Shown here: positions 1 to 64,000 of the stretch, in pieces
Numbering within the stretch: position 1 is the first letter of the stretch
Layout of the letters: every line of letters begins with the position of its first letter
Origin: a virus
Taxonomy: Duplodnaviria > Caudoviricetes
Virus record (IMG/VR): IMGVR_UViG_3300033463_000054
Location: 30,898-94,897 of that record
Strand: one strand, 5' to 3'
Length of the DNA: 64,000 bases
The notes under the pieces: generated by a model
Seen by the model: the letters and a program-made list of their open reading frames with translations, nothing else
Databases searched by the model: none
What the model was told of the DNA's origin: nothing
Position numbers and translations under genes: made by a program

Positions 1-55
1 CAGTAAAACGGACCGGCATTAGAGCTATTATTCCAATTACCGCCACGATAGACGA
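1..55 (-). repeat. DGR template repeat (TR), 5' part; continues beyond the window start
   Basis: Aligns without gaps to 332-386 (8 mismatches) and 1984-2038 (4 mismatches). Every mismatch is at a plus-strand T, i.e. a TR adenine. Reads YRGGNWNNSSNAGPFY with AAT codons. Confidence 0.95.
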
Positions 56-77
56 ACATCGGTAGAACTTTACCTAT

Positions 78-127
78 AAAAAGGAGAGAACATTTGCAGG
101 CGTTGACTCGTACAAATATCCTCTCCT
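78..127 (-). terminator. 17-bp RNA hairpin followed by a U-tract, just upstream of TR
   Basis: Arms 82-98 and 111-127 pair; the three mismatches are G-U pairs on the minus strand; followed by TTTT. Confidence 0.6.
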
Positions 128-232
128 AATTATTGAGCTTATATATATTTTATGTCTAACTAGATGTCAAATTTTACATTTTGTTCCAAAATGATTATCT
201 CAGACTATACAGTCTTCGATTACGAATTTACT

Positions 233-386
233 TTGCTGCCAAGAAGGAGGCTTCGCTCCGCTCAGCTATCTAGGCAACAAAGACGGCCACCGATACTACG
301 AGCCCGACTACCCACGCTATTACGCCAAAGCCAGCAAAACGGACCGGCATAAGAGCTATCAGCCCAACAACCGCCACGAAAGACGA
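233..386 (-). repeat. DGR variable repeat VR1 with IMH region and downstream GAA-loop hairpin (246-259)
   Basis: 3' end of CDS 262-1791; near-identical to 1885-2038; A-specific differences from TR. Confidence 0.92.
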
Positions 387-1791
387 TTCTGTATCCATTG
401 AGGTTTCGGGTGGAATACTGATAATCGCCTACTGGTTTCGTGGAATCAGCTCCCGTTCTTTGTGCCCTCGTTGCAATAAATCCCCAATCGAATTTCTCGC
501 TCCACCCGAAGTTATTTATGTAGCCATAAGCGTTCGTGACACCCAAAAATCCTTCACAAGTGATACCTGTGGATTCATAGTTGCCAGATTTCTTACTTTC
601 GGCGTAATTATAGTCAGTACAGTAGTAAGCTACACCACCTCTTTTGTAGCCATTACCCCAGATGTTAACGCCATTAGTGAATTCCCAGAGATTACCCCAG
701 TCATTCTCTCGACCTCTGTATCGTATGGAGACTTTACCGTTCGTGGTTGATGTGATCTTAACTCCTGCACTCGAGATTTGAAGTGTCGATGATGCAGCAC
801 CAGACCCGTTACCAAGGCTAGCAGTAGAACCAGTCTGTACTCCCTCGTTACCCGTCGATGAAGCATACGCCGTACAACCATTTCCAATCACACTCTGCAT
901 ATTAAACGTCGCATACTCCACTACCATCAGCATTTGTTCCATGGAGTGGATTTGGAAGTTCTCGGAGTGCCATTTTGATCCTCTATTCTGGCACATCTTT
1001 TCTACATTCGGTCGGGTGAGGACATTTTGGGGTGTGCCGGATGCGTAGGACATGCCAGATGCAGGCTTAACTCCGGCTATCGAGCAAAACTTATCGTTAT
1101 CGAAGTCGTAAATATAAGTCTGCGGGGTTACTGTGGGATCGCCTGTTACGGGGTCCCAAGTAATGTCAAGATCATCGTACAAGACGTAAGCCGAACCTGA
1201 CACGTCATACACACTGCCCTCGTAAGCCGAAATATAAATACCGTCCATCTCATTACCATCGGGATCGAGAAATGCAGGATGGACTTTGAAACCATATTTG
1301 GGGGTGTCTGAGAGGTAGTAATTGACTTTGAGCAGATGATAACCCTCAGGATCAGTGTATTCAGTGGGTGTAGAAGCCGTAGCAGGTATCTCCTCAACCG
1401 CTATCTTTTCCATTTTGAGCGGAACTGTGCGGTAATAGAACTTCGGCTGGTAAACCATCACCTGACCATTGCTGCCGTCTTCAGTATAGCCAACATCACC
1501 ATACCAAGCATTAACAGTACCGTCATCAGCCAGATTACAAAGCTTACGATTACCATACATGTTATATGTATTGAAGTCCGAGCCTGCAGTCTTTCCCACA
1601 GCACCAGCCAGTCGAGTAAATGTCGAGTTCTCGAAGTCAGCCTGCAAGCCGATAATGTCATTTTGATCAGGATAACCTATCCACGCTTCAATGTCCCTTA
1701 TATCATCCCAACCATCAGCATACTTCACATCGAATGTGGTTTGAGTATTGCTTATTGGGACTGTAATATTTGAAACTTCTGAATTAGCCAT
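262..1791 (-). CDS. DGR target protein 1, receptor-binding/tail fibre protein with C-terminal CLec-type variable region
   Basis: 509 aa at the end of the tail module; C-terminus FRGGCWADSSYAGPF...SIGGRL is the typical DGR target motif; RBS GAGGTG. Confidence 0.88.
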   Translation of the reverse strand: MANSEVSNITVPISNTQTTFDVKYADGWDDIRDIEAWIGYPDQNDIIGLQADFENSTFTRLAGAVGKTAGSDFNTYNMYGNRKLCNLADDGTVNAWYGDVGYTEDGSNGQVMVYQPKFYYRTVPLKMEKIAVEEIPATASTPTEYTDPEGYHLLKVNYYLSDTPKYGFKVHPAFLDPDGNEMDGIYISAYEGSVYDVSGSAYVLYDDLDITWDPVTGDPTVTPQTYIYDFDNDKFCSIAGVKPASGMSYASGTPQNVLTRPNVEKMCQNRGSKWHSENFQIHSMEQMLMVVEYATFNMQSVIGNGCTAYASSTGNEGVQTGSTASLGNGSGAASSTLQISSAGVKITSTTNGKVSIRYRGRENDWGNLWEFTNGVNIWGNGYKRGGVAYYCTDYNYAESKKSGNYESTGITCEGFLGVTNAYGYINNFGWSEKFDWGFIATRAQRTGADSTKPVGDYQYSTRNLNGYRIVFRGGCWADSSYAGPFCWLWRNSVGSRARSIGGRLCCLDS

Positions 1792-1884
1792 TTTGATTTC
1801 ACCTCGATTTTATTTGAAGTGTTTATGTATAGATTTCTCACGAATTTACTTTCAGCATGCGCTGACATCCCTCAGGAATTCGGG

Positions 1885-2038
1885 TTGCTGCCAAAAAGGA
1901 GGCTTCGCTCCGCTCAGCAATCTAGGCAACAAAGACGGCCACCGATACTACGATACCGAGAACCCACGCTAAGATTCCAAGCCCAGCAAAACGGACCGGC
2001 ATAAGAGCTATTATTCCAAGCACCGCCACGATAGACGA
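1885..2038 (-). repeat. DGR variable repeat VR2 with IMH region and downstream hairpin (1898-1911)
   Basis: Copy of VR1 at offset 1652; A-only differences from TR. Confidence 0.92.
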
Positions 2039-3836
2039 TTCTGTATCCGTTAAGGTTTGATGTATAGTACCCATAATCGCCTACTGGAAGTGTCGCACTA
2101 GCTGGTGTACCAACAAGTGTCGGTATAAACATCCAGTCACATTCTACATTCCATCCAAAATATCTCGTGTAACCATTAGTCTTGGTGCAAGTAATATTGG
2201 TCGAAATATAATTCTCGGTCTTTTTACTCTCAGCGAAAGTCCAATCATCGCAGTAATAAGGTATACCGCCACGCTTTTTGCCATTACCCCAAATATTAAG
2301 ACCGTTCGTGAACTTATACATATTACCCCAGTCGTTCTCTCGACCTCTGTAACGTATAGAAAGTTTATTTGTTCCATCTGTAGAGGTATAAGTCGTGGCT
2401 CCTGTGGAAATATATCTCGTGGTTGTAGTTGCTGCTCCTGTACCGTTACCTATTGACGTCGTAGCTCCTGTCTGTACAGTATTAGATTCAGTGGAAATAT
2501 CAGTAATGCCCGTTACACCAGCACCAATAGCTGTCTGCATATTAAACGCACCATACTCGATTACCATAAGGAGTTGTTCCATCGACACGACTTGAGCATT
2601 CTCGCTATGCCATTTTGAACCTCTATTCTGGCACATTGATTCTACACCAGTTCGAGTCATACTAGTATGCTTAAGGCCACTTGCAGGTTTAACCCCGGCT
2701 ATAGAACAAAACTTATCTGTGGTTGTATCAGCCAAATAAGTATCATGAGTGTAATTACCATCGTCACTCATATCGTCATAAATGAGATACTTAGCAGCCG
2801 AAACGTCGTAAATACTTCCCTCATACGCGGAAATATAAATTCCATCCATCTCATTACCATCAGCATCGAGGAAAGCTGGATGTACCTTAAACCCATACTT
2901 AGGCTTGTCGGAGATGAAGTAATTGGCTTTAAGGAGGTGATATCCCTCGGGTTCGGTGTACTCGGGTGTAGCTGCCTCTGGGTCAATTACTTCAGGAGCA
3001 ATCTTTTCGAGTTTGAGAGGGAGGACTTTGTAGTAAAATTTCGGCTGATAGACCATGACCTGTCCATTCGAGCCGTCTTCTATATATCCCTGCTCACCAT
3101 ACCAAGCATTAACAGTACCATTATCAGCAAGGTTACAGAGCTTCCTATCACCATACATTTTGAACACATTGAAATCCGATCCTGCAGTCTTACCTACAGC
3201 ACCAGCCAGTCGAGTAAACGTCATGTTTTCGAAGTCGGCCTGTAAACCCACAATGCTCGTATCATCAGGATATCCCAGATACGCATGCATATCCTCAAGC
3301 TGTTCCTTAGCGTAAGCGTCCTTTATGTTGAGAAGCATATTAGGATGTGTGACAACTCTAATGCTTGTGGAGTTAAGCCATGTCAGACAGCTAGCCGCAG
3401 TATCATAACCAAAGAACGTCCACCAGTTTCTATAACCTTCAGGAGGTATCTCAAACCAAACTTGTGCATCTGTATATGACGTTGTAGTACCGTCAAGTTT
3501 ATTATACGTGTCATAATCCAGTGTTAGAATCATTGTATCATAATAGAAAGTAAATCTGAAGTTCTTGTAAGTAAGTACACCATCAAGATATGATCCCGGA
3601 TTATTCATTTTGATCCATATAGACTGTGGAATATAAGCATTACGAGTTCCATCGGGATAATAAGTCATTCTAGCCATTGCAAATCCCGGAGAGTATTCAT
3701 CAGTCCAGATATTGACTCTTAAATCGCCTATATAAAAGTCCCCATTCGTGTCGTTTACCACCACATCCGCAGCAGAGGGATAAGTGATATCGTAATCCAT
3801 GGGGACCGTCACTTTAGACATAGTTGCATTTGGCAT
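1914..3836 (-). CDS. DGR target protein 2, paralogue of 262-1791 with an extra N-terminal domain
   Basis: Shares the GLQADFEN...GQVMVYQPKFYY...YRGRENDWGN core; start set at the ATG after AGGAGG. Confidence 0.88.
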   Translation of the reverse strand: MPNATMSKVTVPMDYDITYPSAADVVVNDTNGDFYIGDLRVNIWTDEYSPGFAMARMTYYPDGTRNAYIPQSIWIKMNNPGSYLDGVLTYKNFRFTFYYDTMILTLDYDTYNKLDGTTTSYTDAQVWFEIPPEGYRNWWTFFGYDTAASCLTWLNSTSIRVVTHPNMLLNIKDAYAKEQLEDMHAYLGYPDDTSIVGLQADFENMTFTRLAGAVGKTAGSDFNVFKMYGDRKLCNLADNGTVNAWYGEQGYIEDGSNGQVMVYQPKFYYKVLPLKLEKIAPEVIDPEAATPEYTEPEGYHLLKANYFISDKPKYGFKVHPAFLDADGNEMDGIYISAYEGSIYDVSAAKYLIYDDMSDDGNYTHDTYLADTTTDKFCSIAGVKPASGLKHTSMTRTGVESMCQNRGSKWHSENAQVVSMEQLLMVIEYGAFNMQTAIGAGVTGITDISTESNTVQTGATTSIGNGTGAATTTTRYISTGATTYTSTDGTNKLSIRYRGRENDWGNMYKFTNGLNIWGNGKKRGGIPYYCDDWTFAESKKTENYISTNITCTKTNGYTRYFGWNVECDWMFIPTLVGTPASATLPVGDYGYYTSNLNGYRIVYRGGAWNNSSYAGPFCWAWNLSVGSRYRSIGGRLCCLDC

Positions 3837-3856
3837 TTTGAGTAACACCTCCTTTG

Positions 3857-5305
3857 TTAATTATTTGATGTAGGGCCGAGACACATTATGCGAGCACCCA
3901 TTCCCCTACTATAAGTACCTACGCTATAATGACAATGCCAAGAAAAAGATCCAGCAATTGTGGTATTAAGCCAAGCACCACCAAAACAAGCCATTCGATA
4001 ATTATTAAGATTTGAAGTAACATAAATATAATCACCTACAGGAGTAGATGAATTGGCGCCATTACCAACTAATGTTGGAAAAAACCCCCAATCGCAATCG
4101 TTACTATACCCAAAATATTTAATATATTCGTTAGCATTAGTTATAGTAATACCCGTGGTTTTATAATTTTCAGTGCTTTTGCTGTCTTCATAATCAAAAT
4201 CATCACAGTAATATGGTATACCACCACGTTTTTTACTATTTCCTAAAATATTTAATCCGTTTATAATCTTATATACATTTCCCCAGTCGTTCTCTCTACC
4301 TCTGTATCTAATTGATAGTTTATCTGTTCCATCGGTAGCAGTATAAGTTGTGGCGCCTGTAGAAATATAACGGGTTGTGGTCGTTGCTACTCCTGTACCG
4401 TTACCAATTGAACTCGTAGCACCTGTCTGAACACTACAACTGTCTACAGATGTGCTAGATATATTTGTAACCCCATCGCCTATTGCAGTCTGCATATTAA
4501 ACATGCTATACTCGATTACCATTAAAAGCTGTTCCATCGATACTACTTGAGCATTCTCGCTATGCCATTTTAAACCTCTATTCAGACACATCGATTCAAT
4601 TCGTCGTGCACTTAAAACATGTTTATTACCAGAAGCAGGTTTAACTCCGGATATTGAACACATTTTATCAACAGTGTCATCAGCAATATATGTACCAAGC
4701 GTATAATTACCATCGTCACTCATATCGTCATAAACTAAATACTTCGATTCGCTAACATCATAAATTGATCCTTCATAAGCTGAAATATAAATTCCATCCA
4801 TCTCATTACCATTAGGATCAAGAAAAGCAGGATGAATTTTAAATCCCGGCCATTTGAAGTCGGAAATATAATAATCAGCTTTAAGAAGATGGTAACCTTC
4901 ACAATCGTGACCCGTTTCAGTTATAAGTTCTTTCTCAATAGGCACAACTTTATAATAGAACTTCGGCTGCCACACCATGACTTGTCCATTGCTGCCATCT
5001 TCAGTATATGTTAAATCTTCATACCACGCATTCACAGTTCCATCATCAGCGAGGTTACAAAGTCTACGTCCGCCATACATCGGGAACCTATCAAAGTCAC
5101 TACCAGCATTCAAACCCACAGCATCACCAAGTCGTGTGAATGTAGAATTTACAAAGTCTGCATGAAGACCTACCACGCCTTTAAGCGGATAATACCCAAT
5201 ATAATCGCCAACATTGGTAAGCTCGTTTCTTAGATTAGCATCTTTAAAATATAGAGTCTCATTACTTCCAGATATAGGTACAGTACAAGAAACAATATCA
5301 CTCAC
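3857..5305 (-). CDS. Third receptor-binding paralogue with a degenerate variable region
   Basis: Same core motifs; C-terminus FGGAW...AGSF...GARI has diverged from TR at non-A positions. Confidence 0.85.
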   Translation of the reverse strand: MSDIVSCTVPISGSNETLYFKDANLRNELTNVGDYIGYYPLKGVVGLHADFVNSTFTRLGDAVGLNAGSDFDRFPMYGGRRLCNLADDGTVNAWYEDLTYTEDGSNGQVMVWQPKFYYKVVPIEKELITETGHDCEGYHLLKADYYISDFKWPGFKIHPAFLDPNGNEMDGIYISAYEGSIYDVSESKYLVYDDMSDDGNYTLGTYIADDTVDKMCSISGVKPASGNKHVLSARRIESMCLNRGLKWHSENAQVVSMEQLLMVIEYSMFNMQTAIGDGVTNISSTSVDSCSVQTGATSSIGNGTGVATTTTRYISTGATTYTATDGTDKLSIRYRGRENDWGNVYKIINGLNILGNSKKRGGIPYYCDDFDYEDSKSTENYKTTGITITNANEYIKYFGYSNDCDWGFFPTLVGNGANSSTPVGDYIYVTSNLNNYRMACFGGAWLNTTIAGSFSWHCHYSVGTYSRGMGARIMCLGPTSNN

Positions 5306-5344
5306 TGTGCATTCTCCTTTCCATTTTGATTGAATTTACTTAGG

Positions 5345-6316
5345 TCAGGACACAGTGACTGTATCTGCTGTACCAGTGAATGTCGGGGTGGAAATTGTGC
5401 CTGCAGGAGTAATGTCACCATTAGAGGTAAGAGTGCTTCCTGTGAATGTCGGCGTGGAAACAGTACCTTCAGGAGTATATGTACCGGTTGCAGTAGCGCC
5501 TGTCATGAATGTCTTAGCAGTATCGGCTGTCGGAAGTGTACCGGGTGTGTAGCTAAGATTCTCCGTAGCGCTATCATAGCTAAATACGGGAAGCGTACCA
5601 ACTGCCGTTATACCTGTAACGGAGCCAGTGGTAGGTGTAACGCTAATATTCACGCTACCCTGTGTACCTGTGAATGTGGGAGTGGAAATTGTGCCTGTAG
5701 GAGTACCGGAGACTTGTACCGGCATGAGATTACCAGTAAATGTCGGGGTAGAAATTGAACCTGCAGGAGTAAAGCTACCCGATGCACTATCCTTAAATGC
5801 CAGATCGCCAAGACCAGACATATCGCCGAATTCGCTCCAATACAGCCCATCAAAGATAAACTCCTGATGAGAGTAGATAGCGATGTCTCCATTTTGAGCT
5901 TCAACCGGTTCGCCGTTAATGGTAATCGGGTTGGTAGACGCTCCATCGGTGAGGGCAGTAGTAGTCGTGCCGAGGAAGTGTATACCGCCCTGTCCGCCAC
6001 CTCCGCCACCACCGGAAGCAGCACCTCTAAAGGGACACTCGGCAAAGAGCTGTGCATGACACTCAAGAGTAGTCTCGCCAAGTGTGTATATCTTATTGTC
6101 AAGAACAGTCGTCACAAGACCCATCTGACCAGCCTTGAGCAGTATAACATTGTCAGCTTCTGCCACTATGCCAGACGTATCAGACATGTAAATATCAGTG
6201 TCACCAAGATTGCGCACCCAGACATAAACACTGTCCTTCTTACCGCCAAAATTGAACTTCTCAAACACTATTTCCTGTTCAGCAGCAGTCGTTATCACTG
6301 TTTTTATTTGTATCAT
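5345..6316 (-). CDS. Tail fibre-like protein with TPxG(T/S)(I/V)STPTFTG repeats
   Basis: 323 aa; poly-Gly linker; four Thr-rich repeats; tail module context. Confidence 0.6.
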   Translation of the reverse strand: MIQIKTVITTAAEQEIVFEKFNFGGKKDSVYVWVRNLGDTDIYMSDTSGIVAEADNVILLKAGQMGLVTTVLDNKIYTLGETTLECHAQLFAECPFRGAASGGGGGGGQGGIHFLGTTTTALTDGASTNPITINGEPVEAQNGDIAIYSHQEFIFDGLYWSEFGDMSGLGDLAFKDSASGSFTPAGSISTPTFTGNLMPVQVSGTPTGTISTPTFTGTQGSVNISVTPTTGSVTGITAVGTLPVFSYDSATENLSYTPGTLPTADTAKTFMTGATATGTYTPEGTVSTPTFTGSTLTSNGDITPAGTISTPTFTGTADTVTVS

Positions 6317-6343
6317 TAGGATTGCTCCTTTCTATTTTGAAAT

Positions 6344-7306
6344 TTAATAAGAATTCGGTAATACACCGCTTTTAAGACCGGTATATACATCATAAAACAT
6401 ATCTTTAATAAATGATGCGTAATCCTTATTTAATTTATCGCTAGTATTTTTTATTTTTGAAACATAAAACAAACTACAATCGCCAAATATTGCCATGCTA
6501 TCATTACCGCCCAGATTCATAGTCCATGTATTTTGACCCGGAATCCCTTCAGAATAACTATCATTATCTATAGTCGAACCGTATGAAAACCAAGTAGACA
6601 TCCAATCGACAACCGTTGTTACTGATACACTAACTCCAATAATAGGTTGTCCCGACGTAGAATTTATATGATAGTAATAAGTCGGTCCGGATACTGTAGC
6701 TGTGATTGAATTACCAATATCATCTATCTGTCCATGATAACCTGTTAAATATCTATTTCCTACATGATCTCCTATGTTTTTTGTGTTTATCCAACGATAT
6801 AATGGTGTAGTTCTATATATTGCTGATGCGCCTGTTGTAGGATACTTGCCATCAACGCCGGTATACCATACTTCAAAAAACAATGGTACATCAGAATCAA
6901 GCCATGTATATTGATACTGTAAATCCTCCAAAGGTGTCCGATAACCCAAACTATAACTATAATTACTAGAAAATAACATATCTATAAATTCATATAGTTT
7001 ACCGTTATTAGTTTTAAAATTTGGAACATACATTTTAAATCGATATTTTCTACCATAATTAAACTCGCCTACATTTTGAAAATATTGAGTGTTAAAACTT
7101 ACTCCATGTTCTCCATCATCACCATTTGAAAATATATTTACAGTAGGATCTATCATATCGTTAACATTCACTAATGCTCTATTATACAAATAACCTGTTG
7201 GCGGAATATACGTATTATTCGATAATGCGGTCAATGTCATTCCACTATAAGACCCACTTCCACCCATCATTATTCTAGCAGCATTGTAATTATCGCTCAT
7301 ATACAA
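6344..7306 (-). CDS. Putative minor tail protein
   Basis: Tyr/Asn-rich; N-terminal AARIMMxG motif shared with the adjacent gene. Confidence 0.55.
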   Translation of the reverse strand: MYMSDNYNAARIMMGGSGSYSGMTLTALSNNTYIPPTGYLYNRALVNVNDMIDPTVNIFSNGDDGEHGVSFNTQYFQNVGEFNYGRKYRFKMYVPNFKTNNGKLYEFIDMLFSSNYSYSLGYRTPLEDLQYQYTWLDSDVPLFFEVWYTGVDGKYPTTGASAIYRTTPLYRWINTKNIGDHVGNRYLTGYHGQIDDIGNSITATVSGPTYYYHINSTSGQPIIGVSVSVTTVVDWMSTWFSYGSTIDNDSYSEGIPGQNTWTMNLGGNDSMAIFGDCSLFYVSKIKNTSDKLNKDYASFIKDMFYDVYTGLKSGVLPNSY

Positions 7307-8291
7307 TCACTCCTGTACTATCAATTTCTTTATAATGATTAGGAAATGGATCGTAATACGTATTAATAGCATTAATTTTAGCAATGTGATACATCAATTC
7401 TTCCATAGAAACAGAATGCCATATTACGGTACTATTCCAAGGAGTATAATGATTGGTACTAACCACTGAATATGAAGCATCTTCCCATTCTGCGCCTGAC
7501 TCATAAGCCCCTCGATGTATTCGTACACCTGATCGATACGGTCCAGACGATTCTAATACAAAATGTCCACTACCAACTGTGTATCCAGATTGTTGCACGC
7601 GTATCCTATTTTCAGGATTAGCCATCATTGTCCAAAATTCCTGTCTAAGTTTACCAATATCAGTATATTTATCAGGGGCCGTATATAATGTATAGTCTTC
7701 TCTAGAATATAATTTTAATTCATTATCTGTAGAAGTAATGAATAACGGCACGTCTATTCCGGTTTTATAGAAAGCAAATAATGTGTTAGCATATATTACA
7801 TAGCTATCAACATAAGAATAATCCAAATCATGATAACCGGTACCAGCGTCATTTATGAATCCGTAATACATATACCAAGAATATGATGGATTAAAAACAA
7901 TATGAGTTATAGGAGTTTCGTTGTCGCTACTATTTGCAATAGATTTAGCGCCCATTCTAACATCGATCTCATAATCGTCACCCATTTTGAACACTATATG
8001 ATATGCCGATCCTGCAAAAAACTCATCATAAACATTCCAATTGTATACAAAAGGGTTTTGTTGGTTATAATACCGCTTCGTAGCAACCTTAACCTTGTCC
8101 CACATCTCGTTTTGTATAATACTTCCGCTTGGAGCAAATTCTCCGTTAGCTATAATAAGTTTATTTACTTTAGTAACGTTGCCGCCCGGACCATCCATCA
8201 TTATTCTGGCAGCTTCTATATTATTCAAGATGTGAGACCTCCTTTCTGTTAAAATGTTTTCTGGAAAATACCTTCTGGGAAAATTTTCCAT
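7290..8291 (-). CDS. Putative minor tail protein
   Basis: 333 aa; AARIMMDG motif; downstream of the Tal-like gene. Confidence 0.55.
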   Translation of the reverse strand: MENFPRRYFPENILTERRSHILNNIEAARIMMDGPGGNVTKVNKLIIANGEFAPSGSIIQNEMWDKVKVATKRYYNQQNPFVYNWNVYDEFFAGSAYHIVFKMGDDYEIDVRMGAKSIANSSDNETPITHIVFNPSYSWYMYYGFINDAGTGYHDLDYSYVDSYVIYANTLFAFYKTGIDVPLFITSTDNELKLYSREDYTLYTAPDKYTDIGKLRQEFWTMMANPENRIRVQQSGYTVGSGHFVLESSGPYRSGVRIHRGAYESGAEWEDASYSVVSTNHYTPWNSTVIWHSVSMEELMYHIAKINAINTYYDPFPNHYKEIDSTGVIVYER

Positions 8292-8335
8292 TTTGAATTC
8301 TTGAAAAATGTTGAATGCTAATGAAACTTTTTCAT

Positions 8336-9955
8336 TTAGGAATTGTTGTTAGATGGAAAATACGTGCCTTTAGCTACATCTTCCTTGGTTATGTCGCTGC
8401 GTTCATCACCTGAGCCAGTTGCAGTATAAACTTCTTCATGATCAGCCGTCTCGGTAACAACAGTATTATCATCAATCTTCTTAACTCTTGTTGGTTCAAC
8501 CATCTGATAATAAGTTGTTCCATTTTGAGCAACCGCCTGAAGTATACCTGCCGATTTAGCTTTTGCTCGATCGTAATATTCGGTGAGCATCTTTGGACTC
8601 GTCGGAATAGTATAGTTATCATAAATTTGAAATCTATACTCTGTAGCTCCGGGATTATCGAGATCCATAGATAAAGCTGAACAAACAAATTCATCATTAT
8701 CGTACTCATCCTGTCCATGAGCATCACCGGCATTAAAGTACGCTCCCCAACCAATATTTAAAAAGTTATTAGGATTAAACTGAGATTCGTCACTATCATG
8801 TTCAAACATATCAGCTAAAAGTATTGGAGTATATCCTTCATCTCGTACTTCTGACAACCAAGCAAGTTCTACAGCCGTTACATTAAATTCACACGCTTTT
8901 CTCTTTTCATATGCTGTAAGATTAGCTTGTGCTACAGCTTCAAGGGTTGTTCTATCAGTACATTCACTATAATCTATAGTTTTTTCTATATAGCCGTACT
9001 CTCCAAGCAACGAACTAGCCATATAATCACTAGTCGCCATATACGCTTTGTAGTTTTCACCTGACGGAGAATGCCATGTGCAATCTTCACTCAAACGTAT
9101 TTTATTGGCACCAAGAGGTATAACTGCATTATAAATTTCGAGACCGTCACCATTATTCTTATAATCTACCAAGTTGTTAGCGAATTCTATACGTTTTACA
9201 GATTCGCCCCACGGTAAATATGCTACAAATAAAGTAAGACCATCGCCACTATCGTCCCTATATTCAGCCCATATACCAACTTTAGGATCAAGCCCTGCTA
9301 TTTCACTAAACATATCGAAGAATGTTCTATAGTCGTCTATACTAGCATACGTAGCATAATTTATATACCCATTATATGAATCGGGATCTGTTGGATCATA
9401 CGGGGTTACAACTACGAAACTATCAAACTTTCTTTTATATGCTTTTGTTGTAACAATGGCGTTGTATTCCCCAAAAAGCTCATCCATAAGTTTGATTGCG
9501 GACATGTTATATGCTTTATTTTCGTTTTGACCAGACGCCCAGAAATATTTCCTAGGACGAACCATAACATCGTTAAGAAACGCAAGAGCTCCTTCACAAG
9601 TAATGTTTCGTTCAAGATTAAAAGTCTTTTCAATTGTTAATACACGACCATACCATATATTATGTCCATTTGTATAAGTATGATGTTCTGCATCGTAATC
9701 GCAATCTATATCGACTTTAATAGTTGTGCCTAAAGGAAACATTGAATTAACTAAGGGATGCTCAGGACCAATTGTAAACGTAAGAGATCCAGCTCTATTC
9801 ATTTCTTTTTCCATTTTGATATTATAAGCAAATGCTTTATCCTGCTCAATAGGAGACCCATAAATAAAGTCTGGAAAATTCTCTGCGGCATGAACTAATT
9901 GCCAGTTATAAGTTGTTGAATGAACACTGGTATCAGCAAAAATATAAAATTTCAC
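8336..9955 (-). CDS. Tail tip/hub protein (Tal-like, phage tail endopeptidase family)
   Basis: AGSLTFTI...HP, WYGRVL, TCEGALAFLND, NAVIPLGA motifs; follows Dit. Confidence 0.75.
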   Translation of the reverse strand: MKFYIFADTSVHSTTYNWQLVHAAENFPDFIYGSPIEQDKAFAYNIKMEKEMNRAGSLTFTIGPEHPLVNSMFPLGTTIKVDIDCDYDAEHHTYTNGHNIWYGRVLTIEKTFNLERNITCEGALAFLNDVMVRPRKYFWASGQNENKAYNMSAIKLMDELFGEYNAIVTTKAYKRKFDSFVVVTPYDPTDPDSYNGYINYATYASIDDYRTFFDMFSEIAGLDPKVGIWAEYRDDSGDGLTLFVAYLPWGESVKRIEFANNLVDYKNNGDGLEIYNAVIPLGANKIRLSEDCTWHSPSGENYKAYMATSDYMASSLLGEYGYIEKTIDYSECTDRTTLEAVAQANLTAYEKRKACEFNVTAVELAWLSEVRDEGYTPILLADMFEHDSDESQFNPNNFLNIGWGAYFNAGDAHGQDEYDNDEFVCSALSMDLDNPGATEYRFQIYDNYTIPTSPKMLTEYYDRAKAKSAGILQAVAQNGTTYYQMVEPTRVKKIDDNTVVTETADHEEVYTATGSGDERSDITKEDVAKGTYFPSNNNS

Positions 9956-10587
9956 AGACTCACCACCCTCGTGTAAGTAGGAGGTGTTGCTCCATCAGAT
10001 ACATACTTCATCTTATAGGGATAAACGTCATAGCTTATAGTGAGCGTAGAATAGTTATTTTGAGTTTCGAAACCAGAGACATTTACTCGACCTGACCAAT
10101 ACCATTCACGATTACTGAACTGATCAACAAAATCATTCGTAGGTGGTACAGGGGGTTGAGGTCTGCTAGCATCGAGATTATTAAACTTCTCGAAATATGC
10201 ATCGGAGCATTCATCAAAGAACTGAATGTTTACCACTTGGCCATGAAGGAAGTTCATTATCTCGCTGTAACGTTCCCACCAATACTTTTCAAGCTCGGGT
10301 CGGCCTTCGGAGTTAATGGATTTGTTCATGAGTATGAATTCCATTGATCCGGATCGGTTTTCGAATCGGGGAGCACCTGTCAGAACATTTGAGAGATCGA
10401 GTTTGGAATGCGCTCCCGGTATATCGACGTAATTTGTCTTAACGTTAGGAGGCGCTGTCTGCGGTCTCTTAGAGGGTATCAGATGCCAGTCAAGCCAAGT
10501 ATGTTTGGAAACCTCTACATTAGTATTGTTACGGGTTTCTTTCTTAGTGAATAACACGGCATGAGTACCGTCGTATATCGCATACAT
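9952..10587 (-). CDS. Distal tail protein (Dit)
   Basis: HTWLDWHLIP, KTNYVDIPGA, DLSNVLTG, NRSGSMEF motifs; immediately after the tape measure. Confidence 0.75.
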   Translation of the reverse strand: MYAIYDGTHAVLFTKKETRNNTNVEVSKHTWLDWHLIPSKRPQTAPPNVKTNYVDIPGAHSKLDLSNVLTGAPRFENRSGSMEFILMNKSINSEGRPELEKYWWERYSEIMNFLHGQVVNIQFFDECSDAYFEKFNNLDASRPQPPVPPTNDFVDQFSNREWYWSGRVNVSGFETQNNYSTLTISYDVYPYKMKYVSDGATPPTYTRVVSL

Positions 10588-10624
10588 TAGAGTTGTAACC
10601 TCCTTTTATTTCATTTTGATCATC

Positions 10625-10783
10625 TAAACAACTCAAAGCAAAGCGTATCAAATGCAAGTTATGTTTAACGAGCAACCAAGACGTGAGGTGACATCTATAT
10701 AAACAGTCGTGGTGGCGGAAACTGTCAGGAGTAATCGTCATTATGAGGGAGGTCTTGTATACGCTCTGCTGTCAATTGTTTAT
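10625..10783 (-). ncRNA. Candidate structured RNA with closing stem and internal CUCC/CCUC segments
   Basis: Imperfect ~24-bp inverted repeat TAAACAACTCAAAGCAAAGCGTAT / ATACGCTCTGCTGTCAATTGTTTA. Confidence 0.4.
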
Positions 10784-10787
10784 ATAT

Positions 10788-10838
10788 AAAAAAAAATGCC
10801 TACTAACTCAACCGTTAGCGCGATCAAGCTAGTAGGCT
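10788..10838 (-). terminator. Intrinsic terminator after the tape measure gene
   Basis: GCCTACTA...TAGTAGGC stem followed by a T-run on the minus strand. Confidence 0.7.
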
Positions 10839-10870
10839 AAAAACAATGGAGGACTAATTAATTATTTTGA

Positions 10871-13800
10871 TCAAACACCGCGAGCTTTGAGTGCTGAAGC
10901 GACACCAAGATCTTTATTGGTAAACTGAGATATTAGTTTCAACTGAGCAGCGTTAATGGTTGCGGGGACAGGTGTCGTCGCGGAAGTATAGGTATTATCG
11001 TTAATCATGCCAAGATATGTCAGCATACTGTTCTGGATTGTACTCATCTCATTGACCTTATTGTAAATAGAAGCAGTATTAGTTTCTATACTCATCAGGT
11101 AATCGATTGTGGATCTAGCAGTCTGAGCAGCAGATTGAGATGTCGTGCCGGTTTGCTGTCCATTTTGAGCAGTACCGGTCTGACTCTTTGTGCCAGTATA
11201 ATTGGTCTTTGTGCCACTTGTCTGCTGACCATTAACCTGAGACGTTTTAGCCTGCGAGTTCTGAGCATTTTGAGTAGCATCAGCCATCATCATTACACCA
11301 TCAGCTGTAGTCTGTTGAGCTTGAGTCTGCTCTTGCATAGCGGTGATGCCTTCTTCAAAGTACATCATGTCTGTAGGATTATAGAACTTGAATTTACCGT
11401 CGTCGGTCATTATAGGCTTACCGTTCTTATCGGTAATAAGCACTCTATAGTAACTCAACTGTTTGCCATAATATTCCTTACCGAGATAATCCTTGTCCTT
11501 AACAAACTTATATACGCTCTTGTTCTCAGCCTCGATGTATTTACCTGTTTCAGGATCATAGAGCACATTCTTGCCATTCTTAGATTTACTAGGCGTACCC
11601 TTACTATTAGTTATTAGAACTTTACCATTACCGAGATCGTATCCGAAATAGGCTTTACCATTTTTATCATCGCCCCAAGTATATCTAGCAGTTTGAGCTA
11701 AATAATCCTTGTCGTAAATCTTAGCAGTAACGTCTTTAATATACATATCTTTTTGCTGCTGTATAAGGTTAGCCTCTTTTTCTTTAGCCTGATCTTCGGC
11801 CATAAGAGCGTTCCAAAGAGCAATATTAGCTTCCATGGTCTTAGTGTCCATAGTAATCATGTTACCCTTGGCGTCACTAACCATACGCAGATCCTTATCA
11901 ACCTGATACCAGAAATCGGATCCAACATCACGCTTCCACCAAATTTCAGGATCGTTGTAATCCTTTGCAAGGTTATAGCCGTTATCCTTAGCCGCTTTCT
12001 CAACCTTTTTAGCGGTTTGCTGGAATATAGGAGCAACGAGATTAAGAGTCTTAGCAGCTTCGATATAAGTGCCGTCGAGACCTCTGAGGACCATGTTGTC
12101 GTCTTTGGATTGTCCAGTATAGCCTGCGATCTGATCTTTAACTTCCTGACTAGCATTAGCAAAGTTAGAATTATTAGTCATAGAGTCGGCAAGACCGTCC
12201 ATATAGGCAGTTCCATCAAGAGCTCCAAGATCGCCAAAGTCATTTTGACCAAATCCATACTTGTCATACAGCGATGCAAGATCCATTTCAGGCATCTTAG
12301 TCATTTCGCCGAGATCAAGTTCAGGGAGTTTAAGATCGTCAGTATTAAGGAGGTCTTCCATGTTAAAGTTACCAGCAGCTTCAGAAATAGCATCTGCTAT
12401 AGGGTTCTCACCTTCGCCGAGTTTGAGGAATTCACTGAAATCGAGCCATTTCTGACCATCTTCACTTTCAAACAGATCAGTTATACCCAAGAAGTCAGTA
12501 ACCTCTTTAAGTGTTTCTTCATTAAGCAAAGACGATGTATCCCAGTTCCATCCAACAGCTTCAGTAAATGCCGTTACGGGATCTTTACCTTGAGCCATAT
12601 ACTGCTGCCATGTTTGAATAGTATCCTGAGCCTTACCGGAAAGTTTCTCCCATGAAAGATTTGTTTTGATTTTCTGATAAAGTTTAGAATTAGTGTCAAG
12701 ACCTATAGCATTAGCAAACTGATCCACAGACTCGCCGAAGTTAAACTGTATACCGGATTTCTCAAGCCATGAATCAAACTGTGTCTTGAGATCATTAAGA
12801 GTCGTACCGAACGTGCCGGATACCTTAGACGCAACATCTTTAAGTCCAGCAGCCCATGCCACATTACCTGCATTACCGGAGAACAAGTTAGCAATTACAG
12901 ACCAGAAACTATCGACAAATCCCTGACCAGCATTAGCACCGGCTGTTACACCAGTTTGTCCGCCCCATTTAACCATTGAGGCTTCAGCTTCAGCTTCGGT
13001 AGCGCCCTTATAAGTGGGATCATTTTTAGCTTTGTTTTTGAGTGCTTCTATTCTAGCCGCCGTATCAGGACTAATATTGACAGTAACGTCATCACCGATA
13101 ATATTACCATCGCCAGATACGCCACCGCCAAGACCAACGTCTTCAGCATTTTCCCAATACGAATCTAAAACGCCAAACCTTTGTTCAATTTCACTTGCTT
13201 GATAACGATCGTTAATATTAGATTTAATACTCTTTAAATATTCTGAATTCTTTCTTTCGTATTCAACCTGCTGCTCCATAGAAGTTTTCATTGCTGCACT
13301 TCTAGTAGCTTCGGCTTCACGCTGTCTTGATTTTAAACTGATTTGGTTTCCTTCAGAATCTATAAATGTACCACCTGCACGAATATAAGCTTCAACAATG
13401 TCATCAGTAGTGGGTTTATCTTCACCCCAAAACGCAGGATCGAACGAATCATTAAATAATTCAACAAGTTCGTCTTGTCTAGCATACGACCATACATTGT
13501 CGCTATCTATAAGCTTTCTAAACGCATCTTTTGTAGCAACCGTATAATCAACTATACCATTAATTCTCTGCATATCAGCAGTGGATTGATCGAAATATGA
13601 TCTATAATTTTCTTTAGCCTGTTCATCAAGCGATTGTAGTCTCTTATTCTCCTGACGAGCATCATAAATTTGAGCACCAAGATCTTTAAAGTAATTGGTC
13701 CATCCCATTTTGAGTATTCCAATTACTGCTTCAGCCATGTCGCTCGTTTGCTTAAGTATGTCACCAACAGCAAGAAGCATCGAATCTACAACCAATGTTG

Positions 13801-16800
13801 TGAAATCGCCGAGTATTGTAGCCCATTCTTCTTTATGTGTTTCAAGCCATGTCGTGAGGTCATTAAGACAATTTTCTATGGTAGACCAATTATTAGACAT
13901 ATCAATAATTGCTTGAACGACTAAATAGAACGCCAAAGCGAGTAAAAATACCGATGCAGCAAATGCTAAACAACCAAGAGAAAGAGGTCCTAGTAATGCT
14001 CCTAGTATACCCAATATAACCGTAACTATACCAAGAACTATACCAAAAGTAACAAAGATTTGAACACCCTTTTCAATAGCATCCCAACCATCTTTAGATT
14101 CTTCTGCAGCCTTAACGAGCATGATTATAGCACCGGCAATAGCCACCAACGATAGAGCAACTATACCAAATGCTACAGATATCATAACTAGCGATGCCGC
14201 AACTTGTATTAAATTAGCTCCGGGAACAAATGCACCAATTAATCCTATTGCTATGAATAATGCTGCAATTATAGCAATAACTTGGAAAGCGTTATCCCAT
14301 GTTGGATCAAGTGCTGCAACAATACCAAGAGCACCAGCTATAGCCACAACACCCGCAGCCATTATAGCAAACGAAGCTGCTGCAGTAAGAAGATCGCTAG
14401 GATTTAAGAAGTAATTAAGAATATAAATATACACGGCCGCCAAAGCCATTATAATACCTATAAACGCTTCTGCATTTAGCACGGCATTTTCGTTTTCACG
14501 TGCTGCATCAGCGATCATTTTGACCGCAAACGATATAGCAAGAACCGATACCGCCATAATTGCCAACGATCCGGCAGCAGCAAGCATCTTACCGGGTTCG
14601 CCAAGGGTCTTAGTAAGAAGCCATAGAGCGCCTATAAATAAAGCTAAGACACCAAATATGCCAATAACACCTAATATAAATTTTATTGAATTATCAGTTT
14701 CTCCCCATTTCCACTCGGACATGTATTCACCGGTGGACTTTACCATCTCGACAACTGCAAAGAGAATGATCGCCATAACTGCCATAAGACCAATCATGGC
14801 CCATATCTTACCAGCAGTAACATCCTTTAGAGTATACCCTATCGCGGCAATCAATACTGCAAGCATAGCCATTATGATCGCAAGGCCAGCAAGACCCTGA
14901 GCATATACGTCAATATCAAGGTTACCGAGTATAGTTAGAGGAAGAATAAGCAATGTAATAGCACCAACTACGAGCATTAACGCCTTACCAAAGTCAGCCA
15001 TATCCTTGCCGAAGCTAGTGATGCTATCCTTGGTTTTCTTACGTTTAGAGAATATACCCTTTCGCTTAACTTCAGTTGATTCGGTGAGAACCTTAGAACC
15101 ACCGCTAAGCTTGGTCATACCTCCGTAGAAGAGCATTAAAACGCCTATAAACAACGCCAATACAGTCATAAGCTGAGCAAGACGAACTATACCCTGCTTA
15201 TAAATATTAGGATCAGATATGCTCGAAAGAATGCTCAGCGGTACAAGCAGAAGTAAAAGTGCACCGGTGACAGACAATAATCCAACACCAATAAAGAATA
15301 CGCTCTTTGCTATTCCAGTAGCATCTCCGAACTTTCTAGCTCCTATTTTGACTATAGCACTTATTAGCGCAAATACCGCACAAAGTAAAGCAAGCCAACC
15401 AAGAACTTCAGTAAGTTTAGCTATGCCGCCCTCATAAATTTGAGGATCCATTTCGCCAAAATGTTCTATAACATCCGCTATAAGATCCAAACCAGCGGCA
15501 ATTAATAATAATGCACCAGCGGCTGATAGAATTGTCGTGCTAAACATCGGACTTGCAGTTAACAATCTACTTAGTCCTATTACTATAGCAACATAGGCTA
15601 AAACATAAGACATTATGCCAAAAAGTCCAAAGAAACCTTTGCCAATGTCAGTCCATGACATTGCGCCTATTTGTTTTATAGGTATTATAAGCAAATCAAT
15701 AGCAGCAACCATGACAAGTAATGCCGCTCCTATAAATAACAAATCACTAGCCCATCGATCAATTCGAAGAGCATTTGCCATGCCTACACCGCCGAATAAG
15801 CTTCTACCAGAAACTATGTCTACGAGTGCACCAACAAATATAACCATCCAAGACATTAATAGAATAGTTGCGACTCCACCTTGTATAAGAAGCGGTAAAG
15901 GAGTATATGCCAATATTTCAATAGGTATAAGAAGTAGATTTATAGCAACTGTAATTTCTATAAGCGCAAGACCTATATGAAGAATACCTGCACTAGATGA
16001 AATCATATGAGCTGAATTAGCGAGATTCGACATCATCTTAGTTGTAAGCTTAAATAATTTACCAATCCATTTTAAGAGGAAAGACAATGCTAGATAACCC
16101 TGAAGTAGTAACGGGAAAGGTATAGCCGAAAGAGCAACTAAAGAAACAACAAGTGCACCAATAGCCACAACTACAATACCAAGAGTTATGGCCATCGTCT
16201 TAATATTTTGATAGAAAAGTTCAGGCCCTCTAAGCGACATCATCTTGCCTGTATTCTTAGGATTAGCCATTTTCGATATGCAAAGAAGCATTAACGAAAT
16301 ATAAACGCCTAAGAACATTAGTGCGGAAAGACCTTGAGTGAGTTCTTCTCTAGGAAGTTTACCAAGAGCCTTGATCGAGGGTCTAAGCATGTTTATAGCG
16401 ATGACCATTATGATCATCGACTTAAATAGCTGAGTCAGGGCCTGCATTTCACCCTTGTATTTAATTACACTCTGCTTTGAGAATGATGCTACAGCTATTC
16501 GCAGCATACCCACAAAGAACGACATAGCCGCCATTAGACCAGCAAGACCTAGGAGACCGATAATCATCTCTTCGGGATCCATCTTACTGATTTTCATCAT
16601 TACAGCTGCTAGAATTAGCATAGACATAGCTACACTAGTAAGCTGTTTCATCATACCAGCGAGACCAGATGCGCCGACCTTAGACGATGTAATACTGGAA
16701 ATAATAGCCATTGAACCAAGGAGAGCTACAAGAGTGCCGCCCATTATGAGCATTACAACTTTAAGCTTCTGAGGTTCGATCTGAGCAAGCAACAGTGCAG

Positions 16801-19333
16801 CAATAGCTATTTCGAGAATAGCTGCGCCGATCTGCTTAAGTATAGTAGCCTTTATTGCTGTCTGGAATGTTTCAAGTGTCTCTTGGAATGTCTCGATGGC
16901 TTCATTAATGGCATCCATGATCGTGAGGGTTTTGCCTTCCATAACAGCCATAACGATCGACTGTATGAGAACGAAAAGCATACCCAGAATACCAAGACCT
17001 GTACCAGATCCATTAGATCCAAACGAGCTGTCTTTAAATGATGCAAAGAACTTATTAACCATTTCAGCGCCAAGAGCGAAGAAATTGATTATCTGAGTCA
17101 TCGCATTGACAACTAGAGTACCAATGTTTTTGATCAATGTAGGAAGCTGAGCAAACAGTCTACCAAGAGCCTGACCAAAACCAGTCTGCATAAATTTATT
17201 GTATGCATCGGTCAACTTTGTAAATATAAAGTTAGCGATACTCTGAAGAGTAGTAAGAACTGTGTTACCAGCCTTCTGAAGAGTGCTAGCAAATCCAGTA
17301 GTTTCAGTTTCAGCCTTACTGAAGAAGCCACTAATAAACTTAATAACACTGCCGAGTAAGAACTTACCGAGATTTGTGAGATACTCTATAACAGTATCGT
17401 CCATTACAGACTGTTTAAACTTAGTAATAAGTGCAGCTATAATCTTGCAGACGATCTCAATAGTCCTAGCTATCTCTTTACTCTTCTCTTCAAGCACGGA
17501 TCCATTTTCATCAACTTTAATAAAGAGATCAAGGATAGTGTCGAATGAGGGAAGAATAGCCTTTATTATACGAAGAATACCCTTACCAAGAGAGCCAATT
17601 ACACGAGCAACCGCCCTAACGATTTTGAGCAAACCACGGAAAGCTTCACGTATTCTTTCAGCGAGGGAAGTAGCTCTCTTCATAGCTAGCTCGGCTTCGG
17701 TCATCTTCTCTTCATCACGTTCAGTAATAATAGTGCTTACCGTTGCCTTAACTACTTCTAACGCTTTATTAAGTCTAAAAGTAGCATAAGCCAAATGCAT
17801 ACCCATTCGTTCGAATGTCTGCATATGAGGAAATGTTTCTTTAAATACATCTCCTAAAGCAGTTTCTATAGCTTCTTTTATGCTATAAAATATATCTCGA
17901 AGATTAGTAAATACCGAACTTCCTTCAGTACCAAACAAAAGCACTTGACCATGAAACTTTTTCCAAGCTTCAGTGATCTCAAGTATATAATCTACAGGCT
18001 GAGCAAATATATCGTAAAACAGATCGCCAAATTTAGTCCAAATCTTTTTAGCTTCCTCATAATTACCAAATATAATTTGGAATATGTTCATCCATTTGGT
18101 TGAAACTGCATCTGCTGTAGCCGAGATAACATCTGCAAACGTTTTGTATTCCTGAGCTGCCAAGAATGCAGATCTACTCATATTATAGAAATAACCAGTG
18201 ACATTTTCGCCCTTTAGATTCTTAGTGACTTTGGTCATATCCAAAGCCTGTTCCATGCTAATACCTAAATCACTAGTTAATTTCTTAAGCTCTTCTGAAT
18301 CTTTACCGTATTTAGCAATAATATCAGACATCTCTTTTGAGTATGTCTCATTTACCCAATCGAGATAATCTACAACACCCGAAGCAAGATTAAATGAAAT
18401 TTCTTTATCATTTGCTTCGTAGTAAGCATCTTTTATACTATCAGCAATGGCTTCGGTACCTTTATCTTGTATCTCTTTTACATAATTGGAATACTGACCA
18501 TAAACCTTGGTCGCTTCCATCATTATTGTACTATCAAACCACTTATCTTTAAGTGTGCTTCTGAAGTTCTCAACAGTAACCCCATACTTATCAATAACAT
18601 CTTCAGAAATCTTTCCTGATTTATAAAGTTCTTTAGCTGTAAGAATCACAGTTTCCTTAAAGCTAGCAGTTGCCATGTTAGCGTTCTCAATCGATTTCCA
18701 GTCCTGAGACTGCATCGCTCCAGCGCCCATCGCCTGTGAGAAATTATACATAGCTGCAGAAGCTTGCTGAAGATTAGCACCTGAGAGATATGCCCAGTTT
18801 GAGATACCCATCATTGCCTGAGAAGCTTCTTCAAGTTCAATACCAGCAGAAGTAAACTTACCAATATTATTGGTCATGTCCGTGAAGTTAGCAGAAGTCT
18901 CGTCTGTATACCAGTTGAGCTTTTCCATCTGCTCTTCAACAAACTCTATAGATTTACCAGTAGCGTTCATGATTGTCTGAACACTACTTAGTTTTTCTTC
19001 GTATTTTGAGAAACCAGCATCTATCTGATCGAAAGTCAGACTATTTATAGCCCTTTGTGCGGAAGCGATTGTGTTCGTGAAGAAAGCACCAATCTCGCCA
19101 CCGATTTTGAGCATAATGCCTCTAAAGAGTTCAGCCTTAGCGTTAATAACTGTCTCGGCATTACTCATACCCTTACTAACAGCATTAGAGATACTGTCGG
19201 GTTTCAAGTTATCTCCCAGTGTGGAGACTTGCTTATCTATGCTTTCGAGACTCTTTTGGCTCTTGGCAATATTCTTTTCAAAGGCCTCGTTATCAAAGAC
19301 CATTTGAACGACTCTCTTGTCAACTGTGCTCAC
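10871..19333 (-). CDS. Tape measure protein
   Basis: 2820 aa; N-terminal tape-measure domain (LNWYTDET...MTNNIGKFTSAG); long helical/hydrophobic repeats. Confidence 0.95.
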   Translation of the reverse strand: MSTVDKRVVQMVFDNEAFEKNIAKSQKSLESIDKQVSTLGDNLKPDSISNAVSKGMSNAETVINAKAELFRGIMLKIGGEIGAFFTNTIASAQRAINSLTFDQIDAGFSKYEEKLSSVQTIMNATGKSIEFVEEQMEKLNWYTDETSANFTDMTNNIGKFTSAGIELEEASQAMMGISNWAYLSGANLQQASAAMYNFSQAMGAGAMQSQDWKSIENANMATASFKETVILTAKELYKSGKISEDVIDKYGVTVENFRSTLKDKWFDSTIMMEATKVYGQYSNYVKEIQDKGTEAIADSIKDAYYEANDKEISFNLASGVVDYLDWVNETYSKEMSDIIAKYGKDSEELKKLTSDLGISMEQALDMTKVTKNLKGENVTGYFYNMSRSAFLAAQEYKTFADVISATADAVSTKWMNIFQIIFGNYEEAKKIWTKFGDLFYDIFAQPVDYILEITEAWKKFHGQVLLFGTEGSSVFTNLRDIFYSIKEAIETALGDVFKETFPHMQTFERMGMHLAYATFRLNKALEVVKATVSTIITERDEEKMTEAELAMKRATSLAERIREAFRGLLKIVRAVARVIGSLGKGILRIIKAILPSFDTILDLFIKVDENGSVLEEKSKEIARTIEIVCKIIAALITKFKQSVMDDTVIEYLTNLGKFLLGSVIKFISGFFSKAETETTGFASTLQKAGNTVLTTLQSIANFIFTKLTDAYNKFMQTGFGQALGRLFAQLPTLIKNIGTLVVNAMTQIINFFALGAEMVNKFFASFKDSSFGSNGSGTGLGILGMLFVLIQSIVMAVMEGKTLTIMDAINEAIETFQETLETFQTAIKATILKQIGAAILEIAIAALLLAQIEPQKLKVVMLIMGGTLVALLGSMAIISSITSSKVGASGLAGMMKQLTSVAMSMLILAAVMMKISKMDPEEMIIGLLGLAGLMAAMSFFVGMLRIAVASFSKQSVIKYKGEMQALTQLFKSMIIMVIAINMLRPSIKALGKLPREELTQGLSALMFLGVYISLMLLCISKMANPKNTGKMMSLRGPELFYQNIKTMAITLGIVVVAIGALVVSLVALSAIPFPLLLQGYLALSFLLKWIGKLFKLTTKMMSNLANSAHMISSSAGILHIGLALIEITVAINLLLIPIEILAYTPLPLLIQGGVATILLMSWMVIFVGALVDIVSGRSLFGGVGMANALRIDRWASDLLFIGAALLVMVAAIDLLIIPIKQIGAMSWTDIGKGFFGLFGIMSYVLAYVAIVIGLSRLLTASPMFSTTILSAAGALLLIAAGLDLIADVIEHFGEMDPQIYEGGIAKLTEVLGWLALLCAVFALISAIVKIGARKFGDATGIAKSVFFIGVGLLSVTGALLLLLVPLSILSSISDPNIYKQGIVRLAQLMTVLALFIGVLMLFYGGMTKLSGGSKVLTESTEVKRKGIFSKRKKTKDSITSFGKDMADFGKALMLVVGAITLLILPLTILGNLDIDVYAQGLAGLAIIMAMLAVLIAAIGYTLKDVTAGKIWAMIGLMAVMAIILFAVVEMVKSTGEYMSEWKWGETDNSIKFILGVIGIFGVLALFIGALWLLTKTLGEPGKMLAAAGSLAIMAVSVLAISFAVKMIADAARENENAVLNAEAFIGIIMALAAVYIYILNYFLNPSDLLTAAASFAIMAAGVVAIAGALGIVAALDPTWDNAFQVIAIIAALFIAIGLIGAFVPGANLIQVAASLVMISVAFGIVALSLVAIAGAIIMLVKAAEESKDGWDAIEKGVQIFVTFGIVLGIVTVILGILGALLGPLSLGCLAFAASVFLLALAFYLVVQAIIDMSNNWSTIENCLNDLTTWLETHKEEWATILGDFTTLVVDSMLLAVGDILKQTSDMAEAVIGILKMGWTNYFKDLGAQIYDARQENKRLQSLDEQAKENYRSYFDQSTADMQRINGIVDYTVATKDAFRKLIDSDNVWSYARQDELVELFNDSFDPAFWGEDKPTTDDIVEAYIRAGGTFIDSEGNQISLKSRQREAEATRSAAMKTSMEQQVEYERKNSEYLKSIKSNINDRYQASEIEQRFGVLDSYWENAEDVGLGGGVSGDGNIIGDDVTVNISPDTAARIEALKNKAKNDPTYKGATEAEAEASMVKWGGQTGVTAGANAGQGFVDSFWSVIANLFSGNAGNVAWAAGLKDVASKVSGTFGTTLNDLKTQFDSWLEKSGIQFNFGESVDQFANAIGLDTNSKLYQKIKTNLSWEKLSGKAQDTIQTWQQYMAQGKDPVTAFTEAVGWNWDTSSLLNEETLKEVTDFLGITDLFESEDGQKWLDFSEFLKLGEGENPIADAISEAAGNFNMEDLLNTDDLKLPELDLGEMTKMPEMDLASLYDKYGFGQNDFGDLGALDGTAYMDGLADSMTNNSNFANASQEVKDQIAGYTGQSKDDNMVLRGLDGTYIEAAKTLNLVAPIFQQTAKKVEKAAKDNGYNLAKDYNDPEIWWKRDVGSDFWYQVDKDLRMVSDAKGNMITMDTKTMEANIALWNALMAEDQAKEKEANLIQQQKDMYIKDVTAKIYDKDYLAQTARYTWGDDKNGKAYFGYDLGNGKVLITNSKGTPSKSKNGKNVLYDPETGKYIEAENKSVYKFVKDKDYLGKEYYGKQLSYYRVLITDKNGKPIMTDDGKFKFYNPTDMMYFEEGITAMQEQTQAQQTTADGVMMMADATQNAQNSQAKTSQVNGQQTSGTKTNYTGTKSQTGTAQNGQQTGTTSQSAAQTARSTIDYLMSIETNTASIYNKVNEMSTIQNSMLTYLGMINDNTYTSATTPVPATINAAQLKLISQFTNKDLGVASALKARGV

Positions 19334-19716
19334 GTGCTCATCTCCTTCTGGAACTTATTCATGATTTCTTCGTATATAGGGGACAAAGCAGGATTGATGT
19401 AATCTCTCCCCTGTACACGAAAACCGGTCTTAGTAACAAAACCATATTGTATAACTATAGCAACAGGTACGCCATTTTGAATATTTGTATTATCCCAGAG
19501 AAGTAGAGTTTTTCCATTCTGGTGTTCTATTCGATAAGTCCAAGATCTGGAGGTCAAACCTGTCCGTTTAGGTGTATAATACTCAAGATTTCTAACACCT
19601 TGTTCGCCGTACTCAGCAAGAATCTTATCTATCTCTTTTTGAGACATACGTTTAAAGAATGAAAACGTATTAGAGAAACTGCCACTATTCTTAAATCCAA
19701 TAGCACTTTTAGACAT
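19330..19716 (-). CDS. Neck/tail-completion protein (HK97 gp10-like)
   Basis: TPKRTGLTSRSW, IQYGFVTKTG, GRDYINPA motifs. Confidence 0.7.
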   Translation of the reverse strand: MSKSAIGFKNSGSFSNTFSFFKRMSQKEIDKILAEYGEQGVRNLEYYTPKRTGLTSRSWTYRIEHQNGKTLLLWDNTNIQNGVPVAIVIQYGFVTKTGFRVQGRDYINPALSPIYEEIMNKFQKEMST

Positions 19717-19736
19717 AGTCAGACCTCCCTTCTATT

Positions 19737-20396
19737 TTATACTGGAACGAAATAAGTTTTATAACTATATCCCTGAATAGTTAAATCGCCAGTCTGCTTA
19801 TCACGATAAGTATAGAAATCACGATTCCAGCCACTATAACCTTTCACAAACTCTTCACCGGTCTTAGTGGTTTTAATATTTTTAACATCTTTAATTCTAG
19901 TATTACCATACTTATTAATGGCGTCATTTACAGCATTCTTATATCGATTAAGAGCATGTTCTGCCTGAGCTCTTTCAATATTTTTCATTTGCTGAGCAGC
20001 TCGGTTAACCTGTTCGGAACGTTTAGTTATCTTAGAATCTTCGCCAAAGACTTTCTTAACAACATTAAGATTACGCTCGGATTTCTTAGCAAACCTATCT
20101 GCTGCTTCGCTAAATTCTCTACGTTCTATAGCCGAATTACGATATTCATTAAGAACCTTCTTATCACTCTTATACTGTTTCTTAGTCTCACGATTCATTC
20201 GCTTACCAGTCTCTCCATATCGACCATAATGAATAACACCCTCAGGAGTAAGAGAACCATCTTCATTTTGATACTTACGAATTCCCCACTTCTGACCATC
20301 TACACCATGATGATAAAGTTCATTATCGTACTGTCCGGATCTATTTTGAAGTATCGTAGTCGCTGCACGATACATTTCGAGGCTATATTCTGACAT
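19737..20396 (-). CDS. HHG-motif (DUF7211-like) basic protein
   Basis: ELYHHGVDGQKWGIRKYQNEDGSLT; start moved to the ATG after GGAG. Confidence 0.75.
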   Translation of the reverse strand: MSEYSLEMYRAATTILQNRSGQYDNELYHHGVDGQKWGIRKYQNEDGSLTPEGVIHYGRYGETGKRMNRETKKQYKSDKKVLNEYRNSAIERREFSEAADRFAKKSERNLNVVKKVFGEDSKITKRSEQVNRAAQQMKNIERAQAEHALNRYKNAVNDAINKYGNTRIKDVKNIKTTKTGEEFVKGYSGWNRDFYTYRDKQTGDLTIQGYSYKTYFVPV

Positions 20397-20454
20397 TTTG
20401 TATTCACTCCGATCTTTAAAAAGAAAATAAGCTGTTGAGAGGAAGATGCTATTA

Positions 20455-21006
20455 TCACATCTTCCCCTTAGCCGCTCTACGCATCTGATTGAGTTTAGCA
20501 TAATGATCTGCAGTTTCACCCTTAGACATCTTCTTAGGATTGTTCTTTATACCACAAACCTTGAGTAAAGTCATAAGTTTATTCAAATGCCAATATTGAC
20601 ATTCGAATGGTATTTCAAGAGAGATCATGTAATAGTATATAACCTCGGCGGTTAATACTTCTTTCTTTCCTTTGTTCTTATCCTTACCGTGAAACGTAGT
20701 AGCAGTATGAGAATCTTCCATATATTTAACAATAATCTCCAAAGCAGAGTCGTCTGTTATAATACGTTTCGTCTGCTCTGGAGATAGTATTTCATGATTG
20801 ACTTCATTAAGCGCCATATACGGAATGTAAGATAGGACGTCATCTTGAGTAGTTTTCTCGGTAAGGAATGGTTTCTTGTATACTTCTTCCCATTTTGAAA
20901 CAGTATACAAAGAATGTTCGAGTTCTATGTTTACCTCTTCCCCGTATTCGAACGATTGTGTTTCTTCATTGAATAATTCTATACGAGGAAGAGCGATTTT
21001 GAGCAT
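20455..21006 (-). CDS. Tail assembly chaperone-region protein
   Basis: LEHSLYTVSKWE and WHLNKLMTL; TAATG overlap with the upstream gene. Confidence 0.6.
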   Translation of the reverse strand: MLKIALPRIELFNEETQSFEYGEEVNIELEHSLYTVSKWEEVYKKPFLTEKTTQDDVLSYIPYMALNEVNHEILSPEQTKRIITDDSALEIIVKYMEDSHTATTFHGKDKNKGKKEVLTAEVIYYYMISLEIPFECQYWHLNKLMTLLKVCGIKNNPKKMSKGETADHYAKLNQMRRAAKGKM

Positions 21007-21452
21007 TACTTATTGTCTGCCTGAGGAAGCATAGACTGGCCATTAGCCTGCTGCTTTGCCATCTCGACCTTTGCCTGCTCAGCCAGATCCTTAGGCATGA
21101 TTCCGGTAAGGAATGCTGTCAGCTTATCGGGATCACTTATGAGCTCCATAAAGAGTTCGCTGTATGCGGCGGTGTTCTTGAAGTTCTCAGAGAGCTTCTC
21201 GCCGTTCTTAACCTTAACGAAAGAAATGCCATCAGCACCCTTCTCGCCGTAGCTCATGAGGATGAATTCTTCAACAACATCAACTATACCCTTTACATCC
21301 TGAGAAGTAGCTATCTGACGAAGTCTTCTGTCAAGACCGCCCTTTTCTCTGGTCTGCATGTTGATCAGTTCTGCCTTTGAGAGATTGAAATAAAACTTAT
21401 CGGTAATCTCATTACCTTCGAGATCTGTGAATGTAATTTCCTTGGTAAGCAT
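21006..21452 (-). CDS. Tail assembly chaperone
   Basis: FYFNLSKAEL, SYGEK, AYSELFMEL; lies between major tail and tape measure. Confidence 0.65.
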   Translation of the reverse strand: MLTKEITFTDLEGNEITDKFYFNLSKAELINMQTREKGGLDRRLRQIATSQDVKGIVDVVEEFILMSYGEKGADGISFVKVKNGEKLSENFKNTAAYSELFMELISDPDKLTAFLTGIMPKDLAEQAKVEMAKQQANGQSMLPQADNK

Positions 21453-21543
21453 TGAATTTTTCTCCTTTCGAATTTGGAGACCCCATTTTGAATTTTATGA
21501 GGTCTCCGAAAACCATTGTTAAGTGCTCGTAAAGAGCAATGTC

Positions 21544-22302
21544 TTACTCCTCGGGATCCTCAACTATGCTGATGGTTATTGTCTTATCAGCATAAGTGGG
21601 AGCACCGAGAACAATGTACTTCTTGCCCTGCTTGTAACCAGCATCCTCTGCCTTAATGTAGAGAACAAACTGACCAGCAGAGAGACCAAGAGCAGTAGCT
21701 TCATCAACATCTGCAGAAGTCATAGTGTATTCTGTGCCCATAGCTACCATAGTGGAGTCCTTGAAAGTAGCACCAACTATAGTATCGAGACCAGTGTCTA
21801 CACCAAAGCCGAGCCACTTGTGAGTGCCCCAACCCTCGCCATGGTCAGCGTCTTCAAGATCAGCAACTGTGCAAGAAAGAGTGATTGTGATGGTGTCGTT
21901 AGCAACATCGATGGACTTGATCTTCTCAACGTTTGCTCTATCCTCGTCGGTAGGAAGTGCCGATGTGGTAACAACCTCAGTAGCATCAACGTCATCAAGC
22001 TCGTTGGGCGCAATAACACCAGCAGTCTTGAGAGCAGCTATGAGAGTTGCAACGTTAGCGTCATCAGCAACAACTGCCTTAGAGCCATCAACAAACTCGC
22101 CACGTACAACCCACTTGTCGCCGCCGAAGTCACCGTAGTTCTTGGTGAAGTGTGTATCAGCAGGCTCGTGGATCGCAGGCTGTCTATCAACTATACCCTT
22201 CTTAGGATCTTCATCCTCGTAAGGAGTATAATCTTCGTAAGTAGTTACAGGGGTGTTGAGACGATCAACTATCTCCTGCATCTTCTCACTGTAATCAGTC
22301 AT
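21544..22302 (-). CDS. Head fibre/decoration-like virion protein
   Basis: TKNYGDFGGDKWVV and LIAALKTAGVI resemble head-fibre motifs; acidic. Confidence 0.5.
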   Translation of the reverse strand: MTDYSEKMQEIVDRLNTPVTTYEDYTPYEDEDPKKGIVDRQPAIHEPADTHFTKNYGDFGGDKWVVRGEFVDGSKAVVADDANVATLIAALKTAGVIAPNELDDVDATEVVTTSALPTDEDRANVEKIKSIDVANDTITITLSCTVADLEDADHGEGWGTHKWLGFGVDTGLDTIVGATFKDSTMVAMGTEYTMTSADVDEATALGLSAGQFVLYIKAEDAGYKQGKKYIVLGAPTYADKTITISIVEDPEE

Positions 22303-22383
22303 TGAACTTCATCTCCTTGTTTAAGAGTAACACGGGACGCTATTTGCTTCACGCCCCGTGCTGATTATGCTATTTTGAAGTTA

Positions 22384-23340
22384 TCAGGTTGTGCCCCAAA
22401 CAGCATTATAAGTCTTATCGCCAACGGCCGTAGTAGGTACAGAAGTAACGAGATCGCCAGAGCCATTAGCTTCGATCCAACCAATAAGCTCGAGATCGTC
22501 CTTATCAACAGCGGAAGCAGCAGGAAGATCCTTTGCTGTACCACTAGTATAGGAAGTATAGCTAGAAGCAGAAGAAGGATTTACCCACTCACCGCCAGTA
22601 AGGTTAAGAGTAAGCTTAAATGTACCAGTCGCAGCGCTGAGGATCTGATATACATATGTAGGCTTAGGAAGGAAAGGATCGGTAGAATCAGTACCATAAA
22701 CCATTTCCTCAATAGTCTTAAGAGCACCACCGTTTGTATCATTCTCGAAATCTCTGGAATCAAGAACGATATGAGAAGTAGGCTTAGGAGTTATCTGCTG
22801 GCCTTCATAAGTGATTTCACCTATTGCTGTAGGAGTGGTCTCGAAATCCCAGCTCAGGGTCTCCGCATCAGGAGAATCGTTGATTGTCTCATGATCTCTG
22901 CTGGAAGGAGAGCAAGTAGCCTTATAAACGAGATGAAGCTTATAACCTCTTTCGAAGCCTTCAACATCATCGCCTATAGTGGACTTGTAAGCAAGACCAA
23001 AAGCACGTCTAGCCTGCTGAGTTATAAGCATCTTACCGAGCTTCTTCTCACCATTGCACTCACCAAACTCGGGAGGATACTGGTATGCTTCAATAGAGCC
23101 ACCGAACTTCTCAGCTGCTCTGAAGGAACCATACTTAATATCGTCTGCCCAAAGTTCGGTCTCATCCGCGCCCTCGGGAGATTCGCCAACCTTGGTTACA
23201 CCATTGAAATTAACGCCAACCTGATAGTCAGAGTTAGCAACGGGTGTGTCAGACTTAGTTGTTGCAAGGAAAAGGGCAACATCCTTAATACCGGCTTCGA
23301 AATATCTTTCGCCGTCCTGATCCCATGTCATCTTTGCCAT
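22384..23340 (-). CDS. Major tail protein with a C-terminal InlB B-repeat-like extension
   Basis: WDQDGERYFEAG, LWADDIKY, YKLHLVY, TINDSPDA motifs. Confidence 0.88.
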   Translation of the reverse strand: MAKMTWDQDGERYFEAGIKDVALFLATTKSDTPVANSDYQVGVNFNGVTKVGESPEGADETELWADDIKYGSFRAAEKFGGSIEAYQYPPEFGECNGEKKLGKMLITQQARRAFGLAYKSTIGDDVEGFERGYKLHLVYKATCSPSSRDHETINDSPDAETLSWDFETTPTAIGEITYEGQQITPKPTSHIVLDSRDFENDTNGGALKTIEEMVYGTDSTDPFLPKPTYVYQILSAATGTFKLTLNLTGGEWVNPSSASSYTSYTSGTAKDLPAASAVDKDDLELIGWIEANGSGDLVTSVPTTAVGDKTYNAVWGTT

Positions 23341-23381
23341 GTGGATTTCCTCCTTGATTTAAGAATTTTCACCATTTTGAT

Positions 23382-23705
23382 TTAATAGTAAACGGTATAA
23401 ACTATGTTATTCATGTTATCCGCCGTAAACCGTCTATCGAAGCTAGCGAAACGAAGTTCATCAAGACGTTCAGGAATCTCAGTATCGGGATCCTTGTCTA
23501 TGATGGTGACTTGGTATCTGCGAATCTTGCTGTATTTGCGATCGTCAGCTGGTTTCACATCATTCGCTTCGTGCTCGTATATGATACACGGAAACTTAAG
23601 CTTGAGGTTCTCAGGAGGCTGAAAGTATACGTTTCGGCTACCGAGAATTGTACAGAGGATCTCATGAAGTTCAAGTCTCCTCGTCGTCATCGGGCTCGTT
23701 GACAT
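23382..23705 (-). CDS. Tail terminator/completion protein
   Basis: NVYFQPP, PCIIY, YQVTIIDKDPD; position before the major tail gene. Confidence 0.7.
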   Translation of the reverse strand: MSTSPMTTRRLELHEILCTILGSRNVYFQPPENLKLKFPCIIYEHEANDVKPADDRKYSKIRRYQVTIIDKDPDTEIPERLDELRFASFDRRFTADNMNNIVYTVYY

Positions 23706-24006
23706 TATACAGACCTCCTACCTCAAGTTCAATTCGTGGCGGTTCGATTGTGATGTTTGTTACTTTGAGCTTCTGTTTCATCCACTCAACGTAGCGTATG
23801 GAAGTGAAATTTTCGAAAGCAAACGGATCGGCGACTATACTGATCTGGTTCGATATATTCACATCATCATTTACTTTTTGTCCATCGAGCCTTCTCCTCA
23901 CGCTGGAGACATCACCCGCATAGAACCTTTCAATGATCTGTTCTTCCCATACGCCGGGTCGTGTTTCGACAGTCGTAGCATAGCCCACCGCTCCGTAAAA
24001 CTTCAT
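23671..24006 (-). CDS. Head-tail adaptor/closure protein
   Basis: KFYGAVGY, PGVW, ISIVADPFA; follows the capsid gene. Confidence 0.7.
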   Translation of the reverse strand: MKFYGAVGYATTVETRPGVWEEQIIERFYAGDVSSVRRRLDGQKVNDDVNISNQISIVADPFAFENFTSIRYVEWMKQKLKVTNITIEPPRIELEVGGLYNVNEPDDDEET

Positions 24007-24042
24007 TAATTACACCCCATTTTGAATTTTCAGCCGATTAAA

Positions 24043-25926
24043 TCAGCCGTTGTTCTCCTCTTCAGCCTCGGGAGCAGTTGTCTCAGTCTCGAGAACAATT
24101 GCAGAGAAGGGCTTGATAAGAGCGCCGGAGCATCTGGTCTCGATCAGATACTTCTGTGCGTTGTAATCGATATCAAACTGATCATACCACTTGATCTGGC
24201 CACCGCGGTCAGTACCGATGTTATAGTCAGTGAGATTAACGATTATACCATGGAGCTTGTAAGCCTTACCGGTCTTGGTATCAACTCTTACGAGGTTCTC
24301 CATAACGGGAACTGTAACGATGTCGCGAACACGGAGCTTAGTAGCAAGCTTCTCTACGCTATCATAAAGATCTCTACCAGTAGAATCAGTGAGGAGAAGG
24401 AGCTCGGTAAGGGACTGCTCGGTGATGAAGAGAGTAGGATTGCCGGAACCCTTGTAGTCAACTCTTGCTCTTACAGCACCCTCGATGAATGCTCTAGGAG
24501 TCTCATCGGGAAGAGTATACTTGATTGTGAAGAAGTCCTCATCGGTCCAGATAGGTCTGATCTTGAGGGGATCGATCTTGTCATCAGAAGATGTGGGTCT
24601 GCCGTCGCCTACGAGAGCTGCACGAGCGATTTCCTCATCGAGCTGAGTTCTCATTTCCTTGTTAAGGATAGTGATGAGATCGTAGTTACCGCCAGAGATG
24701 TCGATAATGTCATCCTTCTCAACCTTCTGCTTCTTGTAGATGGTTGTAGGCTCTGTGGTTCTCTTGAGGAGGCTGAAGATCTGCTCCTTCTTGAACTTAC
24801 CCTTGATGTAACCTCTAGCCCTTGCGTCATCTGTGGTAAGATCGCCATAAAGGGACTTGGTGCGAGCAAAAGCGGACTTATGAGTTCTGTCCATGAATAC
24901 CTTCACCCAGTCAGTGTTTCTGGTGACAAAGTCAATGTCATCATTAAGTGCCTTGGGATCGGGGAAGAGAAGATCAATGTCCTCTACACCGTGAGCAAGT
25001 ACAGACTCCTTAAGAGAGCCATATTTCTTCATGTCAGCAAGTGCTTCCTTAAACATAGTACCTGCTTCCATCTGCGCATGTGCGATATAATCGCCCTGTG
25101 ATTCGAATACGTTGTGTGTCATCTTAGCATCCTCTCCTTCTTTTTCTTTTACAGCATCTTCTACTGCCACGCCGATAAGAGCATAAACAACATTCTTCTG
25201 CTCATCGGTCATACTATCGAATACGTCCTTAACGGTCTTGCCCTCGCCATCAGCATGGGACATTTCCTCATCGTATTCATCGTAGTTGTTGTAATCGCTG
25301 AAATCCATAGTGGGAACTTCCTCCTGTTCTTCAGACTGATTATGAGCAAGTATCTCTTCGAATGTGCTGGTTATTGCTCCAGTAAACGAATGAGCCATTT
25401 CCTTTACCTCCTCAGAATCGATAATGTTATCATTTTGATTTTCCTCGTAATCGTCATCACTATGATATATTACTTCTTCAAATTCCATACCAGTAGTAAT
25501 AACAGCACCCTCTTCACCATCTGCATGACAAATAACATCATCGATGTATGCTCCGGGATTAGCGCCTGCAAGAACAAGCGAAACTTCACGGATTGTACCG
25601 TGTTTTACATTTCTGCCATTTATGTGCTCGAGGCCGTTCGCATAAATAGACAGACTGGTTATATCGCCATTACGTACTCGTTCCTTAGCATCTCTGCCCT
25701 CGGGACTGTCGTTAAATACGCCATAGCAATATACGCCCTCAGGACGATTCGCTAGAAGAGCATGACCTAGTACATTAGATATTTCACCATGTTTATGGTT
25801 CCACATCAGAGGTACCGTCATACCATTACTGTCGGCAAAAGCATCCTGAAGAATTACTCTTCCATCAGTGCAACGAAGATTATTTCTTGTTGCCCAACCG
25901 CTGAAATCATAACTCACTGTTTTCAC
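24043..25926 (-). CDS. Prohead protease - scaffold - major capsid fusion protein
   Basis: N-terminal HK97-type protease (PLMWNH, SLSI, REVSLV), acidic linker, capsid domain (LDEEIARAALVGDGR, YLIETRCSGAL). Confidence 0.9.
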   Translation of the reverse strand: MKTVSYDFSGWATRNNLRCTDGRVILQDAFADSNGMTVPLMWNHKHGEISNVLGHALLANRPEGVYCYGVFNDSPEGRDAKERVRNGDITSLSIYANGLEHINGRNVKHGTIREVSLVLAGANPGAYIDDVICHADGEEGAVITTGMEFEEVIYHSDDDYEENQNDNIIDSEEVKEMAHSFTGAITSTFEEILAHNQSEEQEEVPTMDFSDYNNYDEYDEEMSHADGEGKTVKDVFDSMTDEQKNVVYALIGVAVEDAVKEKEGEDAKMTHNVFESQGDYIAHAQMEAGTMFKEALADMKKYGSLKESVLAHGVEDIDLLFPDPKALNDDIDFVTRNTDWVKVFMDRTHKSAFARTKSLYGDLTTDDARARGYIKGKFKKEQIFSLLKRTTEPTTIYKKQKVEKDDIIDISGGNYDLITILNKEMRTQLDEEIARAALVGDGRPTSSDDKIDPLKIRPIWTDEDFFTIKYTLPDETPRAFIEGAVRARVDYKGSGNPTLFITEQSLTELLLLTDSTGRDLYDSVEKLATKLRVRDIVTVPVMENLVRVDTKTGKAYKLHGIIVNLTDYNIGTDRGGQIKWYDQFDIDYNAQKYLIETRCSGALIKPFSAIVLETETTAPEAEEENNG

Positions 25927-25934
25927 CTACTTTA

Positions 25935-26330
25935 TTATGAATTGATTTTATTCATACATGCTCTTATAGCTTCACGTTCTTTTTCGTTTGTAGCCATTTT
26001 AAGCATGTCGTCTAGACGTTGTATGAGTTCGCGATGTTCATCATGTGTGCTATGACCATCGCCATAATTAACGTCATAATACATACGACTGGAACCAATC
26101 GGATATCTATCTGCATAACTATTATAAGAACGATTTCGTCTATAGCTATTATAGCTGTCATCACGAGAATATCCTCTTTCTTCCATAGCGCAAACAGTAT
26201 CTATGCATTTAATAGCATGCGAGAGTTTGTCTATATGATCCAGCTTTTCAGGAGAAAGGGGTTTTTCATCAGAAAACGTTTCGAGCTCGCGCATCAGCTT
26301 TTCTCGGAGCTCATAAATTTTGTTGCTCAT
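25935..26330 (-). CDS. Hypothetical helical protein (accessory module gene 6)
   Basis: 131 aa, RBS, Tyr/Ser/Arg-rich middle. Confidence 0.7.
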   Translation of the reverse strand: MSNKIYELREKLMRELETFSDEKPLSPEKLDHIDKLSHAIKCIDTVCAMEERGYSRDDSYNSYRRNRSYNSYADRYPIGSSRMYYDVNYGDGHSTHDEHRELIQRLDDMLKMATNEKEREAIRACMNKINS

Positions 26331-26344
26331 TTTGAACTCCTTTC

Positions 26345-26806
26345 TTATCTCGACATAACAAGGTCAGGACGAGATATAACGATATTAGCATTCTGCACAA
26401 GTATAGCCTGATCGCTTGTGTTTACTATTGACAGCGTTTCACAACAACCTCTCCATATCTGAGCGTTAACTGCACAAGATACGTTAAAGTATTCTTCAAC
26501 AGCTGCCGGAGTAACAATCATCGTGCTTGTCGGTATAACAGATCCGTCTATAGCAAGAGCAAGACTTATCTGTTCAGCAGTACCGCCTGTAGGAACAGCT
26601 ATATTAGCTCTGAACATGCAAAGGTATTCTGCCGACTTAGCACAACATCCACAAGGCATCTGAGGAACATAACCTCTAAGGAGAAAGCTACCACTACCAT
26701 CACGATGTCTCACAAGACCTCTCGTACAAGGAACCGGTGCTTCTGTAAAAACTACAGATCCATTAGAAGCTACAATCTGAACAGCATTTGCCGAATATTC
26801 AGCCAT
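26345..26806 (-). CDS. Cys-rich beta protein, BclA-C/C1q-like (module gene 5)
   Basis: 153 aa; RHRDGSG, CGCC, ANIAVP, NANIVI. Confidence 0.55.
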   Translation of the reverse strand: MAEYSANAVQIVASNGSVVFTEAPVPCTRGLVRHRDGSGSFLLRGYVPQMPCGCCAKSAEYLCMFRANIAVPTGGTAEQISLALAIDGSVIPTSTMIVTPAAVEEYFNVSCAVNAQIWRGCCETLSIVNTSDQAILVQNANIVISRPDLVMSR

Positions 26807-26819
26807 TCAGAACACCTCC

Positions 26820-27596
26820 TCAACCATTACAGCCGCAACCGTAACCGGTGTTATTGGGATATGTAAATATAGGCTGAGATCCATATACAGGCTGAGAAGG
26901 AACAGGACAATTCTTCAGTCTGTTATACAGAGCATCTACCTCATTTGTAAGTCCCTGAGCGATGTATGCATTCTGCTGAGCAATGGTAAGCTGTCTTTCA
27001 AGATCGGCTATCTTCTCGTTCTTAGCATCGATCTTATCATTGCACATCTGATCGAGGATTCTCTGGGTGTTAGCTGCATTATTAGCTATGAGATCACGAA
27101 AACCGTCAGACATAGCGGCTCTGTCTGCACAATTCTCAGTAGCAACAGTATACTTCACGTCAGCTATGTTAGCACGGTTCTCGCAGCAACAATTCTGGAG
27201 ATCCATTGCCAGATTATTCATCTGATTGCTAACGGTAGTCTGAGCTGCAAAAGCCTGCTGCATACCAGACATCTGTCGATTAGCGGCTGCTGACTCGGCG
27301 TTTGCAAAACCACTCGTGATCGCAGAAGAGATACCACCAAGAGTTCCAGCTATTGCAGCCTGATCGAACCCTCTGGACATCTGATCCTGTGTCTGAGCGT
27401 TATAGAAATATGGAGCGCTCGAACCCCAGCCCGAGTTGCCACCAAATCCGCCATTGCCCCAATTGCCGTTCATAGCAAGAAGAAGGAACAATAGAAGATA
27501 TGCTCCATCGCCACCAAAACCGAAACCGTCATTGTTTCGATTATTGCCAACAACCGCTGCCATATCTGCAGCAGACATTCCATTTGTTTCAGTCAT
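26820..27596 (-). CDS. Gly-rich, one-TM, coiled-coil, Cys-cluster protein (module gene 4)
   Basis: GFGFGGDG-hydrophobic stretch-GGFGG, QNCCCEN, C-terminal GCGCNG. Confidence 0.75.
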   Translation of the reverse strand: MTETNGMSAADMAAVVGNNRNNDGFGFGGDGAYLLLFLLLAMNGNWGNGGFGGNSGWGSSAPYFYNAQTQDQMSRGFDQAAIAGTLGGISSAITSGFANAESAAANRQMSGMQQAFAAQTTVSNQMNNLAMDLQNCCCENRANIADVKYTVATENCADRAAMSDGFRDLIANNAANTQRILDQMCNDKIDAKNEKIADLERQLTIAQQNAYIAQGLTNEVDALYNRLKNCPVPSQPVYGSQPIFTYPNNTGYGCGCNG

Positions 27597-27673
27597 AAGG
27601 ATTACCTCCCAAAATAAAATCACACTTTTAATAGTGTTTTCAAGTCTCTTAACAAATGCTGTCCATTTTGATT

Positions 27674-29083
27674 TTAACGATAACGTCCTTTTTTACAAGC
27701 TTCATCAATCACATCATCATACCGACCGCATATAGACTGATAAGCAGTATTAAATTTACATTGTACATCAGGATTATCAAGAGGGATTTTATTAGTCTTG
27801 GCGTAATTTATGATCATCGAATTGAACTCAGTATGCGCAGAGTGTTTTATTTCGTTAACCGTATCATCATCGATCTTACCATCGAGAGATCGTACATACT
27901 TAACGAATGCATCTCGATTAACATTAATAGCATCCATAGTTACGCCATGTATAAGATAAAGATGTTTATCAATCTCGATATTGAATGAATGCTCCATGTC
28001 TGATGATTTCGAGTGACTTGAAGCACGTGATACCGACTGATGCATTTTCTTCTTTTTACCGCTATTCAAAGCCTGTGATAGCAAATACCCACGAGGATTG
28101 GCTATAGCAGATACTGTATTTGAAGTTTTCTGGAGTTCAGTAGGTTCTCCGCTATAATCTATCTTAGGTTGATTAGCCTTATTACGTTGACGTTCTTCTT
28201 CGCTTTGCCGACGTATGTCATCATTGGTCTTCTTTATCATATGATCAGCATAAGCTCTTTGTATTTCTTTTTGATCCTCCTCAGGCAGATCCTTGTACGG
28301 ATTCTCTTTTGTCTTTGGAGCAGGGATCGTTACAGCAGCTTTAATTTGCTTAGGACCCATAGGTTTAGCACCTGTCTGGTTGGTAACTTCCTTATCGAGA
28401 AGATCCTGTTTCTTTTTAGCCTTTACGTCATCTGTTGTCGCTATATTAGGCTTGTTTGAAACATGTTCTTCATTAGGTCCATGACCGGATTCTCTAGCTT
28501 TATCTAACATCGTCTGTTTCTTTGAATTATTATTAATAAAATCTTCTGTAGCAGATGTTATTGATTCATCATAAGCTTTTCTGTTATAACGAGCATCGGA
28601 AGAAGACAGATTATGTATTCGATCAGATGATGAACTAGAGCTATCAGTTATTTGGACGCTATCAGTTTTACCCTCATACATAGGTCGCATTGCATTACCC
28701 ATATCTGGAGTCATAGCGTTACCAAGTGGTGTATTCAGTATTTTTTCATCACCGTTTTGCATTTTCTTCATAACAGTAGCTGCATCATCCGGTCCATGCC
28801 CTTCTCTACGAGCTTTTTCAGCAAGAACTTTAGCTTTCATCTTATTAAGATTAGATTGATTTTCTTCCTGTTTTGCACGTTCCTGACGCTGAGCTTCTCT
28901 TACTGCTTGTCCACGAGCTCGATCTTCTTCGGTGAATTCATCTTCACCAAAGATATGTTCGCCCTTTTTCATACCTTTACGACCATAATGCATTAGTTCG
29001 TCATCATAAATGCCGTATTGTTCAGCACGATTATCGAGAATCTTAATCGCCGCGTGAAACATTTCATTATTCAAAGAGCACAC
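27674..29083 (-). CDS. Low-complexity charged protein with ELMHYG motif
   Basis: 469 aa; ELMHYGRKGMKKG; internal repeat ARREGHGP/ARESGHGP. Confidence 0.75.
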   Translation of the reverse strand: MCSLNNEMFHAAIKILDNRAEQYGIYDDELMHYGRKGMKKGEHIFGEDEFTEEDRARGQAVREAQRQERAKQEENQSNLNKMKAKVLAEKARREGHGPDDAATVMKKMQNGDEKILNTPLGNAMTPDMGNAMRPMYEGKTDSVQITDSSSSSSDRIHNLSSSDARYNRKAYDESITSATEDFINNNSKKQTMLDKARESGHGPNEEHVSNKPNIATTDDVKAKKKQDLLDKEVTNQTGAKPMGPKQIKAAVTIPAPKTKENPYKDLPEEDQKEIQRAYADHMIKKTNDDIRRQSEEERQRNKANQPKIDYSGEPTELQKTSNTVSAIANPRGYLLSQALNSGKKKKMHQSVSRASSHSKSSDMEHSFNIEIDKHLYLIHGVTMDAINVNRDAFVKYVRSLDGKIDDDTVNEIKHSAHTEFNSMIINYAKTNKIPLDNPDVQCKFNTAYQSICGRYDDVIDEACKKGRYR

Positions 29084-29098
29084 CTCCTTACATTAATA

Positions 29099-29320
29099 TT
29101 ATTTACCAAACATACGCTGCATTTCGTATACTTGGTTTAACATATTTTGAGCACTATTAACCTGTTCTTGTGTAAATTCTCCAGATTGCAGTTTCTGTTG
29201 AATTATTCGATTCGGATCACCAGTAAAATTCTGTCGAAACTGTTTATACTGTTCGAGAATATTCATCTGGTTATTTTGAACGGGTCTACTATTTCCAAGA
29301 GCATTGAATAGATTAGCCAT
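29099..29320 (-). CDS. Small Gln/Asn-rich protein (module gene 3)
   Basis: 73 aa; QFRQNFTGDP...LQSG. Confidence 0.7.
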   Translation of the reverse strand: MANLFNALGNSRPVQNNQMNILEQYKQFRQNFTGDPNRIIQQKLQSGEFTQEQVNSAQNMLNQVYEMQRMFGK

Positions 29321-29792
29321 CAGACTTTTCCTCTCTTGTTATCTGTTTGTCATAGTTCTTTTTGTAATTCTGCTTCCTATTAACGATTTCACTAAGCCTC
29401 TGTTCAAGCTCATCTCTTGTTACAAACTTGTCAGTGTCAACAGTAGATACAGGTTTAGATTCAACCTTAGCCTGTTTCTCATACACGACCAGTTCGTATG
29501 GTGCATTAGGAAAAGCAGTTTTAATAAATATAAATTTGTCATCCTTACTCATGAACATCTGAGTTATACCAGCCGCTACAGGATAATTTTCCACAGCCTG
29601 TCTATCCTCAACCTGAATAATCTCAGCTCGAATAGTTGGCGGTGTCATCTGTTGAGTAGGCTGTACATTTTGAACTGTTTGACCTACCGGATTTTGTGTA
29701 TAATTATACGAGGGATAAGTCTGAGTCGGAAATGGATACTGTGTACCATAACCATATGTCGGATTATACCCCGTAGGAAAATACTGAGGCAT
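29313..29792 (-). CDS. Pro/Tyr/Gln-rich protein (module gene 2)
   Basis: 159 aa; YPVAAG, FIFIK, FVTRDELE. Confidence 0.7.
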   Translation of the reverse strand: MPQYFPTGYNPTYGYGTQYPFPTQTYPSYNYTQNPVGQTVQNVQPTQQMTPPTIRAEIIQVEDRQAVENYPVAAGITQMFMSKDDKFIFIKTAFPNAPYELVVYEKQAKVESKPVSTVDTDKFVTRDELEQRLSEIVNRKQNYKKNYDKQITREEKSDG

Positions 29793-29794
29793 TT

Positions 29795-30175
29795 CTATCG
29801 CTCCTTATAGAAATAATAAAGCGGGACAACATCACCGCTATCCCACGTATCGTAATAATTGCCGTCTATGACTGTTACAGCATGCTCACCTGTACAAAGA
29901 ATATAAATCCCATAAGGATGATCCATACAGAAATCTCGAACGGTGTAACAATCGGGACAAGTGTTATGTAAAGTCTCCATCGTATAACCATGCTTTAAGA
30001 GATATGCTTTCCAAACCCGATTAGACGACGGCATATCGCACATTTCATAACCCTGAATGCAAACGTCAAGATAAACGTCTCTCCATTCACGATCCATAGC
30101 TATCGATATCGCTCTAATAACACAATCAATCACAAGATTGTTGCATGGGTTTGGATTACAATATACAAAACCCAT
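29795..30175 (-). CDS. Putative papain-like/C39-like cysteine peptidase (module gene 1)
   Basis: NPNP...DCVIRA, HAVTV, YYDTWDS give a plausible Cys-His-Asp triad. Confidence 0.5.
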   Translation of the reverse strand: MGFVYCNPNPCNNLVIDCVIRAISIAMDREWRDVYLDVCIQGYEMCDMPSSNRVWKAYLLKHGYTMETLHNTCPDCYTVRDFCMDHPYGIYILCTGEHAVTVIDGNYYDTWDSGDVVPLYYFYKER

Positions 30176-30180
30176 TTCAA

Positions 30181-31269
30181 TCACTTCTTCTTAGCATAAG
30201 ATTCGTAAATTCTATCGAATTCTCTGTTCTGTATCTCACGATACTTATCGGTCAACAATTTACGATTGGCGGCACTGGCAGCTCTAAGCTCCTTGATATG
30301 AGCTCGGAGTTCATCAGATGCACCCTTTTGTCTCGTTCTAGAATCCTCGTTATAAGCCTTGAGTTCCTCGCGAACAGACTTGATACCATCATTAATACTC
30401 TTCGTAGCTTGCTTAACCCCAGCGGCATTAGATGCTCTATAATTAGCAAGCTCTTCAGAATTCTTAGCTTTATAATCTTTAAGTCCGCTTGAAACACCAG
30501 ACTTAGACGTAGCAAGGTCAGCCGATATTTTAGCATTTTCATTGCTCTTATCTGCTCTAATCTTAGCAATGTCTTTCCTAAGCGATTCCTTCTGAGAAGT
30601 ATCTTTGGTTGATTTGATTTGTGCTTGTTTCTGTTCTATCTTTGTCTGAGCATTTTGAGTAGTACGCTCTTTATCGCGCTTAGCCTTTTCGGAAAGTTTC
30701 TCTTTGGTCTTTGTTGCAGTATCAGATGCTCGAGTATTATCGTTCTTAATGTCAGTACGCTTCTTCTCGAGTTCTGATTTAAACTGCTCTTTCTTTCCAG
30801 CCAACTGTTCTTTAAGCGTTTGGATACGAGCATTAATCAACTCTTTGTATTTGCCTCGTTCATCGTTAGCCAAACCTTTAAGCTGAGTAATAGCGTTCTG
30901 AATTTGATCAATCTGTCCCTGAGTAGTATTTTTAATTGACTCTTGTTCAGTCTGCTTTTCTTTCTTAATGTTCTCCTGAACTACAGAGTAAATCTCTTTA
31001 CCCTCGTCAGAAAGCTGTGATTTTGAACGAGTTCTACCTTTGAGCTGTTTAGTTTTCTCGTAATACTCATGGGCCTTCTGGTAATTGTAGTAAGGGCTTG
31101 AATACGCGTTCTTAGTCGGTCCATATCCAGCTCCACCTTGAGTACCATCGCTAGCAGCGTGTATGAGATAACCTTCTCGATTAACATCCATACCTCTAGC
31201 GTTAAGCCACTGTTTGGAGAATTCCATCAGAGCTGCATTATTTACGCCATTTTGAATTTTACGTACCAT
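30181..31269 (-). CDS. Basic coiled-coil protein
   Basis: YLIHAA and YYNYQKAHEYYEKTKQLKGR, then a Lys-rich coiled coil. Confidence 0.7.
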   Translation of the reverse strand: MVRKIQNGVNNAALMEFSKQWLNARGMDVNREGYLIHAASDGTQGGAGYGPTKNAYSSPYYNYQKAHEYYEKTKQLKGRTRSKSQLSDEGKEIYSVVQENIKKEKQTEQESIKNTTQGQIDQIQNAITQLKGLANDERGKYKELINARIQTLKEQLAGKKEQFKSELEKKRTDIKNDNTRASDTATKTKEKLSEKAKRDKERTTQNAQTKIEQKQAQIKSTKDTSQKESLRKDIAKIRADKSNENAKISADLATSKSGVSSGLKDYKAKNSEELANYRASNAAGVKQATKSINDGIKSVREELKAYNEDSRTRQKGASDELRAHIKELRAASAANRKLLTDKYREIQNREFDRIYESYAKKK

Positions 31270-32605
31270 CAAGCTCCGCCTCCAGACTATCAAGCTCGGC
31301 TTCCTGCTTATCTATCTCGGCTATTGCCTTATCAAGTTCTTCATCAGTCATCTGTGAAGGATCCATGTTAGCATAATCTGGCTGACTTGTTTCGGCACCA
31401 GCAACATTTGTCATGTCATACGGCATGTTCGAGTTAACAAGCTGATCAGCCTTAGGATCGCTAGAAGGTTTCATACCCAGTGCCTGACGTACCTCATTAG
31501 AAGTAAGTATCTCGTTTCTAGTAAGCTTATCAGCAAGGTCTGCAAGCTGAGACATAGGCACGAGACTAAACCTATCGTGGAAGTATCTTATAGCCTGCCT
31601 CTGTGTACGAGCGGTTTTAGATAAGAATTTACGTTCCATCTCTTCAGTTATAGCCTGCACAATAACCTCAATTACACGCGTCATATAATTCAGCATTTCA
31701 GTCTCACTAGCTGTACCATTCAGTATTTCAGGTGTCATGCCAAGCTGACCATAAAGCATATTAGTGAGGTATTCGATCTGAGCTTGAAGATTATTCTCAA
31801 GAGGTCTACCTAAAGTAGTAATCTTCTCAGTACCATCAGTATAAGCAATGCCATACTTAGACTCTGTAAGCTGCCTTTCAATCTCAGTTCTACGCTTTTC
31901 AGCCTGCTCTCTTCTAGCTTCTGACTTGATAATGTAAGGAAGCTGAATGATCATCTGAAGTTTACCATTATTCTCTTCATCGACAGCATCGAGCAAAGAT
32001 AGTTTCTTGATCAGTCGTTGTAAAGTTGAGTTTGGAGCATTCATGATGGGATAAAAAGGGTTCTCGACCAAAGCACAACACCGTTTGGAAAAAGGAATAT
32101 CTTGTTTTTCCATAGTATCTTCATTGTATACTCGAACCTTCACCCATGTCGGATGCCACTCAACAACCTGCCCAACTTTCATCTCAAGAACTTTATAACT
32201 ATCAGTTAGCTCCGGATCAGTGTCGGTACGAAAGGGCACGATCGCTATATGGCCCTGATCGATCAAGGTAAATGCAGCATCGCGCATAAACTCTCTACCT
32301 GTCTGATCTCTGTTCGCTTCGGTATTAAGACAATAATTCAACGTACTGTCTATATTAGACTCATAATTACCGTTTTCATCGACTTTAACATGCCGGACAT
32401 CTACCCTAGAACAATCAACAGCTATTTTATTATAAATAGCTGCTATAATCGATCGTTCTGCACCCCAGTTCATACGCGGTCTATCTGGTTTAAACGAAGA
32501 ACTCCGCTCAATAACCGAAACCGATGTAGTTGCAGGAGGTGTGGGATCACGATTCATGAAGGCATTCCAAGCATGTTTCAGCCTGTTAGTTATTGTTTCT
32601 GCCAT
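31259..32605 (-). CDS. Portal protein
   Basis: RLKHAWNAF, EANRDQTGR, IIQLPY, YGIAYTDG, NEILTSNEVR. Confidence 0.9.
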   Translation of the reverse strand: MAETITNRLKHAWNAFMNRDPTPPATTSVSVIERSSSFKPDRPRMNWGAERSIIAAIYNKIAVDCSRVDVRHVKVDENGNYESNIDSTLNYCLNTEANRDQTGREFMRDAAFTLIDQGHIAIVPFRTDTDPELTDSYKVLEMKVGQVVEWHPTWVKVRVYNEDTMEKQDIPFSKRCCALVENPFYPIMNAPNSTLQRLIKKLSLLDAVDEENNGKLQMIIQLPYIIKSEARREQAEKRRTEIERQLTESKYGIAYTDGTEKITTLGRPLENNLQAQIEYLTNMLYGQLGMTPEILNGTASETEMLNYMTRVIEVIVQAITEEMERKFLSKTARTQRQAIRYFHDRFSLVPMSQLADLADKLTRNEILTSNEVRQALGMKPSSDPKADQLVNSNMPYDMTNVAGAETSQPDYANMDPSQMTDEELDKAIAEIDKQEAELDSLEAELDGT

Positions 32606-32621
32606 TTTGAATTTTCACACC

Positions 32622-33350
32622 CTATCTTCGTTTAATCAAATCTTTTACACTACCGCCTTCGGAGTAAACCGGGTAAAGTGCTTTAGAAGCAAACCTTCCG
32701 GCAGTCTTTCCGAGTGTAGCTCCCTTAGCGGCCGCAGCAGTACCACCAAAAGGTTCGAACTTGGTCTTAACACCCATCTTCTTCGCAACTTCTTTATACA
32801 TCTTATGAGCATTGTAACCAGCAACCGCACCAGCATCACGCGCAAGTTTGGTAAACTCTCGTTCGAATTCCTTCTCGGACGCAGCAGCTTTTCCAAGTTT
32901 TGCTTTAGTCTTATTGTAGGTATCTGTAATAAATCCTTCAGACAGATCCGAAACTGTTCGAGCCACAGTTTTACTTATTCTCGACATGTCAGAAGGACTA
33001 GACAAATATCGATAAAGATCTACGCCCTTATCTGACAGAATATTCTGCACTTCATCAGCCGCAGATCGAATCAAATCTGTAGGATCTTTAGCAAAGTCAG
33101 TAGCTTTCTTAGCGGTATTAAGCACTTTACTAGCAACATCAGCTCTCTTAGCCTTATCTATCATATTTACGGCTTTATTACCATAACGTGTATAGAAATC
33201 ACTAAATTTCTTAACTGCTCTTGCTGCTCCGTAACCATAATGCTTTCGTCCAGCGTCGGTAAGGGATCCATCTTCATTTTGATACCTACGTACTCCCCAT
33301 TTCTGGTTTAATACACCGTGATGATACAGTTCTGTACAATTCTCATACAT
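32622..33350 (-). CDS. HHG-motif (DUF7211-like) protein
   Basis: ELYHHGVLNQKWGVRRYQNEDGSLT. Confidence 0.75.
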   Translation of the reverse strand: MYENCTELYHHGVLNQKWGVRRYQNEDGSLTDAGRKHYGYGAARAVKKFSDFYTRYGNKAVNMIDKAKRADVASKVLNTAKKATDFAKDPTDLIRSAADEVQNILSDKGVDLYRYLSSPSDMSRISKTVARTVSDLSEGFITDTYNKTKAKLGKAAASEKEFEREFTKLARDAGAVAGYNAHKMYKEVAKKMGVKTKFEPFGGTAAAAKGATLGKTAGRFASKALYPVYSEGGSVKDLIKRR

Positions 33351-33366
33351 GGTATCACCTCGATCA

Positions 33367-33942
33367 TCAACTCTTAAGACCCTGAATAGCAGCAATCAAA
33401 GCTACAGTCGACGCACCTACAGCAGCAACGCTACCACACATATCGATTATTTCTTTTGCCTTAGCTGCTCCAGTCTGTCTCTGAGGATAACGTTTGTTGA
33501 TCCAATCAACATAAGCCGATTCGGTCTGGAAACGCTTATTAAGCTTCTCAAGTTCTTCAATAGTGTATTTTGAAAAATCGAAATCACCGTAACCATAAAC
33601 AGGAGTATCGGTATACTTCTTAGGGATAGCTTTGCTCAAAGAACCAAACCAATTCTTTGAAGCGTTGTAATATTGTCCTTTAGCAGACAGCTTATCATTA
33701 CCATTATTGCCGCCCTTCTGCTTTCCGCCACCCTGCTGATCGCCACCGTCCTTCTTCTTACCATCGCCCTGATTATTTCCACCAGAGGAAGGTTTACCCC
33801 AAGGACGTTTCTTGGCAACTTCATCGCCCTGAAAAGGTCTCTTTCCGGAGCCTCTTCTATAACGACCTGAATTCCAGTTTCCGATATGCATAAGATAATC
33901 TTCGGGTTCTTCTGTTACCGGGCATTTGTACTCGTTATACAT
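33367..33942 (-). CDS. HxG-motif basic protein
   Basis: YLMHIGNWNSGRYRRGSG; hydrophobic C-terminus. Confidence 0.7.
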   Translation of the reverse strand: MYNEYKCPVTEEPEDYLMHIGNWNSGRYRRGSGKRPFQGDEVAKKRPWGKPSSGGNNQGDGKKKDGGDQQGGGKQKGGNNGNDKLSAKGQYYNASKNWFGSLSKAIPKKYTDTPVYGYGDFDFSKYTIEELEKLNKRFQTESAYVDWINKRYPQRQTGAAKAKEIIDMCGSVAAVGASTVALIAAIQGLKS

Positions 33943-33961
33943 TCCTTCTCAAATCCCCTTT

Positions 33962-35134
33962 CTATTTAAATTTTCGCTTAATGTTTCTAGCTTTATCCTT
34001 AACGAAAGTTTTAGCGTTATCGGCACTCTTTGCGTAATGACCAATGAGACGTTTGCCATACACAGCAGCGTTGTCTCTAGCAGCCTTATTAACTTCGTCG
34101 TTGGTAAGCCTTCGAGTATCGATCTTTCTAAGTTCATTATCGGTGTTAAACATTATCTGAGGAGCATAAGTATGGAACGTCGAATATTTAAGGTCATTTA
34201 CGTCAAGTATCGATCCATAACCCTTTTTGATCAGATTGTCGTAAACTTTCTTACCACTATCATAGTAGAAATTATATTTAGTTCCTGTAATCTTAGAAGT
34301 AGCTTCGCCCCAGTCAGTCAAGCCAACATTATAGAACTCATATCCATAATCACGCATCTTACGTTCGTAATTAATGCGATCTTTAATGGATCTGTTCTTG
34401 TTCTTATCCGCTTCTTTAAGTTCTTCTCGCATCTTTGAAAAACTTTCAGGATGCCATTCGGAATGGAAATCAACTTTATCCCAGAAATCCTTCTGAAATT
34501 CCTTATCTCCTCTATAAGCTTCCATGAATGCCTTAGCAGCGGTCTTCTTGCCAGCACCTTTGATGTCCTTTTCAGCAACGTAATGCGTCTGATAAGAAGG
34601 AAGATCTTCACCAGCTCTGCTATTTTGAACTTTGGTATAGATACCCTTATAGAAGTCTGCGTCGTGTTTATTAATAGACATCCACTTACTTTGATGCTGA
34701 GGTCCATTAGGATTCTTACCAATGTTATAAATGTCAGTTCCTTTCGGAATCACGTAATCAGCATCGAGATCCATAAAACTCTTTCGATTTCCATGTTTAT
34801 CGACTTGACCTCGCTGCATTTCATCCATAATGTTTTTACCCATATCAGTAGCGGCAATAACATCGTGAACACTCTGATCCAAAGCATTGTATTGGCTCGG
34901 ATCTTTGTCAAGAACGCCCTTAACAATCATAGCTGCTCCGACAGTAGCCAAAGCGCCACTAACAAAAACAGCCCCAGTAGCTATACGCTTTACACGTTCT
35001 TTTTCGCTTCCAGCACCAGCTTCGTCTTGATAAGGACGTTCTCCGCTTCCCCAAGGATATCGGCCTGAATGACGAGGAGTACCGTAATGCATTAACTCAT
35101 TTTGATAAAAACTTGGGATCATTACATAATCCAA
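33962..35134 (-). CDS. HYG-motif protein with a TM-like segment and an uncharacterised globular domain
   Basis: ELMHYGTPRHSGRYPWGSG, nearly identical to the polymerase N-terminal motif. Confidence 0.75.
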   Translation of the reverse strand: MDYVMIPSFYQNELMHYGTPRHSGRYPWGSGERPYQDEAGAGSEKERVKRIATGAVFVSGALATVGAAMIVKGVLDKDPSQYNALDQSVHDVIAATDMGKNIMDEMQRGQVDKHGNRKSFMDLDADYVIPKGTDIYNIGKNPNGPQHQSKWMSINKHDADFYKGIYTKVQNSRAGEDLPSYQTHYVAEKDIKGAGKKTAAKAFMEAYRGDKEFQKDFWDKVDFHSEWHPESFSKMREELKEADKNKNRSIKDRINYERKMRDYGYEFYNVGLTDWGEATSKITGTKYNFYYDSGKKVYDNLIKKGYGSILDVNDLKYSTFHTYAPQIMFNTDNELRKIDTRRLTNDEVNKAARDNAAVYGKRLIGHYAKSADNAKTFVKDKARNIKRKFK

Positions 35135-35249
35135 ATAGCACCCCTCCTTTATAGTTTATTCTGTATAATAAGGATACAACTCAAACATACTACGTATAAT
35201 GTATCACAGTATGATACATTTCAGTTTCTCGATCCATTACTTCACTTCC

Positions 35250-36992
35250 TTAATCAAACATTTCAACGTTGACCTTGTAAGCGTAATATGCATCGAGCAT
35301 AGCTGCCACACAGTCAATCTTTTCTTCTCGACGTTTCTTGTATAACTTTCTATTACCATTTGTGTCTTCGAGCGCAATACAATGACCCATAGTAAACGAC
35401 AGAATCTCCTGATCAAAGATAAGCATGCGTTCACTGGCGAGTTTCTTGATCTCACCAAGAGGAACGCTTTCTGTCTTAACGCCCTGTTGAACTTTAGTCA
35501 CACCGAACTGGGTATTCTCACTACACCAACGATCGACGAATTCACGAGCGTTATACGGGTCGAAACCAAACGATCTAACGTCGTACTCATTTTGAACGAT
35601 GTAGTTATCTAGTTCGTCATAGACAGCCATCATATCGAGAACAGCACCATCCATAACAACAAGAGATCCTTCAGCAATAAATTCGTCATATTTGTCTCGT
35701 AGAGATTCATGAAGCCTTCGATAGGTCAGATCCGTAATGTAGTTACGAGTCTTAATTCCAAAGCAACCATTACCCAAAGGAAAGACAAATGTAAATGCAC
35801 AGAAGTCATCTCCCTGTGAAAGGTCCGCTCCCATAGAACAAGCCATCTTCCAGAAATTCTTCTGAGGAAACTTCTGTATTTCTTCAAGTGTAAAGAAGTA
35901 CACAAAGCCTTCCATCGGTATACCGAATCTCTTAGCTAGTATATCGTTTCGTGCTGAAGGAACATTCTCAGCTCTTTCAACCTCGCGCTGATAGGTATCA
36001 TAAGAAACAGTCTTACCAAGATTAGGATTAGCTTTGATCCACATCTCAGGCTTACCAACTTCATCAATAGAGTCTAGCTTATACCACCAGATACTAACGT
36101 GATCGTTCTTGTATTCGCCTCTAAGGATCTTGGTAAGCTCCATTTTGATTGAATCGCCAATACCGTTTCTTACAGTACCTTCTGAACTCGTTGCAAGTAT
36201 AACATAATCGTCAATCTTAGCAGCACCCTGTTCAATAGCGCCTATAGGGTCTTCTCTAATAGGACAAGACAGCCACTCGTCAACCGTATTGTATTTGGAT
36301 CTGTAACCCTGAAGTTTATCGATACTCATAGGTAAGCTTACAAGAAGTGAAGCTGTCATAAAGTTCTCGATGCCCTTCTTAGTGGAAGCTAACTTCTTCC
36401 TAAGAGCAAAATTGCCGGTAGTATTTTGAAGCGATCCTTCCGTCAGTAACTTAAGTACAGGACCACGAGCTCTGAGTATAGCAGTCTTTATCGGGTTAAT
36501 AACTTCCTCGGACTGTTTCATAGTCGGAGCTGTCGTAAGCTGGAACGTTGTAGATCCATCCACAATAATGCCGTATGCCTGTACAAAGCTCTCATACAAA
36601 GTCTTAGCAGCTGATCGTCCTATGATGAGATACTGCTTGTTAATTAGCCTTCTCTTAATGTCTTTCCATACGTAACGACCGCCTAATCCATGAGGGAAAG
36701 GCTCGAAAGTCTTAACGTGTTCAAAGTAATACCAACCGAAAAGCTCTTCGCCCCAAAGTTTAAAGCTATCAAGAAGCTCAACTGGGCTACCATCAGTCAG
36801 CGTTAATTCGTTCTCGCAAAACTTGACCCAACCCTCTACTGGATCCGGATCGTAATAGTATTCGGGATTTGCAATGAAGCCGTCTATTCGCTCCATTTCC
36901 ATAGAGACTTCGTGACTTATAGGTATCAAGCCTCGTAATACGGCATCCCGAAACTCGCCATAATACTTTGGCACAGCCGTATTAGATAGCAT
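35250..36992 (-). CDS. terL: Terminase large subunit
   Basis: Walker A-like GRSAAKT, Walker B TVDEW, ATSSEG, nuclease GADLS, FDPYNA, KIDCVAA. Confidence 0.93.
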   Translation of the reverse strand: MLSNTAVPKYYGEFRDAVLRGLIPISHEVSMEMERIDGFIANPEYYYDPDPVEGWVKFCENELTLTDGSPVELLDSFKLWGEELFGWYYFEHVKTFEPFPHGLGGRYVWKDIKRRLINKQYLIIGRSAAKTLYESFVQAYGIIVDGSTTFQLTTAPTMKQSEEVINPIKTAILRARGPVLKLLTEGSLQNTTGNFALRKKLASTKKGIENFMTASLLVSLPMSIDKLQGYRSKYNTVDEWLSCPIREDPIGAIEQGAAKIDDYVILATSSEGTVRNGIGDSIKMELTKILRGEYKNDHVSIWWYKLDSIDEVGKPEMWIKANPNLGKTVSYDTYQREVERAENVPSARNDILAKRFGIPMEGFVYFFTLEEIQKFPQKNFWKMACSMGADLSQGDDFCAFTFVFPLGNGCFGIKTRNYITDLTYRRLHESLRDKYDEFIAEGSLVVMDGAVLDMMAVYDELDNYIVQNEYDVRSFGFDPYNAREFVDRWCSENTQFGVTKVQQGVKTESVPLGEIKKLASERMLIFDQEILSFTMGHCIALEDTNGNRKLYKKRREEKIDCVAAMLDAYYAYKVNVEMFD

Positions 36993-37005
36993 TTTGAACT
37001 ACTCC

Positions 37006-37437
37006 TTACAGTGCAATAGTCTTGTTCGGTTCATTCTTGCTAATGAAGATTACGCTCTTACCGTTATCGTTAATGATGTACTCGGTATAGTGAGTATTCC
37101 TAAGTATGTCCTTGATCTGCTTATCTTCGTTGGCAGTAATACGCCCATCGCCAGCAAGGAATTTTGAGATACTCGATGCAAGAGCATTAAGTATGTCGTC
37201 GTCTCTTCTCTGCTGGTTCTGTCTACGCATCTGAGAATTCTTAAGACGCTCATCAGCGAGTGCCTGTCTGTTATCAGCGTCAGCCTTCTTCAGCTTAGTC
37301 TGATTGTTCTTATACATTGTGTCGTAAAGTGAGGCACCAGCGTTCCTAAGACCTTCGCCAGCACTCTTCAGCCAACCTCTATGCTGAAGCTCATCATCAC
37401 GATCATGGTCATACGAATCGTATTCATAGATAGCCAT
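37006..37437 (-). CDS. Hypothetical protein with ELQH motif
   Basis: 143 aa; strong RBS; DDELQHRG. Confidence 0.7.
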   Translation of the reverse strand: MAIYEYDSYDHDRDDELQHRGWLKSAGEGLRNAGASLYDTMYKNNQTKLKKADADNRQALADERLKNSQMRRQNQQRRDDDILNALASSISKFLAGDGRITANEDKQIKDILRNTHYTEYIINDNGKSVIFISKNEPNKTIAL

Positions 37438-37458
37438 TTGCGATATACCTCCTTGAGT

Positions 37459-38697
37459 TTACTTCTTCTTAGGTATTTTGACAGTAGCATTATTGTTGTA
37501 TATACTATCCACCAAATTACGTCTATTGAGATCGTTCTTAAACTTAGCAAGTTCGGAAGTCTTGAGCCACTTAACGTCGTAACCAAGATTACTAGTATTG
37601 ACGTCATACTTCTTAAGGTTCTTAGCTCCCCAAACGTCAGGTTCATCAAGACCTGTCTGTTTCTTACCTATATGCGATCCAACGCCAAAGCCAAGACCGC
37701 CAAGAATACCAGATCCAGCAACACCAGCCGCCGCAACTGCAGGATTTGCAAGACCAAGACCACCTATAAGACCGAGACTAGCCGAAGTCGCAGCTCCACC
37801 CGAACCAAGAATAGCACCCATACGGAATGCAGGATTCTTCATAAGTTCAGCTCTAGCATCTTTCTTGCCCTGTTTCTCCAGATCACGACGTCTCTTATCA
37901 GCATCACCTACTGCAGCAAGCTTAGTATTACCCTTTTCGTCAACATCAACATAATTCAAGAGATAACGCTTCCTACCTTCAGGAGTGAGGGTACCATCTT
38001 CGTTCTGATAGCGCCTAATACCCCACTTCATGCCGAATATGCCATGATGATAGAGTTCGTCATACATGGGTTCTGATTTTGAACGTTCAAGAGTGTCGAA
38101 GTAGGAGTGTTTTAACATTTTCGAAGCCTTTACTTTGTTCTTGTAATCGTCGGCTCTCTTTTTACGGTTCTCGTCATTCAGATAGTCATCACTAAATGAA
38201 CCCTTCGGACGAGCTCCTGCGTTTGCCATATGTTTATGGTGATAACGACTTGTATCCTGTATCATAGCTTTAGCAGTATCCGCTTTAACCATCTTACCGT
38301 CTTTGTATAGAATGTAATGATTACCAACAGGACTTTTCTTCATAGTAATTTCGCCCTGAGGAGTTACAGTATCCAAACCGTTTGATGTAAAGTTAAATGG
38401 AACTGAATTACCATTGGTGTGATAGGTGTTGTTGTATAGTCTAAGTAAAGCATTAAACGTTGAAACATCGTTGCTATCCAAATAATAGTCGTTGTATTTG
38501 TTCTCTATCTCATTTGAATCACGCAGCCATTGTATTCGATCTGAATCGTTCGAATCCGAAGATTTACCAGTCAATAATGTCTGATTATTCTTTGCGTTCT
38601 TCGCGTTTCTTTTGTTTATAGCATGATAGAGCTCTTTTGAAAGAATAGCTGTAGTCAACGAGGATTCCTCCTTTCGTTTTTGATCACTGAATGCCAC
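37459..38697 (-). CDS. Two-part HHG-motif protein
   Basis: ELYHAI near the N-terminus; internal ELYHHGIFGMKWGIRRYQNEDG; Gly/Ala hydrophobic hairpin. Confidence 0.75.
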   Translation of the reverse strand: MAFSDQKRKEESSLTTAILSKELYHAINKRNAKNAKNNQTLLTGKSSDSNDSDRIQWLRDSNEIENKYNDYYLDSNDVSTFNALLRLYNNTYHTNGNSVPFNFTSNGLDTVTPQGEITMKKSPVGNHYILYKDGKMVKADTAKAMIQDTSRYHHKHMANAGARPKGSFSDDYLNDENRKKRADDYKNKVKASKMLKHSYFDTLERSKSEPMYDELYHHGIFGMKWGIRRYQNEDGTLTPEGRKRYLLNYVDVDEKGNTKLAAVGDADKRRRDLEKQGKKDARAELMKNPAFRMGAILGSGGAATSASLGLIGGLGLANPAVAAAGVAGSGILGGLGFGVGSHIGKKQTGLDEPDVWGAKNLKKYDVNTSNLGYDVKWLKTSELAKFKNDLNRRNLVDSIYNNNATVKIPKKK

Positions 38698-39001
38698 GAT
38701 ACTCTTTCATAGCGTCCATAGCCTGTTCGAAGAGGTCTTCCATACGCTTAGCAGACTTGAAATTCTCAGTTTTAGCTTCGAGAAGTTCAACTTGTTTCTT
38801 AAGTATCTCTCGTTCAGTGCGTTCTTTCTCGGTCGCAAGCTTCAAGTAATGCGTAATCACCTGAGAACTTGCTGTTCCGTCCATTAATTGCTGCTCGGCA
38901 AGGTCAACTGCTAGTGCTATAAGCTGATTCTCACGTGCTTCAGGCGTCATAGCAGGTCGTTGAGGCCGTTCACCGAGAGGTCTAGGTGTCTTCTTAGGCA
39001 C
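38684..39001 (-). CDS. Putative terminase small subunit
   Basis: 105 aa helical protein (PEARENQLIALAVDLAE, GTASSQVITHYLKL); first gene after the candidate cos site. Confidence 0.5.
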   Translation of the reverse strand: MPKKTPRPLGERPQRPAMTPEARENQLIALAVDLAEQQLMDGTASSQVITHYLKLATEKERTEREILKKQVELLEAKTENFKSAKRMEDLFEQAMDAMKEYRGIQ

Positions 39002-39071
39002 TTTCAGTCACCTTCCTATCCTTTCTCGTATAGTTTTCATTTTGTGCGCCACCACTTCTATACCCTTTTGA

Positions 39072-39183
39072 AGAGTGTTTTATATGAGTTTATAGGTCCC
39101 GTATAGGAGCGATTATACCAACCGAAGCCAAACCGAAAGGAGAAGACTTGGCAAGGACCCATAAACCCATATAAAACACCCTC
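39072..39183 (-). ncRNA. Structured RNA: ~28-bp stem enclosing two hairpins with CUCC loops
   Basis: Arms 39072-39099 and 39155-39183; mismatches are G-U on the minus strand only. Confidence 0.6.
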
Positions 39184-39210
39184 CAGAAATATCCGCCGGA
39201 GAAAAGTGGA

Positions 39211-39219
39211 AGACCGGCG
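39211..39219 (-). other. Candidate cohesive end (cos) CGCCGGTCT
   Basis: GC-rich 9-mer in the non-coding gap upstream of the packaging genes; resembles CGCCGNNCT-type 3' overhangs that I recall for phages with this gene order. Confidence 0.5.
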
Positions 39220-39471
39220 CGATATGGGAGGGCATGGATTTTCGAAGGACCCCTCCCCCTCTCACAAAAGAGTTGGAGAAGTCAAATCTACGAAATTTTT
39301 AACGAAGTTTTTACAATTTTGGAGAGATTTTGTAGGTTCTTCGAAATTGTTACAGAGTTCCGTAAACGAAATCGAGCGCTCGAATCGAAGCGTTTAGAAA
39401 TCGAAGCAAGAGACTTCAAAATTGTTACCAAAATCTTCACAAAAAATTGTAATAGAAATTCGTCTGTAAGG

Positions 39472-39729
39472 TCATACCTCAAACTCATCTTCGAAATTGC
39501 GGACGACCTTTGCATAAATATTCAAAGGATCAGCCTTCACTAATTCGTCGATGCCTCTTTCAAGTTCGGAATTCATTTCTTTTTCGGTCATACGATCGCT
39601 AACGCTAGTAAGTCTATCCAAAATTTGGCAGCTTCCATAGCCTTTGTCACAATCGAAACGATACCATTCGTTGAAGTTTTCGAAAGGATCGTATGGGTTA
39701 TCAACAGTTGTAATAGCTACTCTTCGCAT
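39472..39729 (-). CDS. Small acidic protein downstream of the polymerase gene
   Basis: TTVDNPYDPF...EWYRFD...KGY; RBS AAGGAG. Confidence 0.75.
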   Translation of the reverse strand: MRRVAITTVDNPYDPFENFNEWYRFDCDKGYGSCQILDRLTSVSDRMTEKEMNSELERGIDELVKADPLNIYAKVVRNFEDEFEV

Positions 39730-39744
39730 ACGAAATCTCCTTTC

Positions 39745-42660
39745 TTAATCCTTCTTGTTAGGATTCATATAATTTATTACGGTAGATCTTGATACGCCAA
39801 TAGCATCTGCTATCTCAGTATTACTGTATCCAGAATTCTTCATGGCTTCTATTTTATTAATTTTAGCCTGTGTGAGAGCAGGTCTGTCCTTAGGCATAGC
39901 GTACTTTCGAAGTTGATCTTGATCACACTTCTGGAAGATGTCAGACTGTTTGCTACTATGAATTGCTCCAGCCTGAATAGCTTCCCATTCTCTAGGCGTA
40001 ATGTCTATCTTTATAGATTTAGCACCAACTTCTTCACGCGCTTTAGTCATCTCTTGTTGCGCGACCTTCTTACGATACTTATTAAGTTCAGTCTTACCAT
40101 AATCGGGATGATCGTCCTTATAATATTGCATACGCTCATCTATTCTAGCATCAGCTCTAAGTTGGGCTTGTCTCTCACGAGGTCTGTTCTTATTAACCAT
40201 AAGAAGTTTCTCGTCAAGTGACTTAACTTCAGGAGCATACTTAGCAGCCGCCTCTTTACTATAAGTCATAGTCGGTGTATTAACAGCTGTCTTTCTCGCA
40301 TAATTAGCCAACGATTTAAGTTCACTAGCATAACCAGCGTATGCTTCTTCTTGCACAGTACCTGAAGAAAGAGTATAAGGATCTTTAGTAATAGACATCC
40401 TATCAACCTTGGTAAAACGTTCAACAGTCTTACCTTTCTTATCCTTATAAAAACGTTCGCTATCAGGAGCTGTTCTATAGGTTATTTCGCCGGTTTCTTT
40501 ATCTATTATACCAGAACCCTTCCTAAGAGGTATTCTAGCTTCAGAACCTGCCATAGTAAGAAGTGTTGATGCACCGGTACTATAACGCCCTGTTTCAGGA
40601 TCAATGTGTCCTTTCCAGCGCTTAGTAAGAGCATCAATGTTATTGTCTCTCTTAGAAGCTTCATAATCTAGATGATGCTTAGCAGAGTCAATGACAACCA
40701 TAGAATGTTTTGTAGCACATGCAAGTTCCTGATCAGAAGCGCCCTTAAGAGTCATGTCCATAATAAGATTTGAAACCATACCCATTTGCTTCTGCTGATC
40801 AGCACCCTTCTTCATGATCTTATTTGAATAACCAGTAGGAGATTTAGGGTCAGGAATACCGGGATATGCCATCTTAGTATCAAAGTCCTTAAGACCATCA
40901 AGAGGTTCTCTATTAGTTACAGACGTAGCTTTATTCTTTCCAGTAGGTAAAACAAGAACTGTATCGCCATCGAAATCGGCACCAGAAAGTCTTTCTGCTA
41001 CATGTGCATTTATACCGACTGCATCCAAAGCATTAGCTCCAAGAACTCTCTTACCTTCAGCATTCTTGTTATTAACTGTCAATATAGGTATCTGTCCAGT
41101 GTTCTCGTGAGGAAATCTTACAAGAGCAACTTTCTCACCATCTTTATAGTTCGGAGCATAAACTTCAGTATCCTTAATATCGGTAAGAGGCAAAATAACC
41201 TGATACTTCTGTCGAGGTAATGCTGCTGCAGACAATGTCGCCGCATTCGTATCACAGTCTCCAGCAAAATCCATTAAATACTTCTTTCGAAGAGAAGGAT
41301 TCTCAAGAGCCATTATTTCGTCAAGTTCTTCTTTTCTGTCAGCTATAGACAATTTAAGCTGTGTCTGAATAAACTCTGGTTTCTGCTTAGCCAAGAACTG
41401 AGAAGGTAAAGTATCAGACCATTCATTCCAGTCGCCTTCTTCTCTTGTTTTATTTATAGGACTAAGCTTCATCTTTCCTGTTTTAGGATCCTTATATTCA
41501 TATTGTCCACCAGCAGTAACTTTAACTACTTCACCGGTTTCAGGATCGCGATATTCTTCTCTTTCTCCAGTCTTAATAAGCGCACCAAAAGGATTCTTAG
41601 GATCCTTCTCGGCAGGCTTAAGAACACCTTTGCCGTTCTCGTCAGGCATTAAAGAAGTTCCGCGTTTCTTGTTGGAGTTAATAAGAATATCATAACCTTC
41701 AGGAATGTCATCAGAATATAATGCCATTCCCTTAATATAGGCCTTACCGTCAACAAGAGTTCTTATCTGAGCATAATGAGAATTACCGAGAGAAAGATCT
41801 TCAACACCACGTCTTATCTCGATAACACCGTCTTTGTCCTTACCACCATCTTCAGCATATCTAACATAAATACGCTTACTATCAAGTGACGAAGGAGGCT
41901 GAGTTTTAACATATGTCGCTCCACCATCGTGAGAATGATAATCATCGATGGTATGAATTTCTTCATGATAGAGATCTTTCTGTTGTGTTCCCGGAGGTGC
42001 AATTACTCTTATTGTTGTAGACTTACCCGGATTCGTAGGCTGGTTAACTCTTCGGTTAGATACAAAATATCCATCAGCTTGGCAAACAATAAGAGCCTCA
42101 TCAAGCATGTTTCTAGAACATCCAAGACTAAGCTCTGCTGATTTACCTACATCGATAATACCCTTTTCGTCAACCTTCTTCTTAAGAACTTCAGCGGTTG
42201 CTTGAGCACCAGTCTGTTTAGCAATTTCATTAGCACGAATATAATTACCAACAGTCGTGTCAGGAATACCAAGTTTTCTACTTATCTCAAGGTTAGAATA
42301 TCCCTTCTCGTGAAGATTCTTACAATGAGTAATAAGTTCGGCCCTTCTTTGATTACTAGCGATAGCTTCATAAACTCGAAACTCCTTGATCTCCATTTCA
42401 AGTTCTTCGGATATCTGTTTAGCAGTCATTCCCTGTTTCTTAAGTTCATTTACACGACTAAGAAAGTCACCACTATGTTGATAAGGTGCATCACCAGAAC
42501 CCCAAGGATATCTACCAGAATGTCTCTTAGTTCCGTAATGCATTAGAACATCATCATTAGAATCATTAGAATAATTAGAATCAACAGATTCGGTGCTATT
42601 TGAAATATCAACAGGTTCATCAAGAAGACTATTGACATGTTCTAAAATATCCATAATCAT
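39745..42660 (-). CDS. Putative single-subunit two-barrel (DPBB) RNA polymerase with N- and C-terminal HTH domains
   Basis: RFP motif followed by LSGADFDGD (ADFDGD at 40963-40980); upstream YIKGM; three HTH-like segments. Confidence 0.7.
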   Translation of the reverse strand: MIMDILEHVNSLLDEPVDISNSTESVDSNYSNDSNDDVLMHYGTKRHSGRYPWGSGDAPYQHSGDFLSRVNELKKQGMTAKQISEELEMEIKEFRVYEAIASNQRRAELITHCKNLHEKGYSNLEISRKLGIPDTTVGNYIRANEIAKQTGAQATAEVLKKKVDEKGIIDVGKSAELSLGCSRNMLDEALIVCQADGYFVSNRRVNQPTNPGKSTTIRVIAPPGTQQKDLYHEEIHTIDDYHSHDGGATYVKTQPPSSLDSKRIYVRYAEDGGKDKDGVIEIRRGVEDLSLGNSHYAQIRTLVDGKAYIKGMALYSDDIPEGYDILINSNKKRGTSLMPDENGKGVLKPAEKDPKNPFGALIKTGEREEYRDPETGEVVKVTAGGQYEYKDPKTGKMKLSPINKTREEGDWNEWSDTLPSQFLAKQKPEFIQTQLKLSIADRKEELDEIMALENPSLRKKYLMDFAGDCDTNAATLSAAALPRQKYQVILPLTDIKDTEVYAPNYKDGEKVALVRFPHENTGQIPILTVNNKNAEGKRVLGANALDAVGINAHVAERLSGADFDGDTVLVLPTGKNKATSVTNREPLDGLKDFDTKMAYPGIPDPKSPTGYSNKIMKKGADQQKQMGMVSNLIMDMTLKGASDQELACATKHSMVVIDSAKHHLDYEASKRDNNIDALTKRWKGHIDPETGRYSTGASTLLTMAGSEARIPLRKGSGIIDKETGEITYRTAPDSERFYKDKKGKTVERFTKVDRMSITKDPYTLSSGTVQEEAYAGYASELKSLANYARKTAVNTPTMTYSKEAAAKYAPEVKSLDEKLLMVNKNRPRERQAQLRADARIDERMQYYKDDHPDYGKTELNKYRKKVAQQEMTKAREEVGAKSIKIDITPREWEAIQAGAIHSSKQSDIFQKCDQDQLRKYAMPKDRPALTQAKINKIEAMKNSGYSNTEIADAIGVSRSTVINYMNPNKKD

Positions 42661-43313
42661 GTTCCTTTCATAGTATTAATAAATGCATCACGTTTCTTGA
42701 TCGTATCCATCATGTCCAAAATATCATGAACGTCTGGCTGCTCAATAACAACATCCTGATTGGTCTGATATATACGAAGTTCTATCTCGCAATCAACAGC
42801 TTTGTATTCGCGATAGTCAAGAAAGAAAAGAGCAGCGTAAATCATAAGCTGTTCTATCTTTGGCTGGGATGCTCCAGTCTTTAAGTCAAATATCCGCAAG
42901 AAATTCTTCTTATCATTGAAATCTATAGCGTCAGCATGTCCGAAACAATTGTCGCTAAAATATAAACAAACTTCAGGGTCCATCCTATAGCCTATAGCAT
43001 CATTGACATAACGACACATATTGTCATACATATCATCAAACGGAATATAGTCAATGACTTTGCGAGGAACACCTTTGTCAAGAAGGCTTATAAGAATATC
43101 GCTCTTATTCTTCTTGCTCATACGGTATCCAATAAGAGGACCTTTAGCTATACGCTTAGCTGCTTCGTCATGCATCAACGTTCCAATTGTTTGAGCATAC
43201 GAATTACAAAATCGTTTCTCAAAGTCATCGTCTTCGTCATAAATCCAATATGACTGTGACGGGCTCAAGACAGAGTGTGAACCTCTAAGTCTTGAAAAAT
43301 TCTTCCATTGCAT
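42657..43313 (-). CDS. PD-(D/E)XK Cas4/RecB-like nuclease
   Basis: GTLMH, GHADAI, IFDLKTG, QLMIYA. Confidence 0.8.
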   Translation of the reverse strand: MQWKNFSRLRGSHSVLSPSQSYWIYDEDDDFEKRFCNSYAQTIGTLMHDEAAKRIAKGPLIGYRMSKKNKSDILISLLDKGVPRKVIDYIPFDDMYDNMCRYVNDAIGYRMDPEVCLYFSDNCFGHADAIDFNDKKNFLRIFDLKTGASQPKIEQLMIYAALFFLDYREYKAVDCEIELRIYQTNQDVVIEQPDVHDILDMMDTIKKRDAFINTMKGT

Positions 43314-43584
43314 CGAGTGTTTCCTCCTTATTCTCAGGATAAATAAATCGAGCAAAGGACATAGAGTCACAATGCTCGACATAATAATCCTGATTCGGTT
43401 GGTGTTTTTCATTGGCGCTCTTCTTACATTCAAGCATTGCCCACTTATCACCATACATCACAGACAAGTCAGGAATGCCCTGAATATAATTAGCGTCATT
43501 CTTTAATACAACACATCCGTCAAACCGCTCCTTGATTTCACGAATGAGATTGGCTTGAAATTTATTCTCTTTAGCATTAGCCAT
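43285..43584 (-). CDS. VRR-NUC-like nuclease/resolvase
   Basis: ENKFQ, GIPDL, LECK, QPNQDYY. Confidence 0.8.
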   Translation of the reverse strand: MANAKENKFQANLIREIKERFDGCVVLKNDANYIQGIPDLSVMYGDKWAMLECKKSANEKHQPNQDYYVEHCDSMSFARFIYPENKEETLDAMEEFFKT

Positions 43585-43606
43585 AAATATCAACAACCTT
43601 AATTAC

Positions 43607-44010
43607 AAGTCTTTTAGTTTTTAGAATGTTTGAGTCAACCATTTACATCGCATGCATCGACAAACAAATGATGTAAGTCATAAGAAGACCACAAGAAAGC
43701 AAGAGAATATCAACAGTCATTGTTTGTTACATCTTGTCGTGAGAGCCAACAAAACACAATTGTCAATATTCATCAAACAACCAACAACTTAAAGGAGATG
43801 AGTTGTCATGGGCAAAAGAAATGGACAAAAGAAAGATATAAGATTGGAGGTATATCTTCATGTCGCTAAAGCTAACTAAAGCTAAGGAGTGAAGCTCTAA
43901 ACCGATTAATAGAGCAGATCACCTATGAAGAATCCTGTTAAGAATTCAACAAACCGAATAGAAAGGAATGGGACACGGTCAACTCAAACACTCTAAAAAC
44001 TAAAAGACTT
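43607..44010 (-). ncRNA. ~400-nt structured RNA closed by a 34-bp stem
   Basis: 43607-43640 pairs with 43977-44010; three mismatches, all G-U on the minus strand; no ORF; promoter motif ~80 nt upstream. Confidence 0.7.
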
Positions 44011-44029
44011 AAAGAGAAGTGTAATACCT

Positions 44030-44740
44030 CTCATTTTGCGTAATCAACATAAATTCGCGTTACGCGAAACGCTGGCATTTTCTCTTCTCTTCCATAATAT
44101 AGCATGTAATTTTTGCGAGTTTGTGATAGTTTTGTGAAAATTGTGAACAAATTGTGAACAACAGCAGAAATCGCCCGAAAATAGGTCGTGAAGAAGAAAA
44201 ATTAGTTTCTATCCAAAAATCCAGTTTTATTTCTTATTTATTATACGCGAAAAAATCACTAAAAATAATAAAAGGGTAGAAAAAAACTGGTTATTTGGTT
44301 AAAAAATGAACAAATGGCTTCCCTACGTCGTTTGACGCCAACCACTTTCCATACCAGTTTTGGTTTTTAACCAGTTTTGTGAGCGAATTTTTCGCGTTAC
44401 GCGAATTTTTAAAAATCGACTTTCAAAAATAAGTGGTTTTTTGGCAAAACTGGTTATAAAACTGGTTATAAAAGTGGTTAGAAAATCGCCTAAAATTACA
44501 CAAAAATACACTAAATTTCAGTGAAATTTGCCTGTCAAAACCTTAAAATATCAACAAATTCATGCCCACACGACCTCTCAACCTACGAAATTATGAACAA
44601 ATTATGAACAGATTTCTCATAACGCGAAATAATGACAAAAATAAGAGACCGTGTAAGTAACTAAAAACGCCCAAAAACACATTAATTTAGACCAAAAACA
44701 CCTTAAAATATCAACAAATCCGACCTAAATTAAAGCGAAA
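44030..44740. other. AT-rich non-coding region with iterated repeats, candidate replication origin
   Basis: Palindrome TTCGCGTTACGCGAA at 44054 and 44391; tandem AAAACTGGTTAT; TGAACAAATT repeats. Confidence 0.5.
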
Positions 44741-44781
44741 AAGAGAAGAGCATGTGTTCTCACATACCCTTCTCATTGGTT

Positions 44782-44976
44782 TTACTCCTCGTCAATCTTC
44801 AACGTAATAATATTATTAAGCGTCAAAAGACCCACGATATTCTGATTGTCGCCCTTTACGCAGGTGACAAGCCATTTTCTGTCATCGGAAATAAAGACAT
44901 CATTCTTGTCCTTATTTACGCTGAACTGAACCTTCTTGCCGTTCTCGTACATTGCTGCAACATTAATCTTTGCCAT
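44782..44976 (-). CDS. Small beta protein, paralogue of 45807-46007
   Basis: Own promoter motif, AGGAGG RBS and terminator. Confidence 0.8.
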   Translation of the reverse strand: MAKINVAAMYENGKKVQFSVNKDKNDVFISDDRKWLVTCVKGDNQNIVGLLTLNNIITLKIDEE

Positions 44977-45143
44977 AGTGTTTCCTCCTAAAATATTAAA
45001 ATATTAAATATTGATTTGGCTTTCTTGCCATATAAGAGTATGTACATTTTGCGATACGCGAATTAATTACAAACTGATACACGAAAAACTAAGAGGCCAT
45101 GTATCAATCCTCAAATATCAACACGACCTTTTAGCCGTGAAAT

Positions 45144-45257
45144 TCATTCTTCTTCAATTATAACATCATTGCCGAATATTGTTTTAACATCTGTGTCGTT
45201 TGAAACAGTCACCTTCATCTCATAACCATCTTCAAATATCACCTTAATAATTCTCAT
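45144..45257 (-). CDS. 37-aa protein not in the ORF track
   Basis: MRIIKVIFEDGYEMKVTV...; AAGGAG RBS, own promoter motif and terminator. Confidence 0.7.
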   Translation of the reverse strand: MRIIKVIFEDGYEMKVTVSNDTDVKTIFGNDVIIEEE

Positions 45258-45433
45258 AATATTCACTCCTTATTAGTTATTAATTGAATACTCAATGGTA
45301 TTCCATATAAGAGCGTGTTATATATGCGAACTTCGTTTACTTTAAACTAGATGCGTGTCATATATGCAAATATCAACAAAGCAAAAACTAAGAGGCCATG
45401 TATTTTCTACACGACCTCAGTCTTTATTTAATC

Positions 45434-45679
45434 CTAGTCGTCGTAATTTTTGTATAGCAATTTAGCAAATATTTGATTTATTGGGTTAAAAAGCCACATA
45501 ACAAACCCGATATCTTTATTTTTGATTATAATGTAATCGCGTTCATCGTCGCAAGATGCATAACACGGATCTTCCGCAATATGCATTACCGCTTCTTCGA
45601 TTACACGTATCATATATTTGATACCGCAGTTGTTAAATGGCGAAATTTCACCTTTAAATCTTTTCATTTTTCTTGCCAT
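45434..45679 (-). CDS. Hypothetical protein
   Basis: RBS, promoter motif and terminator. Confidence 0.7.
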   Translation of the reverse strand: MARKMKRFKGEISPFNNCGIKYMIRVIEEAVMHIAEDPCYASCDDERDYIIIKNKDIGFVMWLFNPINQIFAKLLYKNYDD

Positions 45680-45806
45680 AAAAATCAACTCCTTCCATAT
45701 AAGCGTATGTAATATTTACGATCTAAAATATCAACAAAACAAAAAACAAAAGAAGATGTACAAACGAAAAAGAGAAGAGGCTGTGTAAGCCCCTTCCTTT
45801 GTTTGG

Positions 45807-46007
45807 TTACCGCTCAACCATCCTAGTTCTCAGGGTTTTTACTTCCTTAAGATTTACGATTCCGACCACGGTATCAGTATCGTCCTTGAGCCAAGTGAGG
45901 AAGTAGTCATCGGTCACGGTGTATTTATACTGTGCCGTGTCGATTTCAAACTTCTCATTCTTGCCGTCCTTGAACTGAACCTCTACGTTAATCATTCTCT
46001 TTGCCAT
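45807..46007 (-). CDS. Small beta protein, paralogue of 44782-44976
   Basis: MAKRMINV...VVGIVNL; own promoter motif and terminator. Confidence 0.8.
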   Translation of the reverse strand: MAKRMINVEVQFKDGKNEKFEIDTAQYKYTVTDDYFLTWLKDDTDTVVGIVNLKEVKTLRTRMVER

Positions 46008-46215
46008 AATTAAGTCCTCCTTAAATATTAAGATATTAGTTGAAGAGTAATCCTCTCCATATAAGCCGGTGTAAAATTTGCGAATCGCGAATTAAATATC
46101 AACAAGATAAAAACTAAGAGGCCATGTAATTTCTACACGACCTCTAGACCTCTATTAGTCTTAAGCCATCTTTTTTAGGCCCATAGACTTATCTGGCACC
46201 TTATAATTTTTATTA

Positions 46216-46482
46216 TTATTGCGGTTTCTGTTCCTGTGTTTCATCGAGCTTTTTCTCAATTTCAGTAACTGTTTTATCAAATGCAGCAATAGCACCCTTT
46301 TGTATCTCTGCACTACGCTTCATAAGATCTTGAGTAAACGAAATGCGAATATTATCAAGCTTTTCCTGAAACATTCGTTCTTCTTCCTCTTCTTCGCGCT
46401 TTCTATTATAGAAGTAGTCAATGGCTAAGAATGTGCCTGCAACTAAAGCACTACCTATAATAATCTTATGAATATTTCTCAT
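46216..46482 (-). CDS. Small membrane-anchored coiled-coil protein
   Basis: N-terminal hydrophobic helix. Confidence 0.65.
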   Translation of the reverse strand: MRNIHKIIIGSALVAGTFLAIDYFYNRKREEEEEERMFQEKLDNIRISFTQDLMKRSAEIQKGAIAAFDKTVTEIEKKLDETQEQKPQ

Positions 46483-46505
46483 AAATATCAACACCTCTAT
46501 CTATA

Positions 46506-46826
46506 TTACTCATCAAATATCCCATCAAACACAGCTTCCAAGTCTTCCATCCAAACAGGAGCCCCACGACCAAATATCAAGAAGTCTGTCGTCACGTCAA
46601 AGAACAAAGCCAGTCTAGCAAGTGACTCAGCATTAGGCGTACGTTTACCATACTCCCACTGAAATAATGCCGACTTAGACACACCGATCTCCTTAGCTAC
46701 TTTCTCAACCGACAAACATCTCTTCTTCCTAAGAACATAGATTCTCTTACCGAACTTAACCGGGTCAAAGAAGAAATCCGCTTTACCCGACTTAAAACCA
46801 TGTTCACGAGCTCTTTCAGTCATCAA
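46506..46826 (-). CDS. XRE-family HTH regulator
   Basis: VAKEIGVSKSALFQWEYGKRTP...FDVTTDFL. Confidence 0.9.
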   Translation of the reverse strand: MMTERAREHGFKSGKADFFFDPVKFGKRIYVLRKKRCLSVEKVAKEIGVSKSALFQWEYGKRTPNAESLARLALFFDVTTDFLIFGRGAPVWMEDLEAVFDGIFDE

Positions 46827-47332
46827 ATATCAACTCCTTCTCGCCTCTCAGGTCTACGATAATGATACGCCCTATACGAATCAGGTCTACGATAGAGATA
46901 TGTCATATGCGAACTTCCGCTATTAGGATTGAATCTATCTCGATAATTGTTGAGTACATCAGCTGTATAGTCCATCTCGGCTTTAAGGTCTATTCCTGCT
47001 TCCTTAATTGCGTCAAATATCATTACCTGTTCATCAGTCGAAAGAACATCCTTAGAATATTCACGATATGCATAAGGTATGATAACAGGACCACCCTCAT
47101 GATCGATAAATCTTACATAGAAATCCTCTTCATACTTAATAGGATCGGGACCAAACTCAGCAAGAATCTCAATCTCTATCGACGGAAGCTGAAGAACATA
47201 CTTAGCATCATCCGGCACCTTCTCAAATGTCATCTCACCATCAAGAGAATGCTCATTATACGAATAAAACGCTGTCATATCCACGAAACCATAACCAACC
47301 TGCTTAGAAACACCAACAATATGCTTAATCAT
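46823..47332 (-). CDS. Hypothetical protein
   Basis: 169-aa ORF with RBS. Confidence 0.7.
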   Translation of the reverse strand: MIKHIVGVSKQVGYGFVDMTAFYSYNEHSLDGEMTFEKVPDDAKYVLQLPSIEIEILAEFGPDPIKYEEDFYVRFIDHEGGPVIIPYAYREYSKDVLSTDEQVMIFDAIKEAGIDLKAEMDYTADVLNNYRDRFNPNSGSSHMTYLYRRPDSYRAYHYRRPERREGVDI

Positions 47333-47436
47333 AACTAATTTCCTCCGTTTTCATGTAATTTTCACACAATTTTCACAAAACTATCACATAACTTACACAA
47401 AACAGCCAATAGATAGCTTATTTTCCACTGTCAACT

Positions 47437-47643
47437 CTATTCTCTAAATTCTCTCAGTCTCGACACTGCATCTTCGCGAATATCAACAGCCACTGCATCT
47501 ATGATCTCGCTACAGCTATCACGAACCGTTTTCTTCTCTGACTCCCTCTGCTTCTCCTCGATCTTCCTAAATATCAAATCAACCAGAGCCACAGCTATTG
47601 TCCCACATATAGCAGTACACAAAAGTTTCTCAGCGTTAGTCAT
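47437..47643 (-). CDS. Small membrane-anchored protein, similar to 46216-46482
   Basis: N-terminal hydrophobic helix then a charged tail. Confidence 0.6.
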   Translation of the reverse strand: MTNAEKLLCTAICGTIAVALVDLIFRKIEEKQRESEKKTVRDSCSEIIDAVAVDIREDAVSRLREFRE

Positions 47644-48508
47644 AATTATTCTTCTCCTTCCAAATATCAACACTATAATACTCCACGAACTTATTGACAG
47701 ACAGCCAATTGTCGCAACCACGATCAGAACATGCTTGATTGTAGTCGTCTATTAAGTCCTTATACTCGTCTACCGAAGCTTTCGACACACCAAAGATGTC
47801 ACTAAGAATATCAATCACTTCTGACTCGTTGTTGTAGTATTTATTACCCGTGTCATATAGTTCAAACACTTTACGATCAGTATCTGTAACCTCGACTGTC
47901 TTCTTATCAAATATAACATGACCCTTACGATGCAGAGGTTTGCCACGCTTACCGTATCTAATCGCGTATGTTGTGCCTGAAAGATCTGCGTATGCATCAA
48001 TGTAATAATTATCTTTGAAGTCCGGATACTCAAGATCACAGTTATGTTTTACATAGTAAAATCCACCTTCTTCCGTAGCCATCAAACTATACGAAATATC
48101 AAGGCCTAACTTTTCAAACATACGATCCCATACATTAGGCATAGGATCCCACGCAGTAGTTGTCGTAAGACTAAGCATGGCATTACCACGACTATCCATG
48201 CGGTAATTCCTCGACCAGTCTTCAGGATACTCATCGTCATAATATCCATCAAGCAGATCAAAACTACCACGACATGAATAATCCTTACCGTCATCAGGCG
48301 TCTTTACATAGTGACCACTATACGATTTCTTATCAGGCACTATCTCAAGAAGCCCAACTTCAGCAAGCACATTACCCAGCCACGTACGACCGAACCCATA
48401 ATCACCTATGACAGAGTTTCTCTTGGCATTCATCAAAGTCTTATAGAAAATATCAATATCCTCACGACTACCATGAAATATATAATCTGTCCAGCACCAA
48501 TTAGGCAT
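47636..48508 (-). CDS. MPNWC-family (DUF1281/YubB-like) protein
   Basis: MPNWC start, TTAWDP, EEGG motifs. Confidence 0.6.
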   Translation of the reverse strand: MPNWCWTDYIFHGSREDIDIFYKTLMNAKRNSVIGDYGFGRTWLGNVLAEVGLLEIVPDKKSYSGHYVKTPDDGKDYSCRGSFDLLDGYYDDEYPEDWSRNYRMDSRGNAMLSLTTTTAWDPMPNVWDRMFEKLGLDISYSLMATEEGGFYYVKHNCDLEYPDFKDNYYIDAYADLSGTTYAIRYGKRGKPLHRKGHVIFDKKTVEVTDTDRKVFELYDTGNKYYNNESEVIDILSDIFGVSKASVDEYKDLIDDYNQACSDRGCDNWLSVNKFVEYYSVDIWKEKNNYD

Positions 48509-48527
48509 AAATTAATACTCCTCTCTG

Positions 48528-49822
48528 TTATTCATTAGTTTTAGGTCTATCAAAACCGAAGTCTATAGTATAATCATTCCTATCAACTGCACACTTAGTC
48601 AACATCCATATATTATCGAGAAATTGACCCATTTCCTCATCAGAAAAATCTGACTGAATAAGCATTTCTGCTATCTCATTCATTGTATCTGCTATAATTG
48701 TATTTTCCATAAATTAATACTCCTATCTATTAAACAATCGGCTCACTCTTTTTGACCGACTCATCATGCGGATCCACTCCGTTTATAATGTTACACATGG
48801 CGTTTTTAAACAAAACACTAGCTTCTACTTTATCGACATCTGTATAGTCACAAATATCAATCCATGATTCCAATGAATGAGACAGTCCTTGCAACACCCA
48901 ATGATCATACGAATGAATCATGCGATACTGAATAATGTCGTCGGTATTAATATAGCCAAACTCTACATCTCCATCCAAGTCCTCTATACATCTGATTATC
49001 ATAAAATATCACTTCTCCTTAAATTTACCAAATATTCAGAGCGTATCGATAACTATAGGATGTTCTCTATTTGCTTCAATAATTCTAGTAGCAAGATCAA
49101 GATACATCCAAATATCAACATGTGCAGCCAGAATGTTATCATACGCCGCAACTTGATTACCCTCGCTTATCTGACCGACATGTATATTTCCATTAAAGAA
49201 ATATAAACTATCTTCCATGTAAAGTCTTCTATCATTCTTGATAAAGTCTACATATCTAAAACATACATAAGGGTCCTCAAAACCTCCAACTTTAACCGGA
49301 ATAAAAACTTTAGGTATACCGGCACCAACGTTTATTAGAATTCTTCTATCGGGATCAAATTCGATTTTTATTGTGTTTGTCATAGTGGCTGTGTATATTG
49401 TATTCATATTCATAAATATCACTCCTCCCAAGATCCGTCATAAGCAGATGCTTCTTTAGCCATAATCCAAATAGTATCAAGAAACTTATTAATATCCTCG
49501 TTAGTGAGTTTTGAATTCATAAGTAAATTACTAATATCACTCATGGTCTGATCAATAACATCCTTAATTTTATAAGGTTCATCATTAACGGTTGCTACTA
49601 TCTTTTCTCGCTCTTGCATAAATATCAATCTCCTTCCTTCGAATCAGACATGTACACTGTTCTCGAGCATGCCGGACATTTCATATACACGTCGTAAGGA
49701 AAACACGGTGGAGTGAAATTTACCTCATTACGCCTAGCCGACCATTCACAGTCACAATCCGGACAAGTAAACTTAAACTCTTCCTTTTGGGACTTAACAT
49801 TGCCTAGTTTATGTATAGTCAT
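48528..49822 (-). other. Five small CDS (48528-48710, 48730-49002, 49036-49413, 49419-49619, 49625-49822); the last is a Zn-ribbon, and the first and fourth are paralogues
   Basis: RBS-preceded ORFs; FLDNIWM vs FLDTIWI; CPDC...CPAC. Confidence 0.65.
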
Positions 49823-49880
49823 AAACATTACTCCTTTCAAATATCAACAATGTGCGTTAAACTAAAAGAGAAAGGGGATG

Positions 49881-50858
49881 TTACTCCCCAGTCTCGTCTT
49901 TCCAAGAGTCAGGTATCTTACCTTTTTTAACTTCTCGCCTTTCATATTGATAAGCTTTCATTATTGATGTTACACTTCTTTCTAAGGTTTCATGTTCAAC
50001 AACATTCATGTCCAATTTTAATTGTAATGCAGTTATGCTTTCTTTTTCTGCATCATAATCATTTATCATGTCCACAACTTGTCGTTCATAAACTCCTCGT
50101 ATTCAAATAATGCATCAATAATCGCCTGTTTCAATACGCTTTCTTTTTCGATATTTGTCATAAAATATCAACTCCTTTCATATAAGAAGATGTATTTATT
50201 GCGACTTCACATAACCTTAAACTTCTCATCCAACGAGATCCCATATTCTGCCATCTCACCCACAAGCTGAGAGTAAATATCAACAGCGTCATATGAATCG
50301 ACTTTCATAAGGCACTTAAATCCGTCAGGACAATCAAACGACACTTCAGAATTGTCAGATGAACCCTTAAATATCACAACTGCATCAGTGAGCTCCTGCC
50401 ATTTCTTTGCGTGTGTGATCCTAGACTTCACCCGAATATCAGTCGAACCTCTAGCATCGATCTCGACGGGTACCTCATATGTCCCATCTGCTTTTGTTTC
50501 AGGGGTACGGCTAACATCATATTTAACCTTAATCATAAAATATCAACCTCTCTCTACTGCTATATTAACTAGTCTTTCTCCAGCTTTACCAACCTGAGTT
50601 ATTTCAGGACCGATTTGTGTCATAAGATCAATAAATTCCTTACGACTAATGCTCATATCAGAAAATATCATTTTTATCCGGCCTTTCATATCTTTGAACG
50701 TACGGGTAATTACACTGAGGACAACTAGTTTCCCAAATCGTTTTATCTGATTCAAAATATTTCAGATATTCGTTGCTGAGAAACCAAATATCACAATGTG
50801 AACAATAAAACATTTTAAAGTCTTCGATGTCCGCTCGTTTATCGAGTATGAATTTCAT
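49881..50858 (-). other. Cluster of small hypothetical CDS including a Zn-ribbon (50658-50858)
   Basis: ORF track; CSHC...CPQC. Confidence 0.6.
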
Positions 50859-50884
50859 AGAATATCAACCTTTCTTTAAATCTT

Positions 50885-51019
50885 TTAAATTGTATGGTCC
50901 GTAAGTTGTCCGCAGTTAGGGCATGCCATATATACTCCAAATTCCATATAATGTAGCCACGGAGGCGTAAACTTAACCTCGTCTCATTTTGCTGCCCATT
51001 CACATCTAATTACTGTCAT
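50885..51019 (-). pseudogene. Decayed paralogue of Zn-ribbon gene 49625-49822
   Basis: MTVIRCEWAAK*DEVKFTPP...VYMACPNC: in-frame TGA and an N-terminal deletion. Confidence 0.75.
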
Positions 51020-51059
51020 AAATATCAATCCTCCTTATAACTAAAAGAAGAAGAGGATG

Positions 51060-52372
51060 TTACTCCTCTTCAACATAATCATCATAGTCGTCTCGCCAAT
51101 TGTTATCATAAATTTTTCTCACATCACGAAATTCATCTGTGTCTTCAAAATACTGATCCCATGATTTTTTCCTATATTGAAGAGTCGCATTAATAGTCCT
51201 TTGTCTAGCAGCTTCTCTTTCTGCCATCCAAGGATCTATGTAATTCATTTCCTCAATAATGTCATTATATAATTTTGAATTAAGATTGATTTTCATAAGT
51301 ATTCCTCCTTTTATTTAGCGAGATTTCTCTCATATAAGGAGATGTATATGTTGCGACATAGGAATATCACATCCCTAACTCCACACTCGGATACAAACTC
51401 TTAACAATCTCATGTATCAATTCTTCTTTACCAATACCGAGTCTATTGTCTTCACCATCTTCGCTAATATACACAGGCGTTGTACTATGTTCCTCAGCAT
51501 AGTAATATAAATACATAGTTTCTTCGTTATGAATGAGTAAGAAGAACACCCCTCGAGCCTCAGGATACTTCTCACTTAACTCCTTACACTCGAAGGGAAT
51601 ATCAATACTGTCTATTATCCTAACCCATCGATCATTCATTGTTGCAAAGTCGACCATAATAGTTTCATCTGTACAAAGTTTAACATTCATAAAACATTAC
51701 TCCTTTCCATTACATAACCCTTGATCGTACATGAATTCGTCAAGATAAGCCTGCCATTCTTCTTCTGTCCAGTCTACTTGATGAGGTTTAATTTCTAATT
51801 CGTCGGTGTGATAACCACTAGTCGGAAGGAACCCTTTGGCAACGATACAGTATTTACGAGGTTCGTCACCATCATAGTCAAGGTTTCTTACTCTAATATA
51901 AAAACAATCAATTGAATTAATATTAACCCATGTACCAGTTCTAGTCCTAATGAACTTTAAGCTTCCAGAATCAATCATTGTTAGCATCCTCCTTATCTCT
52001 ATAAATAATACTCCTCGCAGCCTCAATCTCTTCTTTCAGCTGTCCATTAACGAGAAACCATTCTAAAACATTCTCTTTCTCGTCTACATCAAGGCAGTCG
52101 GTTAAATATAAATGCTCGACTTTAGAAGGCGTTTTGCTAAAGGGAGTTTTATAGCTAAGAAAATCGGATAGCCAAATACCATATTTATCCTCCACGAACG
52201 CTATCCAGAAATCCTTACTACCATACCCACAAATATCAACAAGGTCATCACTCACGACCGGATACTTGACCATGGGATGATATGTCTTTTTGTCATCGCC
52301 AGCTATCTTTGCATAAAACCAACTGTGCTGAATTTCACGATTAGAATCTATCTGTATGTCGATCATAAGCAA
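51060..52372 (-). other. Four small hypothetical CDS (51060-51296, 51367-51690, 51697-51978, 51971-52372)
   Basis: RBS-preceded, tightly packed ORFs. Confidence 0.65.
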
Positions 52373-52409
52373 TTTCCTTTCATAAATTCATAAATATCAA
52401 CTAAACGAC

Positions 52410-52604
52410 TTAATCCTTAATTAAAAAGTCCACTGACACTTTATACAAAGATGCTAACTTTTTAACGCCATCTAAGTCAGGTTTCCTATATCCGCTCTCC
52501 CAACCACACAGAGTCGACGGAGAGATACCAAGATCTTTTGCCGCATCTATGAGCCTGATACATTTATCAAGCCTCAATTGTTTAATCTTCTTAGCAATGT
52601 TCAT
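52410..52604 (-). CDS. XRE-family HTH regulator
   Basis: AAKDLGISPSTLCGWESGYRKP...YKVSVDFL. Confidence 0.9.
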   Translation of the reverse strand: MNIAKKIKQLRLDKCIRLIDAAKDLGISPSTLCGWESGYRKPDLDGVKKLASLYKVSVDFLIKD

Positions 52605-52611
52605 ATCATCA

Positions 52612-53548
52612 TTAATCCTTTCCCAAATATAAATGTCGCTTAGGAGCCTTAGATTCACCCTTAGTAACCTTCGACTGACAAATATCATTCTCCACGACAT
52701 GTTTTTCACCAGTACGATCGAGATGATTACACCAGACGAATCGCTTAATTGCTCCGCCGTCTTTGTAACCCCATTGTGCATAAATACAGTCTATGCATTG
52801 TTTGTGGTCGGAAAGCATCACGACTCACCTCCTTCTTGCAGCATCTTAGTATATCCAGTTACAATAAAGAGCTTCTTCATAGTGTCATTTAGCATTCTAA
52901 AATACTCATCACCTGACATACCCAGAAGCTCTTCAAGCCTACGATCTCTTTCCTCATTAGACATACCGTTAGGATTAATCTTAGAGAATATAAGTTCAGG
53001 TTCCTCAAGAATTCTCTCATGTATGCTAATGATCTTACACAGATCAACCTTGAGAGACAACCACGTAGCCTTTATCTGAGCAGGAATATTATCCACCACG
53101 AGAGTTAAATCCATATTGTCACGAAGAGATTTGAAACCTTCAAGCTGATTAGCAAACTCAGAAACGAGTCCATCATCATCAAGCGAACTATAGCCACTGA
53201 CTAGATCGTTTATATCCCCTTTACGACCCTGAAGTTCCAGATTAGCATTAGCGAGTTCATCAAATTCTTCCATTGTACTTTTATTAACATACATAAGACA
53301 ATTCTCCTTTATCATCAAAGATTCGGCCAAATATAAATAGTTATGTCTATGTCTTTATCGTTCTTATCAAACTCCTCATAACATACCGACGATTGACGCT
53401 TACCTATGATCGAGATTATTCCCTGATCATACTTGTAACAAGCTTCCTCCTCTTTTAGATAAGCTTTAAACTTCTCGTCATCAGGTATAACACAGCTTTC
53501 GTCTTTTCTCTTAGCATCCGTCTCGCTGTAATACAAAACCGCTCCCAT
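52612..53548 (-). other. Three hypothetical CDS (52612-52821 Cys-rich, 52818-53330, 53315-53548)
   Basis: Overlapping start/stop codons. Confidence 0.65.
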
Positions 53549-53554
53549 AGGATA

Positions 53555-54464
53555 TCAATCCTCCTCATCCAAATCAAGTTTCTCAAGCGCCCAGTCAAAT
53601 ATCCATGATGCTTTACGTTCAAGTTTACCAAATTCGTCACATAGCTCCCTGACCCTAGGCGACAGAGAGCATGCTAAATATAAAAGACTCACCGGTCCGA
53701 TGAAAGCCATGATGAAGAACACTAATTCACTCATCTTCGTCATCCTCCTCGTCATCTGAATCATCACGGTAGTTGACAGTGTATTTTTCATCGTCGCTAT
53801 TTCCATCATCCATACCGTGAATCAAATACTCATCATAGAGATTATCTATAGTCATGTCCATTAGTCATCCTCCTTTCTAACTAAATCCTTGAATGTCCAG
53901 TCTTCTATCTTGCATAGTGTTTTCTTAAGGACGTCAAGATAAAAGGCCTGTGTGATCTCCTGTGCGATTTCGTGACTCACATCTTCGTTCTTCGTAGATG
54001 CTCTTACCGGGTCCTCATTAACCTTTGTAATACCTCTAACCACGACAAATGGCAGAGCTATAAAGACACATATATAACATATGATCTTGAATGCCACGAA
54101 AACCACGAACTTAAAGGGAAACAGAATGTACTTCATACGATCAATCCTCCTTATCGTCATCCTCATTCTTCTTGTCTATCTCATCAAGCTTAGCCGTTAT
54201 ACCAAGCTTAGAATCGACGTAATCCATAAATCTATCTAAAATATCAAGGCCAATAATGTATCTCCTGACATAATCCCATATAACTGCCGACATTTTATTA
54301 GTGTCTTCATCAGTGATACGTTCATTCAAAGTGCCATTTGCAACTCCCTGAACCGCCACACGAATAATCATCAAGAAATATAAAGGCACACACAAAACAG
54401 TTAATAGTAGATTAATAAGTCCTACTATTATGTATATTATGAATAGAATTAGTTTAAATATCAT
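53555..54464 (-). other. Three small membrane proteins (53555-53734, 53861-54136, 54141-54464)
   Basis: N-terminal hydrophobic helices and acidic C-termini ending ED/EDD. Confidence 0.65.
53727..53861 (-). CDS. 44-aa highly acidic peptide not in the ORF track
   Basis: TAATG-coupled to the upstream gene; 20 of 44 residues are D/E. Confidence 0.65.
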   Translation of the reverse strand: MDMTIDNLYDEYLIHGMDDGNSDDEKYTVNYRDDSDDEEDDEDE

Positions 54465-54650
54465 ACTAACACCTCCATAAAACGAATAACGGGAAAAGAG
54501 CATGTCAACAGTCCAACTTATTGGCCTATAAGTCGAATCTGCCATTAAACTCAATTCCCTACATCCAAATCCAAGTCATAATTTAACCTCCTAAATTTAA
54601 ATTATTAACCGGTCCATAATATACGGTGTATTTTTTGCGAGGTGCGAATA

Positions 54651-56885
54651 TCAATCTATCCTTTCTTCTAACGTTCCATCGTTTATTTGCCTTCCGCATT
54701 CAGGGCAGAACTTTGGGTAATACCAGCTAGAGATCGTTTCACCGGACGCGTAAATGTAAAGTTTGTTATCTTTATCTTTAGCCGTATACAAGCTAGTCCA
54801 ACCATCATTTCCTATGAGATACTCGGTATCATTTACTTTACCCGTGCTTTTTAATGAACAAAATAGACAATCCATAAATATCAATCCTCCAGCTCATCAA
54901 TCACTATTCCATCTGTTACGACTTTAATGATTATTTCGTCATTAGTTGCCTCATAACTAATATCGCCTCTAAGTCTTTCAGCGTTTGTCTCGGGATTAAG
55001 TGACCATCCATAAAGAAAACCGATCTTCTTACGAGGAATAAGCATTAAATCAGCAAGCTCATTAACAAATATAGGTCCGCCATCAATCTTAGCACGGTCA
55101 CAAGCCTTATTAATAAAGTTTTCTATGCATAACTCGACGAATGTCATATTAATTGTACTACCATCAGCAAAATACGGACTTCTCTTATCGAATATCAATG
55201 TAATCATTCTAATTCTCCTATCAACGCATCAAGTTTTTCAACTAAATCCTCAGCTGACTGTCTGCATACTTTAAGCTGCTGAAGACATTCTTCGGTATCC
55301 CAGTATTCAGGTTTACCTTCTTCGGGATCTTTCATACAGTTAGTATAGATCATCTTTATTATTGTATATGCCGTGTTAGCCTCTCCACCACAGCAACAAA
55401 TCTTAGAAAAAGTATTCATTCACCATACCTCCTAAACATTAGCTTATCGAGGTCGTTCAAATATCCATTGAGATCGACCCTCTCTGTTAACAGCTGATCG
55501 AGAATATCATCTCTTTCCTCATTAGTAAGTGCGTACGTTATAGCTCTACCCTCAGCTATGTCCTTGGCTGTATAAGACGGTATGACCAAGAAATTAAGCA
55601 TCTTAGTCTTACCCGTTACCTTGTCTCTAAATACCACAGCCGACCAACACTGATTAGCCGCCTCCTCTATCTCGATAGGCACAAAAACAACTGGGAAATA
55701 CTCATCAAGTACCTCCCAGCCATCTTTAATTCTATAGCCAATATTCGGACAGAACTTAATTTTCCTCAACGTATCGAACTTTACTTTCATAAATATCAAT
55801 CCTCTACCTATAAACTAAAACTCACAAATTCTCATACTTATCTCTAAAGTATTCATGCTTGGTGGCTATTTCGTCCATGCAAATCTTAAATCTAAGATAT
55901 GTCCCGAGATTAATAAACTTCTTCTCATGAATATCCTCGATAATATTCTGCACGAATTCACATGTAGCCAGCATAGAGAGAAGTTTACCCTTGTCAACCG
56001 GAGTTAGCTGAGTTTTACCAAGTTCTTTCATCAGACCGTTTTTAGCCATCTCCAGAGACTTACGAGCCTTAGTTACGTTATCTAAATCCGAAGCCAGACA
56101 ATCCTCACTCAGCTCGAAGTTAAGATTGTCATCCGCCTCGAACATAGAATATACCTCTTCTCTTACTTCCTCAGGCATACTCTGAACCCTCGCTAGTATT
56201 TGCTCTATGCTGAAATCTAAGTCTTCACGATCATGTTCATTCATAAATATCAATCCTCCTTAACGTTATCCGGCAGCTTCTCCACGAGTTTCATAAGATC
56301 ACTCCTACATTTAAGAAGCTTCTTATACCACTCAAGATATGGAGCGACATCATCAATTAGTTTTTTGTGGGTTCTTGATGGTATCTTGGCTCTAAGAGTA
56401 TATCTTACCCCTCCACCACTAAGTCGATTGCAGAAATTACGGAACTGACCATAGTCTCCACCGTTCTTCTTAATCACGGTATGTACAAATCGATTGATTC
56501 TAGGATTAAATATGTCCTGTACGAAGTCAGAAGGAATAGCTACCTCGGCTTGATTAGCCATCCTAATTACCTGATCCCATACGTTATCTTTCTGAACATA
56601 CGCCCAACCATGTTTCATTCCTGAAATATCATTGCGTACAGTATCTACTTCAAGAAGAATATAACAGTCTTCATCAGGAGAATCTATAACAGTATTAAAA
56701 TCAGAACATGTTCTTACTACATGACCTGAACAGGAATACTCTGTAACATACTTCTTATCCCAGAGAACCCTGAGTAAAGGATAGATTTCCTCATCACAAG
56801 GCCACATACCATAAATATCATTGTTGCGATGATGCACACCTTTAATTATAGGATGATGACTAAGTGTTGTAACATACAAACTCAT
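54651..56885 (-). other. Six hypothetical CDS (54651-54875 Zn-ribbon, 54881-55207, 55204-55419, 55416-55790, 55822-56244, 56250-56885)
   Basis: Coupled ORFs, several starting within TGATATTTATG. Confidence 0.65.
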
Positions 56886-57133
56886 TCTTTTACCTCCTCT
56901 TTAGGTACGGCTTTGTTGTATGTGTCCAAAGCATACTCACTCCAGCCGGGAACATCGAGATCTGCCTCGTCATGCTCAACCGCTACATAAAGACAATAAG
57001 GAAGAGCATCTGACATGTTAATCTGTCCCTCCTTATACGTCTTCATGAGCTTTTCTTCTGCTTCTGTTTCGTCCTTAGCCTCAATGATGAATTCTTTGAG
57101 TCTGTATTCTTCGATTAAAGTGTAAAACTTCAT
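56882..57133 (-). CDS. DpnD/PcfM-like protein
   Basis: IEE...IEAKDETEAEEK...YKEGQI pattern. Confidence 0.55.
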   Translation of the reverse strand: MKFYTLIEEYRLKEFIIEAKDETEAEEKLMKTYKEGQINMSDALPYCLYVAVEHDEADLDVPGWSEYALDTYNKAVPKEEVKE

Positions 57134-57139
57134 AAAATA

Positions 57140-58201
57140 TCACGCTCCTTTCGCTTCGTCATAGGATTTGCTGGAAAGTTCCTCCTTAAACTTCCAGTAG
57201 TTTTTCCTCATAAATTCAGTGCCACGTGCCCAAATGAGACCAGCCTTCTCGAAACCAACGTTCTCACAGTCAGCTATGATTTCACGAGCATACTCCTTCG
57301 CATTTGAAGAAGTTTTAGTTTTGTTCGTGATGAGACCCGACTTAAGAGTAACGTTATATTTATTGTTCATATAGACAACCCTGTTACGATTCTTAAGGTC
57401 ATCCATAATAAACTTGGAGTTCTTCAGACCGAGCTTAGACAGAGCTATAGAGATATCATCTGACTTAGTCCACCCCTTGTTAAACAAGAAGCAATCCGTC
57501 GCCAGAATATAATCTCTTGTAGGATCGAGTCTACGGTAATGAGCATACGATCTTTTCTTAGACTTCGACCCGGACTTAGCTACCTTAGCAGCTTCAGCAC
57601 CCGGCTTAACCGAACCGAGTTTATGTGTTACTGTCACAGTCGGAGCAGGTTCGCTAACAGGTATAGGAGTAGGAGTCATCTCTATTATTGTATCACGATC
57701 CTCGGTGCTCTCAGTCTCCTCGTCGTCCGAAATATCATTGTCGTCGGAATATGTTATAGCCAGTCTCGAATAACTAAGAAGTCTCTCATCATGATTATGT
57801 ATCTCGTTTCTTACACTGTCAACCGTCTCAGGATCATCAAGAAAATCTTCTACGGACTGATGAATCATAGCCGCAAGATACTTCTTGAATACGTCCTTAA
57901 ACAGTTCAGGTGTGAGGAACTTATCATGAGTGTAGTTCTCTATGATGGTCGATACATTAACTGTTATGGGGCAGTCACAAATGATGTTGCTTGTCTGACC
58001 GTCAATATCCTCGAGAGAATATATCCAGTTACTACTATATTCGCCGTTATGGGTCATCTTGAGAACCACGATACGTCTGTTGTTTGATGCAATAATAAGA
58101 TAAGGTCTATTCTTAGTTATGTCACCGTTGAGTGCACTAGTGTTAATCGTTGCAAATATAATCTGACCGGGAACAAATTTACGCATGCCGTATTCTTTCA
58201 T
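57140..58201 (-). CDS. Protein with an N-terminal PemK/MazF-like domain and a long C-terminal extension
   Basis: GQIIFA...GDITKNRPYLIIASN...VVLKMT pattern. Confidence 0.5.
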   Translation of the reverse strand: MKEYGMRKFVPGQIIFATINTSALNGDITKNRPYLIIASNNRRIVVLKMTHNGEYSSNWIYSLEDIDGQTSNIICDCPITVNVSTIIENYTHDKFLTPELFKDVFKKYLAAMIHQSVEDFLDDPETVDSVRNEIHNHDERLLSYSRLAITYSDDNDISDDEETESTEDRDTIIEMTPTPIPVSEPAPTVTVTHKLGSVKPGAEAAKVAKSGSKSKKRSYAHYRRLDPTRDYILATDCFLFNKGWTKSDDISIALSKLGLKNSKFIMDDLKNRNRVVYMNNKYNVTLKSGLITNKTKTSSNAKEYAREIIADCENVGFEKAGLIWARGTEFMRKNYWKFKEELSSKSYDEAKGA

Positions 58202-58234
58202 GATTCATTACCTCCGTTTTTCTTTTTATAAATA

Positions 58235-59083
58235 TTAAAATTTATAGTCAACTGCATCTTGTCTATTTATGAAGAAATGAACACCGGATGCGCATTCATT
58301 CCATCTATTGTCATCAAAATCATTAACTTCAATAATTTCCCCGACACGATAAATAAAATCATGGTCATAATGGCTTCTAACGTTTGGAATATCAATAATA
58401 TTTCCTTCTATGTCCTGAAATTCAAGAACTATAGCTTTAGAACATCTACACTTTCTTCCCGTAGCAGACGATCTTTTAGCATCCTCGGTTATCTGTATTT
58501 TAACAATAACCTCCGCGATTTTATATTTAACTGCTTTCTTCCAACCAATAAAGGATCCACTATCAGGACAATTCATGGGAACATAAGGAATGTTTTTCGC
58601 TCCACGCAGGTCCGTTCCATACAGGTCAGTTCCATACAGGTCAGTTCCACGTAGGTTAGCTCCATACAGGTTAACTCCACGCAGGTTAGCTCCATACAGG
58701 TTAGCTCCACTCAGGTCAGTTCCACGTAGGTTAGCTCCATACAGGTTAACTCCACTCAGGTTAGCTCCATACAGGTTAACTCCACTCAGGTCAGCTCTAT
58801 ACAGGTTAGCTCCATACAGGTTAGCTCCACTCAGGTCAGTTCCACGTAGGTTAGCTCCATACAGGTTAACTCCACGCAGGTTAGCTCCACTCAGGTTAGC
58901 TCCACTCAGGTCAGTTCCACGTAGGTTAGCTCCATACAGGTTAACTCCACTCAGGTCAGCTCCATACAGGTTAACTCCACGCAGGTCAGCTCTCATATTT
59001 TCCCATCCATCAGTATCTTTCCTGATCCAATGCTGATGATTGTCAAGTATAATTTTAAGTTTTTCTTTTGAAATATTATTCAT
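58235..59083 (-). CDS. Pentapeptide-repeat protein with a DUF5758-like C-terminal domain
   Basis: About 25 (A/V/T)(N/D)LxG repeats; FIGWKK, RKCRCSKA, RWNECASGVHFF. Confidence 0.9.
   Translation of the reverse strand: MNNISKEKLKIILDNHQHWIRKDTDGWENMRADLRGVNLYGADLSGVNLYGANLRGTDLSGANLSGANLRGVNLYGANLRGTDLSGANLYGANLYRADLSGVNLYGANLSGVNLYGANLRGTDLSGANLYGANLRGVNLYGANLRGTDLYGTDLYGTDLRGAKNIPYVPMNCPDSGSFIGWKKAVKYKIAEVIVKIQITEDAKRSSATGRKCRCSKAIVLEFQDIEGNIIDIPNVRSHYDHDFIYRVGEIIEVNDFDDNRWNECASGVHFFINRQDAVDYKF
58605..58992. repeat. 15-bp tandem repeat encoding the pentapeptides
   Basis: CAGGTTAGCTCCATA-type units. Confidence 0.95.
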
Positions 59084-59110
59084 AAAATTACCTCCTAAAA
59101 TATCAATCAT

Positions 59111-59680
59111 TCATTCATAGTTCTTCTTATGCCGTTGCCCACACCAAACACCATACTGTAACGCCTGCATTTTAAGTGTGTCAGGGCTTATTCTAGTATG
59201 ATGTTTTTCGTAATGAAGTTTTGCTATTTCGCTCCAATCTTCTCCTGTTTGTTCCATCCATTTGTCAAGTTCAGTCATCTTATCAAAGGCATACCTCCAT
59301 CCATTTACTCGATTGCGTTTATTATTGCTAGGAATATCTTCAATATCCCAACGTGCCCCACATGCTCTCAGAACTAAGTAAATATAACCGTCTTCCTCAT
59401 ACTCAAGATCGATGTAGTTGTTAGTCTGAGCGTATGTATCCTCAAACACTGCACCTGATGCTTTTTCCCATCCCGGAAGATGACAAATAGCATCGCACTT
59501 ATTCAACGCACAAATATCAAGCTCGAGCATGTCTTTACGATCCCACTCCGAGTCATATCTCAGCCACGAAGGATTAAATACTGAGAAACCATACTCTTTT
59601 AGTTTCGCTTCACATCTGTCGAATGCCTCTTTGTTGTCGTTAGGATAACCTCTCATAGGTCCAGATATAAATACTTTCAT
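59111..59680 (-). CDS. DUF4406 / nucleoside deoxyribosyltransferase-fold protein
   Basis: VFISGPMRG, VFNP, CDAI..LPGWEKASGA. Confidence 0.8.
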   Translation of the reverse strand: MKVFISGPMRGYPNDNKEAFDRCEAKLKEYGFSVFNPSWLRYDSEWDRKDMLELDICALNKCDAICHLPGWEKASGAVFEDTYAQTNNYIDLEYEEDGYIYLVLRACGARWDIEDIPSNNKRNRVNGWRYAFDKMTELDKWMEQTGEDWSEIAKLHYEKHHTRISPDTLKMQALQYGVWCGQRHKKNYE

Positions 59681-59825
59681 TAGACATTACCTCCTAAAAA
59701 TATAAAGCGATAAACGAAAAAGAAGAGAGTGTCTGTATAAAAACATACATCACTCGTCTTCCATTAAAGAACGTGTATTTTTTGCGAAGTGCAAATCACG
59801 AAATAAAGAAAAAGAGAAGAGGCTG

Positions 59826-59993
59826 TTAACCTCTCATCTTGGTTATAGCCTCTATCTTCTTGAAAGAACCTTTGCCGAGCATAAGCTCAGTTATTTCTTC
59901 TTCAAACTTCTTGTCTACTACAGGCTTTGTGTTTGAAGCCATTTTCTTCATAGCTTCTATATAAAGTCTGTTCTTATCATTAGTTCTCGTCAT
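59826..59993 (-). CDS. Small hypothetical protein in its own promoter-terminator cassette
   Basis: AGGAGG RBS; promoter motif at 60032. Confidence 0.65.
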   Translation of the reverse strand: MTRTNDKNRLYIEAMKKMASNTKPVVDKKFEEEITELMLGKGSFKKIEAITKMRG

Positions 59994-60113
59994 AATAATT
60001 CCTCCTTTTGCATTAAGCAAAGTTATTCTTCTCATATAAGAATATGTAAACTTTGCGAATCGCGAATTAGACAAAAGAAGAGAGCATGAATAATCACACT
60101 CTCTTATTAAATA

Positions 60114-60677
60114 TCACTTGTCAAGTAACATTGCAGTTAATACTCTATACGACTTCTGTATCATCATCGCATGATTTTTTCTAAGATATTCAATATTAGC
60201 TTTGTTCGAACCGTTGAGTACATCAAGTACGCCTACCATATCGTCGGTAGCAAGTGAAGTTTGAATCTTTACATCATTAGCTCTCTTGTATCCCTCTTCA
60301 CAAGATATAACAATTCTGTCGTCCCAATCAAGAGGATATCTCATCTGCATACGGGCAATGTTTCTACCAAGTTCATACATGCATATTGGCTGATCACTTT
60401 CCCCGCCACAGAAATACATCGAGAAAATATCACAGGCTTCAAGAGCATGGAACTCCCACTCGATCTGCTCATGTGCTGCATTAGGATCACCTATAGGAAA
60501 GTTCTCACGTCTCGGGTTAAATATCACGAGATTCTTAGTAGACTCTTCGGACATGCTCGACAGAATATCAATAACCTCTTTCTGCCAATCAGGACACTTG
60601 CAAATTCCACCAGCAAGGAATACTGCTATTTCATCTCCATCAAGTTCCCAAGATTCAGGTGCTGTAATTACTCTCAT
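60114..60677 (-). CDS. Nucleoside 2-deoxyribosyltransferase-like protein
   Basis: VFLAGGI, PDWQ, FNPRR, QIEWE, YELG. Confidence 0.8.
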   Translation of the reverse strand: MRVITAPESWELDGDEIAVFLAGGICKCPDWQKEVIDILSSMSEESTKNLVIFNPRRENFPIGDPNAAHEQIEWEFHALEACDIFSMYFCGGESDQPICMYELGRNIARMQMRYPLDWDDRIVISCEEGYKRANDVKIQTSLATDDMVGVLDVLNGSNKANIEYLRKNHAMMIQKSYRVLTAMLLDK

Positions 60678-60696
60678 AAATCGTTACCTCCAAATA

Positions 60697-61672
60697 TCAT
60701 TTTCCAAATAAATCTTTATACGATTTGATAAGCCAGCTAATCAGTCGACGAATATCATACATCTTATAGCATATGTCATATTTCTTTCCATCGACTTCTA
60801 TAGCAAGTTTAATATGCCAACCATTGCTTCTGGACATTGTAAATATCACAGGCGGATCGTCATACCATATGCGAGCGTTGTCATATGTATGGATTTCGGT
60901 TTCTTTGTCTTTAACATCCTTATCATAGTCAAATGTTTCAAGTGCACCGTTTTCGCATTTCCAGAACATTAAATATCATTCTTTCTTATTAGCAAGATCG
61001 TATCCAACGTGATACTTATTACCCTTAAAATCCTTAGCAGGGCTCTCCACGTTACCGGTCTTCTCTGCCTCGATCGATGTCCTTTCTTCTGTCTTTTCAT
61101 CTTCTACCTCTTTGACCTCCTTCTTGTTGGTCATACGTTTTTCCAGACGAATATCAATAGATATCTTGTAAAGCTCTTTAGTCCCAAAGAGTCTGTGGAA
61201 ACTAGCAGTCACAGCTCGGAGTATCGTATCATAGAGGTCACTACGATTGTTAAGATCCTTGTCTGTAATATCAAGATGTATCTTCTCAGGTGCGGGCTTG
61301 TCAACATTAAAGAATTCTTTTATCATGGTTAATCTTCTCCTTTTTATAGTTTCAATTTCTTCTATCTGAAATATCATTATTTACTGCCTCAAGTCCAAGA
61401 CTTTCACGAACTGCGTTAGGTATGATGGCTTCACACGACATTGGAACGTTTGAAATATCAATTTCGTCATCATCGTCTATCCCAGCCAGTGTAGCCAGAT
61501 TACCAGTAAGCACCTGACCACGACCGATATAGACAGTTGCTATTTCGTTGTCTATCACGGTAACTGGTTTAGATGCTTCCCTGTTTTGTTCAGCCAAATA
61601 CTTGAACCCCTCGAAAATATCATTACGTTTCTCGAGTGAGGGTTTGGTGTTTACATACTTTTTCTTATGCAT
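60697..61672 (-). other. Three hypothetical CDS (60697-60969, 60976-61326, 61352-61672)
   Basis: ORF track plus RBS. Confidence 0.6.
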
Positions 61673-61673
61673 G

Positions 61674-62294
61674 TCATGTCTCCTGTGTTTCGATGTCGTC
61701 GAATACGATAGGTATGCGGTTATGAAGTTCGTCAAATATCAACTGTGCTACCTCTCTCATTTGAGGATGTGCCCTGTTCGACAAACGAAGCTTAAAGAAA
61801 TGTCTCCACTCTCTAAGATTCATAGACATAATAATCTCAGTCTTGAGTGAGTTCGGCAAAATATCACGAGCTTCTTCAGGTCTACATCTAAGACCGTTTA
61901 CAAGGAATATATAAGTCTCTTCGGCATTCTTCATTGAGTTATACCAAACTTCATATTCCTTACTTCCTTCATCCCAGAAACAAGGCTTGATAAATATCAT
62001 TTCGCCTGTGTATGAGCAATACCTAGAGCTTTCTTGTGAATATGATGCAAGCCTATGACGTACAATCTCATGACTTATACCTCTATCGCATACGACTCTT
62101 ACAGTGATCTTTGCATGCTCCAGTACGCTCTCATGTCCACTCTTGATTATTGACTTCACGAACCTCTGAGCGCTATCCTCGGTGATCTTGTCTTCGCTCT
62201 TATAGCATACTCGACCACATAGTTCGATCAGCTTTAAAATATCAAGGCCATCTGGACAATCCAGCACCTCGATATATGGTTTAATTATCCTCAT
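61674..62294 (-). CDS. thyX: FAD-dependent thymidylate synthase
   Basis: GHESVLEH, RHRLASYSQESSRY (RHR-x7-S motif), EEARDILP, NLREWRHF. Confidence 0.95.
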   Translation of the reverse strand: MRIIKPYIEVLDCPDGLDILKLIELCGRVCYKSEDKITEDSAQRFVKSIIKSGHESVLEHAKITVRVVCDRGISHEIVRHRLASYSQESSRYCSYTGEMIFIKPCFWDEGSKEYEVWYNSMKNAEETYIFLVNGLRCRPEEARDILPNSLKTEIIMSMNLREWRHFFKLRLSNRAHPQMREVAQLIFDELHNRIPIVFDDIETQET

Positions 62295-62496
62295 AGTTCT
62301 TTATCACTTCCTCAAGCTTTTCTATTTTTTGTTCTAATCCTTTAACTTTTATTCTGCATTCGACAAGAGCTGAATTGTAACCATTATTAAACATCCATTT
62401 ACCATATTCTTTAACACCTTTTTTACGTATTATCTTGAAATATTGATCAGTTGATTCAAAGAAGTGCATGGGATTAGTGTCTTTGGTTTCAAGCAT
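62281..62496 (-). CDS. Hypothetical protein sharing a segment with 63484-63855
   Basis: DTNP.HF...G.WM.NNGYN in both. Confidence 0.65.
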   Translation of the reverse strand: MLETKDTNPMHFFESTDQYFKIIRKKGVKEYGKWMFNNGYNSALVECRIKVKGLEQKIEKLEEVIKNYEDN

Positions 62497-62502
62497 TAAA
62501 TA

Positions 62503-62733
62503 TCACTCCTTTGGCGGTTCGGGAAGTGGCATCCAGTGGGTGACTAATTCACCATAATTCCACCAAAGATAATCTGTATTATCTGCAATCCAGTCCACCT
62601 GTACACCATATTTTGCAGAATATACAAGGACTTCCTCATACTTTTCGGGTAACCTGTCTTTGACTGATACCCAGTAAATTTGTATTTTGATACGTTTGCC
62701 GTCTTTTGTAGTAATCCATTTACTTTTACTCAC
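62503..62733 (-). CDS. DUF551 protein
   Basis: WVSVKDRLPE...VTHWMPLPEPP; GTG start. Confidence 0.85.
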   Translation of the reverse strand: MSKSKWITTKDGKRIKIQIYWVSVKDRLPEKYEEVLVYSAKYGVQVDWIADNTDYLWWNYGELVTHWMPLPEPPKE

Positions 62734-62927
62734 AAATATCACTCTCCTTTGGTGGTTCGGGTAACGGCATCCAGTGGGTAACATCCGAAGAACTTAAAAA
62801 TTGTTCTCCACCAGTCAGAAGATAACTGTCAAAAAAAATCAATAACCACTCCTTTTTTATTAGAATAGACTAAAACTACAGTGTTTGGTTCGGGCATCCT
62901 GTCTTTTACAGATATCCATCCGCTCAT
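62726..62927 (-). pseudogene. Frameshifted DUF551 gene
   Basis: MSGWISVKDRMPE... stops after a T8 run; VTHWMPLPEPP continues in another frame. Confidence 0.8.
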
Positions 62928-63235
62928 TCTGCATCACTCTCACTTTCGGGCATAGGCGGTAAAGGCATCCAATGGGTTACGTCACGAGTAACAACGTCAT
63001 GCATTACCATCCAGTCTTTGTATTGAGCATTATAAAGCGCTACGAAACGACCTTTCATTGTGTGAGAATATCCAAGACCCGGAAATGAAAATTCGTGTTG
63101 AACTATAACAAGATACTCGCCGTCGTACTTCGGCAACTCATTGTCGACAGATTTCCACTGATACGTGTTAATCTCAGCACGACATCTTTCTAGTTCCTCT
63201 TGTTCATCTCTTCTAATAAGTCTATCGATGTCCAT
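62924..63235 (-). CDS. DUF551 protein
   Basis: WKSVDNELP...VTHWMPLPPMP. Confidence 0.85.
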   Translation of the reverse strand: MDIDRLIRRDEQEELERCRAEINTYQWKSVDNELPKYDGEYLVIVQHEFSFPGLGYSHTMKGRFVALYNAQYKDWMVMHDVVTRDVTHWMPLPPMPESESDAE

Positions 63236-63240
63236 AAATA

Positions 63241-63480
63241 TCAATCTCTCCTCAACGTATCTATGATCCAATCCATCTCGCTACGATTAAATATCAAGTT
63301 CTTAGTATCAGGTTCTGTCATCTCTCTAATAAACTCTTCATGACAATCATTACGGCTATTCTCTTTAGCTAGCGCATAGGTAGTGATAGTAACATGAAAG
63401 TCAATAGATTCATCAAGGGTGCCATATTGCTCTCTAATATTACGTATGAACTTTCGACGATTAGATTTCTTGCTCATCAA
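63241..63480 (-). CDS. Hypothetical protein
   Basis: 79-aa ORF with RBS. Confidence 0.6.
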   Translation of the reverse strand: MMSKKSNRRKFIRNIREQYGTLDESIDFHVTITTYALAKENSRNDCHEEFIREMTEPDTKNLIFNRSEMDWIIDTLRRD

Positions 63481-63483
63481 ATA

Positions 63484-63855
63484 TCACTCCTTGCTCCCCG
63501 CAATAGGTTTGCCGCAGTATGGGCAAAAGTTATAATCAAACTGCTCTGGTCGCATATAGTATGCTCTGCTAACTGTGCATCCGCACACAGCACATTCAAA
63601 TTGATTTGCATACCCTCTTGTATCTGTGGCTATCGGCTTAAACGTAGTTGTTTCGTGCTCTTGCGGAATACAATATGTGTTTACTTTTGTTTGCAGATTA
63701 ACAAGACCTACATTATATCCGTTGTTCCACATCCAATTACCAAAACTACTAATTTTCTCATCGTGCATATACGGTATAAAATTTTCGTGGTGATTGAAAT
63801 GTTCGGGGTTAGTGTCGTGTGTCAGTTCCTCAACCCAAAAGTCTACATTATTCAT
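63484..63855 (-). CDS. Zn-ribbon protein
   Basis: FECAVCG...YNFCPYCG. Confidence 0.75.
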   Translation of the reverse strand: MNNVDFWVEELTHDTNPEHFNHHENFIPYMHDEKISSFGNWMWNNGYNVGLVNLQTKVNTYCIPQEHETTTFKPIATDTRGYANQFECAVCGCTVSRAYYMRPEQFDYNFCPYCGKPIAGSKE

Positions 63856-64000
63856 TCTGTATCACTCCTTAACAACCAGCTTAGCATTTACTTTTCTAAA
63901 AGTCCATTTGTTGCCCGGTCTATCTAATTCGTGTTCATAATAAATTTTACCGCTTTCTTTACTATTCATACTTATCGAACCGAGTACGGTGAAACATTTA

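Follow-up and report, generated by a model that had tools for sequence, protein, structure and literature searches.

What is the function of a single octamer that recurs, always on the same strand, through most of the late genes of a phage? The question is raised by a cattle-gut phage (IMG/VR record IMGVR_UViG_3300033463_000054; 94,897 bp) in which the word TCAAAATG spans the particle-building two-thirds of the genome. DNA of this phage is also found in bovine-gut and other gut metagenome runs; no RNA run was among those listed for the late region. The window described here is the stretch of 64,000 nucleotides from position 30,898 to position 94,897 of the record, and coordinates are those of the window unless genome positions are specified. 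CATTTTGA is the form of the word on the + strand of the window, and TCAAAATG is the form read on the gene strand (−).

Extent and abundance of the word

An exact-match count gives 39 copies of CATTTTGA in the window, all on the + strand between 971 and 36997, compared with 4.1 ± 2.1 on both strands (maximum 10) in 100 dinucleotide shuffles. The original prediction, made by eye, of roughly 35–40 plus-strand copies between 0.97 and 37 kb is thus borne out, with zero on the other strand; all nine copies cited in it as examples were located, one of them at 24018 rather than 24019. To the left of the window the domain runs on to genome position 5983, with 29 further copies, such that the whole genome holds 68 on the gene strand and 0 on the opposite strand, for a Markov expectation of about 3–4 (an excess of ~20-fold). 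All 68 fall within one contiguous block (genome 5983–67887, 62 of 95 kb), the first copy of which supplies the terL start codon and along which the word recurs every 0.7–2 kb, always pointing with the transcription axis. The word had not been found by eye right of 39 kb; there is indeed no copy right of 36997, but only ~1 would be expected in that arm, which therefore shows an absence of enrichment and not a depletion. Depletion is likewise not significant on the opposite strand (0 versus 2–3 expected) or in the early arm (0 versus about 1). The name ‘structural arm’, under which the block was first described, is too narrow, as the block also takes in the tail-fibre/DGR genes and the integrase and small-cassette region, and reaches up to the DNA polymerase gene.

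The consensus is TCAAAATR, mostly TCAAAATG, with G usually the next base. The variant TCAAAATA is enriched alongside it, again in this block and on this strand (27 versus 3 in this phage), and relatives give gene-strand versus opposite-strand counts for it of 10 versus 1 (G004) and 4 versus 0 (NapoleonB). No partner element was found within ±45 nt, and no information beyond positions −2 to +1. The part of the domain in the window (971..36997, −) contains the following gene-strand copies, listed in the direction of transcription together with three variants.

36990..36997, −: opens the domain; terL starts at its ATG, Shine–Dalgarno (SD) sequence upstream
36141..36148, −: in terL at +849; encodes I-K-M, position conserved across phyla
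35588..35595, −: in terL, out of frame
35098..35105, −: in 390-aa gene; encodes Y-Q-N-E close to the N-terminus
33275..33282, −: in 257-aa gene, inside the peptide KWGVRRYQNEDG
32603..32610, −: ATG is the portal start codon
31248..31255, −: junction of portal and next gene, within 370-aa ORF
30651..30658, −: intragenic, 370-aa gene
29666..29673, −: intragenic, 159-aa gene
27664..27671, −: ~43 nt upstream of the start of gene 26820–27623
26328..26335, −: ATG is the start codon of gene 25935–26330
25431..25438, −: intragenic, 627-aa head protease/capsid gene
24018..24025, −: intergenic, 14 nt upstream of the start of gene 23671–24006
23373..23380, −: intergenic, 35 nt upstream of the start of gene 22384–23340
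21484..21491, −: 34 nt upstream of the start of gene 21006–21452
20891..20898, −: in 183-aa ORF 20455–21006 at +113; encodes S-K-W, conserved across phyla
20264..20271, −: in 260-aa DUF7211 gene, inside the peptide RKYQNEDG
19473..19480, −: intragenic, 128-aa gene upstream of the tape measure gene
15344, 16204 and 19002, −: TCAAAATA variants in the 5′ half of the tape measure gene
11161, 11266, 12241, 13706 and 14516 (11161..14523), −: five copies in the 2820-aa tape measure gene
10612..10619, −: immediately before the SD and start of gene 9952–10587
8521 and 9812 (8521..9819), −: two intragenic copies, 539-aa tail gene
8289..8296, −: ATG is the start codon of gene 7290–8291
5890, 7072 and 7983 (5890..7990), −: three intragenic copies, tail genes
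5322..5329, −: tail gene 3857–5305 starts 19 nt downstream
3834..3841, −: 640-aa tail-fibre paralog probably starts at its ATG, SD upstream
2611, 3156 and 3606 (2611..3613), −: three copies in the 640-aa tail-fibre gene
1789..1796, −: 509-aa tail-fibre paralog starts at its ATG
971, 1411 and 1659 (971..1666), −: three copies in the 509-aa tail-fibre gene

As had been noted, copies lie both within genes and in gaps: ~45 of the 68 are intragenic, with every reading frame represented and the AUG out of frame in half of them, and about 19–23 coincide with gene starts or closely precede them. The word provides no fewer than 10 start codons in this phage, among them the four that had been named (terL, the portal and the two tail-fibre paralogs, at 36990, 32603, 1789 and 3834); the ‘others’ mentioned alongside these include the genes starting at 8291 and 26330. 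The integrase gene, the only one on the opposite strand, carries one copy antisense.

Selection at the nucleotide level

The check proposed with the original prediction was a codon-preserving shuffle. With start-codon and intergenic copies held fixed, it gives 26.1 ± 2.9 copies (maximum 34 in 300 shuffles) for the 68 observed, and the enrichment therefore persists. Within the block, 53 of the 66 peptide sites able to encode the word do so, when 7.1 would be expected from codon usage; outside it the figure is 0 of 10. The paralogous peptide RRYQNEDG contains the word within the block and is coded differently outside it. A paralog beyond the domain (37459–38697) has the peptide KWGVRRYQNEDG coded TAT CAG AAC GAA, without the word. 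The peptide YQNEDG is itself repeated, with three copies 96 bp apart within one gene. Selection acts on the word at the nucleotide level, overriding codon usage and even shaping protein sequence, which makes this a regulatory word strong enough to set codon choice, and even amino acids, in essential structural genes. The word acts at the level of DNA or RNA and not via protein or codons, since it occurs in three frames and in intergenic positions, TCAAAATA is co-enriched, the integrase copy is antisense and RRYQNEDG is coded differently outside the block.

Conservation in relatives

Across 14 genomes (this phage and 13 relatives bearing its RNA polymerase, discussed below), the gene strand has 209 copies and the opposite strand 5. 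The respective counts are 74/2 for G001–G005, 22/2 for FP_oengus, 8/0 for Lactococcus phage 1706, 11/0 for P092 and 26/1 for five actinophages, in which a reversed-word control gives 1/1. The hosts of the relatives (Faecalibacterium, Lactococcus, Arthrobacter, Streptomyces, Gordonia, Rhodococcus and Bifidobacterium) belong to two phyla, and TCAAAATG does not differ between phages of Clostridia, Bacilli and Actinobacteria. Apart from a few strays, the copies in relatives lie in the structural arm after the polymerase gene; in FP_oengus, unbiased k-mer discovery ranks the word among the top hits.

Individual sites are conserved as well. In FP_oengus the terL start is arranged in the same way, with the word at 37138. 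The I-K-M site in terL (36141) reads xTC AAA ATG in nine genomes while neighbouring synonymous sites vary; the peptide does not force the word, because NapoleonB codes the same residues ATT AAG ATG. The S-K-W site (20891) reads TCA AAA TGG in seven genomes, including those of high-GC Streptomyces, Gordonia and Rhodococcus phages, and TCA AAA TGT at the aligned position in FP_oengus. The actinophage arms have 46–62 % GC and keep the word by using AAA and TCA, rare codons there. Every relative has several copies in its tape measure gene.

The relation to gene starts differs between clades. In the 60-kb relatives, roughly one copy in two coincides with a start codon. With respect to the SD, the word lies downstream in Firmicutes phages and upstream in actinophages, where it is mostly intergenic or abuts the SD (TCAAAATGGGAGT), with the start codon 13–45 nt downstream. 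Some copies in FP_oengus and G002 are immediately 3′ of terminator T-tracts. Spacing between copies is more even than random in five of eight relatives (CV 0.27–0.40); in this phage evenness is not significant, either for the word (CV 0.86, P = 0.15) or when TCAAAATA is included (CV 0.84, P = 0.06).

The RNA polymerase as candidate reader

The last large gene before the domain starts encodes the candidate reader.

39745..42660, −: 971-aa single-chain two-barrel RNA polymerase (phrog_4291, HTH, catalytic motif)

The protein matches phrog_4291 over residues 32–966 (E = 0), has HTH domains at its N- and C-termini and carries the catalytic loop GADFDGD at 560–566. A sequence search against the PDB gave no match; the best fold match of an AlphaFold model (pLDDT 73) is QDE-1 (E 3.7e-5), with beta-prime chains of RNA polymerase next. 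Given the loop, the predicted QDE-1-like fold and the HTH domains at both ends, the assignment as a polymerase is credible, and Koert et al. (bioRxiv 10.1101/842583) can be cited in its support. A catalytic-motif search for a second two-barrel polymerase, for example one fused to the tape measure protein as in P23-45, found none. The N-terminal tag of the enzyme is common to other putative virion cargo proteins, and its homolog in ReqiPoco6 is labelled ‘structural protein’ in GenBank, by similarity to 1706 gp75; on these grounds it may be an early enzyme that is injected.

It should be noted that co-occurrence across phages cannot tell the polymerase apart from other candidate readers, because terL and the polymerase are strictly co-inherited. 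Homologs of terL have at least 55 % identity in roughly 250 polymerase-bearing phages and then fall straight to 26 %, which implies that the structural module never occurs in a phage lacking the polymerase; in conservation, terL and an HNH nuclease equal the polymerase itself. The block does not follow the polymerase gene directly: it starts 2.7 kb further downstream in this phage and 5.7 kb further downstream in FP_oengus. A scan of 30–46 kb showed no excess of sigma-70-like sites, and the stretch from the polymerase gene to terL contained no strong terminator.

An HTH-fused two-barrel RNA polymerase of this kind is encoded by at least 250 sequenced phages, including many SEA-PHAGES actinophages, dairy lactococcal phages and Faecalibacterium gut phages, and to our knowledge no promoter is known for this type of enzyme. 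As the word tracks the enzyme over two phyla, it provides a concrete hypothesis that is cheap to test in cultivable members.

A proposed late promoter or initiator

That the word is a strand-polar cis signal of late class, as was first proposed, is strongly supported by its restriction to one domain, its conservation across phyla together with a phage polymerase and the selection at synonymous sites. It is most likely the late transcription signal of the family, because it occupies the same place in relatives that share the polymerase. Amongst the functions originally offered for it, a short late promoter fits best. We put at about 0.5 the probability that TCAAAATG serves the phage polymerase, or a conserved phage factor working with it, as a compact late promoter or initiator. 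TCAAAATR would then be the core of the late-class signal in the supercluster that has the HTH-fused single-chain polymerase, and the enzyme, or the factor acting with it, would start late transcripts at the word. As the copies point with transcription and recur along the block, the products would be nested, co-directional late mRNAs, comparable to those from the 8-bp TATAAATA of T4. Both the polymerase as reader and initiation as the act are inferred here. The placement of the word before the SD in actinophages, the copies after T-tracts and the approximately one third of copies at or before gene starts suggest a promoter. Against this, two thirds of the copies are intragenic and those in the tape measure gene have no obvious gene to serve; the even spacing in relatives fits an interval signal as well as it fits one promoter per gene; and a transcript that started within a start-codon copy would lack the upstream SD.

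A 27-bp intergenic element that resembles a promoter, TCGCA-N5-TACA-N4-CTTATATGGAGA, occurs only in the early arm. It ends in ATGGAG, similar to the late word, and is an equally good candidate for the cognate promoter of the polymerase. Its counterparts in FP_oengus and P092 are all outside the structural arms of those phages and no copy was found in the late arm of this one, which would leave TCAAAATG as the sole conserved candidate signal there. The early and replication arm has a polar word of its own, TGATATTT; with TCAAAATG marking the late block, this suggests that the signals are class-specific.

Full-text literature searches for TCAAAATG returned only primer listings, and searches on YonO and on motifs of actinophages gave no description of it either; nor did the literature searches yield a transcriptome for a member of the family. 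Whatever its reader, the word is a simple marker of late regions and gene orientation in metagenomic phage contigs; word and enzyme could also form a minimal orthogonal promoter–polymerase pair for Gram-positive hosts.

Alternative functions

The best placed of the alternatives, though an unlikely one, is that the word is an elongation signal in the non-template strand (an ops-like pause, an antitermination site or a processivity element), with the late genes expressed by read-through from upstream promoters. Read-through is possible in that all genes but one are co-directional, and the lack of a strong intrinsic terminator before terL, the recurrence of copies in long genes and the evenness of spacing in relatives are all consistent with it; moreover, HTH domains fused to the polymerase would not be released after initiation. 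However, ops, nut and put systems have one or a few sites per operon and not one per kilobase, intergenic copies occupy promoter positions (after T-tracts and directly before the SD), and the block begins some kilobases past the polymerase gene rather than at a transcript start.

Next, and also unlikely, the word might be needed for late expression every 1–2 kb on one strand instead of serving as a promoter gene by gene. It could, for instance, mark strand-specific nick or loading sites at which the fused-HTH polymerase is licensed or re-started, so that the sequence itself would embody a ‘mobile enhancer’ logic like that of T4. Such a relay would explain the even spacing, the conserved copies in terL and the tape measure gene, and a polarity that ignores gene orientation.

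We think it rather improbable that the word acts on DNA apart from transcription, as strand-specific nick sites in the virion like those of T5, as a polar packaging or ejection signal starting from the terminase end, or as a Chi-like protector of concatemer ends that is read by the phage. T5-like nick sites and the Chi and KOPS words are short, lie on one strand and are spread along a chromosome or replication arm. The polarity of TCAAAATG follows the genome axis absolutely, even across the opposite-strand integrase gene; the block starts at terL, which adjoins the packaging start in cos-ended relatives; the even spacing is independent of gene boundaries; and terL and the HNH nuclease match the polymerase in conservation. 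Yet the block corresponds to an expression class and not to the whole chromosome, the early and replication arm having its own polar word, and we know of no packaging motor or ejection system that reads repeated internal words. Chi and KOPS are host-specific words read by host enzymes, whereas TCAAAATG covers only 62 of 95 kb and does not change from one host phylum to another.

Less probable again is an action in the late mRNA, as a site for an RNA-binding protein or endoribonuclease, or as a translation-initiation box like the start-associated sequences (SAS) of Cluster K. The word is on the sense strand of the late genes, contains AUG and supplies many start codons. A translational site, which had been among the original suggestions, is nevertheless disfavoured by the intragenic copies in all frames, the co-enrichment of TCAAAATA, the reversal of position relative to the SD between Firmicutes phages and actinophages, and the antisense copy in the integrase gene.

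Finally, that the word simply arises from composition, codon usage or repeated domains in proteins, as the few copies in the repeated YQNEDG peptide might suggest, is refuted by the excess over the Markov expectation, the codon shuffle, the realised-site test at fixed protein sequence and the synonymous conservation across phyla with rare codons in actinophages, and its probability is close to nil.

Relation to known systems

The T4 late promoter, TATAAATA, is 8 bp long and is read by gp55 and gp33 with the sliding clamp. TCAAAATG resembles it in being a compact, AT-rich, strand-specific 8-bp word with no upstream partner, in having dozens of copies through the late genes, some in upstream coding sequence, and in its letter-for-letter conservation over a phage superfamily with a phage-encoded reader, which here is putative. 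It is, however, another word, with copies denser inside long genes, and the presumed reader is a single-chain phage polymerase where T4 redirects that of the host; no match to gp55, gp33 or the clamp was found among roughly 24 proteins of this phage that were scanned.

Thermus phage P23-45 has two two-barrel polymerases, gp96 in the virion and gp64 outside it (PMC10770324). As here, the polymerase is a single chain, and conserved class-specific motifs track the enzyme phyletically and pick out a single genome region. Those motifs are at least 15 nt (MEME -minw 15) and lie upstream of mapped pre-early and early start sites (PMC10770324), whereas TCAAAATG is 8–9 nt, belongs to late genes and is mostly intragenic; in addition, there is one polymerase in this family, not two. 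YonO of SPbeta, a Firmicutes siphophage, is also a single-chain two-barrel polymerase and transcribes the late structural and lysis genes (PMC5467207). It is distant from the present enzyme, has no fused HTH domains and has an undefined promoter; in SPbeta TCAAAATG shows neither enrichment nor polarity, its 5 versus 9 copies being the chance level.

The SAS of Cluster K mycobacteriophages and Cluster EF Microbacterium phages are similarly asymmetric words tied to gene starts (PMC7302621). They are 13 bp, cover the ribosome-binding site 3–8 bp before start codons, are strictly intergenic and are specific to a cluster (PMC7302621). TCAAAATG falls outside this class, as most of its copies are intragenic, its position relative to the SD is variable and it is common to two phyla.

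Genomic setting and distribution of the octamer

The window, bases 30,898–94,897, belongs to a single phage contig of 94,897 bp that is found repeatedly in bovine-gut metagenomes. The phage is a siphovirus, in which genes for TerL, portal, a head protease/capsid fusion, a 2,820-aa tape measure and the tail were identified; the replication genes are located left of the window. All sizeable genes lie on the minus strand, with the sole exception of a tyrosine integrase, the presence of which makes it probable that the phage is temperate. The genes needed below, some of them on L001 and L002 (stretches of the same genome reaching left of the window), are as follows.

Genome 22,834–24,036 (L002 7834–9036), plus strand: tyrosine integrase with an N-terminal zinc ribbon, the only sizeable opposite-strand gene
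L001 12649–13605, 14194–15111 and 17081–17866: three DUF6353 (phrog_2152) paralogs, with the cassette region on one side and the replication genes on the other
Window 39,745–42,660: 971-aa RNA polymerase, the last large gene ahead of the word-bearing block

The octamer TCAAAATG (hereafter the word), which reads CATTTTGA on the plus strand of the window, occurs there 39 times in the latter form, on that strand only, from 971 to 36,997. Shuffling of the window gives 4.1 +/- 2.1 copies on both strands combined, and the strand-polarised enrichment claimed in the original prediction is thus borne out. In the whole genome there are 68 copies on the gene strand and 0 on the opposite one, spanning genome 5,983–67,887, where Markov models of order 1–3 predict 3–4 genome-wide. 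The first copy of this block provides the start codon of terL; there follow the head, tail and tail-fibre/DGR genes, the integrase and small-gene cassette region and the three DUF6353 genes, and the block ends within and just past the DNA polymerase gene. The 33 kb outside it (the early arm of small genes, the helicase/kinase region and the stretch from the RNA polymerase gene to terL) contain no copy, but only about one would be expected, so that the zero denotes lack of enrichment rather than avoidance. One copy (genome 23583) lies antisense within the integrase gene, which indicates that the polarity tracks the axis of the genome, whatever the coding strand at that point. Three copies in a 464-aa gene (L002 13657, 13753 and 13849; genome 28657, 28753 and 28849) are spaced by exactly 96 bp, pointing to a 32-residue tandem repeat in the protein.

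Codon usage and protein sequence

Of the 68 copies, 28 have their ATG in frame, 29 have it in the +1 frame and six in the +2 frame; the remaining five fall between crude gene calls. The enrichment survives a codon-preserving shuffle of the kind that the original prediction had proposed as a check: synonymous shuffling within genes, with start codons and intergenic DNA kept unchanged, leaves 26.1 +/- 2.9 copies (maximum 34 in 300 shuffles) as against the 68 observed. With the protein held fixed, the word is used at 53 of 66 compatible peptide positions in the block, where the codon usage of the block itself predicts 7.1, and at none of 10 beyond it. Compatible peptides are also about 3.5 times denser within the block than outside, so that protein sequence too has been shaped by the word. 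A paralogous peptide, KWG(I/V)R(R/K)YQNEDG, is coded TAT CAA AAT GAA in its two in-block copies and TAT CAG AAC GAA between the polymerase gene and terL. The shuffle, the fixed-protein test and this recoding rule out a codon or protein artefact as the source of the word.

The motif is compact (G-N-TCAAAAT-[G/A]-R), and the surrounding 45 nt on either side are otherwise without conservation. A variant, TCAAAATA, is enriched together with it, again in this block and on this strand (27 versus 3 in this genome, 10 versus 1 in the relative G004, 4 versus 0 in Arthrobacter phage NapoleonB), from which it follows that the ATG as a codon is not what the word is for.

Conservation among relatives

Counts of TCAAAATG, given as polymerase strand vs opposite strand
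Phage; polymerase identity; copies
G001–G005 (five ~60-kb IMG/VR relatives); 46–50%; 74 vs 2
Faecalibacterium FP_oengus; 47%; 22 vs 2
Lactococcus P092; 36%; 11 vs 0, all within 1.3–16.8 kb
Lactococcus 1706; –; 8 vs 0
Arthrobacter NapoleonB; 43%; 4 vs 0
Streptomyces SheRa; 42%; 3 vs 0
Gordonia Kenosha; –; 4 vs 0
Rhodococcus ReqiPepy6; –; 9 vs 1
Bifidobacterium BitterVaud1; 40%; 6 vs 0

Over 14 genomes, this phage included, the sum is 209 versus 5. In the 60-kb relatives nearly all gene-strand copies fall within a late block of ~30 kb downstream of the polymerase gene, and unbiased k-mer discovery in FP_oengus places the word among the top octamers. The structural arms of five actinophages are 46–62% GC, so that an AT-rich word should be rare there by chance; the reversed word, as a control across these five, gives 1 versus 1. 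In contrast, SPbeta, whose YonO polymerase is a distant relative lacking the helix-turn-helix (HTH), has TCAAAATG at chance level (5 versus 9).

Two individual sites are kept across phyla. At terL +852 the peptide D-T-(I/V)-K-M-E-L is coded xTC AAA ATG in nine genomes, in which all flanking synonymous positions vary; the identical peptide in NapoleonB is coded ATT AAG ATG, and the word is therefore not forced by the TerL peptide. At +113 of a ~183-aa protein, S-K-W is written TCA AAA TGG in seven of eight aligned genomes, even in high-GC phages that use AAG for nearby lysines, the exception being FP_oengus (TCA AAA TGT). Since phages infecting Clostridia, Bacilli and Actinobacteria share the identical word, whatever reads it must be conserved among the phages or, if it comes from the host, very highly conserved.

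Other class-specific elements

A 27-bp promoter-like element, TCGCA-N5-TACA-N4-CTTATATGGAGA, is present in 14 exact copies and about six variants, and most copies are followed by a Shine–Dalgarno (SD) sequence and a start codon. Its sites are confined to the early arm, the cassette region adjoining the integrase and a position before the helicase gene; in the late arm of this phage none was found.

Window 44118, 45054, 46083, 50204, 51356, 54640, 59787 and 60058, and genome 1982 and 18291–22802, gene strand only: 27-bp element
Window 42600–64000 and genome 1–30000 (L001, L002), gene strand: TGATATTT, dense in the early and replication arms

Look-alikes of the 27-bp element were detected in FP_oengus (ACGCGAAAAA..CAG-N4-CTTTATGGARG) and P092 (TTTTACATACCCTATAATGA), all beyond the structural arms, and at its 3' end (..ATGGAG) it is similar to the late word with its flank. 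TGATATTT has 111 gene-strand copies (its 7-mer TGATATT, 151 versus 2) and extends into the TCAAAATG block at genome 6–30 kb only. Intergenic positions account for about a quarter of its copies, frequently at SD-TGATATTT-ATG junctions. In FP_oengus it ranks first among octamers (33 versus 0), and it counts 8 versus 1 in BitterVaud1; enrichment was not seen in P092. NapoleonB has all four of its copies on the reverse strand, clustered in 3.3 kb (32509–35775), which is presumably a leftward-transcribed early block, in which case TGATATTT would also follow the direction of transcription. Different expression classes in this genome are thus marked by polar words of their own.

The candidate reader and the function of the word

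The 971-aa polymerase matches PHROG 4291 from end to end, has sigma-region-4-like HTH domains at both termini and contains a GADFDGD catalytic loop. Its predicted fold (pLDDT 73) has as top PDB match the two-barrel polymerase QDE-1 (E 3.7e-5), followed by RDR2 and then the beta-prime subunits of cellular RNA polymerases. Homologs occur in at least 250 phage records. Koert et al. (bioRxiv 10.1101/842583) described the protein as the signature of a supercluster in which phages of Lactococcus and Faecalibacterium are grouped with many actinophages.

As the block coincides with an expression class, a transcriptional role is the simplest function. In the best-supported model the word is a compact late promoter or initiator at which the phage's own polymerase would start late transcripts, and among the roles in the original prediction it is the late promoter that fits best. 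We put its probability at about 0.5, among other reasons because of the 27-bp element, the even spacing of copies in tape measure genes, and the co-inheritance of terL, an HNH nuclease and the polymerase, owing to which the phyletic pattern cannot single out the reader.

An equally good candidate for the cognate promoter of the polymerase, in this case an early one, is the 27-bp element. The enzyme has an N-terminal tag, LMHYGT.RHSGRYPWGSG, in common with two other proteins, and its homolog in ReqiPoco6 is labelled 'structural protein'. The tag may be a virion-targeting signal, in which case the polymerase would be an injected enzyme; together with the ReqiPoco6 label, this is the basis for considering that it may act early.

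Window 42538–42660: tag L(M/Y)HYGTxRHSGRYPWGSG in the polymerase
Window 35020–35134: the tag in a 390-aa protein adjoining terL
L002 12280–12354: the tag in a 211-aa protein

Three further proteins, DUF7211-like, have YHHG..KWGIRRYQNEDG(S/T)LT in common.

The spacing of copies suggests another possibility, namely that the word is a signal required at intervals, which might serve elongation or processivity or might mark the DNA itself, for instance through nicks. Spacing in the relatives is more even than random (CV 0.27–0.40; P <= 0.005 in five of eight genomes), and every tape measure gene of the relatives contains several copies, evenly spaced. In this phage the density is about twice that of the relatives and the spacing is near random.

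Placement relative to start codons varies. Here some 10–14 copies are start codons with an upstream SD, including those of terL, portal and both tail-fibre paralogs; about nine lie just 5' of a start and about 45 are intragenic. For the 60-kb relatives, start codons make up about half of the copies, with the arrangement AGGAG-N-AAT-TCAAAATGGC. The order is reversed in actinophages, where the word has a longer consensus, TCAAAATGG(G/A)A (often TCAAAATGGGAGT), and is intergenic, immediately before the SD, with the start codon 13–45 nt downstream. A few copies in FP_oengus and G002 are directly preceded by terminator T-tracts. A role in translation initiation, or a SAS-like one, is the least consistent with the data.

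No description of the late word was found in the searchable literature. With regard to the late-promoter model, the closest analogy is the 8-bp TATAAATA of T4, which likewise occurs in multiple copies across late genes, some in upstream coding sequence, and is conserved alongside a phage-encoded reader. Of the two-barrel phage polymerases, those of P23-45 are each accompanied by class-specific motifs (PMC10770324); the promoter of SPbeta YonO is still undefined (PMC5467207).

Finally, the deposited CDS at 38952–40004 of FP_oengus is on the minus strand, and the plus strand there carries the site of the ~183-aa protein (LEHSL..SKWE-like), with TCAAAATG at 39806; the CDS may therefore have been assigned to the wrong strand.

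Follow-up and report, generated by a model that had tools for sequence, protein, structure and literature searches.

A putative histidine-directed cleavage signature in a phage protease-spacer-capsid fusion and a related module on putative virion cargo proteins

The predicted major capsid protein of a 95 kb gut phage (IMGVR_UViG_3300033463_000054) is encoded in one chain with a prohead protease, and the acidic spacer that joins the two domains carries eight histidines, all in the same short context. The window analysed is a stretch of 64,000 nucleotides of this genome (30898-94897), and positions are counted from its first letter. A module of about 35 amino acids with an acidic L-x-H start was found on nine proteins of the window and on one just outside it (about ten). 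On balance, and judging from sequence comparison, we lean towards a reading in which the head protease cuts after histidine and the tagged proteins are cargo that is loaded and processed. No paper describing the motif or the tag system was found.

The fusion is encoded by ORF 24043-25926 on the minus strand (627 aa), which runs from an S78 protease through an acidic spacer to a capsid protein with the HK97 fold. Here and below, the arrow stands after the histidine of the motif (P1).

25525-25926, minus strand: Peptidase_S78 prohead serine protease domain (aa 1-134), with its C-terminal end at the site VICH134↓A
24991-25524, minus strand: acidic, scaffold-like, putatively disposable spacer (aa 135-312), with seven more [LIM]-x-H↓[AGSN] sites
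24043-24990, minus strand: HK97-fold major capsid protein domain (aa 313-627), with the predicted mature N-terminus GVEDIDLL

A Pfam profile search matched the protease domain to PF04586 (28.4 bits against a cut-off of 21, aa 24-129), and a PHROG search matched the fusion to phrog_3270, 'head maturation protease' (E=7e-194). In the AF2 model the protease part (aa 1-130) has a pLDDT of 80-93 and its final strand stops at His134; the spacer, 27% of which is D or E, has a pLDDT below 50 over most of its length. Residues H52, S113 and H131, numbered as in the 624-aa database gene call, are invariant in 59 sequences; the invariant His of VLGH and Ser of EVSLV we presume, by analogy rather than superposition, to correspond to His65 and Ser114 of HK97 gp4. 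The capsid domain gave no match in a sequence comparison with the PDB. Foldseek matched its model with a probability of 1.00 to encapsulins, HK97 (2gp1, 1ohg), gene transfer agent (GTA) and actinophage capsids, the top matches being family-1 encapsulins, and by its modelled structure the domain has the HK97 fold.

The initial annotation had pointed to eight [ILM]-x-H-small sites between the two domains, and all are present (VICH↓A, VIYH↓S, EMAH↓S, ILAH↓N, EMSH↓A, KMTH↓N, YIAH↓A and VLAH↓G, with the histidines at aa 134, 155, 179, 195, 224, 271, 283 and 312 of the fusion). All eight spacer histidines have I, L or M at position -2 and A, G, S or N at position +1. This regularity far exceeds chance: 300,000 shuffles of the spacer (189 aa) never reached it, the analytic probability of the -2 rule alone is about 7e-8, and I, L or M stands at -2 of 120 of the 496 histidines genome-wide (24%). 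In 120 homologs, 739 of 778 spacer histidines (95%) have I, L, M or V at -2, P1' is A, G, S or N in about 90% of the sites and P6 is D or E in 68%. Among 150 representatives at ≤50% identity the rule is kept by 881 of 1,034 spacer histidines (85%) and is met by at most 25% of each other residue type; no lineage with a P1 residue other than histidine was found in this set. The same pattern is present in Lactococcus phage 1706, Faecalibacterium phage FP_oengus, Arthrobacter phage Mudcat and Streptomyces phage HotFries.

The signature is deeply conserved, and most strictly so at its ends. Neither the first nor the last site varies, and they lie exactly at the C-terminal boundary of the protease and the N-terminal boundary of the capsid domain, where H↓G is invariant (alignment A1) and the last site reads [LI]-x-H↓G in homologs; the internal sites vary in number and position. 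Such invariance at the two domain boundaries is what sites of maturation cleavage would be expected to show. Assemblin-type proteases combine a hydrophobic P3 with a specific P1, as in (L/I)-x-E↓ for T4 gp21 and (V/L)-x-A↓S for herpesvirus assemblin, and the spacer L-x-H sites are very likely protease sites.

Motifs related to the spacer sites had also been listed for other ORFs of the window, and every one was found in the ORF named. Tags were confirmed for the genes beginning at 19737, 27674, 32622, 33367, 33962, 37006, 37459 and 39745. The genes concerned are as follows.

19737-20396, minus strand: basic protein in the tail-chaperone region, DUF7211 tag YDNELYH↓HGVDGQKWGIRKYQNEDG, phrog_32444
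27674-29083, minus strand: 469-aa protein, NEMFH10↓A followed by a degenerate DUF7211 tag, DDELMH32↓YGRKGMKKG
30181-31293, minus strand: 370-aa Lys/Glu-rich repetitive protein beside the portal gene, N-terminal GYLIH45↓A, phrog_11413
31259-32605, minus strand: portal protein (PF04860), N-terminus NRLKH11↓AWNAF
32622-33350, minus strand: 242-aa basic helical protein, DUF7211 tag CTELYH↓HGVLNQKWGVRRYQNEDGSLT (His10 from the likely start), phrog_32444
33367-33942, minus strand: 191-aa basic protein with a hydrophobic C-terminus, tag EDYLMH19↓IGNWNSGRYRRGSG
33962-35134, minus strand: 390-aa protein, polymerase-type tag QNELMH16↓YGTPRHSGRYPWGSG
37006-37437, minus strand: small basic protein, variant tag DDELQH19↓RGWLKSAGEG
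37459-38697, minus strand: two-unit tagged protein, ELYH25↓A, spacer-type MLKH197↓S and internal DUF7211 tag DELYH217↓HGIFGMKWGIRRYQNEDG
39745-42660, minus strand: YonO/RdRP-like single-subunit RNA polymerase with HTH domains, phrog_4291 (E=0)
42448-42555, minus strand: polymerase-type tag DDVLMH41↓YGTKRHSGRYPWGSG, at the start of polymerase conservation
40963-40977, minus strand: catalytic ADFDGD loop of the polymerase (aa 561-566)
Genome 26720-27355, minus strand, outside the window: tenth tagged gene, MTDSELYH↓YGTPRHSGRY

Several of these assignments differ from the initial annotation. The ORFs beginning at 19737 and 32622 had been over-extended; their likely starts are at 20396 and 33350, and for the latter the gene call P0123 (242 aa) agrees. 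The main tag of 37459-38697 is internal (His217), and the product is probably a polyprotein. The YLIH↓A motif at 30181 is present and conserved as FLEH↓Y in Mudcat gp11, which lies in the same position and also shares YY..QKAHEYYE, but the protein belongs to a family other than DUF7211. The portal histidine is kept in 1706 and ReqiPepy6 and missing in FP_oengus and Mudcat; given this uneven conservation within the lineage, the site may be optional. The 469-aa protein has extra [LIM]xH↓small sites at His365, 379 and 414. The AF2 model of the 242-aa protein is helical with low confidence. The predicted mature part of the 37006-37437 product has a pI of 9.7 and its leader a net charge of -6. A 129-aa Cys- and His-containing ORF (29795-30184) in the head module belongs to phrog_3754.

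The module occurs as Pfam DUF7211 (consensus HG..G.KWG.RRYQNEDGSLT) or as an RNA-polymerase-type variant (YGT.RHSGRYPWGSG). Against DUF7211 (PF23847, cut-off 27), the protein encoded at 37459 scored above the cut-off (29.7 bits) and those at 19737 (22.7) and 27674 (16.6) below it; 32622, 33367, 33962, 37006 and 39745 gave no DUF7211 match in the Pfam profile search. Close relatives of 32622 carry DUF7211 in precomputed annotation, and the DUF7211 model does not cover the polymerase-type variant. Residues 11-49 of the protein encoded at 33962 match the N-terminal end of phrog_4291, the polymerase family. The tag has over 2,500 relatives in the database. It is carried by small basic helical proteins, by tandem 'polyprotein' versions of them and by the YonO-like RNA polymerase. 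It is also attached to GNAT, CW_7 and Gln_amidase domains, which bears out the portability suggested by the initial annotation.

The tagged proteins are likely to be virion components, to judge from gene labels and gene order in related phages. In the record of phage 1706 (EU081845) the depositors labelled orf7, which has two DUF7211 tags, and orf75, the polymerase homolog, as 'structural protein'; orf75 is relabelled in the RefSeq version. The same label was given to orf62 and orf71, which have no tag, so the tag is not required for it. In Rhodococcus phage ReqiPepy6 eight tagged genes stand in a row between the genes for TerL (large terminase) and the portal protein. The fusion gene lies downstream on the same strand in 57 of 79 IMG/VR DUF7211 loci, a co-occurrence for which shared descent alone may account.

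The claim that tags and spacer carry the same motif holds for L-x-H and for the acidic context from P9 to P4, but not for the following residues, since the tag histidine is followed by H, Y, F or W and an invariant Gly and the spacer histidine by A, G, S or N. With a matrix derived from the spacer sites, the upstream context of the tags scored a median of +1.8 against -4.7 for other [ILMV]xH sequences (Mann-Whitney p=1e-76), a difference that is largely driven by acidity and for which the control set includes non-coding frames. The tags have L at P3 in 95%, E at P4 and D, N or S at P5, though other residues were allowed there. Internal tags are preceded by a spacer-type [ILV]xH↓S 5-20 aa upstream (36 of 55 upstream histidines against 0 of 16 control histidines). 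Conservation runs from P5 to about 30 aa beyond the histidine, while the leaders before it are 3-40 aa long, acidic only and unconserved, the shortest (MAT-ELYH) having three residues.

The chances are about even that the tag histidine is itself a cut site. The bulky P1', in contrast to the small one of the spacer, suggests that the tag is perhaps a poor substrate or none, and it could be an uncleaved docking module, acting either as an L-x-H-aromatic-Gly pseudo-substrate or through a hairpin (..RRYQNEDGSLT..) with the protease, the spacer or the inner surface of the capsid as its binding partner. Cargo would then be tethered within the procapsid and cut only at spacer-type L-x-H↓small sites, such as those directly upstream of internal tags. 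The invariant Gly at P2', the long conservation after the histidine and the very short leaders fit this reading, as does the position of the tag in some proteins, for example P0131, where it lies only about 40 aa before the C-terminus. We nevertheless regard it as rather unlikely, because a strict P5-P1 sequence, [DNS]-E-L-x-H, across three tag types is the behaviour expected of a protease site.

It is improbable that the L-x-H of DUF7211 is unrelated to the head protease and resembles the spacer sites by coincidence, the tag serving in DNA condensation, cell-wall or membrane interaction at entry, or some other assembly step. A motif of three residues is a common triplet, as its genome-wide frequency shows; one tagged gene belongs to a stretch of tail genes and another is located outside the head module, and some relatives have CW_7 cell-wall-binding domains. 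Against this, the extended acidic context agrees with that of the spacer sites, the tag genes are grouped near the fusion gene, the tagged 1706 proteins carry the structural label, and three otherwise different tag types retain E-L-x-H-x-G. For the spacer itself, it is highly improbable that the L-x-H elements are scaffold features (metal or pH sensing by His, shell contacts) with maturation cuts made elsewhere, by a host protease or by a second phage protease: the acidic spacer could pair His with carboxylates and the phrog_3754 ORF sits in the head module, but that ORF is without a Pfam match, the limits are subsite-like (-2 aliphatic, +1 small, -1 free), and invariant boundary copies with variable internal ones are the signature of protease sites and not of metal sites.

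Under the favoured reading of cleavage after histidine, the window would represent the head and early-delivery module of a siphophage of the 1706/Mudcat supercluster. The capsid protein would be made as a polyprotein of protease, acidic spacer and capsid domain, and within the procapsid the S78 protease would most likely cut after the His of [DE]-x-[V/E]-[L/I/M]-x-H↓[A/G/S/N]. The first cut would release the protease, the last would yield the mature capsid protein beginning GVEDIDLL, and those between would break the spacer into peptides of 12-47 aa (the predicted fragments between His sites) able to exit the shell. Tagged carriers would enter the procapsid and be processed by the same protease at spacer-type L-x-H↓S sites between units and perhaps also at the tag His; since the conserved module is C-terminal to the His, it would be retained on the mature protein if cut. 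The tagged proteins would accompany the DNA out of the head, and early transcription would be the task of the polymerase.

In T4, gp21 trims the scaffold, the capsid protein and the ejected internal proteins (IPI-III, Alt) at (L/I)-x-E↓, and the signal is portable. The system proposed here resembles gp21 and the capsid-targeting sequence (CTS) of those proteins in having a shared short motif with an aliphatic P3 and a fixed P1 and a portable signal. It differs in that P1 is His rather than Glu, the protease, of the S78 (HK97) type, shares a chain with the capsid protein, spacer and cargo sites have different P1' residues, and the conserved element follows the putative cut, so that it would stay on the cargo. 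A removable leader of T4 type, as the initial annotation implied, was not supported: unconserved leaders of 3-40 aa, down to three residues, and a module that follows the His are a poor fit to a removable targeting peptide. Whether the loading element is the module rather than the leader is, on this evidence, evenly poised.

In HK97 gp4 and the gp5 delta domain, and in the herpesvirus assemblin-scaffold, which belong to the S78/assemblin-like fold family, a scaffold-like segment joined to the capsid protein or the protease is digested after assembly. Here all three parts are in one polypeptide with multiple, regularly placed His sites; we know of no cargo system in HK97. Encapsulin cargo-loading peptides are likewise short and portable, with diverse cargo and the interior of an HK97-fold shell as destination, but unlike the tags they are usually C-terminal and without a protease link. 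The invariant D-G-S-L-T of the tag perhaps resembles the G-S-L core of these peptides. The prohead protease of giant phages cuts at A/S/G-x-E. Three reports on phiKZ-like phages and SPN3US (PMC5694885, PMC7411985, PMC10052503) describe processing of many DNA-travelling head proteins by the prohead protease gp245 and a virion RNA polymerase that is carried. Short-motif processing of head proteins by a prohead protease is predicted here too, from the genes, but those phages are myoviruses whose genomes measure about 240 kb, whose protease is T4-type and whose virion RNAP is multisubunit. The present lineage consists of siphoviruses of 44-95 kb, in which the YonO-like RNAP has a single subunit and the motif has His.

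The polymerase did not match Pfam RdRP at E≤0.01. Its DxDGD loop and family-level similarity identify it as YonO/RdRP-like, and it is the signature polymerase of the phage lineage described in bioRxiv 10.1101/842583, where an HHpred link is given and neither virion packaging nor the N-terminal tag is reported. All tblastn alignments to 250 phage records start at residue 39, the L of LMH and P3 of the tag, and the tag is conserved in FP_oengus, 1706, MT835495, Mudcat and HotFries. Its closest known counterparts are the virion RNAPs of N4 and crAss-like phages and YonO of SPbeta. N4 and crAss-like phages package a non-canonical RNAP with a DxDGD-type loop for early transcription; the polymerase here shares such a loop, and its packaging is suggested by the GenBank label of the 1706 homolog.

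The protease-capsid fusion of the window (ORF 24043-25926, minus strand) contains eight histidines in the acidic spacer between its S78 protease domain (aa 1-134) and its HK97-fold capsid domain (aa 313-627). All eight have I, L or M at position -2 (P3, if the histidine is P1) and A, G, S or N at +1 (P1'), with mostly acidic residues at -4 to -6, and successive sites are 12-47 residues apart. I/L/M make up 12.7% of the spacer, and the eight-site outcome occurred in 0 of 300,000 shuffles (analytic chance ~7e-8 for the -2 rule alone). The spacers of 120 database homologues (44-100% identity) hold 778 histidines, of which 739 (95%) had I/L/M/V at -2; P1' was A/G/S/N in ~90% and P6 was D/E in 68%. 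Histidines outside the spacer followed the -2 rule in 46%, a value raised by conserved domain positions. In 150 cluster representatives (<=50% identity) that a profile search picked out of 1.8 billion proteins, the rule was obeyed by 881/1,034 spacer histidines (85%) and by 9%-25% for all other amino acids, indicating that it is specific to His; no P1 residue other than His was found in the spacer sites of these sampled lineages. A like pattern was seen by eye in Lactococcus 1706 orf10, the FP_oengus MCP, gp12 of Arthrobacter phage Mudcat and gp8 of Streptomyces phage HotFries. In a 59-sequence alignment, the His ending the protease domain and a His-Gly before the capsid N-arm were invariant, with internal sites differing in number and position. 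AlphaFold2 modelled aa 1-130 confidently, with the strand that runs up to the first His belonging to the protease fold, and predicted a spacer disordered except for a few helices and a C-terminal HK97 fold.

Judged by sequence, the aliphatic P3, free P2, fixed P1, small P1', invariant boundary copies and variable inner number look like maturation cleavage sites, paralleling the T4 gp21 site (L/I)-x-E↓ and the herpesvirus assemblin site (V/L)-x-A↓S (↓, known or putative cut). The S78 protease would most likely cut after His at these sites, so that it and the capsid protein are set free and the spacer is broken down; that the spacer histidines serve some non-proteolytic purpose is less likely. 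To our knowledge, His at P1 would be an unusual specificity in the clan of the prohead protease. A phmmer search of the fusion against PDB sequences gave no match, and the mature N-terminus can therefore not be read from the solved capsid of a close relative. The top structural matches of the capsid domain (24043-24990, minus strand) were family-1 encapsulins (Thermotoga maritima), above phage capsids, which is noteworthy because encapsulins load cargo via short peptides.

The window is the final 64 kb of one 94.9-kb contig, and its minus strand holds nearly all of its genes. From high to low coordinates these begin with an exonuclease-like gene of the PD-(D/E)XK type, the gene of a YonO/RdRP-like RNA polymerase (971 aa; phrog_4291, E=0) that has HTH domains and an ADFDGD loop, and a small phrog_4259 protein, followed by two ORFs bearing a tag (an L-x-H signature plus a module of ~35 aa) and the large terminase gene (TerL). 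Three more tagged ORFs stand between TerL and the portal gene, after which come a repetitive protein rich in Lys and Glu, several unknowns, a further tagged ORF and the fusion. Connector and tail genes, including one tagged ORF, and a tape measure protein (TMP) of 2,820 aa follow the fusion. Centrally, the TMP (10871-19333, minus strand) contains a very long succession of hydrophobic segments that resemble membrane spans. Homologues of the fusion were found in 244 phage records and of the polymerase in 250, the two sets largely overlapping and covering phages of Arthrobacter, Gordonia, Streptomyces, Microbacterium, Curtobacterium and Rhodococcus, Lactococcus 1706-like phages and Faecalibacterium FP_oengus. 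Together they form the Actinobacteria-Firmicutes supercluster that bioRxiv 10.1101/842583 reports along with its signature polymerase; the passages of that preprint consulted mention neither the L-x-H motif nor virion packaging.

The L-x-H motifs that the initial annotation had ascribed to putative cargo proteins were all present in the ORFs concerned. The signature stands near the N-terminus of nine window ORFs, named here by their low coordinate, and of one ORF just upstream of the window, and is of four kinds:

19737, 32622 and 37459 (degenerate in 27674): DUF7211 proper, E-L-Y-H↓H-G-x-x-G-Q/M-K-W-G-V-R-R-Y-Q-N-E-D-G-S-L-T
Polymerase (39745), 33962 and the upstream gene (degenerate in 33367): polymerase-type, L-x-H↓Y-G-T-K/P-R-H-S-G-R-Y-P-W-G-S-G
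37006: E-L-Q-H↓R-G-W
30181: Y-L-I-H↓A, a different family, the motif being kept in Mudcat gp11

The upstream gene (26720-27355 of the genome contig, minus strand, ~3.5-4.2 kb before window position 1) is the tenth with a tag and encodes 211 aa; its polymerase-type tag reads MTDSELYH↓YGTPRHSGRYPWGSG, and it lies past the tail genes, apart from the head module. The part after the tag His is basic (pI 8.5-9.9), and the 20 residues before it are mostly net acidic. Across 166 tags from database relatives and 231 tags from 77 IMG/VR loci, P3 was Leu in 91-95%, although this position was left free in the search pattern; P4 was Glu, P5 D/N/S, P1' H/Y/F/W and P2' always Gly. In relatives, the tag is fused to GNAT acetyltransferase, CW_7 and Gln_amidase domains. 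Rhodococcus phage ReqiPepy6 (GU580941.1, 10681-19935) has eight tagged genes, gp013 and gp015-gp021, flanking TerL and before the portal; all carry D-x-F-L-A-H↓Y-G-V-K-G-M-K-W-G, 10-15 aa from the start in seven and internally in gp013 (His343). An ESM Atlas search with 33962 matched other DUF7211 clusters only, and an AlphaFold2 model of a tagged 242-aa protein was helical and of low confidence (mean pLDDT 59, tag region ~72) and gives no clue to function.

The proposal of a portable targeting tag stands as far as portability goes, the domain fusions showing at sequence level that the tag is portable. Its leader is no conserved targeting signal: leaders share acidity only and can be as short as 3 aa (M-A-T preceding E-L-Y-H) and as long as ~40 aa. 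What is conserved is the ~35 residues C-terminal to the tag His, which would therefore stay on the product of any cut. Tags had also been equated with the spacer motif, which holds for L-x-H and the acidic context but fails at P1', which is systematically unlike that of spacer sites; the tag His may therefore be cut, slowly cut or just bound. The main rival reading takes the tag for a docking element left uncut, which may act either as a protease pseudo-substrate (each capsid subunit brings one copy of the protease) or by binding the inside of the shell. Complex prediction with the protease domain (aa 1-123) and a tag (aa 1-45) scored 0.02 against a mark of 0.32, in a run without controls, and speaks neither for nor against an interaction. 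A coincidental resemblance between tags and spacer sites is less likely: a matrix derived from spacer sites only (P9-P4 and P2) gave tags a median of +1.8 vs -4.7 for other (I/L/M/V)-x-H in the same loci (p=1e-76), a result that is mostly acidity and has a control that includes non-coding frames.

Two tags were present in 47/120 relatives, and an internal tag typically has a spacer-type (I/L/V)-x-H↓S 5-20 residues upstream of it. The rule was obeyed by 36/55 histidines within 32 residues upstream of internal tags and by 0/16 in a downstream control window. The same arrangement is found in 37459, where M-L-K-H197↓S is followed by 20 residues and then E-L-Y-H217↓H-G; it fits a polyprotein of units consisting of short acidic leader, tag and basic domain, split at spacer-type sites.

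The polymerase tag was found in all relatives inspected, and 250/250 tblastn alignments of the polymerase start at the tag Leu. In HotFries (MH155869.1) the conserved tag EEALAH↓YGVLRRSGRYPWGSG lies at 40574-40664, upstream of the annotated start (40664) of the homologue gp56, and the deposited gene model is probably N-terminally truncated. The one experimental pointer found to tagged proteins in virions comes from phage 1706 (EU081845), whose depositors labelled as 'structural protein' both orf75, a 1,029-aa polymerase homologue with a tag at His25 that was later given another name in RefSeq, and orf7 (462 aa), with tags at His34 and His183 and more L-x-H↓S sites; two further 'structural' proteins, orf62 and orf71, had no tags. 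The 1706 structural labels reportedly stem from SDS-PAGE and LC-MS/MS by Garneau et al. in 2008. The polymerase gene is directly upstream of packaging and head genes here and, in a circular sense, in 1706 and Mudcat, which fits late expression.

We propose that tagged proteins would be head-internal, recruited via the tag module, processed at least at spacer-type sites and released with the DNA, the polymerase then serving early transcription. One head protease with a shared site and tagged internal proteins is a concept known from T4 and phiKZ-like phages; in the present scheme, the differences from these are specificity for His, the fused architecture, a tag placed after the site and a single-subunit polymerase as cargo. 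A literature search that did not extend to the two most relevant proteomic studies found nothing on DUF7211, the L-x-H motif or virion packaging of a YonO-like polymerase. More tentatively, DUF7211 and the polymerase-type variant might form a programmable cargo loader of HK97-fold heads, in which the ~35-aa module docks any protein in the procapsid, as protease pseudo-substrate and/or encapsulin-like shell-binding peptide, and a rare His-P1 serine protease frees polyprotein units. In that case a self-chosen toolkit, comprising the phage's own RNA polymerase along with acetyltransferases and amidase-type toxins, would be injected with the DNA by thousands of phages of Actinobacteria and Firmicutes. 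From the motif, exact mature N-termini can be predicted for the capsid protein, at ..LAH↓GVEDIDLL in this phage, ..LKH↓AITNI in 1706 and ..LAH↓AQEYG in Mudcat, and likewise for hundreds of phages in culture, including SEA-PHAGES Arthrobacter, Gordonia and Streptomyces clusters, lactococcal 1706-like phages and FP_oengus. If the proposal is true, DUF7211, a Pfam family with thousands of members, would gain a function, the tag would mark accessory proteins riding in the virion, enzyme- and toxin-like ones included, the signature YonO-like polymerase would be a virion enzyme for early transcription, and the portable tag would offer a practical means of getting proteins packaged by phages of Gram-positive hosts.

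Other genes of the head module were also inspected. The portal N-terminus reads RLKH↓AWNAF (32573-32581, aa 9-11); its His recurs in 1706 (RLLH↓S) and ReqiPepy6 (KLMH↓A) and is substituted in FP_oengus (RLKR↓A) and Mudcat (KFKN↓A), which rules it out as a conserved site, and it may be an optional trimming site. A 129-aa ORF (29795-30184, minus strand; phrog_3754) has spaced Cys, His and Asp residues and gave no Pfam match; it recalls a small papain-like peptidase and is a possible candidate for a second protease. Two proteins without tags are encoded at 26345-27623 (minus strand): one of 267 aa (phrog_16490), which has Cys pairs (CCC, CGC) and whose N-terminal half is Gly/Asn-rich, and one of 153 aa (phrog_20016), which is rich in Cys.

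Follow-up and report, generated by a model that had tools for sequence, protein, structure and literature searches.

The locus raises the question of why a single short word crowds one strand of a phage genome, and which protein reads it. The window, a stretch of 64,000 nucleotides from a 94-kb phage contig, contains plus-strand AAATATCA 63 times between 42,600 and 63,490, where composition predicts 1.27 copies, and not once in the opposite orientation; exactly two matches (2495 and 6190) are found in the first 39 kb. The first-pass annotation, which had estimated about 60 same-strand copies in some 21 kb against one or two expected, and about two in the first 39 kb, was accurate in both respects. 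On the coding strand the word reads TGATATTT and is here called motif A; its array spans 42603..63486 (coordinates are those of the window, with features given on its minus strand), and the whole contig carries 111 copies and one in reverse. Outside the window, the array runs on through the replication module and the integrase, where it is antisense, and motif A also covers the distal tail, DGR and lysis regions, which contradicts its proposed assignment to an early-arm class. Over the distal two-thirds of the genome, the word, 6-8 bp in length, is tiled at one site per 200-400 bp, and about two-thirds of the sites are intragenic; in the early arm, the share is about half, in line with the earlier remark that it also lies within genes. 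The described fusion of RBS, upstream stop and next start exists (four exact 17-mers in the window) but is not frequent, since only 12 of 110 sites genome-wide supply a stop codon and 17 of 110 abut a start codon, i.e., lie between it and the RBS. Most of the many reading frames said to begin with MIFM appear to be artefacts in which a TTG or GTG before the motif was taken as the start; by our own heuristic gene calls, only two genes begin with M-I-F.

Early-arm genes contain 29 copies of motif A, compared to a mean of 4.6 and a maximum of 11 in 300 runs of synonymous-codon shuffling and to 1.2 after shuffling of the codon order, and 29 of the 43 positions permitted by the encoded proteins are used. 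Codon and stop-start usage are thus insufficient to account for the enrichment, which answers the codon-shuffled check proposed with the first description. Motif A is the local form of the core (C/G/T)ATATT(T/C), whose specificity is all-or-none: each single change in ATATT falls to the background level. The two-barrel polymerase gene by the right end, a helicase-primase-PolB fusion, unidirectional genes and cos ends place the phage in the 1706/Oengus-like (BI-AM-AU-AW-CC-DJ-EL) siphophage supergroup, whose members infect gut and soil bacteria of two phyla. The ATATT(T/C) core ranks first among about 1000 5-mers in eight isolates from six actinobacterial host genera, and there are 100 to 340 copies of A per genome. 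Enrichment of at least twofold was also seen in 66 of 77 further loci. One of the sequences analysed, MT835495, is without the family replication module and may be chimeric. The core is not enriched in the unrelated controls Patience, phiC31, FP_Taranis and two host-type genomes, and these five controls rule out a generic phage or host property; a core that is family-specific and spans two phyla points to a viral reader. The relatives 1706 and P078 encode the polymerase and are without motif A. GACC words were considered as a replacement in these two phages and are mildly enriched, with neither polarity nor tiling convincing. No published description of the motif or of a family signal was found in the literature searched.

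The motif tracks the strand of the genome and not that of the mRNA. Sense to reversed counts are 115:0 in Perkunas, 150:2 in Poco6 and 105:2 in Rima, and within the reversed integrase gene motif A keeps to the genome strand (11 versus 0, with 2.3-3.7 expected). Selection for the core extends to terminase, portal and tape-measure genes of some family members, as seen for the terminase of BitterVaud1 (6/6 possible sites) and Rima (5/9) and for the tape measure of SheRa, Rima and Poco6. The reverse orientation is depleted in Perkunas (1 versus 29), Poco6 (6 versus 31), Camille (2 versus 14) and the present phage (64 versus 107); since AT-rich words are generally depleted in actinophages, this is specific only in some members, with ranks of 1, 10, 13 and 123, respectively. 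StarLord, JoyLin and Circum carry the core on both strands, including selected copies on the strand opposite the genes, and forward and reverse sites in Circum, of which the first 50 kb were analysed, show no mutual avoidance. Across the family, the position of the motif in the genome is kept better than its orientation.

The pairing with a word of the late arm, which had been suggested from the window, is confirmed. Motif B (TCAAAATG) occurs 68 times in the contig and never reversed; its array of 39 copies in the window (971..36997) is family-wide and regularly spaced and lies in the left half of the linear genome. B consists of TCAAAAT followed by a purine, often GGGAG, and is present once per 1.5-3.5 kb through the structural arm. 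Start codons coincide with 55 copies, and about 20 directly precede an RBS. Its purine-rich tail, this placement and the regular spacing make it resemble a start site. A and B have a common T-x-A-x-A-x-T register and avoid each other locally: A-A gaps of 8-30 bp are absent from five genomes (21 expected), A-B pairs at most 95 bp apart number 6 in the present phage instead of about 28, and pairs at most 90 bp apart number 47 instead of 86 when pooled over genomes of shared ancestry, whose counts are not independent. This avoidance suggests that A and B substitute for each other. The idea that A and the reverse-complemented B represent a single site used on opposite replichores, following the logic of primase sites, Chi or KOPS, was rejected because the swapped orientation of either word is absent from the other's arm and because both words exclude each other on the same strand.

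The distribution of A is also tied to the genome ends. By analogy with isolates of known ends, a 9-nt cos site at 39211..39219 is predicted to mark the physical termini; a match to the A-type core lies about 19 bp inside the left end (39187..39193), and 9 of 15 genomes have one within 40 bp of that end. From the left cos, the density of A climbs toward the right end; the profile is uniform in Rima and central in SheRa, and the first 20-30% of several genomes is almost without A and has few B. The last stretch of about 2.5 kb before the right end (39220..41684) contains no A core, and the family minimum for such an A-free stretch is about 2.2 kb. None of six permitted sites is used in this terminal zone versus 25 of 29 in the replicase gene. 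Over the 3' two-thirds of the last large gene, use of the permitted sites falls to 1 of 25, compared to 57-65% elsewhere. Within the polymerase gene, A sites fill the first kilobase and are absent from the rest of the same mRNA.

The candidate reader is encoded at this end of the genome. The gene at 39745..42654 specifies a single-chain two-barrel RNA polymerase of 969 amino acids, recognised by its DFDGD motif and fold, with HTH segments near residues 105-145 and 925-965 and an N-terminal LMHYG tag. The enzyme (DxDGD two-barrel) is universal in the family, although many annotations still list it as "HTH protein" or "RdRP", and its fold resembles that of QDE-1, RDR2 and the P23-45-type enzymes. 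In the related P23-45 polymerases, the promoters are short motifs dedicated to the enzyme (10.1101/2022.12.01.518664); for the family polymerase, no promoter description was found in the literature searched. The homologue in 1706 is orf75, annotated as a "structural protein", i.e., a virion protein. The pattern points to an undescribed signal read by a phage-encoded protein, of which this candidate polymerase, carried in the particle, is the likeliest. The XRE and MazF-like proteins, which had been put forward as readers, are not family-wide. In a search by gene presence and absence, the sole protein whose distribution followed that of A has 180 amino acids and a hydrophobic N-terminus; comparison with Pfam, PHROG and Atlas yielded no sign that it binds DNA. 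Alignments of HTH, HNH and primase sequences revealed no clear covariation with the motif, and the HTH alignment showed no clear switch between members with and without A. Polymerase and replicase occur in the same set of about 250 phage records, so that co-occurrence is uninformative for separating them. Minor candidates are the conserved exonuclease and endonuclease genes adjoining the polymerase (42657..43584), and a rival one is the first gene after cos (38684..39001), which encodes 105 amino acids, is conserved in 18 of 20 genomes and might be a terminase small subunit.

We tentatively favour the explanation that the phage polymerase starts or re-loads at both motifs, weakly at A and strongly at B. 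Both would be grades of one DNA recognition site, read left-to-right in the sense orientation by a phage protein, of which the two-barrel polymerase, acting through its HTH domains or a small cofactor, would be the likeliest. B would be a strong start site every 1.5-3.5 kb through the structural arm and A a weak, short one placed wherever codons and spacers allow; from each site, the started or re-loaded enzyme would travel about 2 kb or more. With a footprint of about 70-90 bp, a second site inside it would add nothing; sites in the last 2 kb would be useless given such a run, and reversed sites would tend to be purged because they would fire antisense. The strand rule, the mutual exclusion and shared register of A and B, the end rule, the universal HTH-bearing polymerase and the P23-45 precedent count for this explanation. 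Against it, 1,082 pooled intragenic A sites display no start-site signature and no second flanking element. Promoters are expected upstream of genes with a fixed start position, which B shows in part; A sites, however, are spread evenly along genes without a fixed start position and often lie between RBS and start codon, where a promoter could not serve that gene. The antisense-strand selection in StarLord, JoyLin and Circum is not predicted by a promoter model, the HTH sequences do not visibly co-vary with A, the polymerase is present in the A-less 1706 and P078, and the number of genes served is no larger for sites in the opening kilobase of the polymerase gene than for deeper ones. One site per 200-400 bp also far exceeds the needs of gene expression. 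In a bolder and rather unlikely version, hundreds of oriented 6-8 bp sites would cover most of the chromosome in this family, at the cost of altered codons and even altered amino acids, so that a virion-packaged two-barrel polymerase could load or re-load every few hundred bases for a purpose beyond mRNA, such as drawing the genome out of the particle or priming replication.

The main, if still unlikely, alternative is that A, and perhaps B, marks the DNA for packaging or ejection, either as strand-specific nick sites of the cos-associated HNH endonuclease or as binding sites for the terminase small subunit or a co-injected cargo protein, thereby easing torsion or ratcheting the DNA while it enters the head, left end first. 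The all-or-none specificity resembles that of an enzyme site, the conserved inverted repeat at cos-left includes an A core, and the scarcity of reversed sites and of close pairs would protect against double-strand breaks. The retention of position over orientation fits as well, and so does the rise in density from left cos to right end, although the uniform Rima and the central SheRa profiles show that this gradient is not universal. Nick motifs of tf-like phages are confined to one strand, scattered through genes and skewed to one side (PMC11780129), and cos-linked HNH proteins, found here in 18 of 20 genomes, are strand-specific nickases with sites of 3-7 bp (PMC3592412). However, known nick motifs number about 9-13 per genome rather than 100-340, simple redundancy would predict a close-pair deficit at least as strong as the one seen, forward and reverse sites in Circum do not avoid each other, and the 2 kb packaged last are empty of sites.

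It is considerably less probable that A binds a phage protein that coats the DNA or blocks the host RNA polymerase, resulting in stoperator-like silencing or shut-off of host-transcribed genes. Cluster A mycobacteriophages possess polar, asymmetric and dispersed sites that stop elongation (PMC9283540), and the spacing of A suggests a protein footprint. Its density peaks over the host-type early units, where longer promoter-like elements of about 27 bp, distinct from A and B, precede the early mini-operons (44090..59790); these operons start near 59786, 54639, 50203, 46082, 45328, 45053 and 44117, mostly right after intrinsic terminators, and an A core lies 6-24 bp upstream of 8 of the 19 long promoters. 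Yet motif A is strong in the lytic, integrase-less members Perkunas, Poco6, Camille and Rima, which makes a lysogeny repressor unlikely, and no family-wide repressor-like protein was found among the family genes examined. Moreover, the terminase, portal and tape-measure genes in which A is selected in some members need full transcription, and a roadblock gives no cause for purging the reverse orientation.

We consider it improbable that A and B are priming sites for the helicase-primase-polymerase, the homologue of GP55, on the lagging-strand template. This would account for the one-strand bias irrespective of gene direction and for the short-range saturation, and the spacing of B is close to the GP55 products of 600-4000 nt (PMC12205980); the replicase also shares the ~250 records with the polymerase, and that of the A-less 1706 prefers a different site. 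GP55 is sensitive to changes in that site, 5'-CCAAC-3', however, and its primase domain differs little between 1706 and A-rich members. The nearly A-free and B-poor opening 20-30% of several genomes also counts against this reading, and the presence of two words on the same strand in two arms does not fit a single primase.

The first-pass annotation had favoured an early-class tag, either in RNA, as an endoribonuclease site or translational operator that clears or controls early mRNA, or in DNA; a DNA site for a phage protein survives, whereas the RNA version is now very improbable. In its favour, the word shares its AU-richness with many RNase sites, nearly all sites are on the sense strand, as are nearly all genes, and 17 of 110 sites lie between RBS and start codon. 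Nevertheless, sites are antisense in integrases, selected in late genes and stop sharply one kilobase into the polymerase mRNA, and the reverse orientation, which is on no mRNA, is depleted in some members and enriched in others. For the RNA version to hold, the integrase would have to be covered by read-through RNA, and a separate cause would be needed for the reverse-strand patterns. A role of A as terminator for the phage polymerase was rejected, as the motif is selected in late genes of some members. Lastly, an artefact of composition, codon, dipeptide or stop-start usage can be dismissed with near certainty: word and genome are AT-rich and TGA can act as a stop, but this explanation fails against both codon shuffles, the opportunity counts, the 5-mer ranking, the single-change test and the unrelated genomes, the core is most conspicuous where genome GC is 51-61%, and sites are retained between relatives 1.4-4 times more than control 7-mers.

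About 250 isolates of the group have been sequenced, and thousands of relatives are known from metagenomes; abundant phages of the gut and phages common in teaching collections are among them. The most over-represented word of these genomes has apparently gone unnoticed in the literature searched. The motif offers a practical way of testing how a widespread type of two-barrel polymerase locates its template, and culturable members with a strong signal (Perkunas, Poco6, Rima) together with the natural negatives 1706 and P078 make it experimentally tractable. If A marks DNA for packaging or nicking, it is relevant to the old question of what leads some phages to mark or nick a single DNA strand; if the genome is tiled for polymerase loading, it would be a new genome-wide directional code common to phages of two bacterial phyla.

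Several known systems are comparable. KOPS and Chi are polar, host-specific, G-rich words that are read by host enzymes and form gradients toward a chromosome landmark; here, in contrast, a single word spans two phyla, and the other arm shows no enrichment of its reverse complement. The T4 systems RegB (GGAG) and RegA control early mRNA and likewise have some sites in the translation-initiation regions of early genes, but A is not confined to early mRNA and follows neither the mRNA strand nor a gene class. Stoperators are 13-bp sites present in about 20-30 copies and tied to lysogeny and a known repressor. Those of cluster A mycobacteriophages are likewise asymmetric, polar and numerous, and some overlap start or stop codons (PMC9283540); A is a shorter word at higher density, lies mainly within genes and is plentiful in lytic phages, with neither the tie to temperate growth and an immunity repressor nor the mostly intergenic 13-bp format. 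The primase sites of the NrS-1 polymerase (PMC8718748) and of 1706 GP55 (PMC12205980), the latter from the same phage family, are also short single-strand sites; the measured GP55 site CCAAC, however, is neither A nor B and is not strongly polar in family genomes. The nick motifs of T5, phiKMV-like, tf and Rembedalsseter phages (PMC11780129, PMC3517423) likewise keep to a single strand, are scattered over coding sequence and in some cases found at gene starts, favour one side of the genome and are conserved in families. A has this one-strand, dispersed, skewed and family-conserved character, except that three members carry it on both strands; the nick motifs are 9-bp words in about 9-13 copies, whereas A is a 6-8 bp word in hundreds of copies that co-exists with a second word. 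Among short promoters of the phage-encoded polymerase or sigma factor class, the T4 late promoter TATAAATA is comparable. In P23-45, with 14 and 7 mapped starts, and in YonO of SPbeta, with one (PMC5467207), the sites are few; A has 100-340 copies that are mostly intragenic and evenly tiled without a start signature, and the reader is a candidate only. The P23-45 gp96/gp64 promoters (10.1101/2022.12.01.518664) nevertheless likewise combine a phage two-barrel polymerase with short AT-rich one-strand motifs in many copies, and they too fall into two motif classes in different genome regions, of which here B overlaps gene starts.

Motif A, the plus-strand word AAATATCA (coding strand TGATATTT), occurs 63 times between 42.6 and 63.5 kb, where composition predicts 1.27 copies, and twice in the first 39 kb; the counts of about 60 and about two in the first-pass annotation were thus borne out. 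Its reverse is absent from the window. The late-arm word TCAAAATG (motif B) is found 39 times in 1-37 kb and never reversed, and the whole 94.9-kb record holds 111 forward and 1 reversed copies of A, and 68 and 0 of B. The contig ends (window:63330-64000 and genome 1-162) overlap by 162 bp only (97%) and then diverge, which suggests two alleles at a circular junction; through this overlap, one copy of A is counted double. With heuristic gene calls, early-arm genes hold 29 copies of A, against 4.6 when codons are shuffled synonymously and 1.2 when their order is shuffled; for the replication module the figures are 29 and, by shuffling, 3.3. Of the positions that the proteins permit, 67-78% are occupied. 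Since the enrichment persists in both shuffles, and 12 of 110 sites supply a stop codon and 17 of 110 abut a start codon, codon or stop-start usage alone, which the annotation had named as an explanation that would refute it, does not explain A, and an artefact is hardly conceivable.

In close relatives, the density of A is 22-24 per 10 kb, all copies being forward; the FP_oengus counts are 36 forward and 2 reversed. Among 20 near-whole genomes of the 1706/Oengus-like siphophages, the shared core is (C/G/T)ATATT(T/C), with forward:reverse counts of ATATT(T/C) of 115:0 in Perkunas, 150:2 in Poco6, 105:2 in Rima, 69:2 in Camille, 173:22 in BitterVaud1, 24:1 in SheRa and 202:67 in Qui. Of about 1000 5-mers, ATATT is the top-ranked one in eight isolates; it comes second in StarLord and fourth in this phage. 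In 77 further viral loci, the core is enriched at least twofold in 66 and its reverse is at or below 0.7x in 39. As the genomes compared have common ancestry, pooled P values overstate independence. Specificity is all-or-none, any single substitution in ATATT being at background level. Sites turn over between relatives at roughly constant density and are retained 1.4-4 times as often as control 7-mers. B was found in all family members examined; nine isolates have 5-16 forward copies each and no reversed one. No enrichment of the A core was detected in 1706, P078 and MT835495, nor in the controls Patience, phiC31, FP_Taranis and two host-type genomes. In phage 1706 (L116-L118), the coding strand is mildly depleted of the A core (37 versus 57) and GACC-containing words are enriched. 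A 180-aa protein with a hydrophobic N-terminus (minus strand of a further stretch, L001:11104-11646) is present in 17 of 20 genomes and absent from exactly the three A-less ones; a search for DNA-binding hints in it found none. In a relative with 79% polymerase identity (L056:1-9200), the early arm is replaced by host-like genes (PIN, ORF6N, UDP-glucose dehydrogenase), where A is nearly absent.

A sites are evenly distributed along genes, and no flanking element was found around them. A-A gaps of 8-30 bp are missing (0 versus 21 expected, five genomes), a shortage that reaches 70-90 bp, and A and B avoid each other (6 versus about 28 within 95 bp in this phage; pooled 47 versus 86). Because the close-pair shortage equals the prediction from redundancy alone, a single A or B site per footprint is enough. 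B is regularly spaced, mostly by 1.5-3.5 kb and also across the tape-measure gene, tends to run on as GGGAG, lies at start codons in 55 cases and directly before the RBS in about 20, and shares the register T-x-A-x-A-x-T with A. The replicase gene uses 146 of 225 permitted A sites and the first kilobase of the polymerase gene 28 of 49, versus 1 of 25 in its 3' two-thirds; in this phage, 0 of 6 are used in the motif-free zone versus 25 of 29 in the replicase (P about 1e-4). Analogy with isolates would place the physical ends (cos) at about 39,211-39,219 of the window, which gives a linear map with B from 0 to 68 kb and A from 32 to 92 kb. A ends about 2.2 kb short of the right genome end, and 9 of 15 genomes have an A core no more than 40 bp from their left end. 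Immediately before cos is a family-conserved G-rich/C-rich inverted repeat with an A-tract loop (window:39225-39265), the loop being frequently B-like. In the FP_oengus record (L044:1-30 and the end of L062), the direct repeat found at both termini, likely an att core, closes with a perfect copy of motif A.

A and B may be start or loading sites of a viral enzyme that would move left to right and run at least about 2 kb from each site, B being the strong, sparse form and A the weak, dense one. We tentatively place the virion polymerase first as candidate reader, because all family members encode it, because it runs left to right and carries HTH domains, and because related enzymes use short private motifs; B in particular resembles a late promoter of this enzyme. 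However, A lacks a start signature and is packed more densely than gene expression would require; three members carry it on both strands, and it shows no clear covariation with the polymerase HTH sequences. The two-barrel RNA polymerase gene (window 39,745-42,654, minus strand) matched PHROG 4291 and about 250 phage records, including FP_oengus, Lactococcus 1706-like phages and phages of Arthrobacter, Gordonia, Streptomyces, Microbacterium, Rhodococcus, Curtobacterium and Bifidobacterium; this phage belongs to a cross-phylum supergroup (10.1101/842583). The protein contains the DFDGD motif and has HTH segments at its N- and C-terminal ends. Its structure model (pLDDT 79) best matches QDE-1, RDR2 and P23-45-type polymerases, and in 1706 its homologue bears the annotation of a structural protein. 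An N-terminal hydrophobic-x-His-(Tyr/His)-Gly tag, kept in most family polymerases, is shared with several head-region proteins (gene starts at window 42654, 38658, 35134, 33350, 29074 and 20396) and is a possible virion-cargo signal.

Packaging or ejection marks, ranked second, are a less likely reading. In its favour are the enzyme-like sharpness of the A core, the gradient from cos, the copy at cos-left and a family-wide HNH of the cos type; one-strand nick motifs provide a precedent. That A binds a stoperator-like coat is improbable, as it also occurs in lytic members and in late genes. Slightly weaker still are priming sites, since the family's primase was measured on a different word and its domain is conserved; mechanisms beyond those listed here are given similarly little weight.

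The first-pass annotation had proposed an early-mRNA tag, which is very unlikely. In the reversed integrase, all 11 A cores are on the genome top strand and thus antisense to the transcript (0 in the other orientation, 2.3-3.7 expected), and pooled reversed ORFs of relatives point the same way (43 versus 10). Some members also select A in late genes: BitterVaud1 uses 6 of 6 possible terminase sites and Rima 5 of 9, while SheRa, Rima and Poco6 select it in the tape measure. Several members have fewer reverse cores than expected (Perkunas 1 versus 29, Poco6 6 versus 31, this phage 64 versus 107), and in StarLord, JoyLin and Circum the reverse core is enriched, with unchanged consensus. Barring antisense read-through together with further independent causes, these patterns are unlike an mRNA site; judged by sequence placement, A appears to be read on DNA.

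Several other elements were observed. A pentapeptide-repeat-like gene (window:58235-59110, minus strand) has a 15-bp periodic repeat, which accounts for the frequent 10-mers near 58.6-59.0 kb. CCAGG and CCTGG are missing from genes genome-wide (0/0 versus 38/50 expected), as is AGTACT, likely through avoidance of host restriction sites; CCWGG is also avoided in StarLord. Two non-coding elements of about 200 bp (window:44207-44409 and L002:4646-4854, genome 19646-19854), 73% identical and with inverted repeats, are candidate origin-like elements; one is mid-genome, and some 5 kb separate the other from the right end. Beyond the window are a helicase-primase-PolB fusion, an opposite-strand integrase and a DGR reverse transcriptase (genome 29614-30681), whose one template and two variable repeats lie at window:275-386 and 1927-2038 and, in L002, near genome 30841-30952.

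In the literature searched, no mention of an A or B word in the 1706/Oengus-like family was found, and it is rather unlikely that A is something categorically new. A lacks the tested defining features of stoperators and of RegB-type tags, does not match the known primase site of GP55, the 1706 helicase-primase-polymerase, and fits the definition of a promoter only in part. In behaviour it comes closest to the short promoters that phage polymerases keep to themselves, or to nick-associated motifs.

Follow-up and report, generated by a model that had tools for sequence, protein, structure and literature searches.

A putative multi-hairpin phage leader RNA with anti-Shine–Dalgarno loops, one of which matches a start of the phage's own genes

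The RNA element and its surroundings

The window analysed here, a 64-kb stretch of DNA, is part of a 94,897-bp virus record from bovine gut metagenomes in which almost all phage genes lie on the minus strand. A structured RNA element sits between a 26-bp promoter-like motif and an operon encoding a VRR-NUC-type endonuclease, an exonuclease and a phage single-chain RNA polymerase in which the DFDGD motif is visible (Table 1). The named relatives closest to the VRR-NUC protein by tblastn were Faecalibacterium phage FP_oengus, a Bifidobacterium phage, Lactococcus P092-like phages and actinophages. We describe the phage as a temperate, oengus-like phage of the cattle gut; its temperate nature is indicated by a plus-strand tyrosine integrase at G000:22834 (L242:14835-16037), which neighbours a series of single-gene cassettes that carry the 26-bp motif too. 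Two local features of this region were also recorded. Eight clustered base differences were seen at 43308-43318, where the end of the VRR-NUC gene overlaps the start of the exonuclease gene, among strains in runs X5, X7 and X10. Read on the minus strand, the sequence GTTGATATTT has 19 copies in the window, all of them within the 42600-61750 arm, often directly 5' of a start codon and none on the other strand.

Table 1. Features of the RNA element, its operon and its candidate targets (window coordinates)
Feature	Position	Strand	Basis or remark
Phage single-chain RNA polymerase, 969 aa	39745-42654	-	phrog_4291
Exonuclease, 218 aa	42657-43313	-	phrog_3953
VRR-NUC-type endonuclease, 99 aa	43285-43584	-	phrog_93; first gene 3' of the RNA element
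Closing stem, 3' arm	43607-43642	-	Repeat arms and folding; ends 22 nt before the VRR-NUC start codon
Long A/U-rich inner hairpin, without anti-SD motif	43706-43773	-	Folding; similar segment in L167
Module 4: anti-SD-loop hairpin, CAU in register	43784-43810	-	Best own match not above null
Module 3, central guide: hairpin 43833-43858, pairing segment 43844-43862	43833-43862	-	Own-genome duplex search
Module 2: weak 4-bp hairpin	43880-43896	-	Own-gene matches not clearly above null
Module 1: open anti-SD motif beside CCCAUUCC	43960-43973	-	Folding and lineage comparison
Closing stem, 5' arm, 34-36 bp	43975-44010	-	Repeat arms and folding
5' hairpin of the putative transcript, 82 nt, palindrome near apex	44011-44092	-	Folding; hairpin kept here in 5 of 5 lineages despite differing sequence
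26-bp phage promoter-like motif, TCGCA-N5-TACA-N8-ATG type	44093-44118	-	Genome census; promoter function putative
Candidate target of module 2 (not significant alone): RBS of 37-aa cassette gene (45257)	45262-45272	-	11-nt match
Candidate target of module 4 (not significant): start of 68-aa Cys-rich gene (52818), directly before an HTH gene	52816-52837	-	17 of 22 in register

An earlier sequence-only reading had proposed a multi-hairpin RNA of about 400 nt under a phage promoter motif, and our analysis agrees. The 26-bp motif has 17 copies in the genome, all on the minus strand and mostly 5' of small single-gene cassettes, and the same motif precedes the VRR-NUC gene in close and many distant relatives. 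Since the motif ends at 44093 and is followed by a separate 82-nt hairpin, the primary RNA is put at ~490 nt; judged from these features, transcription from this promoter class probably runs on the minus strand from ~44092 to 43607, and the class itself suggests that expression would be early. The whole 508-nt leader folds with a z-score of -7.83. No terminator-like site was found in the 22 nt between the closing stem and the VRR-NUC start at 43584. At the left edge of the element a sigma-70 scan detected nothing on the plus strand, the nearest candidate (43461-43490) being at chance level.

Upstream, at 44130-44720, lies a gene-free AT-rich tract with many inverted and direct repeats, possibly a replication origin; similar tracts are present in relatives. 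It holds a second copy (44391-44405) of the palindrome found in the 5' hairpin (44054-44068). Elsewhere on the minus strand, at 59722-59787, a 40-nt hairpin and a U tract come immediately after a copy of the promoter motif (z -4.0), and we propose that they form a tiny RNA or an attenuator.

The closing stem had been described as a long helix with G-U pairs on the minus strand only, and both parts of this description stand. Its 34-nt arms (43607-43640 and 43977-44010) are 91% complementary, the three non-Watson–Crick positions all give G-U when the minus strand is read and A-C when the plus strand is read, and folding extends the helix to 36 bp. The minus strand folds at -121.9 kcal/mol (z -7.96) and the plus strand at -102.3 kcal/mol (z -6.46); none of 100 shuffles folded as well as the element. 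The structured RNA element is real. It had no match in Rfam at the gathering threshold or at E-values up to 1, ARAGORN returned nothing for it, and blastn against GenBank phages gave only chance matches of 23-37 nt. Exact DNA patterns searched in IMG/VR (a stem arm, two predicted target patterns, and the promoter with the start of the leader) gave zero matches, and a look-up by sequence returned no similar element from other genomes.

Inside the stem, all three of the hairpins named in the sequence-only reading are present (43784-43806, 43833-43858 and 43880-43896), the third of them being weak. The first two are stable and their anti-Shine–Dalgarno (anti-SD) loops are largely unpaired, with most positions at 0.9-1.0. 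The third has only 4 bp, is missing from the minimum free energy structure and is partly open. A fourth anti-SD motif, overlooked before, lies near 43960-43972. Viewed on the plus strand, the spacings between SD and ATG are as had been read, N10 (ATG at 43808) and N9 (ATG at 43860); in the RNA a CAU stands in register upstream of the anti-SD core, and modules 2 and 4 resemble antisense copies of complete translation starts. L086 and runs X5 and X7 carry 18 extra nt after 43882, an insertion in module 2 that completes an antisense copy of an SD, 6 nt, an AUG and codons. The sequence CCCAUUCC (43965-43972) beside module 1 is kept in the window and in lineages B, D and E (defined below) without a clear target, and could be a protein-binding or tertiary element.

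A conserved scaffold with a variable interior

Relatives were reached through the closest VRR-NUC proteins (83-100% identical) and formed five lineages: A (the window, L084 and L086), B (L168, L177 and L245), C (L181, L182, L188, L248 and L087), D (L167) and E (L169-L171), with L088 in addition. In all of these the element occupies the same position, keeps a long stem and has its lower folding energy on the sense strand. The leader measures 290-550 nt, or less in L088, and combines a 5' hairpin and a long-range stem with an interior that varies. Among ~160 more distant relatives (VRR-NUC 60-72% identical), no comparable long stem was present in the 80 that were scanned; these relatives often have the promoter motif, which, where found, lies mostly 40-180 nt before the VRR-NUC start. 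The element is confined to the clade with 83-100% identical VRR-NUC proteins.

Lineage-B phage genes were found in one MAG labelled Clostridiales. At L250:8742-13134, a junction that falls within a gene links lineage-C phage genes to two others, one encoding a dockerin and one, very large, encoding LamG domains. This junction may be a prophage remnant or a chimeric contig, and is a possible hint at a cellulosome-bearing host.

A prediction made from the window was that stems would covary while loops vary among relatives, and this is what the comparison returned: the closing stem carries compensatory changes around variable interiors. Because these interiors differ in length, a global MAFFT alignment misplaces the 3' arms, and stem pairs were therefore counted on anchored arms. 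Over 29 anchored pairs, L167 and L168 each differ from the window by two two-sided and 4-5 one-sided changes, so that compensatory changes connect three lineages, the window's included. The 29-bp stems of L167 and L168 contain 9 G-U against 0 A-C appositions, and one lineage-A strain has a C-A mismatch in the stem.

Anti-SD 6-mers inside the stems numbered 18 against a null mean of 2.7 (maximum 8; 0 of 1000 shuffles reached 18), a comparison in which the pattern list was picked after viewing the sequences and the counts are not independent because the lineages are related. These 6-mers are mostly unpaired, and none occurs on the opposite strand. Stem covariation, G-U bias, loop anti-SD enrichment and the CAU in register all speak for the earlier proposal of a minus-strand, multi-module RNA that is antisense to translation starts.

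Whole modules are gained or lost between strains, in units of 18 nt (the insertion in module 2) and 42 nt. The 42-nt module is present in L087 (2750-2800 region) and missing from L181 and L188. L088 has a short version of the element under its own copy of the promoter and ending in a U-rich tail, followed by a second promoter copy for VRR-NUC; this arrangement lies at a contig end and may have arisen in assembly. Lineage E has an 18-bp helix that extends up to the VRR-NUC SD and runs across the closing stem, and we propose that it forms a pseudoknot or switch; the central loop of the same lineage has an 11-nt pairing with the VRR-NUC ribosome-binding site (RBS).

Complementarity of the loops to own gene starts

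Unconstrained duplex energies gave false-looking foreign matches (z near -5, at non-starts), and we therefore relied on contiguous and in-register scores, tested against shuffles that keep the anti-SD core and any CAU. For lineages B and C about half of the gene starts were tested, and for D and E 7-9 starts.

In lineage A, the segment 43844-43862 of the central module pairs at 19 of 19 positions (one G-U) with the SD, spacer and AUG at G000:17055-17073, outside the window. The target is the phage's own 111-aa gene at G000:17057, 58 kb away, and the duplex is the strongest contiguous one that the element forms in the whole 95-kb genome. A match of this quality was reached in 3 of 1500 shuffles (~0.01 after allowing for three to four loops); the in-register test gave a moderate result (13/500). 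A separate 17-nt match to G000:68727-68743 falls inside a coding region without an SD and was treated as chance. In lineage C, the central loop pairs at 23 of 23 positions, all Watson–Crick, with the start of the phage's own 149-aa gene at L181:5810, 4.1 kb upstream (0 of 1500 shuffles; <0.003 after allowing for three to four loops), and the match is present in two assemblies from different samples (L181 and L182). In lineage D, a loop pairs over 15 nt with the phage's own gene at L167:1143 and over 12 nt with L167:1636; the 15-nt match, drawn from only 7 starts, was reached in 14 of 3000 shuffles (~0.02 after allowing for loops). Targets on phage mRNAs were one of two options left by the sequence-only reading, and significant own-gene matches in three lineages support that option.

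These matches are specific to each lineage. Own-gene scores of the central guides were 18.5 in lineage A and 23 in lineage C, against foreign scores of at most 14 and at most 11.5, respectively, and across 1.43 Mb of retrieved loci both guides matched only own genes at the threshold. An AT-rich GGAGGUAU motif common to phage RBS regions inflates matches, and foreign pairs reach scores of 16-20 in a few G-U-rich cases. In an out-of-sample test, the region of the 111-aa gene in lineages B and C was found to contain an orthologue of 111-113 aa. The lineage-C orthologue is the top match of the C guide in that 20-kb region (13 Watson–Crick pairs). The base before GGAGG in this gene is U in lineage A and C in lineage C, and the guides carry A and G, respectively; GGAGG starts with C at the preceding base make up 7 of 21 in lineage C and 2 of 54 in lineage A. 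The lineage-B orthologue has a changed RBS.

The remaining loops gave weaker signals. No loop of lineage B beat the null against 70 of ~135 gene starts, and window modules 1, 2 and 4 had no own target above the null of core-preserving shuffles. The proposal that the RNA silences several mRNAs is at most plausible: only one loop per RNA has a statistically shown target, and the other loops do not rise above the null. Two coincidences between orthologues are suggestive only. The different RBS of the lineage-B orthologue of the Cys-rich gene at 52818, the candidate target of module 4, is the best match of a lineage-B segment, and the lineage-D orthologue of the cassette gene at 45257, the candidate for module 2, shows a 12-nt pairing with a lineage-D loop. 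Across lineages, the 42-nt module of L087 pairs best with the window gene start at 53548 (18.5 of 22) and with L177:2439 (17.5 of 22), and the central loop of lineage D pairs over 17 nt with a lineage-A gene. The target proteins belong to no PHROG family and had no usable Atlas match.

Proposed function, alternatives and known systems

The match of a loop to an own gene start, far above chance in three lineages, makes it probable that the RNA down-regulates selected phage genes. We put the probability at about 0.6 that it is a trans-acting minus-strand antisense RNA whose loops block selected own gene starts as the stable RNA accumulates. The computations support this with the fold and its strand bias, a scaffold conserved in form and place, the enrichment of anti-SD motifs in the loops, and pairing with own genes beyond chance in three lineages. 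We envisage that the 5' hairpin and the long closing helix would form a stable scaffold displaying three to four hairpin modules that are each antisense to a translation start, with the anti-SD core exposed in the loop and the spacer and CAU in the stem flank. The loop would contact the SD of the target first and, as the weak A-U stem melts, zip onward through the spacer to the AUG; the resulting duplex would block 30S binding and perhaps become a target of RNase III. The central module, at least, would act in trans on own early or middle genes of unassigned function, and its sequence would track the gene starts of each lineage. The predicted effect is a damping or shut-off of target genes as the stable RNA builds up. 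Transcription, its timing, release by a double-strand-specific RNase, repression and targets for the other modules are what we infer on this model. Processing stems of this kind are known from T7 early mRNA and from rRNA, and by analogy the long helix may allow RNase III to release the RNA from the polymerase mRNA. RNase III also cleaves the sRNA-target duplexes of RsaE and RoxS (PMC6158497).

We also entertain, as a doubtful extension, that the element is a protein-free array of exchangeable guides, in which a double-strand RNase-type stem brackets ~20-nt guides that are gained and lost as inverted copies of starts and that silence a changing set of genes of the phage itself, of competing relatives and possibly of the host. 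If this were true, the list of silenced genes would be readable from the sequence.

It is unlikely that the main job of the RNA is the silencing of host mRNAs, such as those of defence genes, with own-gene pairing being secondary. Modules 2 and 4 and the lineage-B loops would fit such a role, as antisense copies of full starts with CAU in register that lack a significant phage target, and C-rich sRNAs of Firmicutes bind SDs, likely without Hfq (PMC6158497). However, the significant targets are all phage genes, and the 23/23 own-gene match would go unexplained; a search of 301 genomes from the class to which a Ruminococcus MAG belongs, among which the host is probably not included, yielded one match (module 4, with two mismatches).

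Rather improbable, in our estimate, is a role in immunity or exclusion like that of c4, in which the lysogen would produce the RNA to silence early genes of the prophage and of superinfecting relatives, with modules that turn over as the starts of those relatives change. The tyrosine integrase would suit this role, c4 of P1 and P7 works in this way (PMC5320573), and the L087 module and the lineage-D central loop find their cross-lineage partners among starts of lineages A and B and in a lineage-A gene, respectively. The strongest matches are nevertheless to own genes, and those across lineages may reflect orthologues in unsequenced parts of the genomes. Furthermore, the RNA has the promoter class of the lytic-type cassettes and reads into the RNA-polymerase operon without a clear terminator. 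Both this role and the silencing of host mRNAs can coexist with antisense control of own genes for individual modules.

The constant position of the element 5' of the operon, together with the lineage-E helix beside the VRR-NUC SD and the 11-nt pairing of its central loop with the RBS, could point to a cis-acting leader of the VRR-NUC, exonuclease and RNA-polymerase mRNA that serves as an RNase III site, stabilizer or translational switch, its loops being incidental. We consider this very unlikely: the VRR-NUC RBS of the window has no GGAG to pair, many distant relatives have leaders of just 40-130 nt, the module of L088 is split from the gene by a second promoter copy, and such a leader would leave the 19- and 23-nt matches, at distances of 4-58 kb, unaccounted for.

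Least probable is a MITE-like DNA insertion, an inverted-duplication remnant of gene starts, or a plus-strand sponge with GGA loops (CsrA-type) or mini-ORFs. In favour of these, the terminal inverted repeat is long, the plus strand has a fold of its own (z -6.5) and displays RBS-ATG patterns, and the 23/23 inverted copy could be a recent duplication. Against them, the element is a single copy in its genome with no target-site duplication in its flanks, the 23-nt copy occupies the loop position where lineages A, D and E have their guides, and the one-strand G-U bias, the compensatory changes, the minus-only promoter motif and the lack of a sigma-70 site at the left edge disfavour the plus strand, which shows only 3-4 GGA loops. 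The plus-strand CsrA sponge, which the sequence-only reading had named as its refuting alternative, is thereby disfavoured by the G-U bias and the minus-strand promoter motif.

As a proposed antisense regulator of own gene starts, the phage RNA would resemble c4 and cuckoo in its mode of action, yet it falls outside both families. P22 sar, lambda OOP and aQ are encoded opposite their target. As is proposed for the phage RNA, they exert antisense control over genes of their own phage, and sar blocks translation initiation (PMC12197685); they are single-target, whereas the targets here lie 58 kb (lineage A) and 4.1 kb (lineage C) away, on the same strand as the RNA gene. The c4 RNA of P1 and P7 is phage-encoded and released from a longer transcript, as would also apply to the RNA described here; its loops cover an RBS of the phage, and minor changes in them determine which relative is recognized (PMC5320573). 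The likeness lies in the use of an own-mRNA RBS as loop target, computationally supported here by the 19/19, 23/23 and 15-nt duplexes. However, c4 is processed by RNase P, measures ~77 nt and has three stem-loops, with two loops that act jointly on one target mRNA (PMC5320573), whereas the phage RNA measures 300-550 nt, has a long closing helix and 3-5 differing modules that are gained and lost, and pairs over SD, spacer and AUG in one run of 15-23 nt. It folds into a multi-branched structure of 404-490 nt, closed by a stem of 34-36 bp, and has no Rfam model match.

With cuckoo (CcsR, ar14), a chromosomal sRNA of Alphaproteobacteria that repeats one motif, CCUCCUCCC, in 2-4 adjacent hairpins (PMC4615179), the phage RNA has in common a modular series of hairpins whose loops present unpaired anti-SD motifs and whose stems vary. 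Unlike those of cuckoo, its loops all differ, lack CCUCCUCCC and extend into target-specific spacer and CAU; a long stem surrounds its hairpins, and it belongs to the leader of a phage operon. Host sRNAs provide a further parallel in their use of C-rich motifs. In RNAIII of Firmicutes, such unpaired motifs bind the SD. RsaE and RoxS likewise have unpaired C-rich SD-binding motifs, are likely Hfq-free and form duplexes that are possible RNase III substrates (PMC6158497). All three are host-encoded and use short repeated seeds on many imperfect targets, whereas the pairing of the phage RNA is long, near-perfect and on phage genes, and there is no sequence or Rfam similarity. Our literature search found no description of such an array.

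Here we have characterized a putative phage RNA for which the strongest new facts are lineage-specific matches of 19 and 23 nt to own gene starts and a modular turnover of the interior. Because these guide-target pairs are long and lineage-specific, they make a clean testable prediction, namely that repression should switch when lineages A and C exchange their loop and RBS alleles. They also flag which of ~135 uncharacterised genes the phage must restrain, and the scaffold could become a compact multi-gene knock-down tool for Clostridia. The phage antisense regulators compared here are mostly single-target or cis-encoded; a modular trans-acting RNA that tracks own gene starts would represent a protein-free form of early-gene control in phages that carry their own RNA polymerase.
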